DNA from: Bispira polyomma
Taxonomy: Eukaryota
Assembly (NCBI GenBank): GCA_965649765.1
Contig: OZ287752.1
Location: 52,948,001-53,012,000, forward strand
Reading direction: 5' to 3'
DNA: 64,000 nt
How positions within the stretch are numbered: position 1 is the stretch's first letter; every line of letters begins with the position of its first letter. Of the stretch, positions 1 to 64,000 are shown one piece after another. The notes beneath the pieces are model-generated. The model was given only the letters and a program-made list of their open reading frames with translations. It was not told the origin of the DNA and searched no databases. The translations under genes were made by a program, and so were the position numbers.

Positions 1-834
1 ATACGTGACTTTCATACAGCAATTTAAAATCTTAAGTTAATCTCCCTTGTTGGTTTTGAGTATTGTTTAGTTGTAACTGTTAATCTCTGAATCAATTTTT
101 TAAATGCATGTATGTTATTCCATTTAGTTTGAAAGTGGAACAGATTGACCTGGCTATGCGTGTCAATGCAGTTGGTTATGTCACCCCAGGTGATAATTTC
201 TATGGTAAAAGAAGTAATAACTAATGACCTGCAGTTGCCTTGTTTCACTGACTTGGGGGGCTGGGGGGAGGGGGGGGGGGCTGGTCGTTAACATAATGAA
301 ACACCAAATATATCACTAAGGGTGAAACCAGCTGCAATAGCAAAAATACCCTAGGCTCGCAAAATCCCTAGCTTTGCAAGCAGGGAAGGAAAAGTTGTAT
401 ATCTTAGTAAATTAAACACTAACAAGTGTTGTCTTTTTATAAAGACACTGGCGCACTGTGTGACTAATGCCTTTCAGTTTGGTCGGTTCAATTGCTTCCA
501 ACCAATCCATAAACGCCTTTTAATACTATTTCCAACATGGCGACTGCGCCTCATAATCACCTGATAATGTAAATCTAAAATGCCCTTGTTTGGTGGTGGC
601 CTTTTCAAAGTGAAAACAGCATCAAGCTGCACGTGATAAAAAGCCCATAGCATTGTTGAAAGGCACCATTAATAGTGCAAATGTAAAAAATAAACATGCA
701 AGAAATATATATATATTCAACATATTTTATGTACATTGGTTGCAGTGTTGTTACTCTAGGATTGTTGTTTTTAAGAAAATAGCTAGAATATTCTTAATTT
801 TAAAAAAAATATGCGAGTTTCTCCTCCATCAAGT

Positions 835-1300
835 TTCCATCCAGAGCTTAAGTTTAACTTTCAAAGTACCAGCATATTTTTAAATGACATATTTTTTCCT
901 AGATATTCGAAATTTGTTTAGTCTATTTTGTGGTTTAATGCTTCTTGAAGTTTTGCAAGGCTACTATAGTCTGAAAAAACATAAGTGAGTTTATCATCCC
1001 TCGAGTGTCCATCCATCGCCAAAGTCTAAATTTCAAATTCACAGCAAAATTTTTAATTTTATATTTTGACCTTGATATTCGAACTGCTTCTAGTCTATGG
1101 TGTGGTTTAATGACTGATGAAATTTTGAAAAGCTATCATATTCCTAATTATGAAAAATACTTTATCCAGTGTCAATCCAGAGACTGATGCCAAATTTCCA
1201 AGTGCTGGCAAATTTTCAAATTTCATATTTTTTCCTTGATATTCGAACTTCGTCCAGTCTATTGTGTGGTTAATACTTTGTTAAATTTCGAAAACCAAGA
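835..1300. repeat. Diverged tandem repeat, ~170-bp unit, ~3 copies
   Basis: Recurring block resembling tattttttccttgatattcgaa...agtctattgtgtggtttaatg at ~890, ~1060, ~1225. Confidence 0.65.
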
Positions 1301-1946
1301 CAATTTGGGTCTGGGGCATTAAAATAAGAATAAATCAAACAAAAAGCACTGTATTGAATTTACAAAGGCTATAAAGATTTTATATTCATCTAAAACGGCT
1401 ATAAATGTAAGAAGAATACTCTTAGTTCTTAACTTAGCATGGTATGTTACCAAGCAGACTATTAACAAAATAAACCTCCATGCCCGATACTTGTTTAGAG
1501 ATTAAAAAATGATGCAATATCTTTTCACGAGAGCCATTTATCAAGCACTTCAAAATAACAAAGTCACTCAAATAAATTTTACTATTAAACATACCACATA
1601 AAGTGTTATGGGTTGCCATACACAAAAATAAATGTTTGATGTCTGATAAAAAGTCTGATGTACTGTCTTCTTTGCTTGAAGGTAACTTACTTCAAAGATT
1701 ATCTTTTTGCTTAAAGTTTGATTATTTTTATTGCAGTGTATTTTTGCCTTCAGGTAAAGAGCAAAAAAAAAATTCGAATTTAATTGCACATTGACTTTAA
1801 CCAAGATTATTCACATACTTAACGTTTCTCTTGTATCACAACCTTTATTTTCATTGTTAACATTTGGAGTTGTAAAAGTTTGATTTTCTAGACTTACGTT
1901 CATCTTATTTGACCTCAGCCAACATTTTTTTTTTTATTTTGTCATT

Positions 1947-4900
1947 TTAAGGTTCGTCTTTTGCCTTGACAGTGTACACATCTTCTTTCACTGCATCTGG
2001 ATTATCATCTGATTTAACACAAGCAGTGAAGTTTGGCTGAAAATTGTCATCATCTTTTAATGTCTCACATATATCTGGTGGATGGTTTACCTGTTTTAGA
2101 TCTGGGTTATTCACAAGTTTCATATATCGGTCTTCCTCTGGCTTAAAATATAGATCATCTGCTTGTTTCACAAATTGGTGATCTGTTGGCTCCACACATG
2201 GGTTACCCTCTGCTTTTCCACATGCATTACTCTTTACCCCATCATGTATATCCGTCACAAATGATTTATTATTTTGAGGCATCAAATTTGGGTTATCCTC
2301 TGCAGATACATCACTATTAGTGTCGTTATGTGTATCCGTCACAGATGATTGATTATTTGGGGGCATCACATATGGGTTACCCCGGTCAGATACATCACTC
2401 TTTATCGAATTATGTATATCCTTCACATCCAATTGATTTTGGGGGGGCATCAAATCTGGTTCATCCTCTACAGAACCATCATTCTGTGTTCCATCATGCA
2501 TATCCTTCACACATGATTCATTATTTTGGAGCATCATATATGGATCACCTTCTGCTTTGAAATCTAGGATACCATTTGTTAAATCATGTGTATCTTCGCC
2601 TGCTGTCATATATGGATCATCTTCTTCCTCTGGAATATCTTGTACTTCCAAAGGAATGCTTTCTGTTTTCATGTATGTACTTTCCGTGGGTTTTATGTAT
2701 GAACATTTCACTTCTGTCATGCCTAACTGGTCATTTTCACTTTGTGGAGCTGTGTGGTTGTCCTGAAGCTTCACTGTACTATCCATGTTCGCTGATGCTT
2801 TTGTATGCATATACTCACTAGACACTGACTGAAGCTGTTGCTTTGTTTCTTCTTCTGTGTTGACGTTTATCATAACCTTTATTGGTTGTGCATTTGTTTC
2901 CTTTGAAATATCGTTAGCCTTTATGCTACTATACTCATCCTGTAATTGTTTTTCATCTTCTGCTAAGTATGCTTCTGCATGATACAGGGCATTATCCATG
3001 GACTGTAGAGTAAGGTAATCTTCTCCGATGTTTTTGGTGTTGTTTGTGTCTTCCACTTCATTGGCATATATATATTCGTTTGACACTGTTCCACTGATTC
3101 CTTGCTGTATATTTGTGTTGTTTGGCTTGTCCATAGTAAGGTCATCTAATTCATCATATGTTTCTTCCAGTTCAGTTATTGATTCATCCGCAGTGTGGTT
3201 CATTTTACGAAGGTATCTCCTGCAGACAACACACATTACTGTAACTATTGCTATACAGACCAATAGGCTCACTGCTACACCGATAGCTACAGGAACAACA
3301 AAGGGTGTATCCGAAGTAACAATGAATGGTGTATCAGATGTAGTGGTATCATGTATAGTCTCTGAAAGATATAGAAAATACACTAATTGCCATTTTTTTC
3401 CAATCTTGTGGATGTACCTCAAACCCAACTGAATCTGTGAATGTTTTGTGTGATATAAAAACCTATACTTTTAACCAAACACAAATTTTAAATTGGAATG
3501 TCTCATTGTTTGTTTAGATATTTATAAGTGAGTCATGTATTGTTATACTTGTGACCTAATTAAACAAATTATGTTTTCCCCAGTGCTTGTTAATGTTAAA
3601 ACTTTTAAATTGCACCATTGAATGTCCAGACATCTGATGTGGTGCACGTCCCAATTAAGATACAACAAGAACAGAAGAAAAAGATGCATGATTAGAATCC
3701 AGTCGCAACTAGCAGACATTTGTGGATATGTTTTTCTTCGGGTAACTCCTTTATTTCCCACATTCAACAAAGTACTTGAGGAACGGCATTAATCCTGTAA
3801 GCCCCAACAAAGTATTGTGTGATCTATGGCCTACATCACTAGTTTTATAATGTATTAAGATATTACCACCAACAATTATTAGGCTGATAAAACTTTCACT
3901 GAAAAATAGTGTAGTTTCAGATACTATCAAACTCGTGGTTGTCATCTTTCCCAAGGGAGTACCAAAAACCATTGGCCTGTGTTTTCAAAATTTGTGGAAG
4001 GAGTAGTGGTAGAACAGATGATGGCACACTTCAAAAGAAGTATGTTTACCCTTATATACTGATGATAAATAGCATTATTACAATAACATACTTTTTATCG
4101 CTTTTGACAACCTCCAATGTTGCTCAAAAACATCCAGAACTGCACAGAAACTCAAATTAAACCTGGATAAAACAGACTTTATCCTAGTTGGGAAAAAGTC
4201 ACAGCATGAAACAACAACCAGTACACAAAATATTCTGGCAAATTAGCTCTTCCCTGCAGATGTAAGATGAACCCACGTGATTACAAACCAAACACCACTA
4301 TTATGTCTTCCAATCGCCATAACATAATTTGTAAAAAACTGAATATTGGCATGCATATGCAATTATTTTCCTAACCGATAAACATCTACATCCACAAGAG
4401 ATATAATAATTGCAATTTTAACTAAACTCATTAAATGTATATCACTTACCATTGAGACAGTTTATTCCAGTAAATCCTTCACCGCATTGTGTTCTACATT
4501 CAGGTGGCTGGGTATTGTTGCACTGAGTACACCAGTTGATCTCTGCATCCCCTTCTGTGTTCAAACATTGGGCAAGGTTTATGTTTGCGTGTTTATAGCC
4601 TATCACAACCACTTCATACAAGGTTACAGGGATATTAATATTTTCAGTCTCAAGAGTCTTTACTTTTAGCTGATGTCCAATACTTGGGGGTGAACACAGA
4701 AGATGCATTCTTTTCTTTTCTCCTAAATTGCTACTGTTTTGTAGTTTATTCTGCTCTGAGGGCTGAGATAACAAACACGAACTGGATGTTGTATTTTTCA
4801 TCTCCAGCCAGATAGCTACATAGTTATTGAGTTCTATAACTGTGAGTTCACTTGTCATAAACAGATCAATAAACTCCACTGTATGGTCTCCTTCTAAATC

Positions 4901-5323
4901 CACGGTGATAATATGACTAAATGGACTAATAAAGGCAGACACCATAAAGGTGAATGTCCCATCGGTAGCCCCACCATTAGCTAGAGGAAAGTCAAACAAG
5001 CCTTCGATACTGTAGAGTTTACCTTGAGCTATGTTGCCTTTCTGACATGCCTCCCCGCTCCAATACCTGGCTTCGTACAAACTGGATGTAAAATCATCGT
5101 ATTCACAGGCTTTTTCTTGTCTAAGACAGAGTCCAGTTAGGCGATTACATGTCTCACAGTTTGGATCTCTTGTGTTACACTCGACAAATTGGCATCTACA
5201 CCCATAGAAACAATTGACGTCTGAACCAAATATGCACACCTCATTCTCCCCTGTTGTTGTCATGGAGAAGAATAATATAGAATAAAACAGCAATTTTACA
5301 CTAATGATTACAAGTCTCAACAT
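1947..5323 (-). CDS. Host single-pass type I membrane receptor (Cys-rich EGF-like plus fucolectin/F5-8-like ectodomain, TM, long Tyr-rich acidic tail); join(5323..4450,3361..1947), ~762 aa
   Basis: Hydrophobic N-terminus; Cys pattern CIFG..NC..CRC..C..C..TGLC..C..WSG..CQ.GNIAQGK; GT donor at 4449 (AAT G|gtaag) and AG acceptor at 3363-3362 (tttcag|AG) are both phase 1 and join in frame (CLN-E-TIHD); TM VAIGVAVSLLVCIAIVTVMCVVCRR; acceptor ttcag 2 nt upstream of the ATG implies a non-coding upstream exon. Confidence 0.8.
2214..2549 (-). repeat. Four imperfect 84-bp (28-aa) tandem repeats in the cytoplasmic tail
   Basis: GDPYMMLQNNESCVKDMHDGTQNDGSVE / DEPDLMPPQNQLDVKDIHNSIKSDVSDR / GNPYVMPPNNQSSVTDTHNDTNSDVSAE / DNPNLMPQNNKSFVTDIHDGVKSNACGK. 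Confidence 0.8.
4145..4265 (+). mobile_element. Small L2/CR1 RT fragment in the host intron
   Basis: Translates KLKLNLDKTDFILVGKKSQ, the typical L.LN..KT RT C-terminal motif. Confidence 0.45.
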
Positions 5324-6622
5324 ATCTGAAATATATCCTATACAGTTATATGTTTCTGATTATATACTGAATATTCCACTATGTCACTCCACATCAACTA
5401 ATATTATGGTTTTAAACTTCCTTGTGGATTGTCTTCCCGGTCTTATGTGCTAACCACAACTCCATAAAATACTATACATTTCTAGACACCAGGTAAATAT
5501 TTATGCAAAGTTATGTAAATACCTGTGTATAAAGAACTTCCTTTTGGGTTTTACTGTCATTTTTGGCACATGTCCAACCAGGAATAGCATAACTTGTGGA
5601 GAGATGTTGCGATATACATTAGAAACGCTCAGTGTACTTCTCAAATGTTTAAGCAATAGGAATCTATTGTTACAGGTTACAAAATATATTGATATGTCAC
5701 ATGTATACAGACATGTGTAAATAAAGAAGTGTATTGTGATGTCAAATTCTAGAGTACTAATTTTAACAAAATACAACACGAATGTACAAAAATCTGTCTT
5801 AAATATTTATTTTTAATTTGTATTCGAATAATTTAAACACAAAGTACTTAGCTTACATATATACATCAATATGAAATTTAAAAATGTTAAAGCCATGCAA
5901 ATACTTGAAAATAAAGATCGCATTTTTACAACCCAAAAATAGCTACTAATTAATTATTTGGGAAATAAATAAATGTGATTTTAGATAATAACATGGAAGG
6001 GCGCATAATATAAATTTATATTACTTAACAAAGTTTGTCTCTGAGTTTTTGATAATTTCATTTAGTGGAAACTATGGTAACAGTTTTTTTTCCATGAAAT
6101 TTACAAACTGTTTATTATCTCACAGAATAGATTTTCATAGCATCCAAATTATATTTATGATGTTCTGTTTAAAACCTAAATGTAGTTTGCATATGTGTGT
6201 ATGTGGTCATAGAAAATTGGAATTTCCTACGATCATAACGTCCACAACCAAGCTATCTCCTGAATTACGTGATTCACAGCTGAAAAGTGTGAAGTTGTTG
6301 TCTTTTTGAAGTACCGGTCGTTATATCCCTGTTAGACATATTTGTATTTTTATTTGTTTCATTATGTAGCCGGCATATGTTATTATATAATATAAATATC
6401 CTTCAAGACATTTTTACTTATAACACTGAGGATATCTCAGGGGAACCATTTGCGTTAAGTATGCATTTTTAACGTTTTAAAATACTGTGACTTTTACCTA
6501 CGTGTGTGGTTATAGCTCTCACACGGTAATTTAAAACGTTGTGCGAAAAGTCTCTAGTAACTAAAGAGTTCTCTGACATCATAGGGAGTGGTGAAACAAT
6601 ACATTATGAGTGTCATATATCT

Positions 6623-6736
6623 GGGCCCTGTAAATCAAAACCTTCGTTGAAATGCCAACGAACGAACGTGTAACGACAAAACTACCAGACAGTAACAAAA
6701 TTATTAGTGCAATGAGGGCTTCGATTTACAGGCCCC
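6623..6736. mobile_element. Short MITE with ~20-bp TIRs; a related TIR also occurs at ~9627-9647
   Basis: gggccctgtaaatcaaaacc ... ggcttcgatttacaggcccc. Confidence 0.55.
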
Positions 6737-6825
6737 AAGACCTTTGAAATGCACGTGAAACACAATGTACTGATACACATCTCCCAACAAATCCTATGAC
6801 AGATATAATGTCAAATTTGTAGGAG

Positions 6826-7160
6826 TGCTATAACTACAGGAAAGGCAGGGGCAGGAGGGTGGTGGAGAATGCCTTTGGATCCTCAGCAACAGATAGAGGG
6901 TACTCCTGACCACCATCCAGCAGGAATCTAATGTGGCTGCAACCGTGACCATGACCTGTTTTGTGCTGCACAATATACTCAGGACACAATATGGGACCAT
7001 ACCAGTGGATGAATACTTGGGGGAACCTAATGTGCTACAGAGGGATGACCGGGCCCTGGCCAGGCCGAATCCAAACAGAGAGGCCAAAGACCAGAGAGAG
7101 CTGCTAAACCAGTACTTTAACAATGAGGGAGCAGTGCCTTGGCCACAGGACAGAGTCTAA
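6826..7160 (+). pseudogene. Harbinger DDE nuclease (HARBI1-like) C-terminal remnant
   Basis: YNYR..RGRRVVENAFG.LSNR.RVL...TCFVLHN...YFNNEGAVPW. Confidence 0.85.
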
Positions 7161-7197
7161 ATTTCGACTTCCTCACTTGTACTGAGTGCAAATAATC

Positions 7198-7213
7198 GTC
7201 CCTTTTCAGGGTC
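7198..7213 (+). promoter_or_regulatory. Histone-type 3' stem-loop (degenerate) ~38 nt after the nuclease stop
   Basis: aatc GTCCCT TTTC AGGGTC accct..tccaagaaca. Confidence 0.7.
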
Positions 7214-7471
7214 ACCCTACTTTCCAAGAACAATTGTTAAAGCTATGTTTACTAAATATAATTTGAAATAAACCCCTCACTGCCAAGCCCTTTAACAATT
7301 ATTTACAACTTGTGGGGGGGGGGGGGGGGGGGTGTTAGGGTTCAGCTGTTTTGTAAAATTTGTGTGTTTGAGTGAGGTAAGTATCTTTGCTGGGCCAGTA
7401 AGTATTTTGTTCTGATGGGTTTTTTGATATTTGTAACAACAACTCAAATATTTGTTCTTGAAATATTTGGT

Positions 7472-7487
7472 GGCCCTGCAAAAGGCC
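7472..7487 (-). promoter_or_regulatory. Histone-type 3' stem-loop after the MADF gene
   Basis: minus strand: atc GGCCTT TTGC AGGGCC accaaatatttcaagaaca. Confidence 0.7.
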
Positions 7488-7494
7488 GATACAT

Positions 7495-8910
7495 TTAAAG
7501 TCCTTCTCAGGACATTGGAGGAAAAGGTGGAGGAGGGCTGGAGAACTGGTGGAGGTAGTTTTACTGACGGTGTGTTGGATGTGGCAGTTGCTTTAGCTGT
7601 CGTGGTCGTTTGAAAGTCATCACCCTCCTCTGTTATTGGCAAGGAGTATTTAGGTTGGGGTAGTCTCCTGCTGTGATCCCCGAGAGGTAGAGACAAGGAG
7701 GACTGGTTGTGGAAGTCTGAGCCCACTGACGGGATGTCAGAGAAGTGGAAAGAGCTGGGCGCACTCTTCTGTGGTGAAGGTAGGTGTATCAATGTGCCGG
7801 TTGGTGTTTGTCCACTTGAGACATCTCGCTGGGCTGCTGCCTCTGGAATGACTGCACTTTTGTTGGTGTCCATGTCAATTGCGGATACTGCTGTGGTGGT
7901 GGTGCTGGTCCCTGGTGATGCTGCTGCTGCTGTTCTTGCTGCTGGGCGGTACGCATCTGGTGATACACGGGCCTGTACGGTTGTTGATCTGCTGCTGGGA
8001 CGTTAAATTGGACAACAGGTGGCACGTCTTCGTTTGAAACTCCATAAACAGATTGTCTGGTAATATGTCAGCCTGGGCCTTGTTGAAGTATACCACCCTC
8101 GGCCCTGATGCTGATGGCTTTGGGTAGACTGAGACTTCTTTGATTAAGCCTCCTATCATGCCCTCCATTCTTTCAGGGTACACCTGAAAGAGACTTGGTT
8201 GTCTGATGTGCTTGCGGTAGAGGTATGCATTCTCTTGGCCCCGAAGTCGTCGATAAAGCAACCTCGGAACCAACCAGGGAGACATCTACATCGGACACAT
8301 CACTTATGCGGTGAGGTGATGGTGAGGATGTCCTGGGGCCCCCGGACTTCTTCATGCACTGTCGGATGATGTGCGGCTTTATGAAGGTGAAATGTTTATT
8401 CACCCAAGACTGTCTCTTGGTCAACTCGATTGGGGCCTGGCCAGACTTAGAAATACTCAGTTTCCCAAACATTGTCCTTTGTGATTGAAACCAACATTTC
8501 CGGATCTCTGCCCATCTTAGCCACAATTTCTGCCAGCAAGCTTCCTGCTTGACAATGTCCTGTTAATTCTTATTTCTCTAGATGAAAAGCAAGTCATGTT
8601 CTCTGAGCCAGTCCACTAGGGCTTTCTCCTCCAGTACCCTCAGCACATCAATTTTTGTTTTTCCCCTCCTGTATTTTCTGGTGTGTGTCACCCTGCCGGC
8701 GGACTTGTACAGGTCGGATTCGGTTGTTATTGCTTCGCCTTCTCCTTCCTATGGCCTCACTATTTCTTCTTCAAAAATCCTCTCGTATGGTGGTGGTGTT
8801 TCCTGTCGAACCTCCTCCTCCTCCTCCTCCTACTGATGAAACCTGGACTCTTTCTCATTCACAGTTGGAGCCATCCTCCTCTTCTTGCCTTTGCTTCCCT
8901 TGGGTGGCAT
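7495..8910 (-). pseudogene. Harbinger MADF/Myb-SANT DNA-binding gene, apparently intronless, with stops and frameshifts
   Basis: ATG 8910 MPPKGSKGKKRR..EEKALVDWLREHDLLF..WFQSQRTMFGKL..KSGQAP..RQSWVNKHFTFIKPHI; Gln-rich C-terminus; TATAAATA at 9103-9096. Confidence 0.75.
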
Positions 8911-11568
8911 TTTAAAACTATCAATAATAATATTTTTCTACAAAATATTTTCTAAAATCTCAAAAAAAAAAAGTCCTAAAAGCTATCTATAAATCTGTGT
9001 AATATCTATTTATTATCTGTGAGAAAAATGCCAGTACTCATGTACACTCATAAAAATGTGAAAATCAAATAAGGAAAAAGTGAGGAGCTTACCCCTATTT
9101 ATACCAATCGGCATAACCACCCTGATTGTTAGGATCAATCGGGGCCCACCCCGGCTAATCGTTATTGGCCACGGCTAATCTTTACAATCCAGATGTCACC
9201 CAGAGTAATCCTAACAATCAGGGAAGCCACCTTGGTTAATCTTTACAATCGCGGTGGCCAATCAGAGTGTCAGGAGGAGCCCTCCCCTCATAGTCAAGGT
9301 CAATGAGGGAGAAATTGACTGCGATTACTCAGGGTGACATGAAGATTAACCGGGGTGGTATTAGGAGTACTCCGGTTAACTCCCAATTTACCGGGTGTAG
9401 AGGGGGGTAAAATCTCCAATCGCGAAACTTTCTGGACATGTCTACGAGTACGTTATTTGGTCCCTGGATTACATGTATTGTGTCCAGATCAATCTTGGAT
9501 CATCAGGATTAACTAAGATGGTTCAGGATTACGTCCAAAGTAGCCTTGAATCAAGTTGCTCCCGATCGATGTTCACAGTGGAACAGGACCATAATCAAGA
9601 TTTAACGAAATCGTTAGCGTAACAAAGGCTTTGATTTACAGCCCCTGCTCAGTGAGCTGATCATTTAGGGAATGCAATACGTTATAAATCACTAGAATGT
9701 CATATTGTGAGTAGTTTTAATGACTTTGTAAAGCGGTTTATTTTAATGATGGGGATTTATTCAGACGTTACCATATTGCAGTAAATATAAACTATTAAAA
9801 TGTACCGTATGTCGATATTTGGTTGTGTTTCATGGGATCTCTCTGCATCAGAAGTAAATAAATTTGATAAACTTAGAGCAACATATGAAACAATTATTAA
9901 ATCATGGTGCTTATTTACATATAATTGTTGATGATATTTCTCTAGATAATTAGGAAATTTATAAAATTTTAACAGTATTATTTTTGCCAGTAATCTATTA
10001 TCGAGCTTTTGTGGTATTTTAGTTGTTAATAGAAGTAATTTTGTCATCTTCAAAAATTTAAATTTTGATATTACATATCCTCAGTACACCAGATTTAAAC
10101 AATTAGTTGATATGGAAACACAGTGACAAAGATATGTCGACAAAGATTGAGGACAATTAGTATATTTACAACATTAGTAAACCTCTAAAGTACATTGTTT
10201 ACATATCATGGTTACTAAGGTGTCCCTACATTAATAGCGAGTTAAGTTTGTAGATAAAATGAGTCACAAAGATTTTACCTCAGCTTGGGATTGAGTTCAT
10301 GGTAGCGAAAATAAAATTACTATGATTACCTTATCTTAAAAATAAGTTTAAGGTTGCAGTATTTAAACAAAAGTCACTGAGGCTTAAGAAAGGTTGAAAT
10401 TGACAGTTTACACCAACTTCAATCTTTCTAATTAGAATTTTACATCATAAGAAATAAGTAAACATTTTACCGAATTCTCCAGCATTCCTGAGAGATTGTA
10501 CATGTAAGAATGTGAATTATATACTTGAGTTACTATCGGTGCCTGATCTACCAATGATATAAAATTTCATAAATGATTACACTATTGGATAAATTGGAGT
10601 TTTAACTGTAAATTATTGGATGTATAATAAACACAAAGACAGTAGGTTAGGATTTGAGTAGTAAGTATTGAAATGAGAAGGCCACTGACCCAGACTGTTG
10701 CTCTTGAACCAAGTAAGCCCACACAGTATCTGTCCAAGTTTCATGATCTTCAAGGTTTTGTAATGAAACGTTAGAATTATAAGTAAAGGGAGCGCCCGGG
10801 CGTTTGAAAGAGTGAAAGGTAACCTCTCTGTGACAGAGGCCAGCTTTTGCTAGTATTAAACACAGGTTTCAACGTACCTTTGAATCAGTAAGTGAAACAC
10901 CATGTGGCTTAAAAACAGTCACTTTTAGCCAGGTGGTAAACTGGATCAAAAGAACTAATTTTAAGACCCACCAAGTCAGATATACTTATAAACGAAAATA
11001 GGCAGTTATATACACTGCCTTAAAAATCTGTATTACATACGTTTACCATTCTTGTTGGAGCTTCCACGTCGAATGCAGATTGTAATTTTGTTTTAAAGAT
11101 ATATTAATTATAATTGGAGTTTTGACACAATCTCAGCCTGCGATCACCAAACAACTACATGGATAAGCCGTCAACTACAAATTGAGCCTTAATAATAGCC
11201 AGATCATTTGCCAGAGCAGACGTGGAAGCTCTGTTTTAAACTAAAAATTCAAGGTAAAAGATCATTTTGGCAAACTGCTACCTGAGAGGTTGGGCAACAG
11301 AGGAAGACTAGATATGCCAGAAAGTCCTAGAACATAGATTGGTAGTATTAGGGCGAAAGGATGCCTGTAATGCTCCAGAAGCAGCAGAAGTCAAACTCTC
11401 TATTAGGTACACCCAAAATAGAGAATACAAGAAATCAGCCACAAACAAATATTGGATATTAAGAGGTTTCCAGTATGGGTTGACAATTTCGTGACGTGAC
11501 ATATTATTATTAGCAATTGAAATAATCCACATGTACAACAAGTCAGCAATGCCATTGTCAGCGCCCAT

Positions 11569-12800
11569 CAGTCCACACAGGAGGTAAGATTTAAGGTCAG
11601 TGCCAAAAATTATTTGTAAAAGTCAGTGGTAAGATTCCTGTTGGAGCTTTTATTTCATATGCGTGTTAGTATTATATATACAGGTTAACAATTTGTAAAA
11701 TAATGTTTAAAATTTCCATTATAATTTAAACCCCACAAGGGAACTAAACCAACGGGAATAACCTGAGAGTAACATAGGACTATCCATAAACTTAATTAAT
11801 TAACAATATAAGGGATTAGTCCGTAAAATAGCATAATAATAGTAAGTTGCAACTCTTAGAGCAATAATATTAGTTACAAAATGAAATGGTACGTATAACC
11901 CTTGATAATTTTATACCTCAATAAGTAGCCATACACACACTAAAATTACAACATAAAATGCTTATGTGGAATAGTTCTACCATAAATCTCTCTACTATTA
12001 CAACACAAAGTACATAAAATGTATTCATAAATCACCCATATACAGTGTTTCTATTCGCTCTAATGACATTACTGCTCTATAATATGCACTATTCTAGTGA
12101 ATTTCCATTATGTGTTACATGTTCCTGAATAACTTTCAGTATCATTGACATTGCTAATATCATCCCTTTTAAATGAGTTCACATTATTTTAATTTTTAAA
12201 TAACTTAATATTTTCCTTCAAAAACTCTCAATGTCCCTGATTAATCTTCAGTAACATTATTATTGTTAATAACATTCCTCTTGAATGGGTTTACACTGTT
12301 AAAAACTACACTAACATAGGCGGTTTCCTTCAGTAACTATATTCACAATGTTCTAAACGTCAGAGCGTCAGGCTAAGATTTGAGAACCTGTGGCCTGTGG
12401 CACCAACCGCCTAGCAAAGGGGCGGTCCTGTCGGTCTAGCCTCTACCCTGGCGATGCATTGTATGACCCATGAGTGGGATAAGAAACAGGACCACGCCTT
12501 CACACGGCTCCAGGTTTGAATCCACCCTCTGCTCTGTCGCCGAGTTTCCTTTGGAAACAACTGGACAATATGTTATTTCAATGATATACTAAGCATTGGA
12601 GTGTCGAACAAATTAACAACCTGAAGTCTATCGCACCAACGACCTGGCAAAGAGCCGAGTCTGCCAGTCATAACACTACTCTGGAGATGCATAAAATGAC
12701 CCAGGAGTGAAATAAGGAACAGAATAGCCCCATCCACACAACACAGGTTCGAACCTGCCGTCTACTCTCTTACCCAGTATTCTTAGGGAACAATCAGTGA
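11569..12800 (-). mobile_element. Ngaro-type element 3' remnant (B2 plus spacer) carrying two copies of the structured motif
   Basis: Starts with cagtccac like Ngaro-5 at 44970; 11625-11750 is clearly homologous to 45060-45185; motif copies at 12384-12517 and 12618-12750. Confidence 0.65.
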
Positions 12801-12834
12801 TATTCAATCAGTTCAATCATAATCATAAGTAAAA

Positions 12835-13185
12835 TCTGTCTAAATGCCTTATAGCTCAAATTACTGATCATCAGTATAGTATTATAGCTGTGGTTAGGGG
12901 AGGTGGTTGGTTTCAAATTTTTTCACGTGTTTCTTGCTCCCTGTTTGTTTCATACGCAAATATTATTTAAAATATAGGATTCAACAAGAAAGCTTGTATC
13001 ATGTATCTGTCTAAATGTCTACAGCTTAAATTACTCATCATCAGTCTAGTAATATAGCTGTGGTTAGGTGAAGTGGTTGGTTTCAAATTTTTTCACTTGT
13101 TTACTGATTAAAATTTCGTTTCCTGTTTGTTACATACACAAGTATAATTTAAAATATAAGATTTTACAAGAAAGCTTGTATCCGT
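12835..13185. repeat. Tandem duplication, ~172-bp unit
   Basis: tctgtctaaatg..tagctgtggttagg..gtggttggtttcaaattttttcac..caagaaagcttgtatc occurs twice. Confidence 0.8.
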
Positions 13186-13189
13186 CTAT

Positions 13190-15145
13190 TCTCATGTGTG
13201 AGGCTATGGCTTCCAAACAACGCTGAAAAGCTGCGGTTCTGTGTACCCACCCTAATGTTACACCAGGGTCCACATATTGACCTGCGGACATAACCCCTCT
13301 GGGTTACAAATTTTTTCAGTTTCCACGGTTGCAAAAACTCGAAGGAGGAGTAGGCATTTTTGTAAAAAATGTTCTTTCCTGTGAAATTAACAAAAAAACA
13401 GTTCTATTCGTCTTTTTAATCGATCACATGCAAAATTTCTAATGGTTATCACTCATTCCTGGTTTCTTATTTTTACTGACCACCCATCCCTTCTCTAGCT
13501 ACCTTTACTCAAGAGTTTTCCGAATTCCTTTGAGAACCTAAACCTTCTTCTATCTAAAGCTATCATCCTTGGTGATTTCAACATCAAGGTCGACATGGAA
13601 AACACCATAACAAAAGATTCCAACCTCCTCAACACTTTTGGTTTCTCACAGTTCATCTCAAGCTCAACTCACCTTCACAATCACATACTTGATCTGGTAA
13701 TTGCAAGACCAAAATCAAATCTGATCAGTTAATCATGGGTAGCTGATAGGATTTTGGATCATTTAGCAACCTTTGCCTATTTAAATTTGCCGGTACCTGC
13801 CTAACAAAAACTTTGTGTCATAAAATACAGAAACATCAGAAAAATCAATATTGATCAATTCAGAGATGACATCCTTGCATGAAATCTCATTAAACATCCA
13901 TGCAAAAACGCTGACAATTTCAGCCTACAATACAATAACAGCCTTTGTACCATCCTTGATAAACATGCTCCTTGGGTATCTAAAACCTTTACCCAACAAA
14001 CCCCCATGAATGGACCAATGCCGCCATCAAAGAGGCTAAGAGACGGAAACACCAACTCAAGCGTCAATGATGCATATCAAATCCTCTTTCGATAGAAGCT
14101 GTTACCGCAAAGCCACAAACTATTTCAACAGGCTAATATCTAGTGCTGAAATGAAGCACTTTGATTTCATCATCAGTGATAATCAATACAATTCCAAAAT
14201 TCTGCATAGAACATCCGAGAAAATTCTCCCCATAAATCACTGTCTTACATTTTTAGATGATAAATTTGGAAAAAAAATTCATTGATAAAATCAGCAACAT
14301 TTGTGACGGTTTTGTATAGATGTATCACTTCTGTCCTCGAATTCCAGGGTATAAGGTTTCCAACCTATTTCGTTTCAGTACACTGTCCAAGCAGGAAGTT
14401 CTCAAACTCATGAAATCCTCCCCTATAAAATCTTGTGAATTAGATTCTATCCCAGAGTTATTCTAAATCAATGCCTTGACATTCTGGTTACACCCATAAC
14501 TAACATATTATACTTTTTTCTTCAGGATGGTGTTTTTACCACCTGTAAAATGCAAATACAAATACAAGAATGCAAATGTAACTCCCTTGATAAAAAAACA
14601 AGGACTGGATAAGAACAAGCTCAAAAACTATCAACCGGTGTCAAACCTCAGCTTTGTCTCAAAAGTTATCGAGAAAGCGGTAGCACAATAAATTTCTGCC
14701 CACCTAAACATAATGATATCAATCTTGCACTGGACCTCAACAAAACAATGACTCTCACCCTTCTAGATCTTTTAGCAGCATTTGACACCATTGACCATAG
14801 CTTGCTCTGTGACACTCTAAAGCAGTGGTTTGAAATAAATAGCAGTGTCCTTAAATGGATCAGATCCTACCCTACTCTTAGAGCACAAAGAATTAAATTA
14901 GATGATCACCTATCCTCTTCCACAAACCTACCATATGGAATACCCCAGGGATCCGTCCTTGGGCCTCTACTTTTCACCCTTTTTTCACATACTCTCAGCA
15001 CTGTCATTAATGATCATAATATAAAACACCACATGTAAGCAGATGACACTCAAGTCTATCTCTCTCAACCCTCAAAATGCAAATAGAAATATTGACCTAT
15101 TGCAGACTGTCTGTCCGATGTCCAGGCGTGGATGAACTACTCCAT
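13190..15145 (+). mobile_element. Degraded L2-clade LINE ORF2 (APE plus RT)
   Basis: GGVG, GDFNI, TH..NHILDL, KN.QPVSNL, LLDL.AAFDTIDH, G.PQGSVLGPLLF, (Y)ADDTQ with many stops. Confidence 0.85.
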
Positions 15146-15289
15146 TCAAATCACATTTTTGATTTCCCTTAGATCTGACAGGAATTTCCATAACGCCCTT
15201 ATCAGCAAATTCTGGCACGTTCCTATAACAAGACAAATCAACATTGACATAAACATTATTACCAATGATACCTTCCTTGTCCTACAAGA

Positions 15290-15640
15290 TGATACATTCC
15301 CGGCCTAAGTAGGGGCCCCCTTTGTGAGATGATAGGCAATGCCTCGTTCTAAATTTGTTGATATACCGATTCAGTATCTGCCACGTCTTTGGCACTAGAG
15401 GGGCCCGCTCCTGCTGATAAATGGCTGTTAAGGTTAATGACAATAGAATCTGATACCTGACCTTTCTTCCCACGTTTCGTGGACAATGGCTTCTTCGTGG
15501 ATTTTTTGGCTGTGCTCTGTGTGGGCGTCTTCTTTGTCTCTCCTATTTTAACACACCCAAATATTAACAATATAAAACAAGTATATGTATAAAACAAGTA
15601 AATTAAAAACAATTCAAAACGTGTATGTATACAACATACC
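15290..15640 (-). mobile_element. Ngaro gag 5' fragment (Ngaro-5 family)
   Basis: TKKTPTQSTAKKSTKKPLSTKRGKKGQVSDSI is nearly identical to the gag at 50525. Confidence 0.8.
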
Positions 15641-15744
15641 ATATAGATCTCTTTTGTTCTACCCCTAGTAATGACACTGACCACCGCCTTGTTGTCACAT
15701 TTGTGTCATCTTCTTATTTTAACCTTCTTTTTTTGTCACTATTA

Positions 15745-16455
15745 GTGGAGTAGAAATTCCATCAAGCCCTTCAGCTGTGAATCTTGGGGTCACAATTGAT
15801 GAGGAGAACTAAACCATGAAGCAGGATATCAACAAACTTTTCAAAGTTTGCTTCAGTCGAATATCTATCTATAGAATTAGACATGTTTAACTAAAGATGC
15901 CACAAAAACTATTGTGCATGCCCTTGTAATTTCAAAATTAGACAATGCCAATTTCTTGCTCAATAGGGTACAAGAAAGACTTCTGGACAAACTACAGCAT
16001 GTTCAGAATGCAAAAGCCGGGCTTGTGACAAATACAAAAACAATTGACCATATCACTCCAGTTTTGAAAAGGCTGCACTGGTTGTTATTACGTCAAAGGA
16101 TTAAATATAATAATTTGCTTCTGATATTTAAAGACTTGAAAGACCCTTATTTTACAAGCTCATATCTGGCAGACATGATTTTGTTCTACAGGCCAACACG
16201 ATCCCTGCATTCACAAACAGAAGAAAGACTTGTACACAAATCACATTCCAAGTATGGCAATAGAGCATTGTAGACCCAAATTTGTGGAATTGACTGCCTG
16301 TTTCTCTATAAGTCTGCAAAACTGTCAATGTTTTTTAAATCAAAATTAAAAACATATTTGTTTAAAGATTTACTGAATAAATTTGTTTAGTTGATCGTGA
16401 AGCGCTTTAAACAGCATTGGCTGGTTAGGCGCTATATAAAAACCTTATGTTATGC
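15745..16455 (+). mobile_element. L2 LINE 3' end
   Basis: VHALVISKLD..LQHVQN..HITPVLKRLHWL; L2-type tail aagcgctt...ggcgctatataa. Confidence 0.85.
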
Positions 16456-18346
16456 TGTATTCCTGGTCATAAAGGGACCCTATGCACTCCCTTGACTGGC
16501 TTTTACTAAAGGATTAATTATCGTGTTATGTTTTTGTTCTTGTGGATACATATTTATGTGAGAAGTATAATTCGTGGCAGATTGATGATTTTGCTGCTTT
16601 GATGTACAAAGAGGTTTTTATTGACATATAAGGGAATCTATGCTTTATAAGGTGTATCAATTTGGGGTAAGTAATTAGCAAGGTGCCTTCCCCAATACAT
16701 TTAGCTGAGAATATATTATAAGCCTACATTTCAGGAAATTGAAATCCCCCACGATTTAAAGCATTTGCTTCCAGTACATCAGTAATTATTGCTTTATTAT
16801 TAGTGTTTTAATTCACCACTTAGTCAGCATGGTAGGAGGGGGCGGTGGTAACTAAATTTTTGCCCAATTTGTTTATTCCAAGCCATATTTGTGGGATTAA
16901 TGCCTCGGAAGTCATTATCGCTAGTGTAGAAGAGTATAATAAACTGTATTAATTTCATTTCACCACTTTAAATAACTCGTTTTGGGGGATTTTGTATATT
17001 CAACCACTAAGCAAAGAAGCATCACATATTTTCCATGTACCGAAACAGGAATTCCAAGTTTGACATCCTCTATTATCAACCAAACAAAATAATTTTGAAT
17101 TAAAGTTCAAATAAAAATGTCTATCTTACAGCAATCTCGATGTGGAAATAGTATTAGAAATTTTCAACAATATATCAATGCTATACTATTAAGAAGTGCT
17201 ATTCTAAAAAGTATATAAACACATATAGTTAAACAAAGAAGTCAATGAGTCAATGGTGTACATGATTGAAACACCTTGGAATTCTTTAATATGACGATAA
17301 TACACATGAACAGTTGTACAGGCTTAATGTGCTTACGATTGCTAGTATCCGGAGAAGACCTGCTGACCTTACTAAAGCAGTCCCTGATTCTACTGCCAGC
17401 ATATCTCACTACAGGGGGAACCATGATTTTGTGCTGCTTTCTTCTCACCACGAGTAATATGACTGTGGCAATATATGTCAGTACATAAGGATTAAAATAT
17501 CTTCGATTTAGCAAGACTGGGTACTAGGCTAGCTGTTACCCTGTAATGGGGCTGTTCAACTTAGCCGATCGATCGAGGTAGAAAAAACTGCGTCACGCAA
17601 TTATAATCATGAAGACTCCCAAGTGGAACGATAAGTAGGGGGAGGGGGCTCTCAATAGATCCTAATAATCAGCTCGATTTGACCTCCCGATGGACAAATG
17701 GCTGCTCCGACCTCCCCGATCCGGGGCGATAAGTCATTAGTACTCCTTAGAATCATTAAGGTAACTCAGAGAGGCCGCCTGATCCACTCACCTATATAAT
17801 GGCTTCAATGCGTCTGCAAGTGATGGGTTTTTACATTTGTAAAGAAGAATAGACGTGTTAAGAAGAGACACAGAGAATACATGTCAAGGGAAAGTTGTCA
17901 CACAAGGAAGATCATACATCGATTCTGGGTGCAGTTCCTAGGTGAGTGTAGGGTGACCTTGAGGTAAGTAATAGGTCAAGTATGAACACTATTCTTGTTT
18001 GGAGAAATTTTATTATATACAGGTTAGTTCTATGTACAGGAGGTAAAAGAGTAGTTTAAAATTTAACTGGTAAAATTTTAAAATATACCCGTAACGTGAC
18101 TAGCATGTAAAGAAGGATGCGGGTAGGACTAGCCTATGTCACATGTACAGAAACACTATACTAAACCTCTATAACTAGCACTAATATAAACTATGATTAG
18201 GACTAGCCTAACCAACATGTACAAAACTATATGTAAATTCTATCAGCAAATCCCTGTCATGTCAACTGGGAATAGTAGAGTGGCTTTCGCCACATCAGGT
18301 AGAGAAGGTATTAACTTACCAGCTCGTGAAACCACTGGCTAATTCG

Positions 18347-18452
18347 GAACCCGGATCCTACGGCACCTAATCGCCTAGCAGTGAAGGTCCCTGGTAGCCC
18401 ACACCAGGGGGTAGATGCAGCGGGCGACACAGCACCACACGGATCCGGGTTC
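18347..18452 (-). ncRNA. Conserved structured motif in the Ngaro-1 A2-B2 spacer (function unknown)
   Basis: 12-bp closing stem gaacccggatcc/ggatccgggttc, GTGTGG, inner hairpin, core TGCTAGGCGATTAGGTGCC; homologs at 54098, 12384 and 12618. Confidence 0.6.
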
Positions 18453-18675
18453 AAGCCAACGACAGTGATAAGGAAATTATATAAGTAGTACTTTGCAATA
18501 GCAAAATAAAGTAGCGTTAATGGAGGTAATAGGGGAAGGAAGGTGGGAATTTAAAAAAAATTTAATGTTTACTGTTGCACACTTCAATCCAATATGGTGG
18601 AATAAGCAGGGGAGCAAATAAGTAAAATAAGGGGGGACCCCTAATTGGTAACCACAAAGGAAAAGAAGACCAGGG

Positions 18676-19356
18676 TTGACTTTACCAAGACCAATAGTGG
18701 TGCACTTTCTAACAAGAAAGGGTAAACAGCTGGTCCTACAACATACCAAGAACCTGAAAGGAACAAGTATCAGTGTTGCTGAACAGCTACCACCATTGAT
18801 AAAAGAGCAACGCTTAGCGCAGGTTCCAAAATTACAAGACTTACGTAAGCAGTTTCCAGATAAGAAGCGAGATCGAGTGAAGTTGGTGTCCAACAAACTA
18901 CTCCACAACAACCACTTAATTGATGGTGAGTTTGAAAAAAACCAATTACCAATCACAGAAGACACATCAAACACATACGACCTTGACGACCTTGTACATT
19001 TAGACACCATTGAATATGAGGATAGTTTCTTTCAAGGCCATGCTATCCAGATCCATTCTACTCTTGATGCTTGCTTAGCCAGAGACGCAGTTTATCAGAA
19101 GCCGGCAGCGGGTAATACAGACCATATGATGTACGTTTATCGCTTCAGAAATGACTCGGGAGGAAAAACAGAAGGATATTCAGATGACAACGAAGTTTGT
19201 GGTAGTAAGGAAATCAGAAAAGCTCTTGATCGTAGTGGACTTGAAAATGTATTTGTCTGTGTCACACGTGTGCATAATGGACCCAATATAGGATTTAAAC
19301 GATTTGACTTGATACGTGAGGCTGCAGAGACTGTAATTGCCAAGCTTTCAATGTGA
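18676..19356 (+). CDS. LINE ORF1 C-terminal part: L1/Tnp22-like segment fused to an IMPACT/YigZ (UPF0029) domain
   Basis: PRPIVVHF..LKGTSISVAEQLP then SFFQGHA..DHMMYVYRF..GYSDDNE..LENVFVCVTRVHNGPNIGFKRFDLI. Confidence 0.75.
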   Translation: MTLPRPIVVHFLTRKGKQLVLQHTKNLKGTSISVAEQLPPLIKEQRLAQVPKLQDLRKQFPDKKRDRVKLVSNKLLHNNHLIDGEFEKNQLPITEDTSNTYDLDDLVHLDTIEYEDSFFQGHAIQIHSTLDACLARDAVYQKPAAGNTDHMMYVYRFRNDSGGKTEGYSDDNEVCGSKEIRKALDRSGLENVFVCVTRVHNGPNIGFKRFDLIREAAETVIAKLSM

Positions 19357-19504
19357 TGATGTTTTGGAAGCACTTCTCAGCTTTATGTAAGACTCACTTT
19401 GGTTAAATTGATTATTGATTCAACATTAGTTTTCTCAATCACAAAGTAATATATTAAATTAGTATTAGTTTAGTATAATTTACATTACTTCACATTTCCA
19501 ACAG

Positions 19505-20105
19505 GTTTAATATTCAATCTGGTTAAAATTTGTAACTGATTAAATATTAGATTTCTCGTTGACAAAGTGATATATCAAATCGGATTAGTATTAGTTTTAA
19601 ATTTGTAATTAATTCATGTTTGGCCATCATGGACTGAATTTCCACTAATCCCTTCAAAAATGAAGCTATTCAGATACCAAGTTTAATATTCAATCTGGTT
19701 AAAATTTGTAACTGATTAAATATTAGATTTCTCGTTGACAAAGTGATATATCAAATCGGATTAGTATTAGTTTTAAATTTGTAATTAATTCATGTTTGGC
19801 CATCATGGACTGAATTTCCACTAATCGCTTCAGAAATGAAGCTATTCAGATATGAACCTATCATTTTGGTGTTATATTAGTACTCCTGTGATGGATTAGT
19901 TAATGAATTATCCTATTATTTGGTTATGTATTTATCTGTGAACTTAATTTATATAAAAACTGTAATTTGCTATACTGCAATTTATGGTGGCTCAGCTAAG
20001 TAAAATTTATTATTTGGTTATGTATTTATCTGTGAACTTAATTTATAAAAAAAACTGTAATTGGCTACATTGCAATTGATGGTGGCTCAGCTAAGTAAAA
20101 TTTAT
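19505..20105. repeat. Two tandem duplications (176-bp and ~94-bp units) in the LINE inter-ORF spacer
   Basis: 19505-19680 matches 19681-19852; 19914-20007 matches 20008-20105. Confidence 0.85.
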
Positions 20106-20149
20106 GATTCATATAATTAAACTCAATTTTTCTAAATTAGTTAGTCCTG

Positions 20150-20187
<38 letters not shown>

Positions 20188-20464
20188 AGTAACTCATGAT
20201 AGATACTGATCAATGTTGTTACATAAACACTCCTGAGGGGGTCAGTTAGTTAATGGGTAACTTAATTAAATATTTTTCTATTATTTTGTTATTTGTATAT
20301 ATTGATGAACTCTATTTACAAAGTATTGGATTTCCAAGAGCATTGATGGATATAAAACGCAAGAGTAGAAGTGATTCAGATCATTGTATTTTTGTGTATT
20401 TGCAAAGGTTAGTTGATGATTATAACTGTAGCATTTCCATCTTCTTTAGAAGCTATCATCCACC

Positions 20465-23400
20465 ATGATAGATTCAGTTTACTACAGGGCAGCAAAAGGA
20501 CACGATGCACTAAATTTTTGTGACAAATATTATTTAATATTGTCACATATAAAAATTCATAGAAATGTCAATATTAAGTTTCTGTTATATACTATTGTTT
20601 ATTTGATACTTAAGTGTGGTGATGTTCAACCAAATCCTGGTCCTTCATCAGGTATTGGCTCTACATTTTTCAAAATGTGTCATGTAAATGTCAGAAGTTT
20701 ATGCTCTAATAATTTCAGTAAGGTTGACATAATAAGAACAAAATTATCCATATAGGAAGGATATGATATCATATGTGTTGGGGAAACTTGGTTGGATTCT
20801 TCAATATTGGACAGTGATATTAGCTTGGAGGGATATTGTATATTTCGCAGGGACCGTAATAGGCATGGCGGAGGAGTAGCTATGTACATTTCAGATCACT
20901 TAGGTTTTCAACACGTAACCGACACTGACACTTTTGATACTGAAACATTAATCATAGAATTAGTAATAAATGGTAAAAAAGTCTTTGTTTTGTGCTGTTA
21001 TAGACCACCTGGCTTTTTTGCTGAGCAAGTTGACGAATATTTAGTAAAATTCCAATCAATCTTAGACTCACTTTACATTAAAAAATATGATGCCATCCTC
21101 ATATTTGGAGATTTTAATGATTGTTGTATTGACTGGAATGACGAACATCCAGCAAGTGAACTGAAATCTAAATTTAGAAATCTGATTTCACATAACAATT
21201 TGATTCAGATTATAAGTGAACCAACACATGTTACTCCCACATCAGCTTATCTGTTAGACCTAATAATTACTGATTCTCCAAGGTTGATAATGGACCAAGG
21301 TATTGACGAGCCAATTGGTGATCCTTAGTATGGTATATTGTAATGTAACTTGTACCAATACTAAAGATAGAACCTACACTAGAAATGTATGGCATTATGA
21401 CAAGGGGAATTATGAAAGTTTCAGGACTGAATTAGGATGTATGCCTTGGCATGTTATGGATAACTTCGAAATTAGTGAATGGGCTGAACTTTGGACTAAT
21501 GAATTTTTAAGTATAGCAAAAAAAAATATTCCGTTTAGACAGGTAAAAATTAAACCAAATGACAAATACTACATAACATCTGAGATCAAAAGGATGTTAC
21601 AAAAAAAAAATAGAATGTGGAAAATGTGGCATAGAACAAAAAACTACAATTATTATGAACGCTTTAGTGTGTTAAGGAAGGAAGTGAAATTTGCAATAAA
21701 AAATTCAAAACATTACTTTGATAATAAAAACATAGAAAAATTGAATAGTCCCCAGTGTTCAACTAAAGATTACTGGCATCTATTAAAGACAATTTATGGC
21801 AATAAGCATAAACCTAGTATACCAAGTATCATAGATGGTGATAATATAATATCAGTGACAAAACAGAAAATGGACTTGTTTAATCAATATTTCCGTTTAA
21901 AAGCTCAACTTCCTGACAACAGTAACCTACCACAGCTTCCCAAAATATTTGAAGTACCAAAGTACTGTTTATCTTCAATTAACACAAATGAAGAAGAGAT
22001 AGAAAAGATTATTAGTTCTTTGAATGTAAAAAAAGCTAATGGTCCAGATAATATCAGTAATAAACTCTTAAAAGAAGCCTCCTCAAGTATATCCAGTTCC
22101 CTATGTTGTTTATTCAATTCTTCTCTGTCAAAGGGGACAGTACCTCAATGTTGGAAAATGGCTAATGTCACACCTGTATTCAAAGGAAAGGGTAGTAAGC
22201 AGGAAACAAAAAATTATCGCCCTATCTCATTGATATCAAATGTAGGAAAATTAATGGAACGTATTGTGTTTAAACATGTGTATAAATACTGTTTAGAAAA
22301 CAAAATTTTAACATGGAGAAATTTGGGTTATAAACCGAATGACTCCACAGTTAATCAACTATTAGCTATTACCCATAAAATCTATCAGGCCTTAGAAAAG
22401 GGTGAAGATTATTGCTTTATATCATTAGATGCAACCGCTGCATTTGACCGAGTATGGCATGCAGGGATGATTTATAAACTGCAAAAGATTGGTATTACTG
22501 GGCCCCTTTTAGAATGGTTTATTGATTATTTAAAGGATAGAAAACAGAGAGTGGTCATTGGAGGACAAAATTCTGAATATGTCAGTATAACAAGTGGAGT
22601 TCCACAAGGCTCTATACTGGGTCCATTGCTATTTCTAATCTACTTTAATGATATGGTAGATGACATAAAAACTGAGAGCTTTCTTTATGCAGATGACACC
22701 TCCCTGTGTGAAGCTATATCAGACAATCAGAGTTGTTTTGAAAAGTTAAATCAGGATTTAAAAATAATAGAAAATTGGGGTAAGCATTGGCTTGTAAAGT
22801 TTAATCCCACTAAAACAAAATATATTATTTTTTCAAAAAGATTAAATCAGCCTCATTATCCAAATTTATATTTTGGAGATGAAACAATTCAGTGTGTAAA
22901 TACCCTAACACATTTAGGGATAACATTTAATTCAAAACTGACATGGAATAATCAAATAGAAAAGATCCTAGACCGAGCATACAAATCACTATCACAATTA
23001 AAAAGAGTTTCATTCCAGTTACCACGTTTAGCAAAAAGGCAAATTTATATAAGTTTTGTGCGTCCGATCCTAGAATATGGTGCAGAACTGTTTGACAACT
23101 GTACCGAAGAACAAAGTAAATTGTTGGAAAAGATTCAGCGTGATTTTTGCTTAACAATAACTGGTGCATATAAAAAAACAAGTCATAATTCTCTGTTGTC
23201 TGAGTGTGGCTTTCAACCACTAAAACAAAGACGTAAATTAAAAAAGCTTCACCTTATGTATAAGCTACAAAATGGCCTTGTGCCGGAATATCTCAAATAT
23301 GTCCCCCTGTTGTGTCTGTTACATCAAATTATAAATTAAGATATGGTAAGAAAATAAAGCCAATAAAAACTAAAAAGAATTACTTTCATACATCATTTCT

Positions 23401-23860
23401 TCCGTCCACTATAAGAGAATGGAACCTCCTTAATCCAAGTGTACAAGCTGCATTGTCAATAGAAACATTCAAATCAAAATTGAAAGCAAAACATAAATTT
23501 TTCAAAGTGTATCTATGGCACTACAGTAAAGTCGCTGTCCATCATAGTAGGATCAGAATGGGTTTGAGTGCTTTAAATCAACACAGAAAATTGTATAATT
23601 TCATTGATTCGGGGGTATGCTCTTATTGTGGCGCAATTAAGGAGGATGCCAAACATTTCTTTTTGACATGTCCGTCCTTTGCTGCTCTGAGGTTGGAAAT
23701 GCTACAGAAAGTAAACATAGAAATACCTAAAATGAAAATTAACTTTAATGCAAATAAACTACTTCAAATAATTATAAATGGCACCGGTAGTTTTGATGTA
23801 GATAAAAAATTATTTGAATGTGTGCACTCATATATAGGAAATTCCAAAAGGTTCAGTTAA
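20465..23860 (+). pseudogene. CR1 ORF2: 2A-like peptide, APE, RT, C-terminal zinc finger; stop at 20753, frameshifts near 21325 and 23315
   Basis: NVRSL, ETWL, GGGV, YRPP, GDFND, GVPQGSILGP, YADD, C..C....E...HF...C. Confidence 0.9.
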
Positions 23861-24342
23861 TTGTAAATTGTATATCTGTATCATTGATAAATGTACGATG
23901 TATTGTAATAACGATGTTATGTGTAGCCTATATTTATTATTGTTATAATGCAGTTTGTAATTGATTTGTTAATTTTGGACAAGAGCCTCTAGTGGCCTCA
24001 CGGCTGTGGGCAATTGTCATAAAATAAATAATGTTTAAATAAAAAAAAAAAAACCACAAAGGGGATAGGGAGAGGAAAGGAGAGTATACCTATGCTAATT
24101 AAGGTAGGAATAAAATTAGGAGAAAGGGGTTTTAGGAACTGAACTATCAGACCCCTGTAGGGTCGTGATGTTCACAGTTCCTAGGTGAGTGTAGGGTGAC
24201 CTTGAGGTAAGTAATAGGTCAAGTATGAACACTATTCTTGTTTGGAGAAATTTTATTATATACAGGTTAGTTCTATGTACAGGAGGTAAAAGAGTAGTTT
24301 AAAATTTAACTGGTAAAATTTTAAAATATACCCAAACCCAAG

Positions 24343-25319
24343 CTAAGGGGGAGAGGGGATGATGGAAGCGAAAGTAAGTGGAACTACAGCAGCCTGAGAG
24401 GAAGAATGCTGGAGATAGGCCCAGATGGCAGAACTACGCCACAGGCCGTGGGACATTATATGCTGTAGGGAAACATTGTTGTTAAATGCCAGGGATGCCC
24501 CCGACCTACGAAAAGTGTGGAAGCCATGGTAACTATGGTCTATCCCTATGTGCTGCAACACAGTTCTTAATGCAGTTCTAATATGGGAGTCAATGACTGG
24601 TAAGTAAGGGGGGAAAGAAGCTACAAAAAGTGGATGAGTGGGGGAAAGTTCCCTAGACTGAATAAGATGAGTAAGGGCCAGAACAGGACAAAGTGATTTA
24701 TCTTTTAGGACAGGAAGTTGTACTACGTGTGTATCAGTTCTGTTCTGCATGTTTTTGGCCCACTTGAGTATTAGATGAGCCCCAGGGTGGCCAAAAATAA
24801 TGTCCTGTCTTAACAGGTGCCTGGTAGGGTCAAATTTGCTTCTTGAGTGGGGGGCAATGTTTGACATCCTTAAAAATCCAAAGAATGCTACAAGAAATAT
24901 GGCCCTGTATAATGTAGGGTCGTTTAGAATAGAGCAAGTTCTTGATATGTTCTGAAGTAATTGGATGTCAAAGATTCCCTTTTTGTGTGGTTTAAAATCA
25001 GATGAAAGTGCCACGCTTCTGAGAAACAGGGACACCGAGTTGTGTGTTAACACCTGAGTGTTTAAGTTCTACTTAGAAAACATAAACTTTAGAGCAGCCA
25101 CGTAGTTGTTGACCACTCGAGGAGAAATGTTGTTTTGGGTGAGGTATTCTAGGAATGCCAGAATAGAGTGGACTGAGACCTGTTGAAGGCCAGAGTAATG
25201 TAAAAACGCTAAATAAGTCTTGAACTGTGAGTTGTATGCACTGGTAGTTGATGGCCTGAGAGCTGAATCCAGTCGCTGTACAGCTGCCAGTACCAGGGGT
25301 ATAGTAGATGGTGCTGCAC
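24343..25319 (-). CDS. Ngaro-1 tyrosine recombinase (one in-frame stop near 25070)
   Basis: GFLRMSN, CPV, HTFRRSGA, GLWRS, WAYL catalytic motifs; frame extends to a splice acceptor at 25320. Confidence 0.9.
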
Positions 25320-27947
25320 CTGTAAGTATATGACATAATTTAAATTAAAGAAGTCCACCGGAATATGTTTCCAGTGATACTTGTTCAGTCCTTTCATCAT
25401 GCCTGTGTTGGGAGGATTATCAGAATAAATGCGTGATAAAGCGTCAGCCTCGACATTGTTCTTGCCCCTAATGTGTTTGATATTTAAAGTTATGTCGTAA
25501 GTGGATGCTATTAGCCATATGTTTCTAATGCATGTGGCAAGAAAAGCGTCTTTGGTCTTACTAGTGTCAACGACTAACACCACAGCCAGATTGTCACACC
25601 AAACAGTGACTCTCTGGTGGGCCCAGTCCCTACACATTAGCTTCAGAGCTATAATAATGTTTAACATTTCGAGTTGAGTGATTGCTAAGGCTCTATTATA
25701 TATGTTATGTATTGGGGTGGCGTATACTTCCTTATTCCAAATGCCGCCAAAGCCCGTCAGGCACGCATCTAGGTGGAATTCTTGCATATGTTTAATGTCC
25801 TTAGGTGCAATATATGTAATGCCATTGTACAGAGGGAGAAAAGATATGAACCAAGCAATATCTTGCTTTATGTTGTGTGTGATTTTAAATCTCTTAACCT
25901 GTGGGTTATCTCTAAAGACAGCAAGAAGTCTATTTACAAATATCCTGGCAGGACGAACACATTTGTGGATGTAAAGAAGTTTGCCTAACATTGATTGGTA
26001 GTTAGTTCTTGAGAGCCAGGATTTTTCCGTAATTGTGTGAAGTTCTTTGTATATCTGGTTGATTTTTCCTTGGTTAATACTAATAGTTCCCTCCTTAATG
26101 TTAATATCTATGCCTAAAAAAGTTGTAAAGGTATTAGGAGGAATAGACTTATCGTTATTAATGGGTAAACCAAGCTTCAGAAGTATGTCGTGAAGGAGGT
26201 TATAACCTTTGTTTGCCCTGTCTTTAGTACAGACACCGGCGTAATCATCAATGTAACAGAATAGAGTATAACCTTGTGAATTCATGTAATCAGCTATAAT
26301 GTCTGAACAACGCTGAAACGCCGCACTGCCGTGGGCCCAGCCGAACGCCACGGCAGCGTTGACGTAGGAACTATCACCCCAGTTAATGCCTAGTTTGACT
26401 GCGTCAGCAGGAGCAACTCTGAGATTCCTAAACGCGCGGGAAACGTCTGTCTTAAATATAACTGGTTCCCTAGTGTTCTTTATAGCCTCAGTGATGTGGT
26501 CTACGGAAGGAAATTTAAGAGCAAATTTTGTTTTGTCAAACGTGTCTCTGTGTATCTGACTGTTAACTGAGAGGTCCTGAGGAAATGACAGATTAAGGAT
26601 GATCCTGCGTTTATCAATGTCTTTAGGCCTAGTTAGCAGTGGTGAAGCATGGAAGTGTGTGTCTCTGATTTTAGGAACTGGGCCCAATATGGCACCCTTA
26701 GACTTTTCCTTTTCAAGATATTTGTTCACCTCCTGAGGGTATTGTAACGCAGAGTGGTGAATTTTTCCATTGTTGTTATGTAGTAATTGTGGGTTTTCTA
26801 GTGAGAGAGGAAAACCGAACTTAAGGTATTGCAACAGAATCTTATCAAGATGCCCCTTTAGAAGGTCTTCCCAAGCCTTACTATTGAGATCATAACTAAG
26901 AGGAATTCTGGCCTCCCTGTAATTGGGAACACCTGTATCTCTGATTATACTGGCTATGTTTAACATGTCCTTAACAGTTGTAATGTTAATAGGTTCCCTA
27001 TCCGGGCCAACAAATTCAAAGTCTGTTCTTGATAATTTGATAAAACCTATGTCTTTGGTGTTATCACAAATGTCAATTGCTTTGCTTTTGTTAGAGTAGT
27101 CATGACTGTTGTTATTGTCAGTTAAACTCATAAAGTATTCATTGTTATGGTCGACCGACCAAACAGCCTGTTTGTGAGAAGAACGAGGCGACGTGATATT
27201 TGCATTGTCTTTGCTAGCAGTGGCGTCCGACATGGGTACATTATTGCTGTCTCCAGTGGAATCGCCACTATTAATAATGCCATCAATCAAATTTTCAACG
27301 TGCTGTGTATAATCACAGCCATACATGGCCTTACACTCCAGGTCTCTGTTATAATAATAATGTACGACTTTAGCATCTTGCTTTTGGTCTAAAGTATACT
27401 GATTATAAGCCCAATATGATTCGTCAATGTAAATAGTCATTTCTGTGACGGATTTAATTTCCAAGTAAGAATCAGGAACATGTATACACGGACTAAGATA
27501 ATATGAACCGTCAGCCGCATTAATGTGTTGATAACAGAAACCTGAAGCCATAGGCATATTATGCACATTTAAGTAAACCACATTGTCTACACTATGAATG
27601 ACATCACTTAGCCAATTACAAGTCGAAATGGTAGCTGAGTATGCTATACTATTAAGACCTGCATGGTTATTAGTCTCATTGTCTTTGTAGGTATCATTGT
27701 AGTACATGGCCACTTCATTACAGTTCTGAATATTTAACTCATTATGACCCAAATGTTGCACTTTTGTGTCATTATGTTCTATTACATTACAGTCAATAAT
27801 GTCCTCATCCCTTGGCTTAACTTTTTGGTCCACCTGAATACTAGCTAATTTTCTACTTTTATTTTTAGAAATATTACTTTCTATATCGGCCATTACAGAT
27901 TTATTGACTTTCTGCTGGTTACAAACTGAATTACTACAATAACACAA
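25209..27947 (-). CDS. Ngaro-1 Pol (N-terminal extension, RT, RNase H)
   Basis: RRIILNLS, KTDVSRAFR, FG..GSAAFQR, YIDD; RNase H DAC, LEM, DN, ADALSR. Confidence 0.9.
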   Translation of the reverse strand: MCYCSNSVCNQQKVNKSVMADIESNISKNKSRKLASIQVDQKVKPRDEDIIDCNVIEHNDTKVQHLGHNELNIQNCNEVAMYYNDTYKDNETNNHAGLNSIAYSATISTCNWLSDVIHSVDNVVYLNVHNMPMASGFCYQHINAADGSYYLSPCIHVPDSYLEIKSVTEMTIYIDESYWAYNQYTLDQKQDAKVVHYYYNRDLECKAMYGCDYTQHVENLIDGIINSGDSTGDSNNVPMSDATASKDNANITSPRSSHKQAVWSVDHNNEYFMSLTDNNNSHDYSNKSKAIDICDNTKDIGFIKLSRTDFEFVGPDREPINITTVKDMLNIASIIRDTGVPNYREARIPLSYDLNSKAWEDLLKGHLDKILLQYLKFGFPLSLENPQLLHNNNGKIHHSALQYPQEVNKYLEKEKSKGAILGPVPKIRDTHFHASPLLTRPKDIDKRRIILNLSFPQDLSVNSQIHRDTFDKTKFALKFPSVDHITEAIKNTREPVIFKTDVSRAFRNLRVAPADAVKLGINWGDSSYVNAAVAFGWAHGSAAFQRCSDIIADYMNSQGYTLFCYIDDYAGVCTKDRANKGYNLLHDILLKLGLPINNDKSIPPNTFTTFLGIDINIKEGTISINQGKINQIYKELHTITEKSWLSRTNYQSMLGKLLYIHKCVRPARIFVNRLLAVFRDNPQVKRFKITHNIKQDIAWFISFLPLYNGITYIAPKDIKHMQEFHLDACLTGFGGIWNKEVYATPIHNIYNRALAITQLEMLNIIIALKLMCRDWAHQRVTVWCDNLAVVLVVDTSKTKDAFLATCIRNIWLIASTYDITLNIKHIRGKNNVEADALSRIYSDNPPNTGMMKGLNKYHWKHIPVDFFNLNYVIYLQVQHHLLYPWYWQLYSDWIQLSGHQLPVHTTHSSRLI

Positions 27948-28019
27948 GTTACTATCTACACTATTGTTACAAGATCCGCACTTTCTAATTGTTCATTTGG
28001 TTAGTCGTTGACAACACCC

Positions 28020-29198
28020 CTATATCTTATTAGGATGAGATTGGTTGGATTTTGATGCAATGCTCTTCTCACACTTTGCAGCCGAGTGAGAGACGTCCGT
28101 ATTGAGCACTCTATGACAGTACGAGCATATGTGCCTGTACTGTCCGTGGTCACCTTCCTGGTGGCACTTGCCTAGGTTGTAGTACTTGCATAATAATCTC
28201 CCCTTCTGTGAATATCCGGAACCGCCTGTGACTGCCCCGGTGTTAGTCTGCTGACTGTTAAGCACTGTCAGCTGAGATACACTCATGCGGGTTAGGGCCC
28301 ATTGTGTGGCGTCCCTCCAATGAAGGCACCTCTCCTCAGCCTCCTGCATATTAGCAGCCCACGCAGCCCTAACTGCAGGCCATGGGAGAGAAGCCGCGTC
28401 TTTAAGTGAGTGTATAACTTGGTCTAACATCTGTCTTAATAATGTCTGGTCCTGGACTTGCGACACATTGAAGAGTTGGCCGGCTGCCCACTGGGGCAGG
28501 GTTAGGTCATCGAATGTCGGCCTTTTCTTACCGGCTACTCCGCTGCAACCCTCGTTTGGCCATCTCAGTTGAGGATCGGCATTAGCAATGTCAGTGGTAT
28601 TGTAACGACCCGATTTTTGTCTCAAAAGGGGCTTACCTTGCGTCAACTCAGTTCTCAGCTGGGCGTCGTAGCTAGCCAGGCGGTGGTTAACGGCTGCGGT
28701 CACTTCTGGCAGTGATCTCAACACGTCCACTTTGGGTATGATTCCATCCCTCTGGTAATCATGATGTGACACGACTCTAGGTAAACCGTGTGCTTCCTGA
28801 GGGTAAGTAGAGTCATGAGTGTGTTTCCTGACAGGTAAAGCGAATTCCCCCGTCTGTCTCTGGTCATCAAGGGTATCGTTTCTAGAAGCAGATGGAGATC
28901 CGAGAGGGGTGGAACTATATGATCCCCGCGATTCAACTCTGTCCAGCCGTTTATGGATCTGCGAATTAGCCGTTTTCAGCTTCTGTAACATTGCCATGAC
29001 ATCACCGAGTCCGGCTTGATTAGGGACAACTGGCTCCGGTTGGGCGATTGCTGTATCAGCGAGCAGCCCTTGTAAATTGAGAGCTAAGGGGTCCGACACA
29101 TTAGCAGAAGTACCTGTCTTTTTAGTAGGTTTCCTTGTAGAGGCACGTTTTTTTCCCTTCATTGGTACACTAAGAGGTGTCTTAGTTGACTTGCCCAT
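28020..29198 (-). CDS. Ngaro-1 Gag, 392 aa
   Basis: Intact ORF; C-terminal CKYYN.GKC..H..YRHICSYC..H...C zinc finger. Confidence 0.85.
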   Translation of the reverse strand: MGKSTKTPLSVPMKGKKRASTRKPTKKTGTSANVSDPLALNLQGLLADTAIAQPEPVVPNQAGLGDVMAMLQKLKTANSQIHKRLDRVESRGSYSSTPLGSPSASRNDTLDDQRQTGEFALPVRKHTHDSTYPQEAHGLPRVVSHHDYQRDGIIPKVDVLRSLPEVTAAVNHRLASYDAQLRTELTQGKPLLRQKSGRYNTTDIANADPQLRWPNEGCSGVAGKKRPTFDDLTLPQWAAGQLFNVSQVQDQTLLRQMLDQVIHSLKDAASLPWPAVRAAWAANMQEAEERCLHWRDATQWALTRMSVSQLTVLNSQQTNTGAVTGGSGYSQKGRLLCKYYNLGKCHQEGDHGQYRHICSYCHRVLNTDVSHSAAKCEKSIASKSNQSHPNKI

Positions 29199-29859
29199 GT
29201 TTATAACTAAAATATTTGCAGTAAAAGAACACTATAACACCTTGTATTTCAAATTTAAAAAAAATTTAATGTTTACTGTTGCACACTTCAATCCAATATG
29301 GTGGAATAAGCAGGGGAGCAAATAAGTAAAATAAGGGGGGACCCCTAATTGGTAACCACAAAGGGGATAGAGAGAGGAAAGGAGAGTATACCTATGCTAA
29401 TTAAGGTAGGAATAAAATTAGGAGAAAGGGGTTTTAGGAACTGAACTATCAGACCCCTGTAGGGTCGTGATGTTCAAAGCCATGGCTTAAGCAACGTGAG
29501 GAACATGGGCATTACTCTGCACTTCTCCCTGCCTGGAACTACAAAATGGGGAGTCATACAGTAACTTCCTCAGGAAATCACCTGATGCATTCCAAGAGAT
29601 GGAGAGGAGGGTGGGCATAGGAGGTCCACCATAGCCAAGTTGGTCCCCAGGTGTGGCTGGCAATCATTGATGAATAACAGAAGGAATTCTTGTCTTGCCC
29701 GACAACTCCACAGGGCTGGAAGAAGTGAAGGGGTTTTAATTTTGTTTTTAATTGTGTGTACGTGAGATGATTTATTTTGAGGGGCCAGTTTGCTTCTTGT
29801 AATGAGGGTATTTTTTCATTTAACAAGCAGCTCAGATAATTTTTTTCAAACGTTTGGGT

Positions 29860-29875
29860 GGCCCTGAAAAGGGCC
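29860..29875 (-). promoter_or_regulatory. Perfect histone-type 3' stem-loop after the MADF C-terminus
   Basis: minus strand: tgatc GGCCCT TTTC AGGGCC accca. Confidence 0.85.
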
Positions 29876-30489
29876 GATCAGTTTGGATGAGTACACTCTA
29901 CTGGTCTGCAGGTTCGGCAGGGGTGGTGTGGAGGTAGAGGAGGTTGTTGTGATGGCTAAGGTGGAGGCTGTGGTGGCCAATGAGAAGGCTGTGGTGGTTG
30001 TGTCTGTGATCTGGTGCTCATAATGTGAAGGTGTGTCTATGCTCTGGTAGCTGATATCCCCTGGGCATATGCCCATATTTCTGACCATTGATGACACTGT
30101 TGAACTGTTCAGAATGTCTGACTCAACTGACCCAGGATTGTCTAATGCCAGAATAGTCCCAGTGATACTAGATATACTAGCTACACTTCCACTTGATGTT
30201 GGTGGTTGGTGACTGTCTTGATTGGTGAAGGGTTTGGAGACATCTGTGGTCTGGCTTGTGGTTGGTTGATGTACTCCACATGCTGTTGTAGTTGGTATTG
30301 CTGCTGTGGGACAAAACCAGGTGGCCCCATGCCACCGCAGGTACTTGGCTGTGGTTGAAATGGTTGATACTATTGTGGTTGTTGCTGGAAATGAGTGAAT
30401 CCAACCCCCTGTTTAGCCTGTTTCTGTAAGTTACTGACTAGGTTCAAAACCTCTTTCCGATAAATGTTGAACAAAGTTTCTGACAGTTT

Positions 30490-31041
30490 ATGGCAACTGT
30501 TGGCTGCAGTGGGTCATGGTCGGACTCCCAGATATTCAACCAATGTGAGCTGAGAGACATGATCAAGGACGGCTCAATTGGATTTCCCCCACCGCGACGC
30601 ATCAGCCCGACCAGACTTGCAGTGCCATGCTTTATCCTGGCCAATGACACCTTTGCACTGAAACCATGGCTGATGAAGCCTTTCTCCTGCCAAGGCATGA
30701 CCACTAAGCAGAGGATCTATAACTACAGGATAAGCAGGGGCAGAAGGATGGTGAAGAATGCCTTCAGGATCCTTAGCAACAGATGGAGGGTACTCTTGAC
30801 CACCATCCAGCAAGAACCTGATGTGGCGGCAACCGTGACCATGACATATTGTGTGCTACTCAGGACAAGATATAGGACCCTGGCAGTGGAAGAATACATG
30901 ATGAAACCTAATGAGCTACAGGGGGATGATCAGGCCCTGCCCAGACCAAATCCCAACAGAGAGGCCAAAGGCCAGAGAGAGCTGCTGATGCAGTACTTTA
31001 ACATAAAGGGAGCAGTGCCTTGGCAACAGGGAAGAATCTAA
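30490..31041 (+). pseudogene. Harbinger DDE nuclease C-terminal half
   Basis: GSWSDSQIF, NDTFALKPWLMKPF, YNYRISRGRRMVKNAF.ILSNRWR. Confidence 0.9.
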
Positions 31042-31078
31042 ACTTTGACTTCTTCACTTGTACTGAGTGCTAATAATC

Positions 31079-31094
31079 GGCCCTTATCAGGGCC
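31079..31094 (+). promoter_or_regulatory. Histone-type 3' stem-loop ~38 nt after the nuclease stop
   Basis: aatc GGCCCT TATC AGGGCC accct. Confidence 0.85.
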
Positions 31095-31244
31095 ACCCTA
31101 ATTTTCCAGGAACAATTGATATGCTAGTTTTGCTAAAAAAAGAAATAAACCCCTCACTACCATATACCATATACACACAGGCCCCATATTTAACTAATCT
31201 CTGTCAGACACATCAAAACACAAGCAACTGCATTAATAAAAATA

Positions 31245-31510
31245 ACCTTTGGGTTCAAACTTTTTAAAATATTGTTTGAACCTTTTGGGGACCAGGGTTT
31301 AAACCATTTAACAATTCTTTAAAACTTGTGGGGTATTAGGGTTCAAGCCCTTTAACAATTCTTTAAAATTTGTGGGGACCCATGGTTCAAGCCATTTAGC
31401 AATTCTTTAAAACTTGTGGGAACCATGGTTCAAGCCATTTAGCATTTTTTTTAAATTTGTGGGGGCTTAGGGTTCAAGCCCTTTAAATGTTCCTTAAAAC
31501 TTGTGTGTTT
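31245..31510. repeat. ~40-bp minisatellite between the two stem-loop arms
   Basis: gggttcaagccctttaacaattctttaaaatttgtgggga, about 6 copies. Confidence 0.8.
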
Positions 31511-31605
31511 GAGTGAGGTAAGATTATTTGGTTGGTGTTTTGTTCTGATTGGATGTTTGGTATTTGTAAACAACATCTCCAACAAATGTTCTTGAAATAT
31601 TTAGT

Positions 31606-31621
31606 GGCCCTGATAAGAGCC
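31606..31621 (-). promoter_or_regulatory. Histone-type 3' stem-loop after the MADF gene
   Basis: minus strand: atc GGCTCT TATC AGGGCC actaaatatttcaagaaca. Confidence 0.8.
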
Positions 31622-32728
31622 GATATATTATAAGTCCGTCCTAGGACATTGGCAGGTCTGCAGCTGCTGATACTGATGTGGTGCTGGTAATCCCTGCTGA
31701 TACTGATGCTGCTGCTGCTCTTGCTGCTAAACGGTGCACATCTGGTGGTACACAGGCCTGTACGGTTGTTGGATGCCGTTGGCTACGAGGAGGCTTATTT
31801 CATGAAGCCGGTCATCATGCCCTTCATACGGTGCAGGGTACTCCGGAAAGAGTCTTGGTCATCTGAGCTGGCACAGAGTTATGCTGTCTCTTGGCCCCTG
31901 ATGATTTTGTTGGCGAGAAACCCACCTCAGACCCCACCGGGGAGACATCTGACACATCATCACTTATGCTGTATGCTGTGAGGGGATGGTAAGGAAGTCC
32001 TTGGCCCCCCGGCTGCAGCTGCTGGCTTCTTCCCCTTGAAGTTTGACTTCTTCATGGACTGTCGGATGATGTGCGGCTTTATAAAGGTGAAATGTTCTTT
32101 CACCCAGGTCTCAACTGTTTCAACTCCTCCGGATCCCTGCCCATCTTAGCTACGATTTCTGCCCAGCAAGTTTCTTTCTTGACAATCATCTTATAGTCCT
32201 GCTTTTTGTTGAAGGGCAACTTGTGTTGTCTAAGCCAGTCGACCAGGGCTTTCTCCTCCAGTATTATTATTATTATTATAGATTTTTGACGCACTTTATT
32301 GATGCTAGGCATCTTCTAAAGCGTAACAGCAGAATCATTGGTCCAATCATTAAGTCCATGGACATTGCAAAGTCGTAAGGAAGGAAGTGGGAGCATGCAC
32401 GAGTGAAGCTAAGGTGGGTAGGCAAGATTAAAAAGATAGGTTTTAAGCTTTTTCCTAAAACCGAAAAGTGTGTCAACTGATCTGAGGTCGACTGGGAGAT
32501 TGTTCCATAACTGTGGAGCTACAATGGAGAATGCTCTGAATCCCACCTTTCAGATTGGTCTGACCAAAGTGACAGAGAGTCTGTTGCCTCTCTTGCGGTT
32601 ACTGAAGAAAAGAAGGGAGGCAAGATAGGGGGCTGTTGAGTGACTACAGCCTTAAAAGTGGTAACATGAATCTTAAACAAAATGCGAGATTTTATGGGCA
32701 GCCAGTGTAATTTTTTGAGGTAAGGAGT

Positions 32729-35700
32729 CAGTCCAACGGGACAAAGAATCAACAGATGCCTAAAGGCCCATATAGAGGTGAGTTTCAAGTAACAAGACAA
32801 TTTTAAAACTTCGTTTGGATTTTATTTTGAAATCATCTCTGTAACAAAATAATACACTACATTGTTAAAACTATGTTAAAACATCAATACTAGTTTTCCA
32901 CTGATATCATTTTTCAGACATCCTACTATTTACACAACAGTAATAAGCACTGGTATTTAGCATTAACGTCAATGTCACTACGTGATTATTGACTGCATTA
33001 ACATTATACATGCTTATTTGGTGATATTTTAAGAACCTCTAGTACATTACATTTTCCTTTGGTGTTACTGTTACTTAACCATCAGGGTAATAGTAATTAA
33101 TGACAGGTTAATAAAATAGTAAAAGGTTTTAGATTTGTATAAAAGAAGACCCTATAAACGAAGACCTGATCCACAAGGCCAACTAAAACATAAAATTAAT
33201 GGGTATGAGGAAGGGTGGATAATTTTAACAGCACTCTAGCATTTATTTCTCACATCTGATTTATACCAAGCAGAGGGGAGCTTATATAGACCAAAACACC
33301 CAGACGGCCATGCTTCCATTAGACTAGCTCAGGGCTGTTTGTGGCTTCATTTGCCATGATCAGCATTACTGACAGATACCCTATTGCCTAGAAGTTGACC
33401 TTGTGGTGGCCTGACTGTTTAATACATAACTCTTGTGACCTTCAAGAAGTGCCATAGCTGACTACACATATGGCCCATATAGGTTTCCTGAAAGACACCT
33501 AGGCCAAGCAAAAGAATTGTTAATTAACCCTTTCACTGACTAGGTGTGCTAATGTCTTACGCATCACTCTTCACAGTCCAACGGGTTTGAATTTGAATTT
33601 GGATATTTAACGTCCACTCTAGTACCTTTTAGTAGGTTATATTGGGACGGGTAGTTGGAAATGCTGGAGGAAACACTGCATACAGTTGGTCAAGGTTCTG
33701 CACTGAAACCAGCAGCCCACAGTAAGGAACTACCACCTTTCCCACATAGGCATCAATGGGATTCAAACTCACACCACCCAGAGGTGAGAGTCCAGTGATT
33801 GTGAAGCGCAATGCTTGCTAACCACTAGGCCACTGCGGCCCCCACAGTCCAACGGGACAAAGAATCAACAGATGTCTAAAGGCCCATATAGAGGTGGGTT
33901 TCAAGTAACAAGACAATTTTAAAACTTCATTTGGATTTTATTTTGAAATCATCTCTGTAACAAAATAATACACTACATTGTTAAAACTATGTTAAAACAT
34001 CAATACTAGTTTTCTACTGATATCATTTTCCAGACATCCTACTATTTACACAACAGTAATAAGCACTGGTATTTAGCATTAACGTCAATGTCACTACGTG
34101 ATTATTGACTGCATTAACATTATACATGCTTATTTGGTGATATTTTAAGAACCTCTAGTACATTACGTTTTCCTTTGGTGTTACTGTTACTTAACCATCA
34201 GGGTATTTTAGTAGTGACGGATTTATAAAATAGTAAAAGTTTTAGATTGGTATAAAAGAAGACCCAAACCCAAATTGTTGTAGGTGTAGTTAGGCAAGTA
34301 GTTTTTAAAAAGTCCAAGGGACCACGCCAACGGCTTTAGTGGAGTTCAAATAGACCACACTGCTTCACTCCTCCAATTACCATGTGTTTTTACATGCTGA
34401 AGATCAACATTTTTGTCAAATGCAAAAGAGCACTGCGCCTAAATGCATGGAAGCCAAACCTTTTTGGACACAGTCCAATTTTGACAATCACCATTTTAAG
34501 AAAGGACCTCACTCTAAAGGCTATTAAAGGGGATAATCCTTTTTTAGATTTTATTAAAAACAAAGGCTGCTCTTTTTCAGCTTCAATTTTACAGGACAAA
34601 GAATACTATCTTTTAAGGCCTGCAGATTCTTGGCGCAGATCATAAGCAGGTGTGCCCCGGGGAGCCCCATATTACATCCGACCTAACTGAAAAGAGTGTT
34701 CTGTCAGAATCTTTTAGAGAATTAGGAACAAGGGAAGCTAGTCTAAAAAACCCCAAACATGCACTTAAAAATAGTGCTGTATAATTTTCTGAGTTAGCAC
34801 AATTTTGAGTAGCAATAATCAACTTTTTCATCATTTGAACAGACAGAACACCTTTTACCTTAGGCAGGATAGGGGCATTAATCTTTACAGATTTAACCAA
34901 CAGTGTCACTTTACGACTATATAACTGATTTTTAGGCCATTCATAAAGACCAAAGAAGTAAGACAGAACAGATATGTGGTTCTTCAATGATGCAGCCCTT
35001 AAGCCTTGTTGCACAAGGAACTCTACATAGCACAAGATAGTTTTGGAACTCGAAGGCACACTGAGCTTCATATATATCATAAAAGCCACAAACAACTTGA
35101 ACGTGGCCCCTCAGGAAGTTCTTGTCCGAGGTCTCAACGCTGTTGGTATGAGAAGCAGAGCTCTGAGATCCAGTTTATCAGCCAGTGAACGTCCTGAAAG
35201 TACATAACGAGCAGGGCAGTAATATGTCCTTCATAGTGACAATTTTTTAAAGGAGAAGCTGCAATACCTTAAAATAATTTAGTCTACTAAATTATATTAA
35301 AGGTGAATGTAATTTAAATGCAATTTTTTTTAACATTTTTCACAAATCAATTCCAAATTAAATATGACAATTTGGATATAACATATTTCCATGGGCCAAT
35401 TCCCATTTACAAGTTTTTAAGAATTGCACTTCTACAGTATTGCACTGACTATATGTATGCCACCTAGATAGTATATCAGCATATGTATTATCATGACCTC
35501 TAATGTGCTTCACTTCTAGTTCTATATTTAAAGCAGCCAAATAAACCCATGCTGTGTGTAAACACGCCATTAACCATGGGTCTTTTGACTTTCCTGACCT
35601 AAAAGAACTAACTACAGAAAAGTTGTCACACCAAATAATTACTTTGTTGTTTTTCCAATATGAACCCCAGATTTAAGCGCTAGTAGTAAATTACCCGCCT

Positions 35701-38700
35701 CAAAATGGACTATAGAGTAACAGTTTTTAATTTCCATTGGAATGGTGGCCGTATACACCATATTCTCATAAAAAAACCCAACCCTTTGCAATGAAGCTTC
35801 TACATAAACATTATGGGTTTTTTATTTACCTTATAAATTTCTACTGTACCATTAAACATTTCTGAAAATTTGTTAAACCATTTTATATCTTTATAAAACA
35901 TAAGAGGTAATTTAAGAGCACCCCTTACTGGGGCTGATCTTAACACTTGAAGAATACGATTAATAAACATCCTAGCTGGACGTACACACCTATATATATA
36001 GCAATTTTCCTGTCAATTTCTGAAGCTGGTTTCTAGTTGCATGGGTTATATTTACCCAACTCAAACATAAGTCCTTTACTTGTTTCAATTTATCACTAGG
36101 GATGGTAAGGACACCCGATTTTGCATTTATATTGATGCCTAAACAGTTTATCTCATGAGCAGGAGGCTCTTGCTTTTTAATGTTAATAGGCAAACGTAGG
36201 TTGTCCAGGAGATTTTTAAGACTAATAAAATGAAATTAGGCTAAATGCGGGGGGCCTAGCCCCTATAAAATCGTCTAAATAATTGATGACCCAGACGTCA
36301 CGTTGACGCAACGTAGATGTCACAGCATCTTTACAAAGCTGGCAAGTCGCCGCCCCGTTCGAAATCCAAAGGGCAACCCAATATCAATATATCGTTGATT
36401 ATTTCAACGTAATCCTAACACTGGATTGATCCTTAAGTTCCTAAAAGTGCGTTGTAAATCTGTTTTAAACATCTGGACCCATAAGTTGAATTCTTCTAAC
36501 TACTTGATCAAGAGTAGAATATTTAAGGGTAAAAGGGATTCCATCATAATTATCAGGTGAAACACAACTATTAATGCCCGCTCCTATAGGCCAGGATAAA
36601 TCCACTATAACCCTTATTGCACTATCAGGTTTAGGACGAGCCATGGGTGGAGAATAATGAGTTTCCACGAAGGGGTCCTCTTCAAAGGGGCCTACCATGG
36701 CTTGATGATCAACTTCTGTTTTAAAATATTCCTCCACCCCTTTAGGCTGACATATTCCTGATTTATGATTTACCATTTCTTTATTAAACAAAGTTTTTAT
36801 AGTCAATATTAAGGGGAAACCCAAATTGTATGTATTCGCCTAGTATTTCCAAGTGATAACCAGTAAGCATAATTTATAATTAGGAACCTTATATTTATAA
36901 ACAGCTTTATGAATTTTATTTAACCAATTACATTTGGGTTTAAATTGAATATTACAAGCAGGGAGAACACATACAGGATTAGGCTTAGTATGAGCTAAGG
37001 ATTCAAAGTCCCTAGGTTCGACTACTATCTGCTGTGTTTCAGCTTTGCTGCTTTCCCCACCCTTGTATATTCGTTCATAATTATAATTATGCGCACAAGT
37101 TCTTTCTATGATATGACACTGACCTGTTACCTTACTAGTTTCGAGTACCTTTTTTCCTTAAGTATATCACTCCACTTGTCACTATGGGTATATGATCCAA
37201 CGGCACTGGTAGTAGATATATCCTTATACTGGGTTCGATCTAAGTATTGACCTTCAGTATCCATATAAGAACCATCACCATATTCGTGTATAATCATTCC
37301 ATTATACTTTTCAATATTATGTAAATGTATTAAGGGGAGAGGGTTATGACTTCCCCCTCACTGTAATAGCCCATTACATTACTACCAACGTTTGTGCCAC
37401 TGTTGCCACAACACGTGGACTTATATTTAAAATATTGTAAGAAACCGTAAGGGTAATTTGGGATAGAATTGAGAGAAATATCGCTTTCAGTACTGTTTTT
37501 ATAGGCTTGACATTTGGTAATAATATCGTCCATCCCAATCTGAATGGGAATGGCACAATTACTATTTTCAATGTGGTCTATAGAGGTAATATAATTAACA
37601 GACATTTCAATTTGTCCAACACTAGTACTATTCACCACACGAGTGTATAGCCCATAATGAGTATTTTTTGGTATAATCTTACTTTCTGTATTATTACTAA
37701 CTATACTGCCCTGATAACCTTCAAGGCCACCTTGAAATTTTTTACAATTAACATTGATGCACTCCCTACTATTGTTTGCAATTAACAGTTTGTTGATTAC
37801 CATTGTCTAAGGGTACATTACACCCACGTTCCAGTTTTATAACTCTAGATTTTTCTATTGTGACACGTGTTTCACCACATTCACTTTTAGTATGTAGCAC
37901 ATCAGCCGTGTTATGTGGAACACGTCAAATATCACTACTACTTACAAAAGGGGGGCTTTTGGATTTAACGTACTGAAACCATTATTCTGGTCACGTGTTT
38001 GCTCCCAAACTCCTACAATACCTATCATACCAGCCATATTATTTTGGCCTTTCTGAATATGGTTTTTACAGTTAAAAAGGGTTAGCTTTTGGGTTGAGAG
38101 CACTGATGACCATATTCTGATCAATATTTCTACTTTTATTACTGACCCTGTATTGAGTACCGTTTATGTTTAGGCGACCAGGGTATTTATTATAACCACT
38201 GGCTCCGTCACATTCTTTAGGTACTTGATTACTGCAATTGTTAAACTCGCTGTTCAGAGGCACCATCCTTTTTCTCATTCTTATGCCTTACACACTTACT
38301 GAAGGGATGTTCATACTTCTTGCCCTTAGTCTCCTTATAACAATAAGTACAATAATGCTCATAACGAGCTCCTTTGGTAACAAGTTCTTTCTCAAGCTTA
38401 CATATACCCTTATTGTACAAGACACACATTCTCGTTTTTAAAGTGTTAGTATTTCCACTATATCTCTGTTCGCTTGAACCATAGGTAACTTTTTGACTAT
38501 TTCTATCCCTAACCTTTTCTACTAACTCTATGTTTTGCCACGTAACCTTGCCCTTCTCCATTTCTTGGAGTACTGCGGCATGCGCCCGTTTTGCTACGTC
38601 TACCCCAAGCTCAACCGCATCTTGCATTAATCCCTAAAATTGTGTAAAATAGATTAAAATAAAAAGGTTCCGTGTCTAGCCAACAAAAATCCCTTCCAGA

Positions 38701-39057
38701 CAGATTTTTAACAGCACTCTGGCATTTATTTCTCACATCTGATTTGTACTAAGCAGAGGGGAGCTTATATAGACTAAAACACCCAGACGGCCATGCTTCC
38801 ATTAGACTAGCTAAGGGCTGTTTATGGCTTCATTTGCCATGATCAGCATTACTGACAGATACCCTATCGCCTAGAAGTTGACCTTGTGGTGGCCTGACTG
38901 TTTAATTCATAACTATTGTGCCCTTCAAGAAGTGCCATAGCTGACTACACATGTTGCCCATATATGTTTCCTGAAAGACACCTAGGCCAAGCAAAAGAAT
39001 TGTTACTTTAACCCTTTGACTGACTAGGTGTGCTAATGTCTTATGCATCACTCTTCA
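32729..39057 (-). mobile_element. Ngaro-type YR retrotransposon 2 (degenerate, gag 5' part deleted)
   Basis: A1 38705-39057; gag remnant 38241-38627; RT/RH ~35358-37800; YR ~34280-35193; B1 33845-34265; A2 33222-33573; B2 32729-33152. Confidence 0.9.
33586..33843 (-). mobile_element. tRNA-derived SINE inserted at the B1/A2 junction of Ngaro-2
   Basis: A box TGGCCTAGTGG, B-box-like GTTTGAATC, tail gtggacgttaaatatcc(aaattc)n; TSD ACAGTCCAACGGG at 33573-33585 and 33844-33856. Confidence 0.9.
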
Positions 39058-39210
39058 GACGTCTGTGCGACAACCCAGGCGAACAATGACCCTACATAGG
39101 TAGTCAGACTGACACTTTTTGTTTTCCCCCTCTTGTATTTCCTGGTGGGTATCACCTTGTCCAGGTCGGATTTGGTTACTCCTTCTCTTTCTTCTTCCCT
39201 CCTCTCTGCT

Positions 39211-39466
39211 GGGGCCGCGGTGGCCCAGTGGTTAGCAAGCATTGTGCTTCACAATCACTGGTCTCTCACCTCTGGGCGGCCTCAGTTCAAATCTCGCCAA
39301 TGCCTATGTGGGAAAGGTGGTAGTTCCTTACTGTGGGCCGCTGGTTTCTCTGCAGAACCTTGACCGACTGTATGCAGTGTTTTCTCCAGCGTTTCCAACT
39401 GCCCGTCCTAATATAACCTACTAAAAGGTACTAGAGTGGACGTTAAATATCCAAATTCAAATTCAA
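39211..39466 (+). mobile_element. tRNA-derived SINE, same family, inside the Harbinger-2 MADF gene
   Basis: A box TGGCCCAGTGG, B box GTTCAAATC; 14-bp TSD CCCTCCTCTCTGCT at 39197-39210 and 39467-39480. Confidence 0.9.
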
Positions 39467-42400
39467 CCCTCCTCTCTGCTTCTTCTTCCCTCCCCACTAG
39501 TGGTTGTGTTTCCTGGCCCCCTTGTGGAACCTCCTCTTCCTCTCCCTCCTCCTGAAGTGAAACATAAAAACCTGGCCTTTGCCTTACCAACAGGTGGGGC
39601 TATCCTCCTCTTCCTGCCTTTGTTTTTCCTAATATTAATAATATTTTCTCGAGTCTCAAAAAAAACAAAGTCTTGAAAATCTATCTATAAATCTAATATT
39701 TGTGAAAAAAAATGCCAGCACTTATGTAGACTCATGAAAATGTGAAGATCGAATGAGGTAAAAGTGGGCAGGGTACCCCTATTTATACCCATCAGACATA
39801 AACACCCTGATTGCTTGGATTACTTGGGGCCCACCTCTACTAATCTTCATTGGCCCTGGCTAATCTTTACAATTGGGGTGTCATCGGGGTGCCACCCGGA
39901 GTAATCCTAACAATTGGGGAGGCCACCCCGGTTAATCTTTACAATCGCGGTGGACAATTTGGGTGTCAGGATGTTTAATCGGGAAAACACCCCCAATTAG
40001 TCAGGGTCCATGAGGATTGTGCTTTGATATTTTTGGGGGGACGGGGAGAAATACACCCTGAGTACTTTTGGTGACAACAACATTAACTGGGATAGCATTA
40101 GGAGTACTCGGGGTGACTCCTGATTTACCGGGTGCAGAGGGGGGTAAAATCTCCAATTGGAGGATTTTCTGAACATGTTCAGAAACTTCACGATTATGTT
40201 CTTTGGTCCACGGATAACCCGGATTACGACACTGACTTTACAGATCAGTCAATGATTACTCTGGATAGCTACGGGATAGCTACAGGATTACACCCGGGGT
40301 GCCTAAAATTGGGCTGCTTTCGGTTGGAGGGTCCTTATATGGCCCCAACATTGCTTCTCAATCACACTCATCTTTCACATTAGCCGTATTGTATTGTTGT
40401 TTGTCTGAGCTGTGCCCCCAGCGCCTACAAACGACTTTAAGCTCATTGTTTCGCTCCATGCTGAGGCCAAGTTTTTTACCCTTGTCCCTTTTAATATGGT
40501 TTTTGTGCCTTTTGTTTTGGACAATATTTTCGCCTTTCACAAACCACACATATTTAAACTTTGGCTATTTTCTCAGTTATCAAAGGCTAGAAGTGAAGTG
40601 TGGAGGTCAGATTTCAAAAGGTCAAATTTTTGATAGTTAGTGATGAGTGAAATACAAGATACCGGTTGGAGTTTTATTTTGTACAATGTTAGTGTATGTA
40701 CAATGTTGAAGCTATATGTAAGCAGTATTTTAAAATTTTAGAAGTGAGTTTGAATTTTTAAAATGAACCCAAACCCAAACTAAATGGAAGAGGGTATTAT
40801 AAAAGCAGATATGGCTGGAATAATTGAGGTAGCTTGGGAGGTGGACTGTACGTAAGACCACACAGCAGAGCATGGACCCTGATATTTTGTAATGAGATGT
40901 TGTTGTTGAATGCCAAGGTGGCACCAGACCTTCTGAATGTATGGAAGCCATGGAATGAAGGATCTATCCCAATGTGCTGAAGAATTTTTCTAATAGCAGT
41001 CCTGATGCGAGAGTGCACAACTGGTGGATGGGGATGTATTGAAGTAACAAATAGGACTTGTGAAGAGTTAAGTATTGCCTGCTTTGGTGGTTGAGGGGAA
41101 TAGATTCGCGACAAAGCATCAGCAAGTATATTCTCCTTTCCCTTGATGTGCTTGATGTGCAGTGTAATGTCATTTATTGAATTGAGAAGCCAGATGTTTC
41201 TGATACATGCAGCTAGGAAAGTGTCTTTTGTCTTACCGGTCTGGACTACCAAGACCACTGCCATATTGTCACAATGAATTGTGATTTGTTGGTGTGTCCA
41301 GTTTTTTCCCCATACCCTTAAGACAATGACAATATTTAGCATTTCAAGCAGAGTAATATGTAATGGTTGCCCGTAGATGTTTTATATTGGTTTGTGGTAA
41401 ATCTCTGTACCACAGATTGCCCCAATACCTGTTAAGCAGGCATCGAGGTGCAATTCTTCGTTTAACTGGATAAAACTAGGGTTATGTATGTTATTCCTTT
41501 GTATTTGTATAAGAAGTTAATGAACCAGTATAGGTCATGTTTAATATTGTCTGTGATTTTGAATTTTTTAGCACCTGGAGATGCCCTAAACACAGCAAGA
41601 AGTCTGTTTATGAAGCATCTGGCAGGCTTCACACATCTGTGTATGTAAAGAAGCCTGCCAAGTGAAGACTGGAATCTGGAACGGGAAAGCCAAGATTTTT
41701 GTCACGCTTCCTTACACACTAGGTGTATTTGTTCAATTTTTCTAGTGATACTAATAGTGTTAGTTGTAATATCAATGCCTAAATCTGTCATACAGTTTGC
41801 TGGTGGGAAAACTTTGTCTGGGTTCATTGGAAGGCCTAAGTCATCCATTAGATCGCATAGTATGGAAAACCTTCGTCTGCTTTATCATCTATAGCTATAC
41901 AAATGTAGTTGTCGATACAGCAATGCAGTTCAAAACCTTGCTTACTCATATAGTCTGCCCAGCTAAACACCACGGTAGCGTCTACATAGTAAACATCGTT
42001 CCATTTTATTCCAAACTTAACTGCGTTGACAGGGTCGACACGCAAATTCCTAAAGGCGCGGGCGACGACAACCTTGAATATGGTTGGATAAAGTGTGTCA
42101 CAAATGGCATGAGTTACATTGTCAATGTTAGGAAATTTTAAGGAAAAAGCAGTGCTATCGAATGAGTCATCAACTTGGTCATTAACAGAGATCCCTGGTG
42201 TGTGGAAACGATTTAAGATTACTCGCCTCTTATCTGTGTCCCTGGGTCCGGTAAGTAGGGGTGAGCAGTGAAAATGTTTGTCTGCTATACTGGCAACTGG
42301 ACCTAGTATAGCACCCCTTGGTTTCTCTTTAGTTAAGTAAGCTAGTACTGCCTAATCAAATTGAATAGCTGCTGTTTGATTAGAAATGTTTGTATTGTGC

Positions 42401-43813
42401 AACATGTTTGGGTCCTTAAGTGACAATGGGAATCCAAACTTAAGGTATTGGTCAATGAGCTTATCTAGGTGATCCTGTGTGATATTCTCCCAGGCAGCAA
42501 TGTTGAAATCAGATTTGATTGGCTTGCGTGCCTGTTGGTAGTTTGGGACACCTGTATTTTCTAATAATGTCTGAGATTTCACACAGATTTGATGTGGACC
42601 GAATCCTTGTCAGGACCCACAAATTCAAACTTAGTTTCAGAAAGTTTAATAAAACCTGTGGACTTGTTATGATCATAAAAATCCTTAACCTGGTGATTTA
42701 TAGAAGAAGGTTGTAAGATAATTGGCAAGTCGCTTGACTTGTTCATTATCTCAAAGGCGGAGCGGTGACTGATACTAGCTTTAGACATTGTTTCATTGAT
42801 AATATTGGTGTTGTCAATATTATCTGTATACATGTCATTTGATTGATTATCAATCATCAACTTGTAAATTATATTACAGATGTGGTGGGTATAGTCACAT
42901 CCGTTAGTACTGAAGCAAGCCGTGTCTTTACTATGATAATACCAGGCCAAATTGGCTTCCTCTAACTGATCAGTATTGTAACCGCCAGTATTATTTGTGT
43001 TCATATTTATCAGAATACAAGAATTATAAGTGTGCATCACACTGATTGGACAAGTGGACATTTGCCTCACACTTTAGTAAGTGATAGTATTAGTTTCGCT
43101 ATCCCAGAATTCATAGTAAAAGTCCGACATAGCTTCACATACTTTAATGTACAAATGTACTATAGGATATTAGTAACAGTAACAGTATTAGCCAAGTTAC
43201 TCAGTTGATTTAAGACTGAAACTCTACAGATACAAGAAAGATTAGGAACCTGTATGGATGCATTATTGCCCGTATACTCAAGGTATGCTTTTTCAGCCCC
43301 TTCAATAACGTCCTCTATCCCCGTGTCAAGTGTTTTCTCAGAATTGACCAAAATAGTATCTGCAGTATTAGAATTAACGTCAGTACTACCATTGGCCATG
43401 TTGCCAATGTATCAACCGCTGATTGATAACATCAGCTTTTTCCACTTTATAGTGGGAATCAACCTGCAGCAATTCCTGAAATGCATTATGTACAATATTA
43501 TGTCTACTGTCTATGGTGATCTCAATATCACTGGTATAATTATTTACTAAATCAATTAATTTGAGTTCAGAATTACTAATTTCAGAAGCACCAACAGTGC
43601 TATTGTCTCTACTAAATTTATAATTTTTCCTGATACTACAAACTTTAATCTTAGAGTCTACGTCCAAGTATAGCAGTGGTCTAAGCAGCTGACCAACTTC
43701 CTAGCTACTGGTTTTGGAGCTGTTCGCCTTCAGTCATTTAAATTCAGGGTGGTTATTTTCTTTGTTCAAATGTATGAAACAGTGGGAACAGATGTGTCGA
43801 TATTGGCTGTGAT

Positions 43814-46800
43814 CAGACTTGGGGCGAATACATGTGAAAAGTATTCGAATACGAATACTTTCTAATTTTACGAATGCAAATATGAATACACTGATTTTGA
43901 AAGTATTCCAATACGAATATGTATACATTTGCAATGTATTCATGAATGCATTCATGAATACTTTAACTTCAAACAAGGTTTAATTTTCTCTATTTTAAAT
44001 TTTAAGTATAGTACTATTGAAGTAAAATTAATGTCTTCAAAACATTTATTCCAAATAACCATTGACATTAATTTGCATTTAGTTTAACACTAAAAACAAT
44101 AATTGACTGTGTGTGTAGTACAAAAAGCCTTATATCTAAATTGTAATTAATAAACTGGTGGGTTAAACCTATTGAAGGCCTATTGATAAAACAAAGGCTT
44201 TTGATAAATTTAGAACTTTTTTGTTTTCTGCATTAAGTAATACATGTTATCATGATTCTGCTTTTCTTATACTTTAAACTGCACAAAAAAAATAGATAAA
44301 ACAATAATAAAAAGTATCACTTTGCATAATCCTGATTATTAATGATAACTTGTATTTAATAGTTATTTATTATTTAATACACAAAGTCTTTTCTTTAGAA
44401 GAGGTGAAGTAAATACTATATTTTAGCACAGGATTATTATTGAATAGTTTTCTCTAAATATGGTAAATATTGCTCCTCACTGCATTAATAAACATTAAGG
44501 CATCATATACAGAAAATAGTGACACAAGCCATACAGATGATTAATTAGAGGCCCTTTCATTTAGTGGGCTGCCACCTATTGTTTATGTACTCTTTATACT
44601 CTTTGTTATACACACTAGTTAATCCTTTTATTTACTAGACAAATTTGCTTTGGGTTGGATAATGACATGGTGATGATTTGATTTTAACCAAGAAATAAGA
44701 TATTTTTTAATATTTTTAACATGAAATTTTCACTACTTCATTGTTAGATTCACAACATTATTTACCAGATTACACTTGGCTGTTTTTATTTTATTTCTTT
44801 AAAAAAAGTGAAAATGTATTATTTAAAGTATTCATGAATATGAATACATTTGCAATGTATTCGAAAACGAATATGAATACTTTGCCAAAAATAAAATGTA
44901 TTGGATTACTAATACGAATGCTTCATAAAATCTATTCGAATGCATTCAAATACAAATGCAGAATACGAACAGTCCACTTGATAGTTGAGATAAAAGATTG
45001 ACCAACATATATAGTAAGTGAATGAAATTGTCCATGGAGTAAGTTATTTTTTTAAAGATCAGTAATGAGATTTCTGTTTGAGCATTTTATTTTTTATATA
45101 CATGTTAGTATATATATACAGGTTAACAATTTGTAAAATGAATGTTTAAAATTTTATAAATTTTTAAGCCCCAATAGGGAACAACACAAACAGACTTAGT
45201 CCGCAAACAATATAACAATAAAGGACTAGCCAATTAATAGTGTATAGGACTAGCCTGTACAAATAACATATAAAATATCACATTTAAAAAGTACGTTTTA
45301 CTCTTCATAGTTTTAAACCTCGATAAGTGGATATATATGAAACTCTAAAATGCTTGGACGAATAATTTTGTCATAAATGGTCATTTTTTAATCACATTAA
45401 GTACATACATCACCGTCGTAAACTAAACATAAACCATGTTTCTAAACATGCTAATATAAATGTGCACATAACTTGCACCCGTTATATTTCCTATCCATTT
45501 AAACTGGACTAATAATTTTGTAAATAAGCCCAAACTGAGGAAGATCTCCATAAGCCATGTGACATTATGTTCTGTAAAGATACGTTATGGTTAAAGGCAA
45601 AGGTTGCACCAGACCTTCTAAATGTGTGAAAACCATGTGTTGAGTATTGAATACCTATATGTGTTAAGACTTTCTCAAGTGCAGTTCGCACATGTGTTTC
45701 CACTACAGTTTGGAATGGACTTAAGTTTACTGCAAACAGTGGTGCAGTAGGAGGTAAAGGTCTAGAAGCTAATAAGTTCCTCAACGCCAGAACAGGACAA
45801 ATAGCCTTGTTCTGCAGCTGTGGAATCTGTATAATATGTGTGTCTGTTCTGTTCTGTAGATTTTTGGCCCACTTCAGAATGATGTGGGCCCCTGGGTGTC
45901 CAAAAATAATGTCTCGTCTGAGAAAATGTCTGGTATTATCAAATGAAGCCCTAGAATGTGGGGCAATCTTTGAAAGCCTAAGAAAAGCAAAATAAGCCAC
46001 TAGAAATATAGCCCTATATAATATGGGATCATGTAAAATGTCACAAGCCCTAGCAATACCAGTCAACTGTGAAATATCAAATAAGCCCTTATGTTTAGGC
46101 CAAAATGTAGAGTTTATCGTGATACTTCTGATAAATAATGCCACAGCGTTGTGGGTGAAGGGTGCCAAATCCCAATTTAGCTTTCTGGCCATGAATTTCA
46201 ATGATGATAAATAATTAGCTATTACAGCTGGAGAAGTGTTGTTCTGAGTAAGATATTCTAAAAATGCCAACACTGAATGAACCGAAATTTGAGTGATACC
46301 TGTAAACTGATTGAATGCCAGGAATGCCTTAAACTGATTATTATAGCTAGCAGTTGTCTTTGGTCTTAGAGCTGTATCTATTCTACTGCATGCTGAATTG
46401 ATGAAGTGTTGGCTGGAAGGAGTGGAACCTGAAATTATATTGATAAGTTAAGATCCAAATGTGTGAAAGGCACCACTTCCCAGTTAAAATTGTTGTATAA
46501 ATCATACAATGTTTGTTTGTTGGGTGGTGTTTCACAGTATATTCTGGATAATGCATCAGCTGTAACATTAAGTTTCCCTGGAATATGTTTAATATTAATA
46601 GTGATATCATGTGTTGCAGTTATTAGCCAAATATTCCTTAAACAAAGGGCCAGAAAGTCATCTTTAGTTTTTTGATTCTCGACAACCAGTACAATGGCCA
46701 TGTTGTCACAGTGAACAATTAGTCTACTGTGAGCCCATTTTTCCCCCCAAATTTTTAAGGCAATAACTATATTGAGCATCTCAAGATGCACGATGGTAAG

Positions 46801-49800
46801 TTCCTTAGCATATACATTGTAATATAGAGTTGCTTATACCTGCTTATTCCAAACACCTCCCAAGCCTGATAAGCAGGCGTCCAGATGTAAATTTGTATCA
46901 CTTAAACTTTTTTTTGGATCAATGTAAGTAATTCCATTGTATTGAGGTAAAAATTTCTAAACCAAGCCAAGTCTGCTTGCATTTCTTGAGTAACGTCAAA
47001 TTTGTTTGTAAATTGGTTATGTCTGAATGTGAATAGAAGTCTATTTATAAAAGAACGTGCAGAACGTACACATTTCTGGATGTAGAGTAGTTTGCCTAAC
47101 AAAGATTGAAATTTTGTACGTGAAATGTGGCACTTATTAGACACGTCCTTAACTGTTTCTAAAATTTCTTTTATTTTTTCAGGTTGTATGCTAATTGTTC
47201 CTGCTACTATGTGAAAATCTATACCTAAGCATGTAAGTCTTGTAGTAGGAGGGGTAAATTTGTCAGCATTCATGGGAAAACCTAATTTTTCCAATAACTT
47301 ACTCAAAATGTTGAAGCCTTTTTCTGCTTCTCGCTTACTGCAGATGCAAATGTAGTCATCGATATAACAGAATAGATTGTAACCGTGTTTCTTCATATGT
47401 GATGCAATTGCGTCCGAACACCGCTGAAAAGAGGCGCTTCCGTGTATCCAGCCGAACGCTATCGCAGGGTCCACATATTGGCCTTCAGCGAATTCAATTT
47501 TAAGGCATCTACTGGATCAACTCTGAGATTACGGAACGTTCAGGCCACGTCAATTTTGAATAATACTGGATCTATTGTATTACGAATTGCTTCTGTTATA
47601 TCATCAATTGTGAGAAATTTCAGTAAAAACTTGACCCCATTGAATTGCGTTCTGTCAACATTTTCATTTACAGAGCTGCCCTGAGGGTAAGATAGGTTAA
47701 GTATTACTCTGCGTTTGTCTGTGTCCTTTGGTCTAGTGAGAAGAGGGGAGCAGTGGTAGTGTGGCGAATTAACCTTTGCTACTGGGCCCAACACGGCGCC
47801 CTTTGACTTTTCTTTGGCCAGATATTCCCCAACTTCCTTAGAAAATTGTAAAGCAGAGTAGTGATTTATGATTTGGCATTCCTTAGTTGTGAAGGGTCAG
47901 TAAGTGATAATGGGAAACCAAATTTAATATATTGTAAGAGTAGCTGGTCTGGATAATCTACCAACATTTCTTCCCATGCTTTGTGGTGTAAGCTTGAGAT
48001 AAGTGGAATTCTTGCCTGCTTATAGTTAAGGAATCCTGTGCCTAATCCTGTGCCTAATTACAGCAGCAATTTCCAACATTTTCTCAATTGAGTCAATTTC
48101 CCTAGGTTCTTGTTCAGGGCCTGTAAATTCAAAGTTTGTTGGAGATAGTGCTGTGAAACCTACTTTCTTATCCCTTATGTTAATATCCTTAATTTGCTTG
48201 TTACTGATGATATCAGTAGGGTCAAGTACACTAGTTTTGAAGAAGAAATCACGGATTGGACATGTGTATATTTTATCACTAGGCACTCTGTTCAGAGTCT
48301 GTTGCCTATCCATGTTACTTACTGTTTCACTGGTTGTATCACCCCATAAAGCCTCAGCTTTGTTGGAGTCTGCAGCTTCAACATTACACATTTTTTCAAT
48401 AATATTTTCCACATATGTTGTATAATCATAACCATGACTTTTATAACACATAATATCTCTATTATAAAAATAGTGATCATTCCTTGCCTGTTGTCTTTCC
48501 TCGGTATCTGCCTGGTTGGCCTCTGCCCAATGGGCTATACTACTGCTTTTTGTGGGTGCATAAATGACTGTGTTAAACACATCAATAATAGTTATTGTTA
48601 GTAACTCACTGTTAATCTGATTCTGTAAAGATTCATGCAGATCTTCACCTTGGAGCACAACATGGCTCAGAAAGTGACCATTCTTAAGCAAGTTTAAGAG
48701 AGATTACATTGTCTACCTGGTATTCATCTTGTACCTGATGGAAACCCTGCAAAATGTCGTTGTGACTGGTCTGAAATTCAAATTCAGAAGAAATATTAGA
48801 AACAGATTTTTGGCTGCTGCCTGTTATAACAGGGACGTTCACATCGTTATCAGTTACTTCTAAAGGCACATTCCTGTAACAAGATGAAATAACATTGTTG
48901 ACTACATTATGACTAACATTATTTACATTGTGATATAGATAATCATTTTTAAATGTTTTTCCATACATATTATTTGCATTACACATCATGTTAGAATGAC
49001 TATTAACATTACTTTCCACTATCTTAGCCTCACATATTGTTTCTATTCTGCTATTACATTCAGTTCTAATTGTTCGTTTAACTGGTTGTTGAAAAATATC
49101 CTAGCTAGTTTTACTTTGGTTTGATTGACTATCTAGCTGCTTACTATTTGCTCTATAACATTTAAATTCCGGATGATTGGAATCTTTCCCTAAAGTACGG
49201 CTACAATGCCAACAGACATGCCTGTAATTACTGTGATCTGTATTATGACTACATTTTCCATTGTTATAAAGTTTACAGATCATTTTTGTTTCACTATTGC
49301 TTGTTATACTGCTAGAAGAAGCACCATTCAGCATGGCCATCTGAGAAGCACTTAATCTATTAAGTTCCCACTGGGTGTCGTTCGCCCAAGAGAGCCTGCC
49401 TTCCTCCACCTCGTGCATACTAACTGCCTATGCTGTTCTCACGACATGCCAGGGGAGAGACGAAGCGTCCTGAAGTGCTGCAATTACCTGCCTAATCATG
49501 TCACTCATCTCATTAGGATCTGCAATAAGGAGAGAGTTCGCTAGCTGCCCTGCAGCCCACTGGGCCATCGAGAGGTAGTCGAATGCAGGTTTCTTCTTGG
49601 CTGATCCGCCTACCCAGCCCTCATTGGGCCAGCGTAATCTAGAGTCTACTGTTTTCACATCTGTGCTATTAAATCTACCTGACTTATGCTTAAGTGACGG
49701 CTTACCTTGAGATAAATCTCTGTTAGCCATGGCCGTGTACTGAGCCAACTGTCTAGATACTTCTGCCTGGACGTGTGGCAACAAATGAAGTGTGTCTACA

Positions 49801-50864
49801 CTCGGCACGATTCCATCCTGGTGGAAATCAGTCCCTGTGGGAGCAGGTTGTGTAGTGGTCAACATCTCATGTGGAACGTTCTACATGTAAGTGGGTGGAA
49901 GGCCCGTGACAGGTACCGACGAAACGTGAGTAGCCGACCCACTGGCTGCTTGTGGAAACGCGCCCAAGTTGTGCTGTGTAGCTGTAGGTTGAGTACCCAC
50001 GGGTGGTAGTTGAGTAATGGGCGTGACCTGGCCAAAGAGGCCGAGGGTAGCCGAAGACGCCCCTGTTGGATGGGTCGTGAGCAGCGAAGCCGTCGTCGGA
50101 ATCTGGGGGATCATCAACCCGTGAGATGTGCCCAATACTGGTGGTAAAACTGACGTTGTCGCGTTCACCACAGATGTCTGCTCGACTTTTGACAGTCGTT
50201 TTGAGAGCTCTGCGTTAGAAGATTCTAATCTTAGCAAAATTGCCATCATTTCAGACGACTTGTCGGGTGACTGTGAACTCGGCCTAAGTAAATGGCCCTT
50301 TTGTGACATAATCGGGGATGCCTCACTCTGTACTTGCTGGTATACTAGATCAGTATCTGCCGAGTCGTGGGCACTAGATGAACCCCCTACCTCTACTAAC
50401 TGACTGTTAAGGTTCATTATTATAGAATCTGATACCTGTCCTTTTTTACCACGTTTAGTTGACAAAGGCTTTTTCATTGACTTCTTTGCAGTACTCTGTG
50501 TGGGCGTTTTCTTCGTCCTTCCCATATTTCACAATATAAAATACACGACTAGCAACAGTATAAAAAGTATGTAAACTAAAACAAAATAAAATAAAATCTA
50601 TCACAGCTCGTTTAAACACGGTTTAAGAAAAAAAATTTCCACTTGTTGTCTCGTTGAAATCGAAGTTTAAAATAGCCAATTCAATATGGAGTTTGAAAAG
50701 TGAAGCTTAAGCTGCAAGTGTGTGGGCTATGATTGGCTAGAGGTTGGTACACAATTTTTGGGTATACGCCTAAAGCTAAATTTAAGGTAATGAAGTATAT
50801 AATGTTTAAGGTGGACTGAACTAACAGTCCCCTAAAGGGGCCTGTTGAGCATACCCCATGCCTG
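43814..50864. mobile_element. hAT-type MITE (43814-44969 plus 50852-50864) split by Ngaro-5
   Basis: TIRs CAGACTTGGGG / CCCCATGCCTG; 8-bp TSD GCTGTGAT at 43806-43813 and 50865-50872; gaatac/gtattc subterminal repeats. Confidence 0.85.
44970..50851 (-). mobile_element. Ngaro-type YR retrotransposon 5 (B1-A2 deleted)
   Basis: gag 50525-49101; pol 49019-46435 with frameshifts (YIDD); YR 46428-45509 (HTFRRSGA, GLW, AYL); B2 starts cagt at 44970. Confidence 0.9.
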
Positions 50865-53747
50865 GCTGTGATCACCCAGATGGTTGCATGAGCACGTATT
50901 GAAGAATTTACAAGTGACATTAGGTTTCTGGGTACCTTGAAAACATTGAGAGCCGTGAGATGACATGTGAGAATTGACCAAGTCCATCTGGGACATATTC
51001 AACCTATTTATGGCCCACTGTTTTGAATCCGCCCACTCCATGCATGTCTCCTCAATCTTCTGCATGTTGTGGGCCCAAGTAGACTAAACTGCAGGCCAGG
51101 GGAGAGAGGTTGCATCTATGAGGGAGTAGGTGACCTGGAGAATCATTTGCTTCATTAGTGTGACGTCCAGAACCTGAGAGATGTTGAAGAGTTGGCCAGA
51201 GGCACATAGAGAAAGTTTGTCGAATGTCGGACGTGTTTTTTCCCTATTCCGCCTACACATCCCTCATTAGGCCAATGATGGTGGGTTTGGTGATACAAAT
51301 GTCAGTTGTATTAAATCATCCGGATCTATTTCTGAAGAAGTGCTTACCTTGTGAAAGGTCTTGTGTGAGTCTGGTGTCTTAGGCAGCCAATCATTAATTT
51401 ACAGCTATGTTAACATCGGCCATTTACTTTAATACTTTTAACTTGGGAACTATACCGTGCCGTTGGAAATCCTAGTGAGTTGCATGTGATGCCCCATCTG
51501 AAATAGAGGATTCGCTGGTTGTAGTAAGGATGATGCCTGGGAGGCTGACGCTTGTATGGGTGCGTTATGAATGGCCTGCACTGGTGCTGTTCCTTGTGCT
51601 TCCACATCATCCAGACGTCTGTTGATATTAGTATTTGCGGCCTTGAGCCAGCGAAGTACGTTTTTCCCTTCTGATAGCCCTTCGGATCAGGTTGATGGAG
51701 GAACACTAGAGGTATCTTGAGACAGTGAAACTTTAAGATTCTGTGCGACGGGATCAAATAGTACTGCACTTACAGTGCCGTTCACCTTTTTAGCTGCCTG
51801 GTGTCTTCTTGATACGACCCATTGTGTGTATTATGATTAAAACAATAAAATAACACTAAAATAAATGCACATAAAACTTTCAATCATTGAGAGTCCTAAA
51901 AAATATTCTTTGGTGTTGACTCTTTGGTTTCAGATTTCAATATGGCTCCCAAATGTGGGGCCTTTACCCATGCCTGACCAGTTGGGAGTTGCTGATTGGA
52001 TCAGGTGCTTTTAGTGATGGACAGAACGAACAACAAGAAAGGACTGTATAAAAAAGGATTGAGGGTTTACTTTGTAACTGATGCAGCCGACCCCTAAAGT
52101 GGTCTTTCCTGTTCACACAATATAACGTTTTCCTTTTTTTACTTTTTTATATTTACACATTTTCTGTGTTACAGACTTTTCAAATAACTGAAAATCTTTA
52201 AATGTGGTGGTGTTCACCATTCTACCATAAACTTTTTTTTACCATTCAACACCTTTTTATTCAATGTACAATGCCCTGAACTTAAATATCAGTTAATCTC
52301 AGTTAATCTTACTTTTTAACATAGAATAAACTAATATCCCAACTCTGGTGTGTTTGTGTAGCGTATTCCACACTCCTAAATACTAAGAGAGGCATTGTGT
52401 TAAATTCATTACAACTCAGCTTGATCAGCCAAAACAGCAAACAACAAGTGTCATTTTTCCTGGATTCTTAGATAATATAGTGTCATCTACATTGATATGT
52501 TTTGGAACATAAGAAAAAGTGATTGTCTCTATGTAACAACAGCTCAAGTGTAAACAGATAAGATTTCTCCATATATAGCTATTCTTGTAATTTTGATATA
52601 TTATACCCCTGTTCCATGCTGTTTATAGCCCCTGACCTTTACCATTGTGTGACCGTGGCTTGCTCAGGAACTTATTCGGGGAAGTTGTTGAGGTCATATG
52701 ACTTAACAGTTCCTCGGTGTGGGCAGGGTATAGTTATTTAACCAACAACTCACAGTAATAACAGATTGCGGTTAAATACTTTATTATATATATATGATTT
52801 CTACCACTAGCATATTTTATACAGTTTATTTGTAAAATACGTAATACTGTTGTGGGCATAAGGTCCCCTTAACTCAAATGAGTTTAAGGCCTTGAGCTTA
52901 TGCAAAGCTTACGTTTAAGTGACCTTAAGTACAATGAGTTTAAAAGTTTAAGTTTGCCAAATTTGACTTTGAGTCCAAACTTAGAGGATTTGAGTTTAAG
53001 GTTATGAGTTTAAGTTTGGTAGAAATTTTTGTTTAAGTGCAAACTTAAGAGATTAAACTTTAAGGTTATGCTACTCTAAAGTTTGACTTAGGGTTTTAAG
53101 TCGAACTTTAGATACTTGAGTACAATATGTACTAATATAATAAAGGGGGACCTTATGCCCAAAAACGTATAATATTTAGTGTTATTTTCTATTTTGCCTG
53201 ATCTTAAGCCTAAATATTTAAGTTAGACCACTTGTATGTCCTTGTATGTATATATATATATCACACTTTATCAATTAACCATGGTACATGTAACAACTGC
53301 AACTACAAAAGAACTGCTAAAAATTTTAGATACATTAATAGTTGTGTAAAAGTTACAGGAAAACCAGTTTCCCACTAAATTAGATTTTTAAAACAGGCAA
53401 GCCTGAAGATCACAGTTTACTGAATATATAATGGACCATGCTTTAAAGAAACATATATAATATAGCCTTTAAATCACGTAAGCCCACCGGCCAGTCATTA
53501 TTCTAATTCTGTTGCTAGTCGGCCATCTTGAAGCCCAGATTCCATGTATATCAAAAGAAGATTTTATTTTGAAATTTCCCTGCTAGCTCAGTTTGCAACC
53601 ACCTTATGTGATCGACCAATACGATCCCTTAACTTATGAGAAAAAAAGAAAAAAAAAAACTCGGGAATTTTCAGTGACATAAATCATTTAAGTAAAGAGT
53701 CATTTTAATATAATAATCTCGACATCTGCAGGAATCTTGTTCCAGAA

Positions 53748-53845
53748 ATACTGGGGCTCCATAGTAATACTGAGGTTCCACATGATACTGAGGCTCCGTG
53801 TGATACATTGAGGCTTCCTGAAGACAATACTGAGGCTCCAATTAA
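53748..53845. repeat. ~20-bp tandem repeat in the Ngaro-3 A2-B2 spacer
   Basis: atactgaggctcc core, about 5 copies. Confidence 0.7.
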
Positions 53846-54097
53846 TACTAATGCTAGAGAGATGCACCACCACTATACAGAGAGGACCTGGCCCAGGCAC
53901 GTTCGTTTGCCATCACTGTTCATGAGACTCAGATGAAAAACACTTAACTAGAAGCACAGACAAACTGGCCAGGTCCCAGCGCGATGTAGCTCCAGAGAAT
54001 ACCACAGAGGTTAAACGCTTCATGCACATGTACACGAGCAGCTTGCTTAACATCTGAAATAACACACAATTATTTTTAAGCAGAAATTTGTAAGTCA

Positions 54098-54206
54098 GAA
54101 CTCCCGGACTATGGCACCTAGCCGCCTAGCAGGGGGCAGTTCCCCCTCTCAAAGCCTCCGAGAGGGAGTAAGAAGAGGAACTGCTGCTCCACACGCCCAG
54201 GAGTTC
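54098..54206 (-). ncRNA. Conserved structured motif in the Ngaro-3 A2-B2 spacer
   Basis: Closing stem pairs fully only on the minus strand (two G-U); P2 gcagttcc/ggaactgc; P3 ccctctc/gagaggg; core TGCTAGGCGGCTAGGTGCC. Confidence 0.6.
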
Positions 54207-57200
54207 AGCTTTACAAGTAAATAAAATAAGTTAGCAAGTCGTATCATATACATTTATCACAAGGGGCAGTGGAGGGTGGGTATTTGAATTTTCCTAGTGC
54301 TTCTGCTGACGAACGGTAAAAAGGCGGGAGAATTTGAAAGGGGGATGGCTTATATACTCGCCCATCCATCCCATAGTAGTGAACCGCCTGGTACCCTAGA
54401 ACTGAGGCCGCTAATGCTGGGGGCGTTAGCTTTCACAGTTCCTCGGTGTGTGGGCAGGGTATAGTTATTTAACCAACAACTCACAGTAATAACAGATTGC
54501 GGTTAAATACTTTATTATATATATATGATTTCTACTACTAGCATATTTTATACAGTTTATTTGTAAAATACGTAATACTGTTGTGGGCATAAGGTTCCCT
54601 TAACTCAAATGAGTTTAAGGCCTTGAGCTTATGCAAAGCTTACGTTTAAGTGACCTTAAGTACAATGAATTTAAGAGTTTAAGTTTGCCAAATTTGACTT
54701 TGAGTCCAAACTTAGAGAATTTGAGTTTAAGGTGATGAGTTTAAGTTTGGTAAATTTTTTTGTTTAAGTGCAAACTTAAGAGATTAAACTTTAAGGTTAT
54801 GCTACTCTAAATTTTGACTTAGGGTTTTAAGTCGAACTTTAGATACTTGAGTACAATATGTACTAATATAATAAAGGGGGACCTTATGCCCAAAAAGGTA
54901 TAATATTTAGTGTTATTGTCTATTTTGCCAGATCTTAAGCCTAAATATTTAAGTTAGACCACCAAACCCCAAACTAGTAGGTATTTTGTAGAACGTCTTT
55001 AAAAGAATCTGCAACTTGAGTACCAGCATCAGCAGAGTCTGAGATGTAACGCCAAACGCAATCCGACGTCCAGGTGCCTTGTCTCTGAATATCTTGAATT
55101 TTGACATTATTGTTAAACGCAAAGGTCGCACCTGAACGTCGGAAAGCGTGTCCGTTAGTGAAACCCATGAGCCTTGGAGTTTAAACTGAAATAATGGGAG
55201 ATTTTTCCCTTTTGGTGAGATCGCTAACACAGCTTTTAAGGCCTGAACAGGACAAAGAATTGAATTTTGTATACTTGGGATGGTTAGCGATCGAACTGCA
55301 TCATTTCTCTGCAGTGTCTTTGACCATTTGATCATAATGACTGCATACTCTGGCTTAAATAAGACATCAGCTCTAGCTAGTTGTTTGAGAGGAGAGTATG
55401 ACCCCATTGAATGAGGACACAAATTGGATAAATGCAGAAATGTGAAAAAACTTGTCAAATAAACAGCCTTGAAAATTTGGCCCATGTAAATGCTATCACA
55501 TTTACTGATAAGAGCCCTAAGCAAGTGCACATCAAAAATTGACTTCAACTTAACTTGTAAAGGTATATGCATAGCCAAGGCTTTAGTGAAATAAGAAATT
55601 CTCTGGTCAGAAAATACTTGAACATCTATATGAAACATGACACATTTTGCTATTATAGCCGAGATGTGATTTACTACTTGAGTGGTTGATACATCATTGA
55701 AATTTAGAAACTCTAAATATGCTAAAACTTGCAACAGAGTCACCTTGTGGGGAGGCCACGACATAAAGACTCCAAAAGCTAGGAACTGTCTGTACATTCT
55801 GTCATATGCTTTATTAGTGGCTGGAGTGAGTGCTGAATTCAGCCTATCACAAGCCCTTTTCATCAAAGCCAGACCCACAGGGTGAGTGCCTGAAAAAAAG
55901 AAAAACTGAAACCTGCTATATAAAAGTATTCACATGAAGTAAGTTTTCAGGGGCAGGAAGCCATTGAATTGGTCCAGCCAGTTGGTTTAGTAATAGGTGG
56001 TTACTTTCTGTCTCGGCCCATCTGGAAAGTAAGTCAGCCACTTTATTTTCTCTACCTAGAATGTGGACTACAACAATTTCAATGTCAAACTTACCAGCTA
56101 ACATGTATATGTTTCTAGTATAAGTGGCCAATGTGGGATCTCTAGTACGTCTTGTCTGTAAGACACTGACTACTGCTTGATTATCACATCTCACTAGAAC
56201 TCTCTGACCCTTCCATTTTTGGACTCATAACTTCATTGCTACCAAAATATTCAACATTTCCAGAGAAGCTATGTTATATTCTGTCATACTTGTAGGAACT
56301 TTGATTTGATATACTTGATTTCCATAATTCCCCCCCCCCCCCCCCCCCCCATCCCTGTGAGGCAGGCATCCGATTCTATCTCGCCTGATATGGGTTTATG
56401 TAAGAAAAAGGAGACACCATTGAACTGCTCTGCAAAAGTTCTAAACCAATTTAAGTCACGTCTGAATGCATCACTTATTACAATTTTCCTTTTACTATGA
56501 TTATCTCGTAGCAGTTCCAACATTCTATTTAAGAAAACCCGAGCATATTTAATGCATTTAGAGATATATAGCAAGAGGCCCAGTAAGGACTGCAATTCTC
56601 TCTTGGTACAATAATTTTTTGAAGCCCAATCCCTGCACTTGCTCTGAATTTCTACCATTTTTTCAGATGGGATAGAAGTTGTGCATTTGGCTGTGTCGAT
56701 TATTATGCCTAAGCAGACTACCTCAGTGCTGGGTGGAACCAATTTTTTCTGACTAACTGTAAGACCCAGTTCGTCAAGCAATTCTTGCAACCTTAGGAAC
56801 GTTTTCTGAATTTTGCTGGGAAGTGATACACATAAAAAATCGTCGATATAAGTGTGGACGTTATGATTTTCTGAGTGCATTATGAAACGCACTGCATCTG
56901 AAATTCGTTGAAAAATAGTACTGCTATTTAAATAACCGAACGGCAGCGATTTATCGACATAGTAAGATTTCCACTTCAACCCTAAGAGGTCAATGTCGCC
57001 AGGGTCGATAGGGATGTGTCGAAACGCCCTACTCACGTCTATTTTAAATATCTGACAACCCTTTCCCAATTTAGACACTTCGCTAGTAAGGTGATCAATA
57101 GAAGGGTAAGACAGTAAAAAATCAACACCCAGATACGAAGTCGGAGACGCCCCTGCATTTACTGAAGCCCCCTGAGGCCAACTCAAATCCACAATCACAT

Positions 57201-59959
57201 GTCTGTTAAGCAAGTTGGGTTTATGTCTGGTCATTAGAGGGGAACAATGCAAATTCCGAATTGGTGGAGTGTTGAAAGGACCAAGCATTGCCCCAAAGTC
57301 ACATTCTTCCTATATATAGGTATCTACATGTTGAGGAAATTCCTCTGCCGACTTATGGTTAGTTTCATTCGACTCGGTATGAATTGTGTGACACACATGG
57401 AGAGGGAATCCATATTTTATGAGGAGAGGCAGTTGCCAATCCCAGTATGTTTGTAAATACTTCCCCCAAGTTTTTGCCTTTAATTGTGAATAGACAGGAA
57501 TTTGGATGCCAGTATAATCATACCTGCCATCAACACGTAGTTTCTCATGCATTTGTAATATGGATAGTTTTGGCCCTTCCTCACCATGGTCTGCAATCTC
57601 ACTGCCCAAAGCCGAGAGAGGAGTAAATCCATAAGCATGACTACTCTGGTCCTGCCATTTTTTGTGTGTTTGATTTAAAGCCGCCTTTTCCAGTAACTCC
57701 CGTTTATTTTTCTTGTGCTTTAAAGCACACAAATACTTATCAGAGGTTTCAACATTTTCATTAACACGTTCTGTGCAAGTACTTGTCTCTTGGTGCTTTG
57801 CAAAGCCCCTATTGTTACCTGGCGTGGTACCAGAGCGAACGACCTTCACAATGGCTGCATTGTCCTCCACAGGTATTTGTGTCAACACGGAAAACCTATT
57901 GTTAAGCTGGAGGCCACAATTAACTTTATTGACGTGGCTCTTTTCACCCCCCCCTCTGAGTCAATGTTCTAACACCTTTTGTCTCCACGCCCTGTTGCTT
58001 TGTGCATGGGGGTCACTTTACAATAGGTGTCACCTTCTTAGCCACTTGAATAGAGGTGCCAACTACAGGTGTTACCTTTTCAGACCTTTGAATAAATGTG
58101 GCAGCCGAGGTGTCAACATTATTTTTAGGTTCAGCTCTGCCAACCTTTTGTGGTTGGCAAAACCTCCCCTTTTGTATCACCTTTTCAGAGCTAAACCTGT
58201 CAACCTCACCCTTATGCCTCAAAATTTCTGTATGTCTAGTATCATGTACAAACATTGATTTTCTGGTACTAGCAGTACTTTTTAAAGCCTCACTATAACT
58301 AACATTCGGCCTTTTAACCTTCATGTATTTACACATTTTCTGATACACATTTTTTCCAATAAATGAAAATCTTTGAAGCCTGTGCCATAAACAGTTCTAT
58401 TTACAACCTTAGTATTTGCAACCTTTTTGTCCACTGCATTCAAGCAGTGGCCCCTCAGTTTTTTTGGCTCTTTCTTGCTACACATAGTGGTCATATGACT
58501 ACCCCACAAGTTTCACAACTGTGCCTATACATTTTCCCCCCTGCGTTATGTGAGCTAGAGAACTTGCAAGTTCCTTCTTGAAAGAACCTGCAAGGCGTTG
58601 ACTTTTTCTGACTAGTTTTACTACTGCCAGTACTACCATTCGCCCCATAAAAAGATCTTGACACGCCTACATGGCGTTGGGCGTGTGCCCTGCGGATCCG
58701 GTCAACCTTCTCGACATCCAACCACCCGAGCTTGTCCATTTCCATATTTGTCAGGACTACCGCGTGTCAGGCTTTCGCCACCTCCCACGAAAAATCTTGG
58801 GTGTCCTCCATGAGGCCACTCATGTAATCTAGCATAGCGTTCTTAATTTCAGTCGACTTCTTCTCGTGCACGATCTGGGTGAAGCCACAAACCCATTGAA
58901 CAAGGGTTAAGTCGTCATAACTAGGGCGAGTCTTCGAACTGCCGGTCAGCACATAATTCTGGGGCCATTCGACTGCCTTTTTTACAATAACCTCGTTTCC
59001 CCCAGTTCTCAGAGACTTAATTTTACCTGAGGGAGTTTCATTGAGAGCCCGGAGATCTTTTAACCTCTGTTCGACTTGCAACTGAATCTGAGCGTTCTGA
59101 CTTAGAAATTTGACACTCGGAACGACAGTATCTTGGCCTGCACCAGGTGAGCTTTTACCTTCGTCAGCAGAGACTAGATCTTTAGAAACACTAGGAGTGA
59201 TACTAGAAGTAACGGTACTTGCCTTACTAATGGTGAGGTTGGCTGCCAACGCTGCCTCTGTCTGCTGGACTCGCCGATCCATCCTCTCCATTACCTGACT
59301 AAGCGATTGCAGCTGCTGTAATATAGCGCTAGATACGGCCTCGTTCGGATGAACCAGCAAGTCCTCATGCGAGCCAGTGCCAACATCCACTTCCTCACCT
59401 GACACATCAGGCATACTAACCGAACAGTTCTCTCATGTTTTTGCAAACACTTCGGACAATACACAATTTTTCTACCTGGCATGACTTGAGTGTGTACTAA
59501 ATTAAAATACTAAAACCAAAATAAAACAGTATAAAAACACTCTCTTTGTCACCCAAACAGTATTTGAATTTTTCTAGTGCGTCTGCTGACGAACGGTAAA
59601 AAGGCGGGAGAATTTGAAAGGGGGATGGCTTATATACTTGCCCATCCATCCCATAGTAGTGAACAGCCTGGTACCCCAGAACTGAGGCCGCTAACACTGG
59701 GGGCATTAGCTTTCAATTTGGTATTTGGGACACTCAGGGTTCTTCGCTACTGGTTTTCAAACATGGAAATATATATGAATATAAAAAAATATATAGGGCC
59801 ATGACAGTCATCTTCATCGCATTCAGTTCCAGCTTTCAGAGAGTGAACATCTATTGGTAAAAAAAGAAATATTTTACTGAGACAGAGTAATTAATTATTC
59901 TTTGAGTGATAAAATAGAATATTATTATCCCACCAAAAAAGAAATAAAAAAAACAGGAG

Positions 59960-61330
59960 GATAGAGATAGTGGGGAAGGATAGTACAAAGAGTTCCATCC
60001 GGGGGAGACACTTAGGGAAAAAATCGGGCCAGAGCCACAGCTGACACAGATGGGTTTACTGTCGCAGGATGTTAGGACCCAGGATGAGATACAGGACACT
60101 GCTGCAGAAGGGGAAGTGACTGATATCATCAGGAGGCAGAAGAAGGGGGAAAGGAGGACAGTTTAAGTTACGAATGACTAAGAGGAGGCCGTGGTGGATT
60201 TAATCAAGGATTGTGAGTGGTTGTATAACAAGTGACACGCTTTGTATAAGGACACACAGAAGAAGGACATCCTTTGGCAAGATTTCTGCCTCACCAGGAG
60301 ATTAGACGCAGATGAGGTTAAGAAGTGGTTCTAGTCACAGCGTACCATCTACAGAAAACGGAGTCTACACAATTCTGGCCATGCACTTCCTGATATGACT
60401 GACCGCCAGAAGTTGGTTAAAGGGACATTTGAATTTCTGAGGCCACATATCATCTGTCATGTTAACAAGACCACTGTGTTCAAGCTAATTCTGGATCAAC
60501 TGGATCTCAGTCAGACACTGACCAAGGCGATGTCGAGATGCAGTCTTCCATAACCATTGCTTGGCCTGGCAGACCATTCAAGCAGTTTTCCACATATGGG
60601 TTGTTAACCCCTACCCCAGAACTTTCCACAGAGCTGAGAGACAGAATTAGTCGCATGAAGAACAGCATCACAGGGTTTTTGAAGGAGGCCACCAAGACGA
60701 AGAGAGAGGGATCCACAGGTGCTTTCCTGAACTGGTTGACTCTGAAAACAGTAAAAACTTCCCGACCAGTACTTAACTCAATTCAGGAGAGAAACATTCA
60801 ACAATCTCCAAAAGATGGCTTCTACTTCTCAAAACATGGTGCCACCCTTTTAACTGTAGCAGTTTCAACAGCCTATTACCTTGAGTCAGATGGTGCCACC
60901 TTTCTTCATTCCACAGAAACCACAGCAACAAAGACACTTCGTGTACCACCAGCCACAGCTTAGACCACAGCCACCACAGCCTCCTGAGCACTCGCTGGTC
61001 AAGCCCCCACAACAGTTCATTCAGGTTGTCACATCACAAATCCTTAATGAAAGTTTGATGGCCAGCCCCAGTAGTATTCAGTACTACCAGGCACCCACAT
61101 AGAAGTCGGATCTCCTCAACAAATATCAGTATTATCACTTGTGAGAGGATTTGAATTGGCTATGAGAACATTAACACTCCTCATCCTTTTATGCCTCTGG
61201 GGCCAGACACTCAGCTGACAGACACAACCACTTTCACCACAACCATCACAACCACTTTGTCAACAGCCAGCACCAGCTCCAACACAACTGACCAGCAAAT
61301 AGCCTCCACTCCTCTTCTCAGCAACCCGAA
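59960..61330 (+). pseudogene. Harbinger MADF/Myb gene remnant
   Basis: EEAVVDLIKDCEWLYNK..YKDTQKKDILWQ..VKKWF.SQRT..FEFLRPHI; Gln/Pro/Thr-rich C-terminus. Confidence 0.75.
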
Positions 61331-61331
61331 A

Positions 61332-61347
61332 GGCCTTTTTCAGGGCC
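61332..61347 (+). promoter_or_regulatory. Histone-type 3' stem-loop after the MADF gene
   Basis: ccgaaa GGCCTT TTTC AGGGCC actca. Confidence 0.8.
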
Positions 61348-61544
61348 ACTCAAAACTTCCAAAAACAATATCTAAGCTTTTGTTGTTCGTTCCCCCCAAA
61401 AATGAAAAAAGCCCTCATGACCAGAACAAACTGCCCCAACAAATAACTTAACTCACGTACACACAGAAACAAAAACTACTTGCCCCCCTGCACACAAAAA
61501 TGAAAATAAATTGTAAACATTTTGAAATATGTAAGAAATGATTG

Positions 61545-61735
61545 CTATAAAAGATTCTACTGGAAGAGGTCTGGAAGGGGGCTTCACATAACAGGAAAAT
61601 TGAGTTCATAGAGTTCTACTTGGAGGGGTCTCCACATAAAAAGGAAATTGAGTTAACATAGTTCTACTTAAAGGGGTCCCGACATAAAAGGGAAAGTAAG
61701 TTTACAGAGTTCCACTTCAAAGGGTTTCATAAGTT
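61545..61735. repeat. ~45-bp minisatellite between the stem-loop arms
   Basis: Unit resembling aggaaattgagttcatagagttctacttggaggggtctccacata, about 4 copies. Confidence 0.7.
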
Positions 61736-61899
61736 TAAAAGTTAACAATTTATTTGTATTAATGTGTGTAGGGGGGCAAGTACATGTAGTTTTTGTTTCT
61801 GTGTGTACGCGAGTTAATTCATTTGTAGGGCAGTTTGCTTCTTGTCATGGGGGCTTTCTTTCAACAAAAGCTCAGATATTGTTTGAAAAAGTTTTGGGT

Positions 61900-61915
61900 G
61901 GCCCTGAAAAGGGCC
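61900..61915 (-). promoter_or_regulatory. Perfect histone-type 3' stem-loop ~44 nt after the nuclease stop
   Basis: minus strand: aaaaa GGCCCT TTTC AGGGCC accca. Confidence 0.9.
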
Positions 61916-61958
61916 TTTTTTAGTTGTTCCTGACTAGGACCGATTGGTTTCTACTCAG

Positions 61959-63140
61959 TCATTCTGCAAAGCCACTGCCACCACGTTCAGGAAGTAGCCC
62001 TTGAGTATCCATCTGTTCCTTGCCTGCCCTGGTGGGATTGCTATTGACAATTGGGTTATTATCTCCTGCAAGTGTTTCCTGTAGGATGGGTGGGTTGTCT
62101 TCTTGATTTTGGTGCTGTATTGCCTTGTTTATAGTAGCGGTTCTCATCACATTGTGTAGGTTAGGGTTACTGTGTCTGGTTCTTGCTGCATGGTAGAGAG
62201 TAGAATCCTGAACCTCTGTACTAGGATCTTAAAGGAATTCTCGACCACCCTTCAGCCCCAGGAAATCCTGTAGTTGCAAATCCTCTCATTTAGGTCCATC
62301 CCTCGTCTGGAGAACGGTTTGATGAGCCAAGTATTCAATGCAAAGGCATCATCTCCAAAGATAAAGTAGGGGATGGGGTGCCTAAAGGGGCTAATGGCTT
62401 CATGAGGGGTGAAGTTGATGAACAGATCTTTTATCTTCTCCTTTAGTTCTGACCTATTGAATATCTGAGAATCTGAGCTGGACCCACTAGATCCCAGGTC
62501 GACCCACAGGAACCTGTACTCTGCATGCAACAAGGCCAGCATCACTATTAAGTGGAAGCTCTTATAGTTGAAGTATTCACTGCCCCTTTTCTTGGACGTC
62601 GAATAACAATACGTTTCCCATCTATGGCCACCGGGGCATTTGGTACATTCCATGTGTTCCTGAAGACAGACTCAACCTTTTTCTAATCCTTTGGGGTGAT
62701 GGGGCAGGCCAAAAACTATTCTTGAACTCTTCTATGATGGTCTGGTAAAACTGTGGCACGAACTTGATGATGCTTGACTTGCCCACTACAAAAGAGTACT
62801 ACACTGATGTGTATGACTACCCAGTTGCCAAATGTCTAACTTGAGTCCAGGGGACAGTGGTTTCCTGAATCAGGTAAGATGTTTCTCTATCCTGTACCCC
62901 ACCCTCCTCTCCATATCCTGGAATAATTCAGGGGGCATCCTCGAAAGTTCCTGTAAGACTAGAAATCTTGCACCTCCATGCGTGGCATAAGTGCTATGTA
63001 GTGACCATATTCTTCCCTTCCCGTAAGCCATGACCCAGAATCTACTTCTTGCTCTTCTTGTTGTGCCCACCTTACCTTGCACATCTGGATTCTCTGACTC
63101 TCAGAGACTTCTTATTCTTATTTTTCATTCAATGTCTATA
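61959..63140 (-). pseudogene. Harbinger DDE nuclease
   Basis: RFWV, LRHLATG, DGKR, YFNYKSFH, GSSSDSQIF, GDDAFAL, NYRIS. Confidence 0.9.
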
Positions 63141-64000
63141 GCTCAAGCTGCATGTAGGCAACTAAAACCTTGGAGACCTCTTGCAATATATATTAACCTC
63201 TGTAGAACCATCTCTTTCACTTGACTGAACAATAAAAACTGACTTGATACATTGTTCAAACCCCTTTATATATGTTTCTTGGGGCAATCTTGAGGTTGTG
63301 AGGTTTGCCCGAGTGTTAATGACCAGGATTTGGTCGGGAACAGTCAGGAGGGGGGCCGAGTTCACCTTGGGTACAACAATAGGTCATGTGTGGTTACGAC
63401 TTATTTTTTGGATCGGTACCAGCTAGAGGGATTTATCTTGGTCAGTCAAGGAGGTTGGTGTCATAGATTGTTGGTTCTTATGACCAATCCAGCCGATTTA
63501 TAGGCCTTATGAATGACTTATCTTTCCAGTCGTTAACCACTATGAGTATAATTAGGTGAAGCACATGTTCACGGGCTTTTTAACACAGAGTGGGGCACAA
63601 TGGGGTGAAATGCCTACGAATAACCACGATCAAATTATTGTGGCCTCGCCCAGATTGGTTGGCTAAATGTAGCAGGGGCTTTAATGTTTATTTATGAGGT
63701 GCAGTATATTTACATTTTTTTCTTAGATATAATATTAATATTATTTTAATATATAAAATTACACTTTTTTCCCTTCCCTCCTCTTGTGTTGGGGTTCCAG
63801 GAGTGTGACAAAAAAATGAATGAAAATGTTTATTATGGTTGGTATATACGGTGTGGACTTCTCTATGACATAAACCTTTCGATCATATTTTTATATTGTA
63901 TCACCTTTGTAGTCTTTGAAATATAATGCTTTATTACATTTCTATGTAAACAGGCATGTGAAAACAACTAATTTACTGGTTCGTTAATTCATTGAAACTT

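What the first reader, a model, noticed from the sequence alone, without database searches (positions are those of the whole stretch)
7198..61915. Harbinger transposase and MADF genes end in replication-dependent-histone stem-loops
Seen: seven 16-nt hairpins matching the metazoan histone mRNA 3' stem-loop (GGYYCT-TTTC-AGRGCC followed by ACC/ACT) at 7198+, 7472-, 29860-, 31079+, 31606-, 61332+ and 61900-. Each lies on the sense strand just after a Harbinger gene: about 38-44 nt after the nuclease stops and directly after the MADF ends. They occur in four element copies from more than one diverged family, and I saw no histone gene in the window. Most stem variants are U-G wobbles on the mRNA strand, and six of the seven loops keep U1 and U3. 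Several are followed 10-15 nt later by a purine-rich CAAGAACA or CAAAAACA resembling invertebrate U7-binding HDEs. Established: this hairpin binds SLBP and, with U7 snRNP, gives non-polyadenylated, S-phase-restricted or maternally stored mRNA, and is regarded as histone-specific. Inference: these cut-and-paste transposons use the histone mRNA pathway to time both proteins to S phase, when excision behind the fork raises copy number, or to oocytes and early embryos. I know of no description of this.
Basis: partly seen in the sequence, partly recalled or inferred. Interest (0 to 1): 0.95.

Follow-up and report, generated by a model that had tools for sequence, protein, structure and literature searches.

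The report
Transposon genes with histone-type mRNA ends
Both genes of a group of cut-and-paste transposons end in the two-part signal that animals are thought to use only to finish histone messages, matched to this host's own histone signal and to its probable U7 RNA, so they have probably borrowed the histone RNA machinery, although no RNA data could test this.

Summary
Confirmed. All seven hairpins are real, far beyond chance, match Rfam Histone3 and lie on the sense strand after the transposase or MADF gene of four decayed PIF/Harbinger copies. This host's histone genes carry the same hairpin, then CAARAACA 12 nt later, then a further conserved block. The transposon ends copy all three at the same spacing: 181 of 344 exact transposon-type hairpins genome-wide keep CAARAACA while the spacer varies. 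A pattern predicted beforehand found one genomic U7 snRNA candidate with the exact U7 Sm site; its flanks could not be read. Related elements in another assembly keep the signal with compensatory pairs and have TWA target duplications. Bivalve, snail, urchin and amphioxus relatives lack it. In metagenomes the hairpin also follows mariner, piggyBac, Merlin-like and other mobile genes. No RNA data exist, so processing is inferred (about 0.8) and S-phase or oocyte timing is untested (about 0.5). The scan reported this phenomenon before on other DNA of this genome; the few lines shown from those notes do not mention a U7 candidate or other superfamilies.

The parts
6623..9646 (.). Harbinger copy 1 (family A), internally deleted; imperfect inverted ends at 6623-6648 and 9621-9646
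   Evidence: no clean 3-bp target duplication
6832..7160 (+). 3' remnant of the transposase gene of copy 1
   Evidence: tblastn; stop at 7158-7160
7198..7245 (+). Histone-type 3' end: hairpin 7198-7213 (one broken pair), ACC, CAAGAACA at 7225-7232; AATAAA follows 53 nt after the stem
7440..7487 (-). Histone-type 3' end of the MADF gene of copy 1: hairpin 7472-7487, CAAGAACA at 7460-7453
7508..8910 (-). MADF/Myb-like gene of copy 1, broken by stops and frameshifts, apparently intronless
   Evidence: tblastn to intact MADF protein E 9e-17; six-frame translation
29481..29725 (+). 5' remnant of a transposase gene (copy 4, related to family B); the rest and its hairpin are deleted
29828..29875 (-). 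Histone-type 3' end of the second gene of copy 4: perfect hairpin 29860-29875, decayed downstream element
   Evidence: Rfam 36.7 bits
29880..30400 (-). 3' part of the second (MADF-type) gene of copy 4, cut off where copy 2 begins
   Evidence: translation and position; assignment is inference
30490..31041 (+). 3' half of the transposase gene of copy 2 (family A)
   Evidence: Pfam DDE_Tnp_4 E 1e-15
31079..31126 (+). Histone-type 3' end: hairpin 31079-31094, CAGGAACA at 31107-31114; AATAAA 49 nt after the stem
   Evidence: Rfam 30.7 bits
31227..31508 (.). 44-nt tandem repeats in the spacer between the facing 3' ends
31574..31621 (-). Histone-type 3' end of the MADF gene of copy 2: hairpin 31606-31621, CAAGAACA at 31594-31587
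   Evidence: Rfam 26 bits
31640..32263 (-). 3' part of the MADF gene of copy 2; its 5' part and the element end continue at about 39113-40218 after a 6.8-kb insertion
   Evidence: blastn to copy 1
60050..61331 (+). MADF gene of copy 3 (family B), broken; 5' limit approximate
   Evidence: tblastn E 4e-12
61332..61379 (+). Histone-type 3' end: hairpin 61332-61347, CAAAAACA at 61360-61367
   Evidence: Rfam 32.7 bits
61329..61918 (.). Spacer of copy 3; its two 190-nt ends form an inverted repeat (76%), so the two 3' ends are homologous
61868..61915 (-). Histone-type 3' end of the transposase of copy 3: perfect hairpin 61900-61915
   Evidence: Rfam 39.4 bits
61926..61941 (-). Decayed second (tandem) hairpin upstream of the main one
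   Evidence: tandem hairpins also in L007 and L090
61949..63150 (-). Transposase gene of copy 3, about full length but broken; 5' limit approximate
   Evidence: Pfam DDE_Tnp_4 E 9e-14; tblastn

Best explanation
A clade of PIF/Harbinger DNA transposons carries a working replication-dependent-histone 3' end after each of its two facing, intronless genes. In active copies SLBP would bind the hairpin, the host U7 snRNP would pair with the downstream element, and CPSF73 would cut 4-5 nt after the stem, giving non-polyadenylated transposase and MADF mRNAs. Shown: the cis signals, their position, their match to the host's histone signal, their persistence across diverged families and a second genome, and one U7-like locus complementary to them. 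Inferred: binding and cleavage (about 0.8). Further inferred and untested: the benefit is expression during S phase or storage in oocytes, where excision behind the fork and sister-templated repair raise copy number in the germ line (about 0.5); clean termination between facing genes may add to it. The window copies are dead relics.
For: Host H1, H2A, H2B, H3 and H4 genes end in hairpin + ACC + 9 nt + CAARAACA + a further conserved block. Transposon ends copy this, with the element at offset 11-12 in 32 of 40 distinct ends. The exact transposon-type hairpin occurs 344 times (reversed control 0), 181 of them with CAARAACA at nearly constant spacing and many different spacers. An a-priori U7 pattern gave one genome hit (expected 0.35) that also reads the full U7 Sm site AAUUUGUCU followed by UG; those extra letters have about 0.002 chance; Sm consensus from PMC7026596. 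It has U opposite the variable A/G of CAARAACA and pairs with histone and transposon ends alike (mean -17.6 vs -15.8 to -17.8 kcal/mol; other hosts -8.1). A second assembly has the signal after both genes in two families, with G-C to A-U and C-G to U-A changes. These elements form one clade with ours (SH-aLRT 99, quick tree); relatives in Pinctada, Ruditapes, Gigantopelta, Diadema and Branchiostoma lack the signal. An 11-copy subfamily with an inherited frameshift through the catalytic motif lost the transposase hairpin, while the 7 copies whose MADF end was seen keep that hairpin.
Against: No RNA evidence: the only runs found behave as DNA. No wobble excess among variant stems genome-wide (103 vs 93, p 0.52). 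An AATAAA lies about 50 nt behind the transposase hairpin in family A. The U7 candidate's 3' hairpin and promoter could not be read, Rfam RF00066 did not report it, and the duplex test is partly circular because the pattern came from the downstream element. Dispersed copies lie outside histone clusters, where processing may be weaker (own knowledge).
Confidence: 0.8

Rival explanations
1. Mixed or partial use: the hairpin binds SLBP or slows the polymerase, but most mRNA is polyadenylated further downstream, as for histone genes that make both forms.
For: AATAAA 49-53 nt behind the family A transposase hairpin and 39-45 nt behind two other transposase hairpins. Dispersed location.
Against: Many ends have no AATAAA nearby. 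The U7-pairing element is kept at fixed spacing, which only U7 cleavage needs.
Confidence: 0.1
2. The palindrome is a DNA binding site for the element's MADF protein or transposase, needed in cis for transposition.
For: It is a near-perfect DNA palindrome, present twice in inverted orientation; compensatory changes fit DNA symmetry too; no wobble bias genome-wide.
Against: The repeated subterminal motifs of a near-intact element are a different sequence, and the hairpin arms are absent from the ends. The loop, ACC and downstream element are one-sided and always on the sense strand. A subfamily spread without the transposase-side hairpin. Unrelated superfamilies carry the same hairpin after their stops.
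Confidence: 0.04
3. A histone gene 3' end was captured once, duplicated by inversion and carried along without function.
For: The two 3' regions of family B are a 190-nt inverted repeat; all window copies are dead; own-genome and second-assembly elements form one clade, so a single origin is possible.
Against: Transposases only 45-55% identical keep hairpin, spacing and downstream element while spacer and flanks diverge. Stems changed in compensated pairs. A Harbinger outside the clade has the hairpin with a different downstream element.
Confidence: 0.05

Closest known systems
Metazoan replication-dependent histone mRNA 3' end (Rfam RF00032; SLBP, U7 snRNP, CPSF73)
   Same: 6-4-6 hairpin with U-rich loop, ACC after the stem, downstream element at fixed spacing, short distance from the stop codon, intronless gene; identical in layout to this host's histone genes.
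   Different: It follows transposase and MADF genes; PMC7026596 calls histone mRNAs the only known non-polyadenylated eukaryotic mRNAs. The stem is mostly C-G at pair 4 where host histones have U-A; some ends are tandem; copies are dispersed.
PIF/Harbinger DNA transposons (HARBI1-like transposase plus Myb/SANT/MADF protein)
   Same: DDE_Tnp_4 transposase, facing MADF gene, inverted ends, TTA/TAA target duplications in near-intact relatives, subterminal repeats.
   Different: Histone-type 3' ends on both genes. The MADF gene is one uninterrupted frame, whereas hairpin-less relatives in bivalves and an urchin have it split into separate frames, probably by introns.
U7 snRNA repression of HERV1/LTR12 elements in human cells (own knowledge, not checked here)
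   Same: A link between U7 and mobile elements through downstream-element-like motifs.
   Different: As recalled, host repression without the histone hairpin; here the element itself keeps the full processing signal.

Membership tests
PIF/Harbinger transposon | DDE transposase of the HARBI1/DDE_Tnp_4 type | tested here: met
   Pfam PF13359 on two window frames
PIF/Harbinger transposon | Second gene with Myb/SANT/MADF domain | tested here: met
   PF10545 on L090; tblastn of it to window 8631-8326 and 60170-60451
PIF/Harbinger transposon | Terminal inverted repeats | tested here: met
   Imperfect inverted ends in L090/L212 and in window copy 1
PIF/Harbinger transposon | 3-bp TWA target site duplication (own knowledge of the family) | tested here: met
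   TTA/TTA in L090 and TAA/TAA in L212; not clean in the decayed window copies
Replication-dependent histone 3' end | Conserved 16-nt hairpin with U-rich loop and ACC | tested here: met
Replication-dependent histone 3' end | Downstream element like the host's histone genes at the same spacing | tested here: met
Replication-dependent histone 3' end | Complementarity to the host U7 snRNA 5' end | tested here: inconclusive
   One candidate with exact Sm site pairs well; its hairpin and promoter were not readable and the test is partly circular
Replication-dependent histone 3' end | Close to the stop codon of an intronless gene, sense strand | tested here: met
   33-39 nt in the window transposases; single frames in L090
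Replication-dependent histone 3' end | mRNA ends 4-5 nt after the stem without poly(A) | not testable with these tools
   No RNA run of this organism
Replication-dependent histone 3' end | SLBP binding and S-phase-restricted expression | not testable with these tools
   Needs experiment

The most novel reading that the evidence does not exclude
Histone-type, U7-made, non-polyadenylated mRNA ends are not histone-specific. Mobile elements of several unrelated superfamilies (Harbinger, Tc1/mariner, piggyBac, Merlin/ISXO2-like, P2RX7-domain and SGNH-hydrolase elements) in invertebrates have repeatedly adopted them, tracking each host's own downstream element, to tie their expression to DNA replication or to oocytes.
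Probability: 0.55. Interest if true: 0.93.

Novelty: new variant of a known kind. Interest (0 to 1): 0.86.

Why it matters
Replication-dependent histone mRNAs are described as the only eukaryotic mRNAs without poly(A) (PMC7026596). Transposon genes that keep the full, host-matched signal would be natural non-histone substrates of SLBP/U7; I found none described. They would offer a direct way for cut-and-paste elements to act during S phase, an old question of how they gain copies, and poly(A) RNA-seq would miss them. They also give a natural set of variants for testing whether histone 3' processing works outside histone gene clusters.

Tried and rejected
Wobble asymmetry as RNA-level evidence: rejected genome-wide (103 wobble vs 93 mismatch variants, p 0.52). 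RNA evidence: three runs found, all behave as DNA assemblies, no information on 3' ends. Rfam U7 model: three weak hits that look like copies of one repeat, not the candidate. The top DDE_Tnp_4 hits in this genome (30 loci) are other clades and have no hairpin after the transposase stop, a negative control. L088 first looked hairpin-negative but is a copy broken at the hairpin. L098 looked MADF-like by eye but was not confirmed. Two look-ups returned no DNA. The host of assembly ERZ22147071 and of this window were not identified. Seven paper searches for transposons with histone-type ends found no description; the library lacks most subscription journals and Repbase Reports. The tree is the quick one; the careful run did not finish.
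Full report
Observation. The seven hairpins are present at the stated places and strands. A consensus search with two mismatches returns exactly these seven, against a shuffle mean of 0.01. All seven match Rfam Histone3, two above the gathering score. They belong to four decayed PIF/Harbinger copies of two families. Three follow a DDE_Tnp_4 transposase at 33-39 nt from the stop, and four follow the facing second gene. That gene matches an intact MADF protein in copies 1 and 3 and is assigned by similarity and position in copies 2 and 4. A decayed eighth hairpin lies in tandem at 61926-61941. All window copies are broken; copy 2 is split by a 6.8-kb insertion.

The host's own histone signal. 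The genome (1.04 Gb) has large histone arrays. Its H1, H2A, H2B, H3 and H4 genes end in the hairpin, ACC, nine variable bases, CAARAACA, and a further conserved block about 25-37 nt after the stem. The transposon ends reproduce all of this, with the element at offset 11-12 in 32 of 40 distinct ends. The exact transposon-type hairpin occurs 344 times genome-wide (reversed control 0). Of these, 181 carry CAARAACA, nearly all listed ones at the histone spacing, with many different spacers. I could not assign all 344 to elements. Eight of the ten best Rfam loci are not histone genes, and seven of these match the Harbinger transposase or MADF protein or read as a MADF end. Thirty loci of other DDE_Tnp_4 clades have no hairpin after their stops.

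A U7 candidate. From the shared downstream sequence I wrote a pattern for the U7 5' end plus a partial Sm site. It gave one hit in the genome, G000:C5:22553898-22553929. One hit alone is unremarkable (0.35 expected). But the unspecified letters complete the exact U7 Sm site AAUUUGUCU and continue UG, with uridine as in Drosophila U7 (PMC7026596), which has about 0.002 chance. The candidate has U opposite the A/G position of CAARAACA, which would explain that variation by wobble. It pairs about equally with histone and transposon ends, and mostly poorly with ends from other hosts. This duplex test is partly circular.

Other genomes. Assembly ERZ22147071 is not this genome: its element is only 65-71% identical, over the transposase core. 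It holds hundreds of related proteins. A near-intact element there has a 433-codon transposase frame with one stop, an intact 405-aa MADF gene, inverted ends and TTA or TAA target duplications. Both genes end in hairpin plus CAAAAACA; the transposase hairpin is tandem and has two compensated pairs. A second family there does the same. Pair counts show three pairs with changes on both sides, though rows were chosen for having a hairpin. These elements and ours form one clade (SH-aLRT 99 in the quick tree). Relatives from Pinctada, Ruditapes, Gigantopelta, Diadema and Branchiostoma lack the signal. In three of them the MADF gene is split into separate frames, probably by introns, whereas hairpin-bearing genes are single frames like histone genes. 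One metagenome Harbinger outside the clade has the hairpin with a different downstream sequence, a possible independent gain.

RNA or DNA role. The repeated subterminal motifs of the near-intact element are a different sequence from the hairpin. An 11-copy subfamily in this genome shares a frameshift that removes the catalytic motif. All 11 share a broken transposase hairpin, while the 7 copies whose MADF end was seen keep that hairpin. This single event fits a signal tied to gene expression rather than to movement in cis. An AATAAA about 50 nt behind the family A transposase hairpin leaves room for polyadenylated forms.

Beyond Harbinger. Among 120 metagenome contigs with the exact hairpin, many are histone genes. 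Others place it 14-60 nt after the stop of Tc1/mariner transposases (eight contigs), an ISXO2/Merlin-like transposase, P2RX7-domain genes and SGNH hydrolases; a piggyBac transposase has a tandem run about 75 nt after its stop. Pfam confirmed one or two members per class; the rest are assigned by resemblance. In one sample series the non-histone genes share the downstream motif of that series' histone genes, which differs from ours. These hits were selected by the hairpin, have no denominators, and their hosts are unnamed.

Mechanism and status. Most likely SLBP binds the hairpin, U7 pairs downstream, and CPSF73 cuts 4-5 nt after the stem, giving non-polyadenylated transposase and MADF mRNAs (about 0.8; cis signals shown, processing inferred). 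Timing to S phase or oocytes is a plausible benefit but untested (about 0.5). Single-gene elements also carry the signal, so avoiding overlap between facing genes cannot be the whole reason. The only sequencing runs found behave as DNA. [quoted passage not shown] The scan noted the same phenomenon on other DNA of this genome; my reading was written before I saw those notes and rests on the tests above. Verdict: real, a known element type with an undescribed use of a known pathway; interest 0.86.

Noticed in passing
G000:C5:22553898-22553929 (+): Single-copy U7 snRNA candidate: about 20 nt complementary to the host histone downstream element, then the exact U7 Sm site; missed by Rfam RF00066.
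   Followed up: partly
L099, L121, L145, L152, L173, L182, L189, L196: A Tc1/mariner transposase group from metagenomes ends in a perfect histone hairpin 17-33 nt after the stop, with differing downstream sequences; over 260 close homologs, no named host among those listed.
   Followed up: partly
L205, L170, L137, L133, L168, L109, L198: Histone hairpins after piggyBac (tandem run), ISXO2-like, P2RX7-domain, SGNH hydrolase, PC4-domain and another DDE_3 gene.
   Followed up: partly
L093, L122, L143, L153, L162, L169 (sample Ga0256838) and L163, L167, L171, L210: Unknown non-histone open frames, some with a predicted membrane stretch, end in the histone hairpin; origin unclear, possibly viral or mobile.
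   Followed up: no
L070-L084: Non-autonomous Harbinger subfamily with a shared frameshift through the catalytic motif and a shared broken transposase hairpin.
   Followed up: yes
G000:C4:54.71-54.81 Mb (L010): Histone H1 sits in its own 1727-bp tandem array, while the core histone genes lie in separate 4.8-4.9 kb repeat arrays.
   Followed up: no
window 24343-29198, 40797-43070, 45509-50525, 54949-59414: Several tyrosine-recombinase (DIRS/Ngaro-like) retroelement copies with reverse transcriptase, RNase H-like and integrase-like frames.
   Followed up: partly
window 32260-32730: Very high-copy short repeat (depth hundreds of times the surroundings) inserted in the MADF gene of copy 2.
   Followed up: no
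window 1947-5323 (-): Exons of a host gene with cysteine-rich repeats, a membrane stretch and 84-nt coding repeats ending in tyrosine motifs; receptor-like.
   Followed up: no
L037:2687 (-): An H4-type hairpin and downstream element near an unrelated transposase, on the opposite strand; probably a histone orphon.
   Followed up: no

Follow-up and report, generated by a model that had tools for sequence, protein, structure and literature searches.

An IMPACT/YigZ ancient domain at the end of a LINE ORF1 protein in Bispira polyomma

Does a domain of cellular IMPACT and YigZ proteins belong to a retrotransposon protein, and if so, what might it do there? The question is raised by a LINE insertion within a 64,000-nucleotide stretch of the Bispira polyomma genome (contig OZ287752.1, positions 52,948,001 to 53,012,000; here called the window), in which an initial reading of the sequence had proposed that an ORF1 is fused to a UPF0029 domain. 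The function of the ancient domain is itself described as "elusive" or "unknown" in the available parts of two accounts (PMC4503747, PMC7140605).

The 234-aa open frame at 18652-19356 (+) matches Pfam PF01205 (UPF0029) with its residues 124-229 (nt ~19021-19338), spanning model positions 2-107 of 107 and scoring 50.8 bits where the cut-off is 27 (E 1.9e-13), and its top sequence match in the PDB is yeast Yih1 (6bqi, E 7.7e-4). The last 125 residues, modelled with AlphaFold from a 22-sequence alignment (pLDDT 94.9), have the N-terminal fold of YigZ and superimpose at an rmsd of about 2 Å over 113-118 residues on TT1547 (2cve; Z 17.6, rmsd 1.9, 113 aligned) and on 1vi7, which we take to be E. 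coli YigZ (Z 16.6, rmsd 2.1, 118 aligned), with Yih1 itself (6bqi) at Z 11.3 (rmsd 4.0, 117 aligned). All other chains among 48,161 remained at or below Z 6.5; these include RNA-processing fold neighbours (YicC, exosome, RNase PH, ribosomal proteins), whose Z of 5-6.5 lies within the background range, and a viral fold search returned nothing at E up to 0.001. The Pfam search and structure prediction that had been named as checks of the original prediction thus both bear it out (PF01205 at E 1.9e-13, fold matches at Z 16.6-17.6), and the UPF0029 motifs that it quoted are present as written, including the DDNE quartet at 19183-19194. The window copy retains the conserved Ser, His, Asp, Asp, Glu and Arg, with Asn replacing the Gly of DDGE. 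This is a captured IMPACT/YigZ ancient domain, and it belongs to the ORF1 of the element, the features of which are collected in Table 1.

Table 1. Features of the LINE insertion and of its host element in the window.
Feature	Positions	Strand	Evidence
Tyrosine-recombinase retrotransposon hosting the LINE	17932..29479	-	Direct repeats; integrase and RNase-H-like Pfam matches
Left target-site duplication (TSD), 11 bp, AACCACAAAGG	18650..18660	+	
5'-truncated LINE insertion, CR1-type ORF2, L1-type ORF1 with IMPACT domain	18661..24051	+	TSD pair, empty site, nine copies
C-terminal part of ORF1p RRM, residues 191-231 of 421	18661..18783	+	AlphaFold, Foldseek to 2yko/2w7a, full-copy alignment
ORF1p CTD, L1 type	18784..18930	+	AlphaFold, Foldseek
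IMPACT/YigZ ancient domain (UPF0029), end of ORF1	19003..19356	+	Pfam, PDB sequence match, AlphaFold and fold comparison
Conserved domain residues	Ser 19024, His 19123, Asp-Asp-Asn-Glu 19183-19194, Arg 19267, Arg 19300	+	Alignment
AT-rich inter-ORF spacer, 175-bp and ~95-bp tandem duplications	19357..20449	+	Common to family copies
Spacer-internal poly-A	~20154-20185	+	
ORF2, AP endonuclease and reverse transcriptase, CR1-type, broken	20450..23860	+	
2A-like motif GDVQPNPGP near ORF2 N-terminus, putative	20618..20644	+	Sequence
3' UTR and poly-A tail	23861..24051	+	
Right TSD, AACCACAAAGG, behind poly-A tail	24052..24062	+	
Empty target site, other copy of the host element's direct repeat	29354..29364	+	

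The insertion bears the marks of an APE-type LINE, namely an ORF2 with APE and RT, a poly-A tail, a TSD and 5' truncation. Its limits are set at 18661-24051 by the TSD pair together with the uninterrupted site in the other direct-repeat copy; the 11-mer occurs three times in the whole window, at these sites only, and the joint 18649->24052 also appears in two public runs (contig data). That one TSD pair brackets both ORF1 and ORF2, as had been proposed, is therefore confirmed. While the fusion stands, the first account had overlooked that this copy is truncated within the RRM, with ORF1 residues 1-190 of 421 missing, and that, compared with the intact copy L034, its ORF2 has a stop and two small deletions; the window copy is dead. 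The host of the insertion is a tyrosine-recombinase retrotransposon, presumably Ngaro/DIRS-like as judged from its split direct repeats (17932-18090 = 24175-24333; 18548-18660 + 24052-24177 = 29252-29479). It encodes an RT/RNase H-like frame of 927 codons and an integrase interrupted by one stop, and is young, since its repeats are 98-100% identical. Older LINE fragments lie upstream at 14613-16273 (+; RT match, E 7.8e-10), and a tandem array of ~44-bp units at 31227-31505 is flanked by inverted repeats of 34-43 bp (29853/31059 and 31076/31591).

Copies elsewhere in the genome show that the two ORFs travel together. All nine best genomic matches (L031-L039) are colinear with the window element at 98-99% through ORF1, spacer, ORF2 and poly-A, so that ORF1 lies upstream of ORF2 in every copy, in agreement with what had been predicted. 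Both frames are intact in L032 and L034 (434 and 1139 codons), several copies have TSD candidates and flanks of their own, and the family is young. The spacer measures 1.1-1.4 kb in these copies and has a short gap in two of the nine; spacer portions are absent in L033 and L037, the 175-bp unit differs in copy number among family members, and the internal poly-A is present in most. Compared with other families, the spacer showed only poly-A similarity among the matches listed, and spacers in related families reach several kb. A nesting of a separate CR1 insertion behind an L1 ORF1, which the long spacer with its internal poly-A might suggest and of which a one-off case exists at locus L152, has next to no chance of explaining the window family, given the single TSD with its empty-site control, the nine colinear copies with their own flanks, and a second subfamily (L106-L110, L144) that has the same pairing with both ORFs diverged; as an artefact it is ruled out for this family by the colinear copies and the TSD with empty site. 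The architecture and the unity of the element are, in our judgement, practically certain.

Counted from its first Met, the full ORF1p has 421 aa. Its AlphaFold model (pLDDT 82.8) consists of a disordered N-terminus, a helix (67-135), an RRM (136-231), a CTD (232-280), a linker and the ancient domain (305-420), and the top Foldseek entries were Yih1 (E 1.1e-6), human L1 ORF1p (2yko, E 2.1e-6), TT1547 and 1vi7. As modelled, then, ORF1p is an L1-type (type II) coiled coil-RRM-CTD protein to which an IMPACT domain is added. None of four full ORF1s matched Pfam Transposase_22 at E up to 1, so the L1 likeness is structural, and Transposase_22 neighbours in the ESM Atlas score only 0.79-0.81. Pfam scans of the full ORF1s found no RWD domain (PF05773), nor any domain above cut-off besides UPF0029 in 21 long or atypical database homologues. 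Predicted as three copies, residues 96-421 scored 0.63 against 0.10 for the best of three controls, possibly through memory of L1 ORF1p. Of same-chain pairs with a solved structure, 21 of 30 attain the mark set for this score (7 of 16 in animals), whereas none of 23 single chains does. The runs share at least 51% of their contacts at a partner pLDDT of at least 69, and the confident contacts lie almost all in the coiled coil, with the ancient domain in none.

The fusion extends far beyond the window family. Candidate matches in the genome number 754 for the window ORF1 fragment and 427 for PF01205, with 150 scored in each case. One hundred loci were fetched; behind their IMPACT ORF1s the ORF2 is L1/Tx1-type in 76, CR1-type in 18 and weak or missing in 6, proportions that are not a genome-wide ratio because the loci were selected by score and open-frame length. 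Sixty-seven long ORF1s form 22 clusters at 80% identity, and all 22 families have the domain at full length, 23-42% identical to that of the window family, with a median spacer of about 1.1-1.3 kb in 91 loci. Among 172 non-cellular database matches, which are sequences without genomic context, 166 have the RRM-CTD core and 147 the core plus the full domain. Two ESM Atlas clusters of "hypothetical protein" (57 and 242 members) match at 0.93-0.95 and carry PF01205 in 96% and 78%, respectively; phylum is known for 14 and 45 of their members, Mollusca being commonest. One database protein (P0144) has three or more UPF0029 stretches, and in others (P0146, P0149, P0158, P0145, P0186, P0170, P0098) the domain is extended by long low-complexity tails.

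The domain itself likely derives from eukaryotic IMPACT. The host retains an IMPACT gene (L141, G000:C4:58679581-58684930) whose RWD and ancient domain are spread over six or more exons bounded by canonical splice sites; its ancient domain is split over four exons, whereas the element domains are intronless. In a tree of 64 rows and 118 columns, comprising 36 element domains and 16 eukaryotic IMPACTs and rooted with 12 bacterial YigZ-type proteins, the element domains group in a single clade (96/97), which falls with eukaryotic IMPACT and apart from bacterial YigZ (94/83). The phylogeny against host IMPACT that had been called for thus places the elements on the eukaryotic side with the host gene not their specific sister, the 118 columns resolving little else. 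A bacterial origin is not favoured, both by the tree and by the C-terminal end of the element domains, which is of the eukaryotic type (G.RF..I) and not the bacterial GGL..AY; the 100% columns of the bacterial set in VVVSRW.GG are circular evidence, since that set was found by motif patterns. The simplest reading, which we infer from these observations, is a single old capture, in which an ancestral L1/Tx1 lineage would have taken up the 3' half of an IMPACT mRNA, eukaryotic and already spliced.

How the resulting ORF1 came to precede the ORF2 seen in the window is a separate matter. This ORF2 we take to be CR1-type from its RT motifs and its 2A-like motif, L2, Crack or Daphne being possible assignments; against human L1 ORF2p, an L1-type reference (L049) scores 313 bits and the window family 68. 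An RT tree of 29 rows, from which four of the 22 families are omitted for having no RT stretch of 200 aa, separates 12 CR1-type from 17 L1-type sequences (100/100), with the window family among the former and next to CR1s whose ORF1 ends in a NADAR domain (94/85). The ORF1 core, taken without its tail, nests instead among the L1-linked IMPACT ORF1s (100/94), as does the domain (100/99), and a grouping of the window ORF1 core with other CR1 ORF1s is rejected (AU test, p 0.0096). Because the RT sides with CR1-type elements while both the ORF1 core and the domain are nested among L1-linked ones, the whole ORF1 was likely moved from an L1/Tx1 element to a CR1-type ORF2. It is mainly L1/Tx1 families that carry the fusion, and the CR1-type element in the window appears to have received its ORF1 by transfer.

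Such a transfer may have come about when a CR1-type ORF2 came to lie behind an L1-type IMPACT ORF1, likely by insertion into its long spacer, the chimera then founding a lineage with at least two subfamilies in this genome. That it persisted and diverged is indicated by the second subfamily, which is about 58-63% identical to the window family in ORF1 and about 63-67% in the RT. A recent snapshot of a plausible route is offered by L152 (G000:C5:43309914-43319786, -), where a 5'-truncated NADAR-family CR1, with a 13-bp duplication, lies in the spacer of an L1 IMPACT element; a CR1 ORF2 thus stands behind an L1 ORF1, which is itself split by an insertion of ~290 bp with inverted ends. L152 had been considered as a second CR1 family with an IMPACT ORF1, a reading that was rejected because the CR1 insertion into the L1 spacer is a single event there. 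The transfer would be of a known sort, in that the available part of PMC4120745 reports that ORF1 has evolved reticulately within CR1/L2. Taken as a whole, this history of capture and transfer seems to us highly probable. A 2A-like motif at such an N-terminal position has been reported for CR1s from molluscs and for clades related to CR1, most 2A-bearing elements having no ORF1 (PMC3708506, in part); the element at 18661-24051, with GDVQPNPGP, has an ORF1 as well, unlike most of these, and two NADAR-type CR1s (L150, L155) read DIETNPGP.

A parallel for the ancient domain exists in related elements. NADAR stands at the end of ORF1 in all five related CR1 loci with a readable tail (L149, L150, L155, L158, L159; E 1e-37 to 1e-41). 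NADAR has 2,147 candidates in the genome, 150 of them scored, and in 20 loci fetched (L241-L260) the same ORF1 core was invariably present, followed by an L1-type ORF2 in 18, by a weak CR1-type match in one and by none in one. An IMPACT domain was found in none of these 20 NADAR ORF1s, and the cores of the two types form separate clades (100/100). A sister ORF1 lineage therefore holds NADAR in the same C-terminal slot, on L1-type and CR1-type elements alike, and this alternative occupant narrows the candidate functions for the IMPACT domain.

That the domain is maintained is apparent from comparisons between families, in which synonymous differences approach saturation (pS 0.73-0.91) at a domain dN of 0.22-0.57 in all 11 pairs. 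Mean identity over the 22 families is the same for the domain and the RRM, at 0.38, and lower for the coiled coil, at 0.24. Within families, dN/dS spans 0.40-1.16 in eight pairs (0.65 for the domain, pooled), near-neutral values that are uninformative because the pairs mostly record post-insertion decay and include frameshifted tails; the proposed dN/dS check thus yielded constraint between families and nothing within them. Six residues are kept almost throughout 169 element-type domains: H345 (97%), D365 (97%), D366 (96%), E368 (94%), R393 (95%) and R404 (98%). S312 is present in 77%, with Asn in its place in 14%. Other positions are relaxed: the Lys before Ser, 100% K in eukaryotic IMPACT, is G in 66% of elements, the Asn after His is kept in 50%, and the WYGG loop has loosened, all of which could reflect a changed or lost substrate. 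The third position of DDGE is the most variable of the motif (G 78%, R 9%; DDGE 117, DDRE 13 and DDNE 5 of the 169), and the DDNE that had been remarked upon is accordingly a family-level variant and no sign of decay.

What such a domain does for a LINE is best approached through the residues that it keeps. A Ser-His-Glu catalytic triad has been proposed for YigZ. The invariant features of Yih1 and YigZ lie on one face, for which a conserved ligand has been suggested (PMC4503747, in part). We lean, by a modest degree, towards the proposal that the domain equips the element's own RNA-protein particle with a pocket for ligand binding or hydrolysis. ORF1p is predicted to trimerise through its coiled coil, which would place three ancient domains per trimer on the RNA. 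On the pocket proposal, a cluster of Ser, His, Asp-Asp-x-Glu and Arg might bind or remove a small nucleotide-like group in the course of retrotransposition, for example at an RNA or cDNA end that is damaged or marked by the host, in parallel to NADAR in the same slot of the sister lineage. The preference follows from the conservation centred on a polar cluster shared with bacteria, from the non-basic character of the domain and from the presence of an enzyme-family domain, NADAR, in the sister slot; it thus builds on conservation and on analogy with an unrelated domain. A further step, which we consider rather doubtful, is that such LINEs keep a dedicated counter-defence slot at the end of ORF1p, filled by NADAR in one lineage and by IMPACT in another, and that the ancient domain is an enzyme removing a chemical mark, host-added or damage-derived, from the RNA or cDNA of the element; if true, this would reveal an undescribed anti-transposon mark, and a domain conserved all the way from bacteria to humans would gain its first biochemical function.

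Two functions suggested at the outset fare less well. Nucleic-acid binding through a general basic surface is not favoured at a net charge of about 0 (median -1 in 22 genome domains, -4 in the window family). Modulation of translational stress is unlikely to follow the classic route of GCN2 antagonism, competition for Gcn1, since such competition requires the RWD domain (PMC7140605 and PMC13094546, in part), which is absent from the ORF1s scanned.

The main rival to a pocket function is that of a tether linking ORF1p to ribosomes or translation factors, which would favour cis-assembly on the RNA that encodes it or aid ORF2 translation across the long spacer. Yih1/IMPACT does associate with ribosomes (PMC7140605, PMC13094546, both in part), the spacers are long, the ORF2 has a 2A-like motif, and the domain fold weakly resembles ribosomal proteins and EF-G (Z about 5-6). 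We nevertheless regard a tether as unlikely: published work places binding to ribosome, actin and Gcn1 at least partly on the linker/RWD side that the element is missing, NADAR-type elements without the domain also have spacers of roughly 0.5-1.6 kb, and conservation falls on the polar motif cluster and not on a broad surface.

Still less probable is an effect on the GCN2 stress response exerted in trans, with the domain binding the RWD of either host protein, IMPACT or GCN2. Its appeal lies in the folding of the Yih1 ancient domain onto its own RWD, which masks Gcn1 binding (PMC13094546, in part), and in a eukaryotic IMPACT donor of which an intact gene is kept in the host. Yet closing host IMPACT would raise GCN2 activity, not lower it, the ORF1s scanned have no RWD, and the best-kept residues recur in bacterial YigZ, a protein without an RWD partner. 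We would give even less weight to a domain that is simply carried along, or that caps the protein structurally and otherwise has no function. In its favour, many type II ORF1s do without such a tail (PMC4120745, in part), as L157 and P0004 exemplify here, several positions invariant in cells are relaxed, and dN/dS within families is near neutral; but a passenger would hardly be expected at full length in 22 of 22 families that are only 23-42% identical, conserved to the degree of the RRM while synonymous sites are saturated, and with six polar residues kept at 94-98%.

Term searches for UPF0029 in PMC4120745, PMC11203168, PMC10294476 and PMC5203782 (main text and two of three supplementary files) gave no occurrence, and no literature linking a UPF0029, YigZ or IMPACT domain to a LINE was found, Repbase and subscription journals lying outside the scope of the search; databases tag these proteins with PF01205 and with no retroelement link. 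A selected IMPACT accessory domain on a LINE ORF1p is thus apparently undescribed. The favoured pocket aside, an RWD-less domain under selection in many retroelement families must do something by itself, and retrotransposition with and without the pocket residues would offer a simple read-out for the universal IMPACT/YigZ domain. The locus also documents what is probably a whole-ORF1 transfer between two LINE superfamilies, for which L152 shows a plausible route.

Among known systems, human L1 ORF1p (2yko, 2ldy, 2w7a) has the same coiled coil-RRM-CTD order and fold, with a coiled-coil trimer predicted for the element protein. As in LINEs with a type II ORF1p generally, ORF1 lies upstream of an APE-RT ORF2; the protein differs from that class in its additional C-terminal IMPACT domain of 116 aa and in lacking a Pfam Transposase_22 match. 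Type II ORF1p also occurs in CR1 and L2 subgroups, and PHD is the sole addition to type II ORF1s in Table 1 of PMC4120745, which was available in part. The esterase ORF1p of CR1/L2 (ZfL2-1) sets a precedent for an enzymatically active accessory domain, although it is without RRM-CTD and its SGNH esterase, of unrelated fold, binds lipids (PMC3905857, in part). Closer in kind are the Tx1 LINEs of Crassostrea gigas, whose ORF1 contains NADAR, with a suggested role in processing RNA intermediates, and for which the available part of PMC12477816 makes no mention of IMPACT: here too an ancient, enzyme-like cellular domain is carried on a LINE ORF1p, the two domains being unrelated and, as tails, mutually exclusive in our sample. 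With IMPACT/Yih1 (6bqi) and YigZ/TT1547 (1vi7, 2cve) the element domains share the fold and the same His, Asp-Asp-x-Glu and Arg residues, while differing from them in the relaxed Lys before Ser, Asn after His and WYGG loop and, in the window family, in DDNE. Unlike eukaryotic IMPACT/Yih1, the element protein has neither RWD nor introns, is fused to a retroelement protein and is encoded at hundreds of loci.
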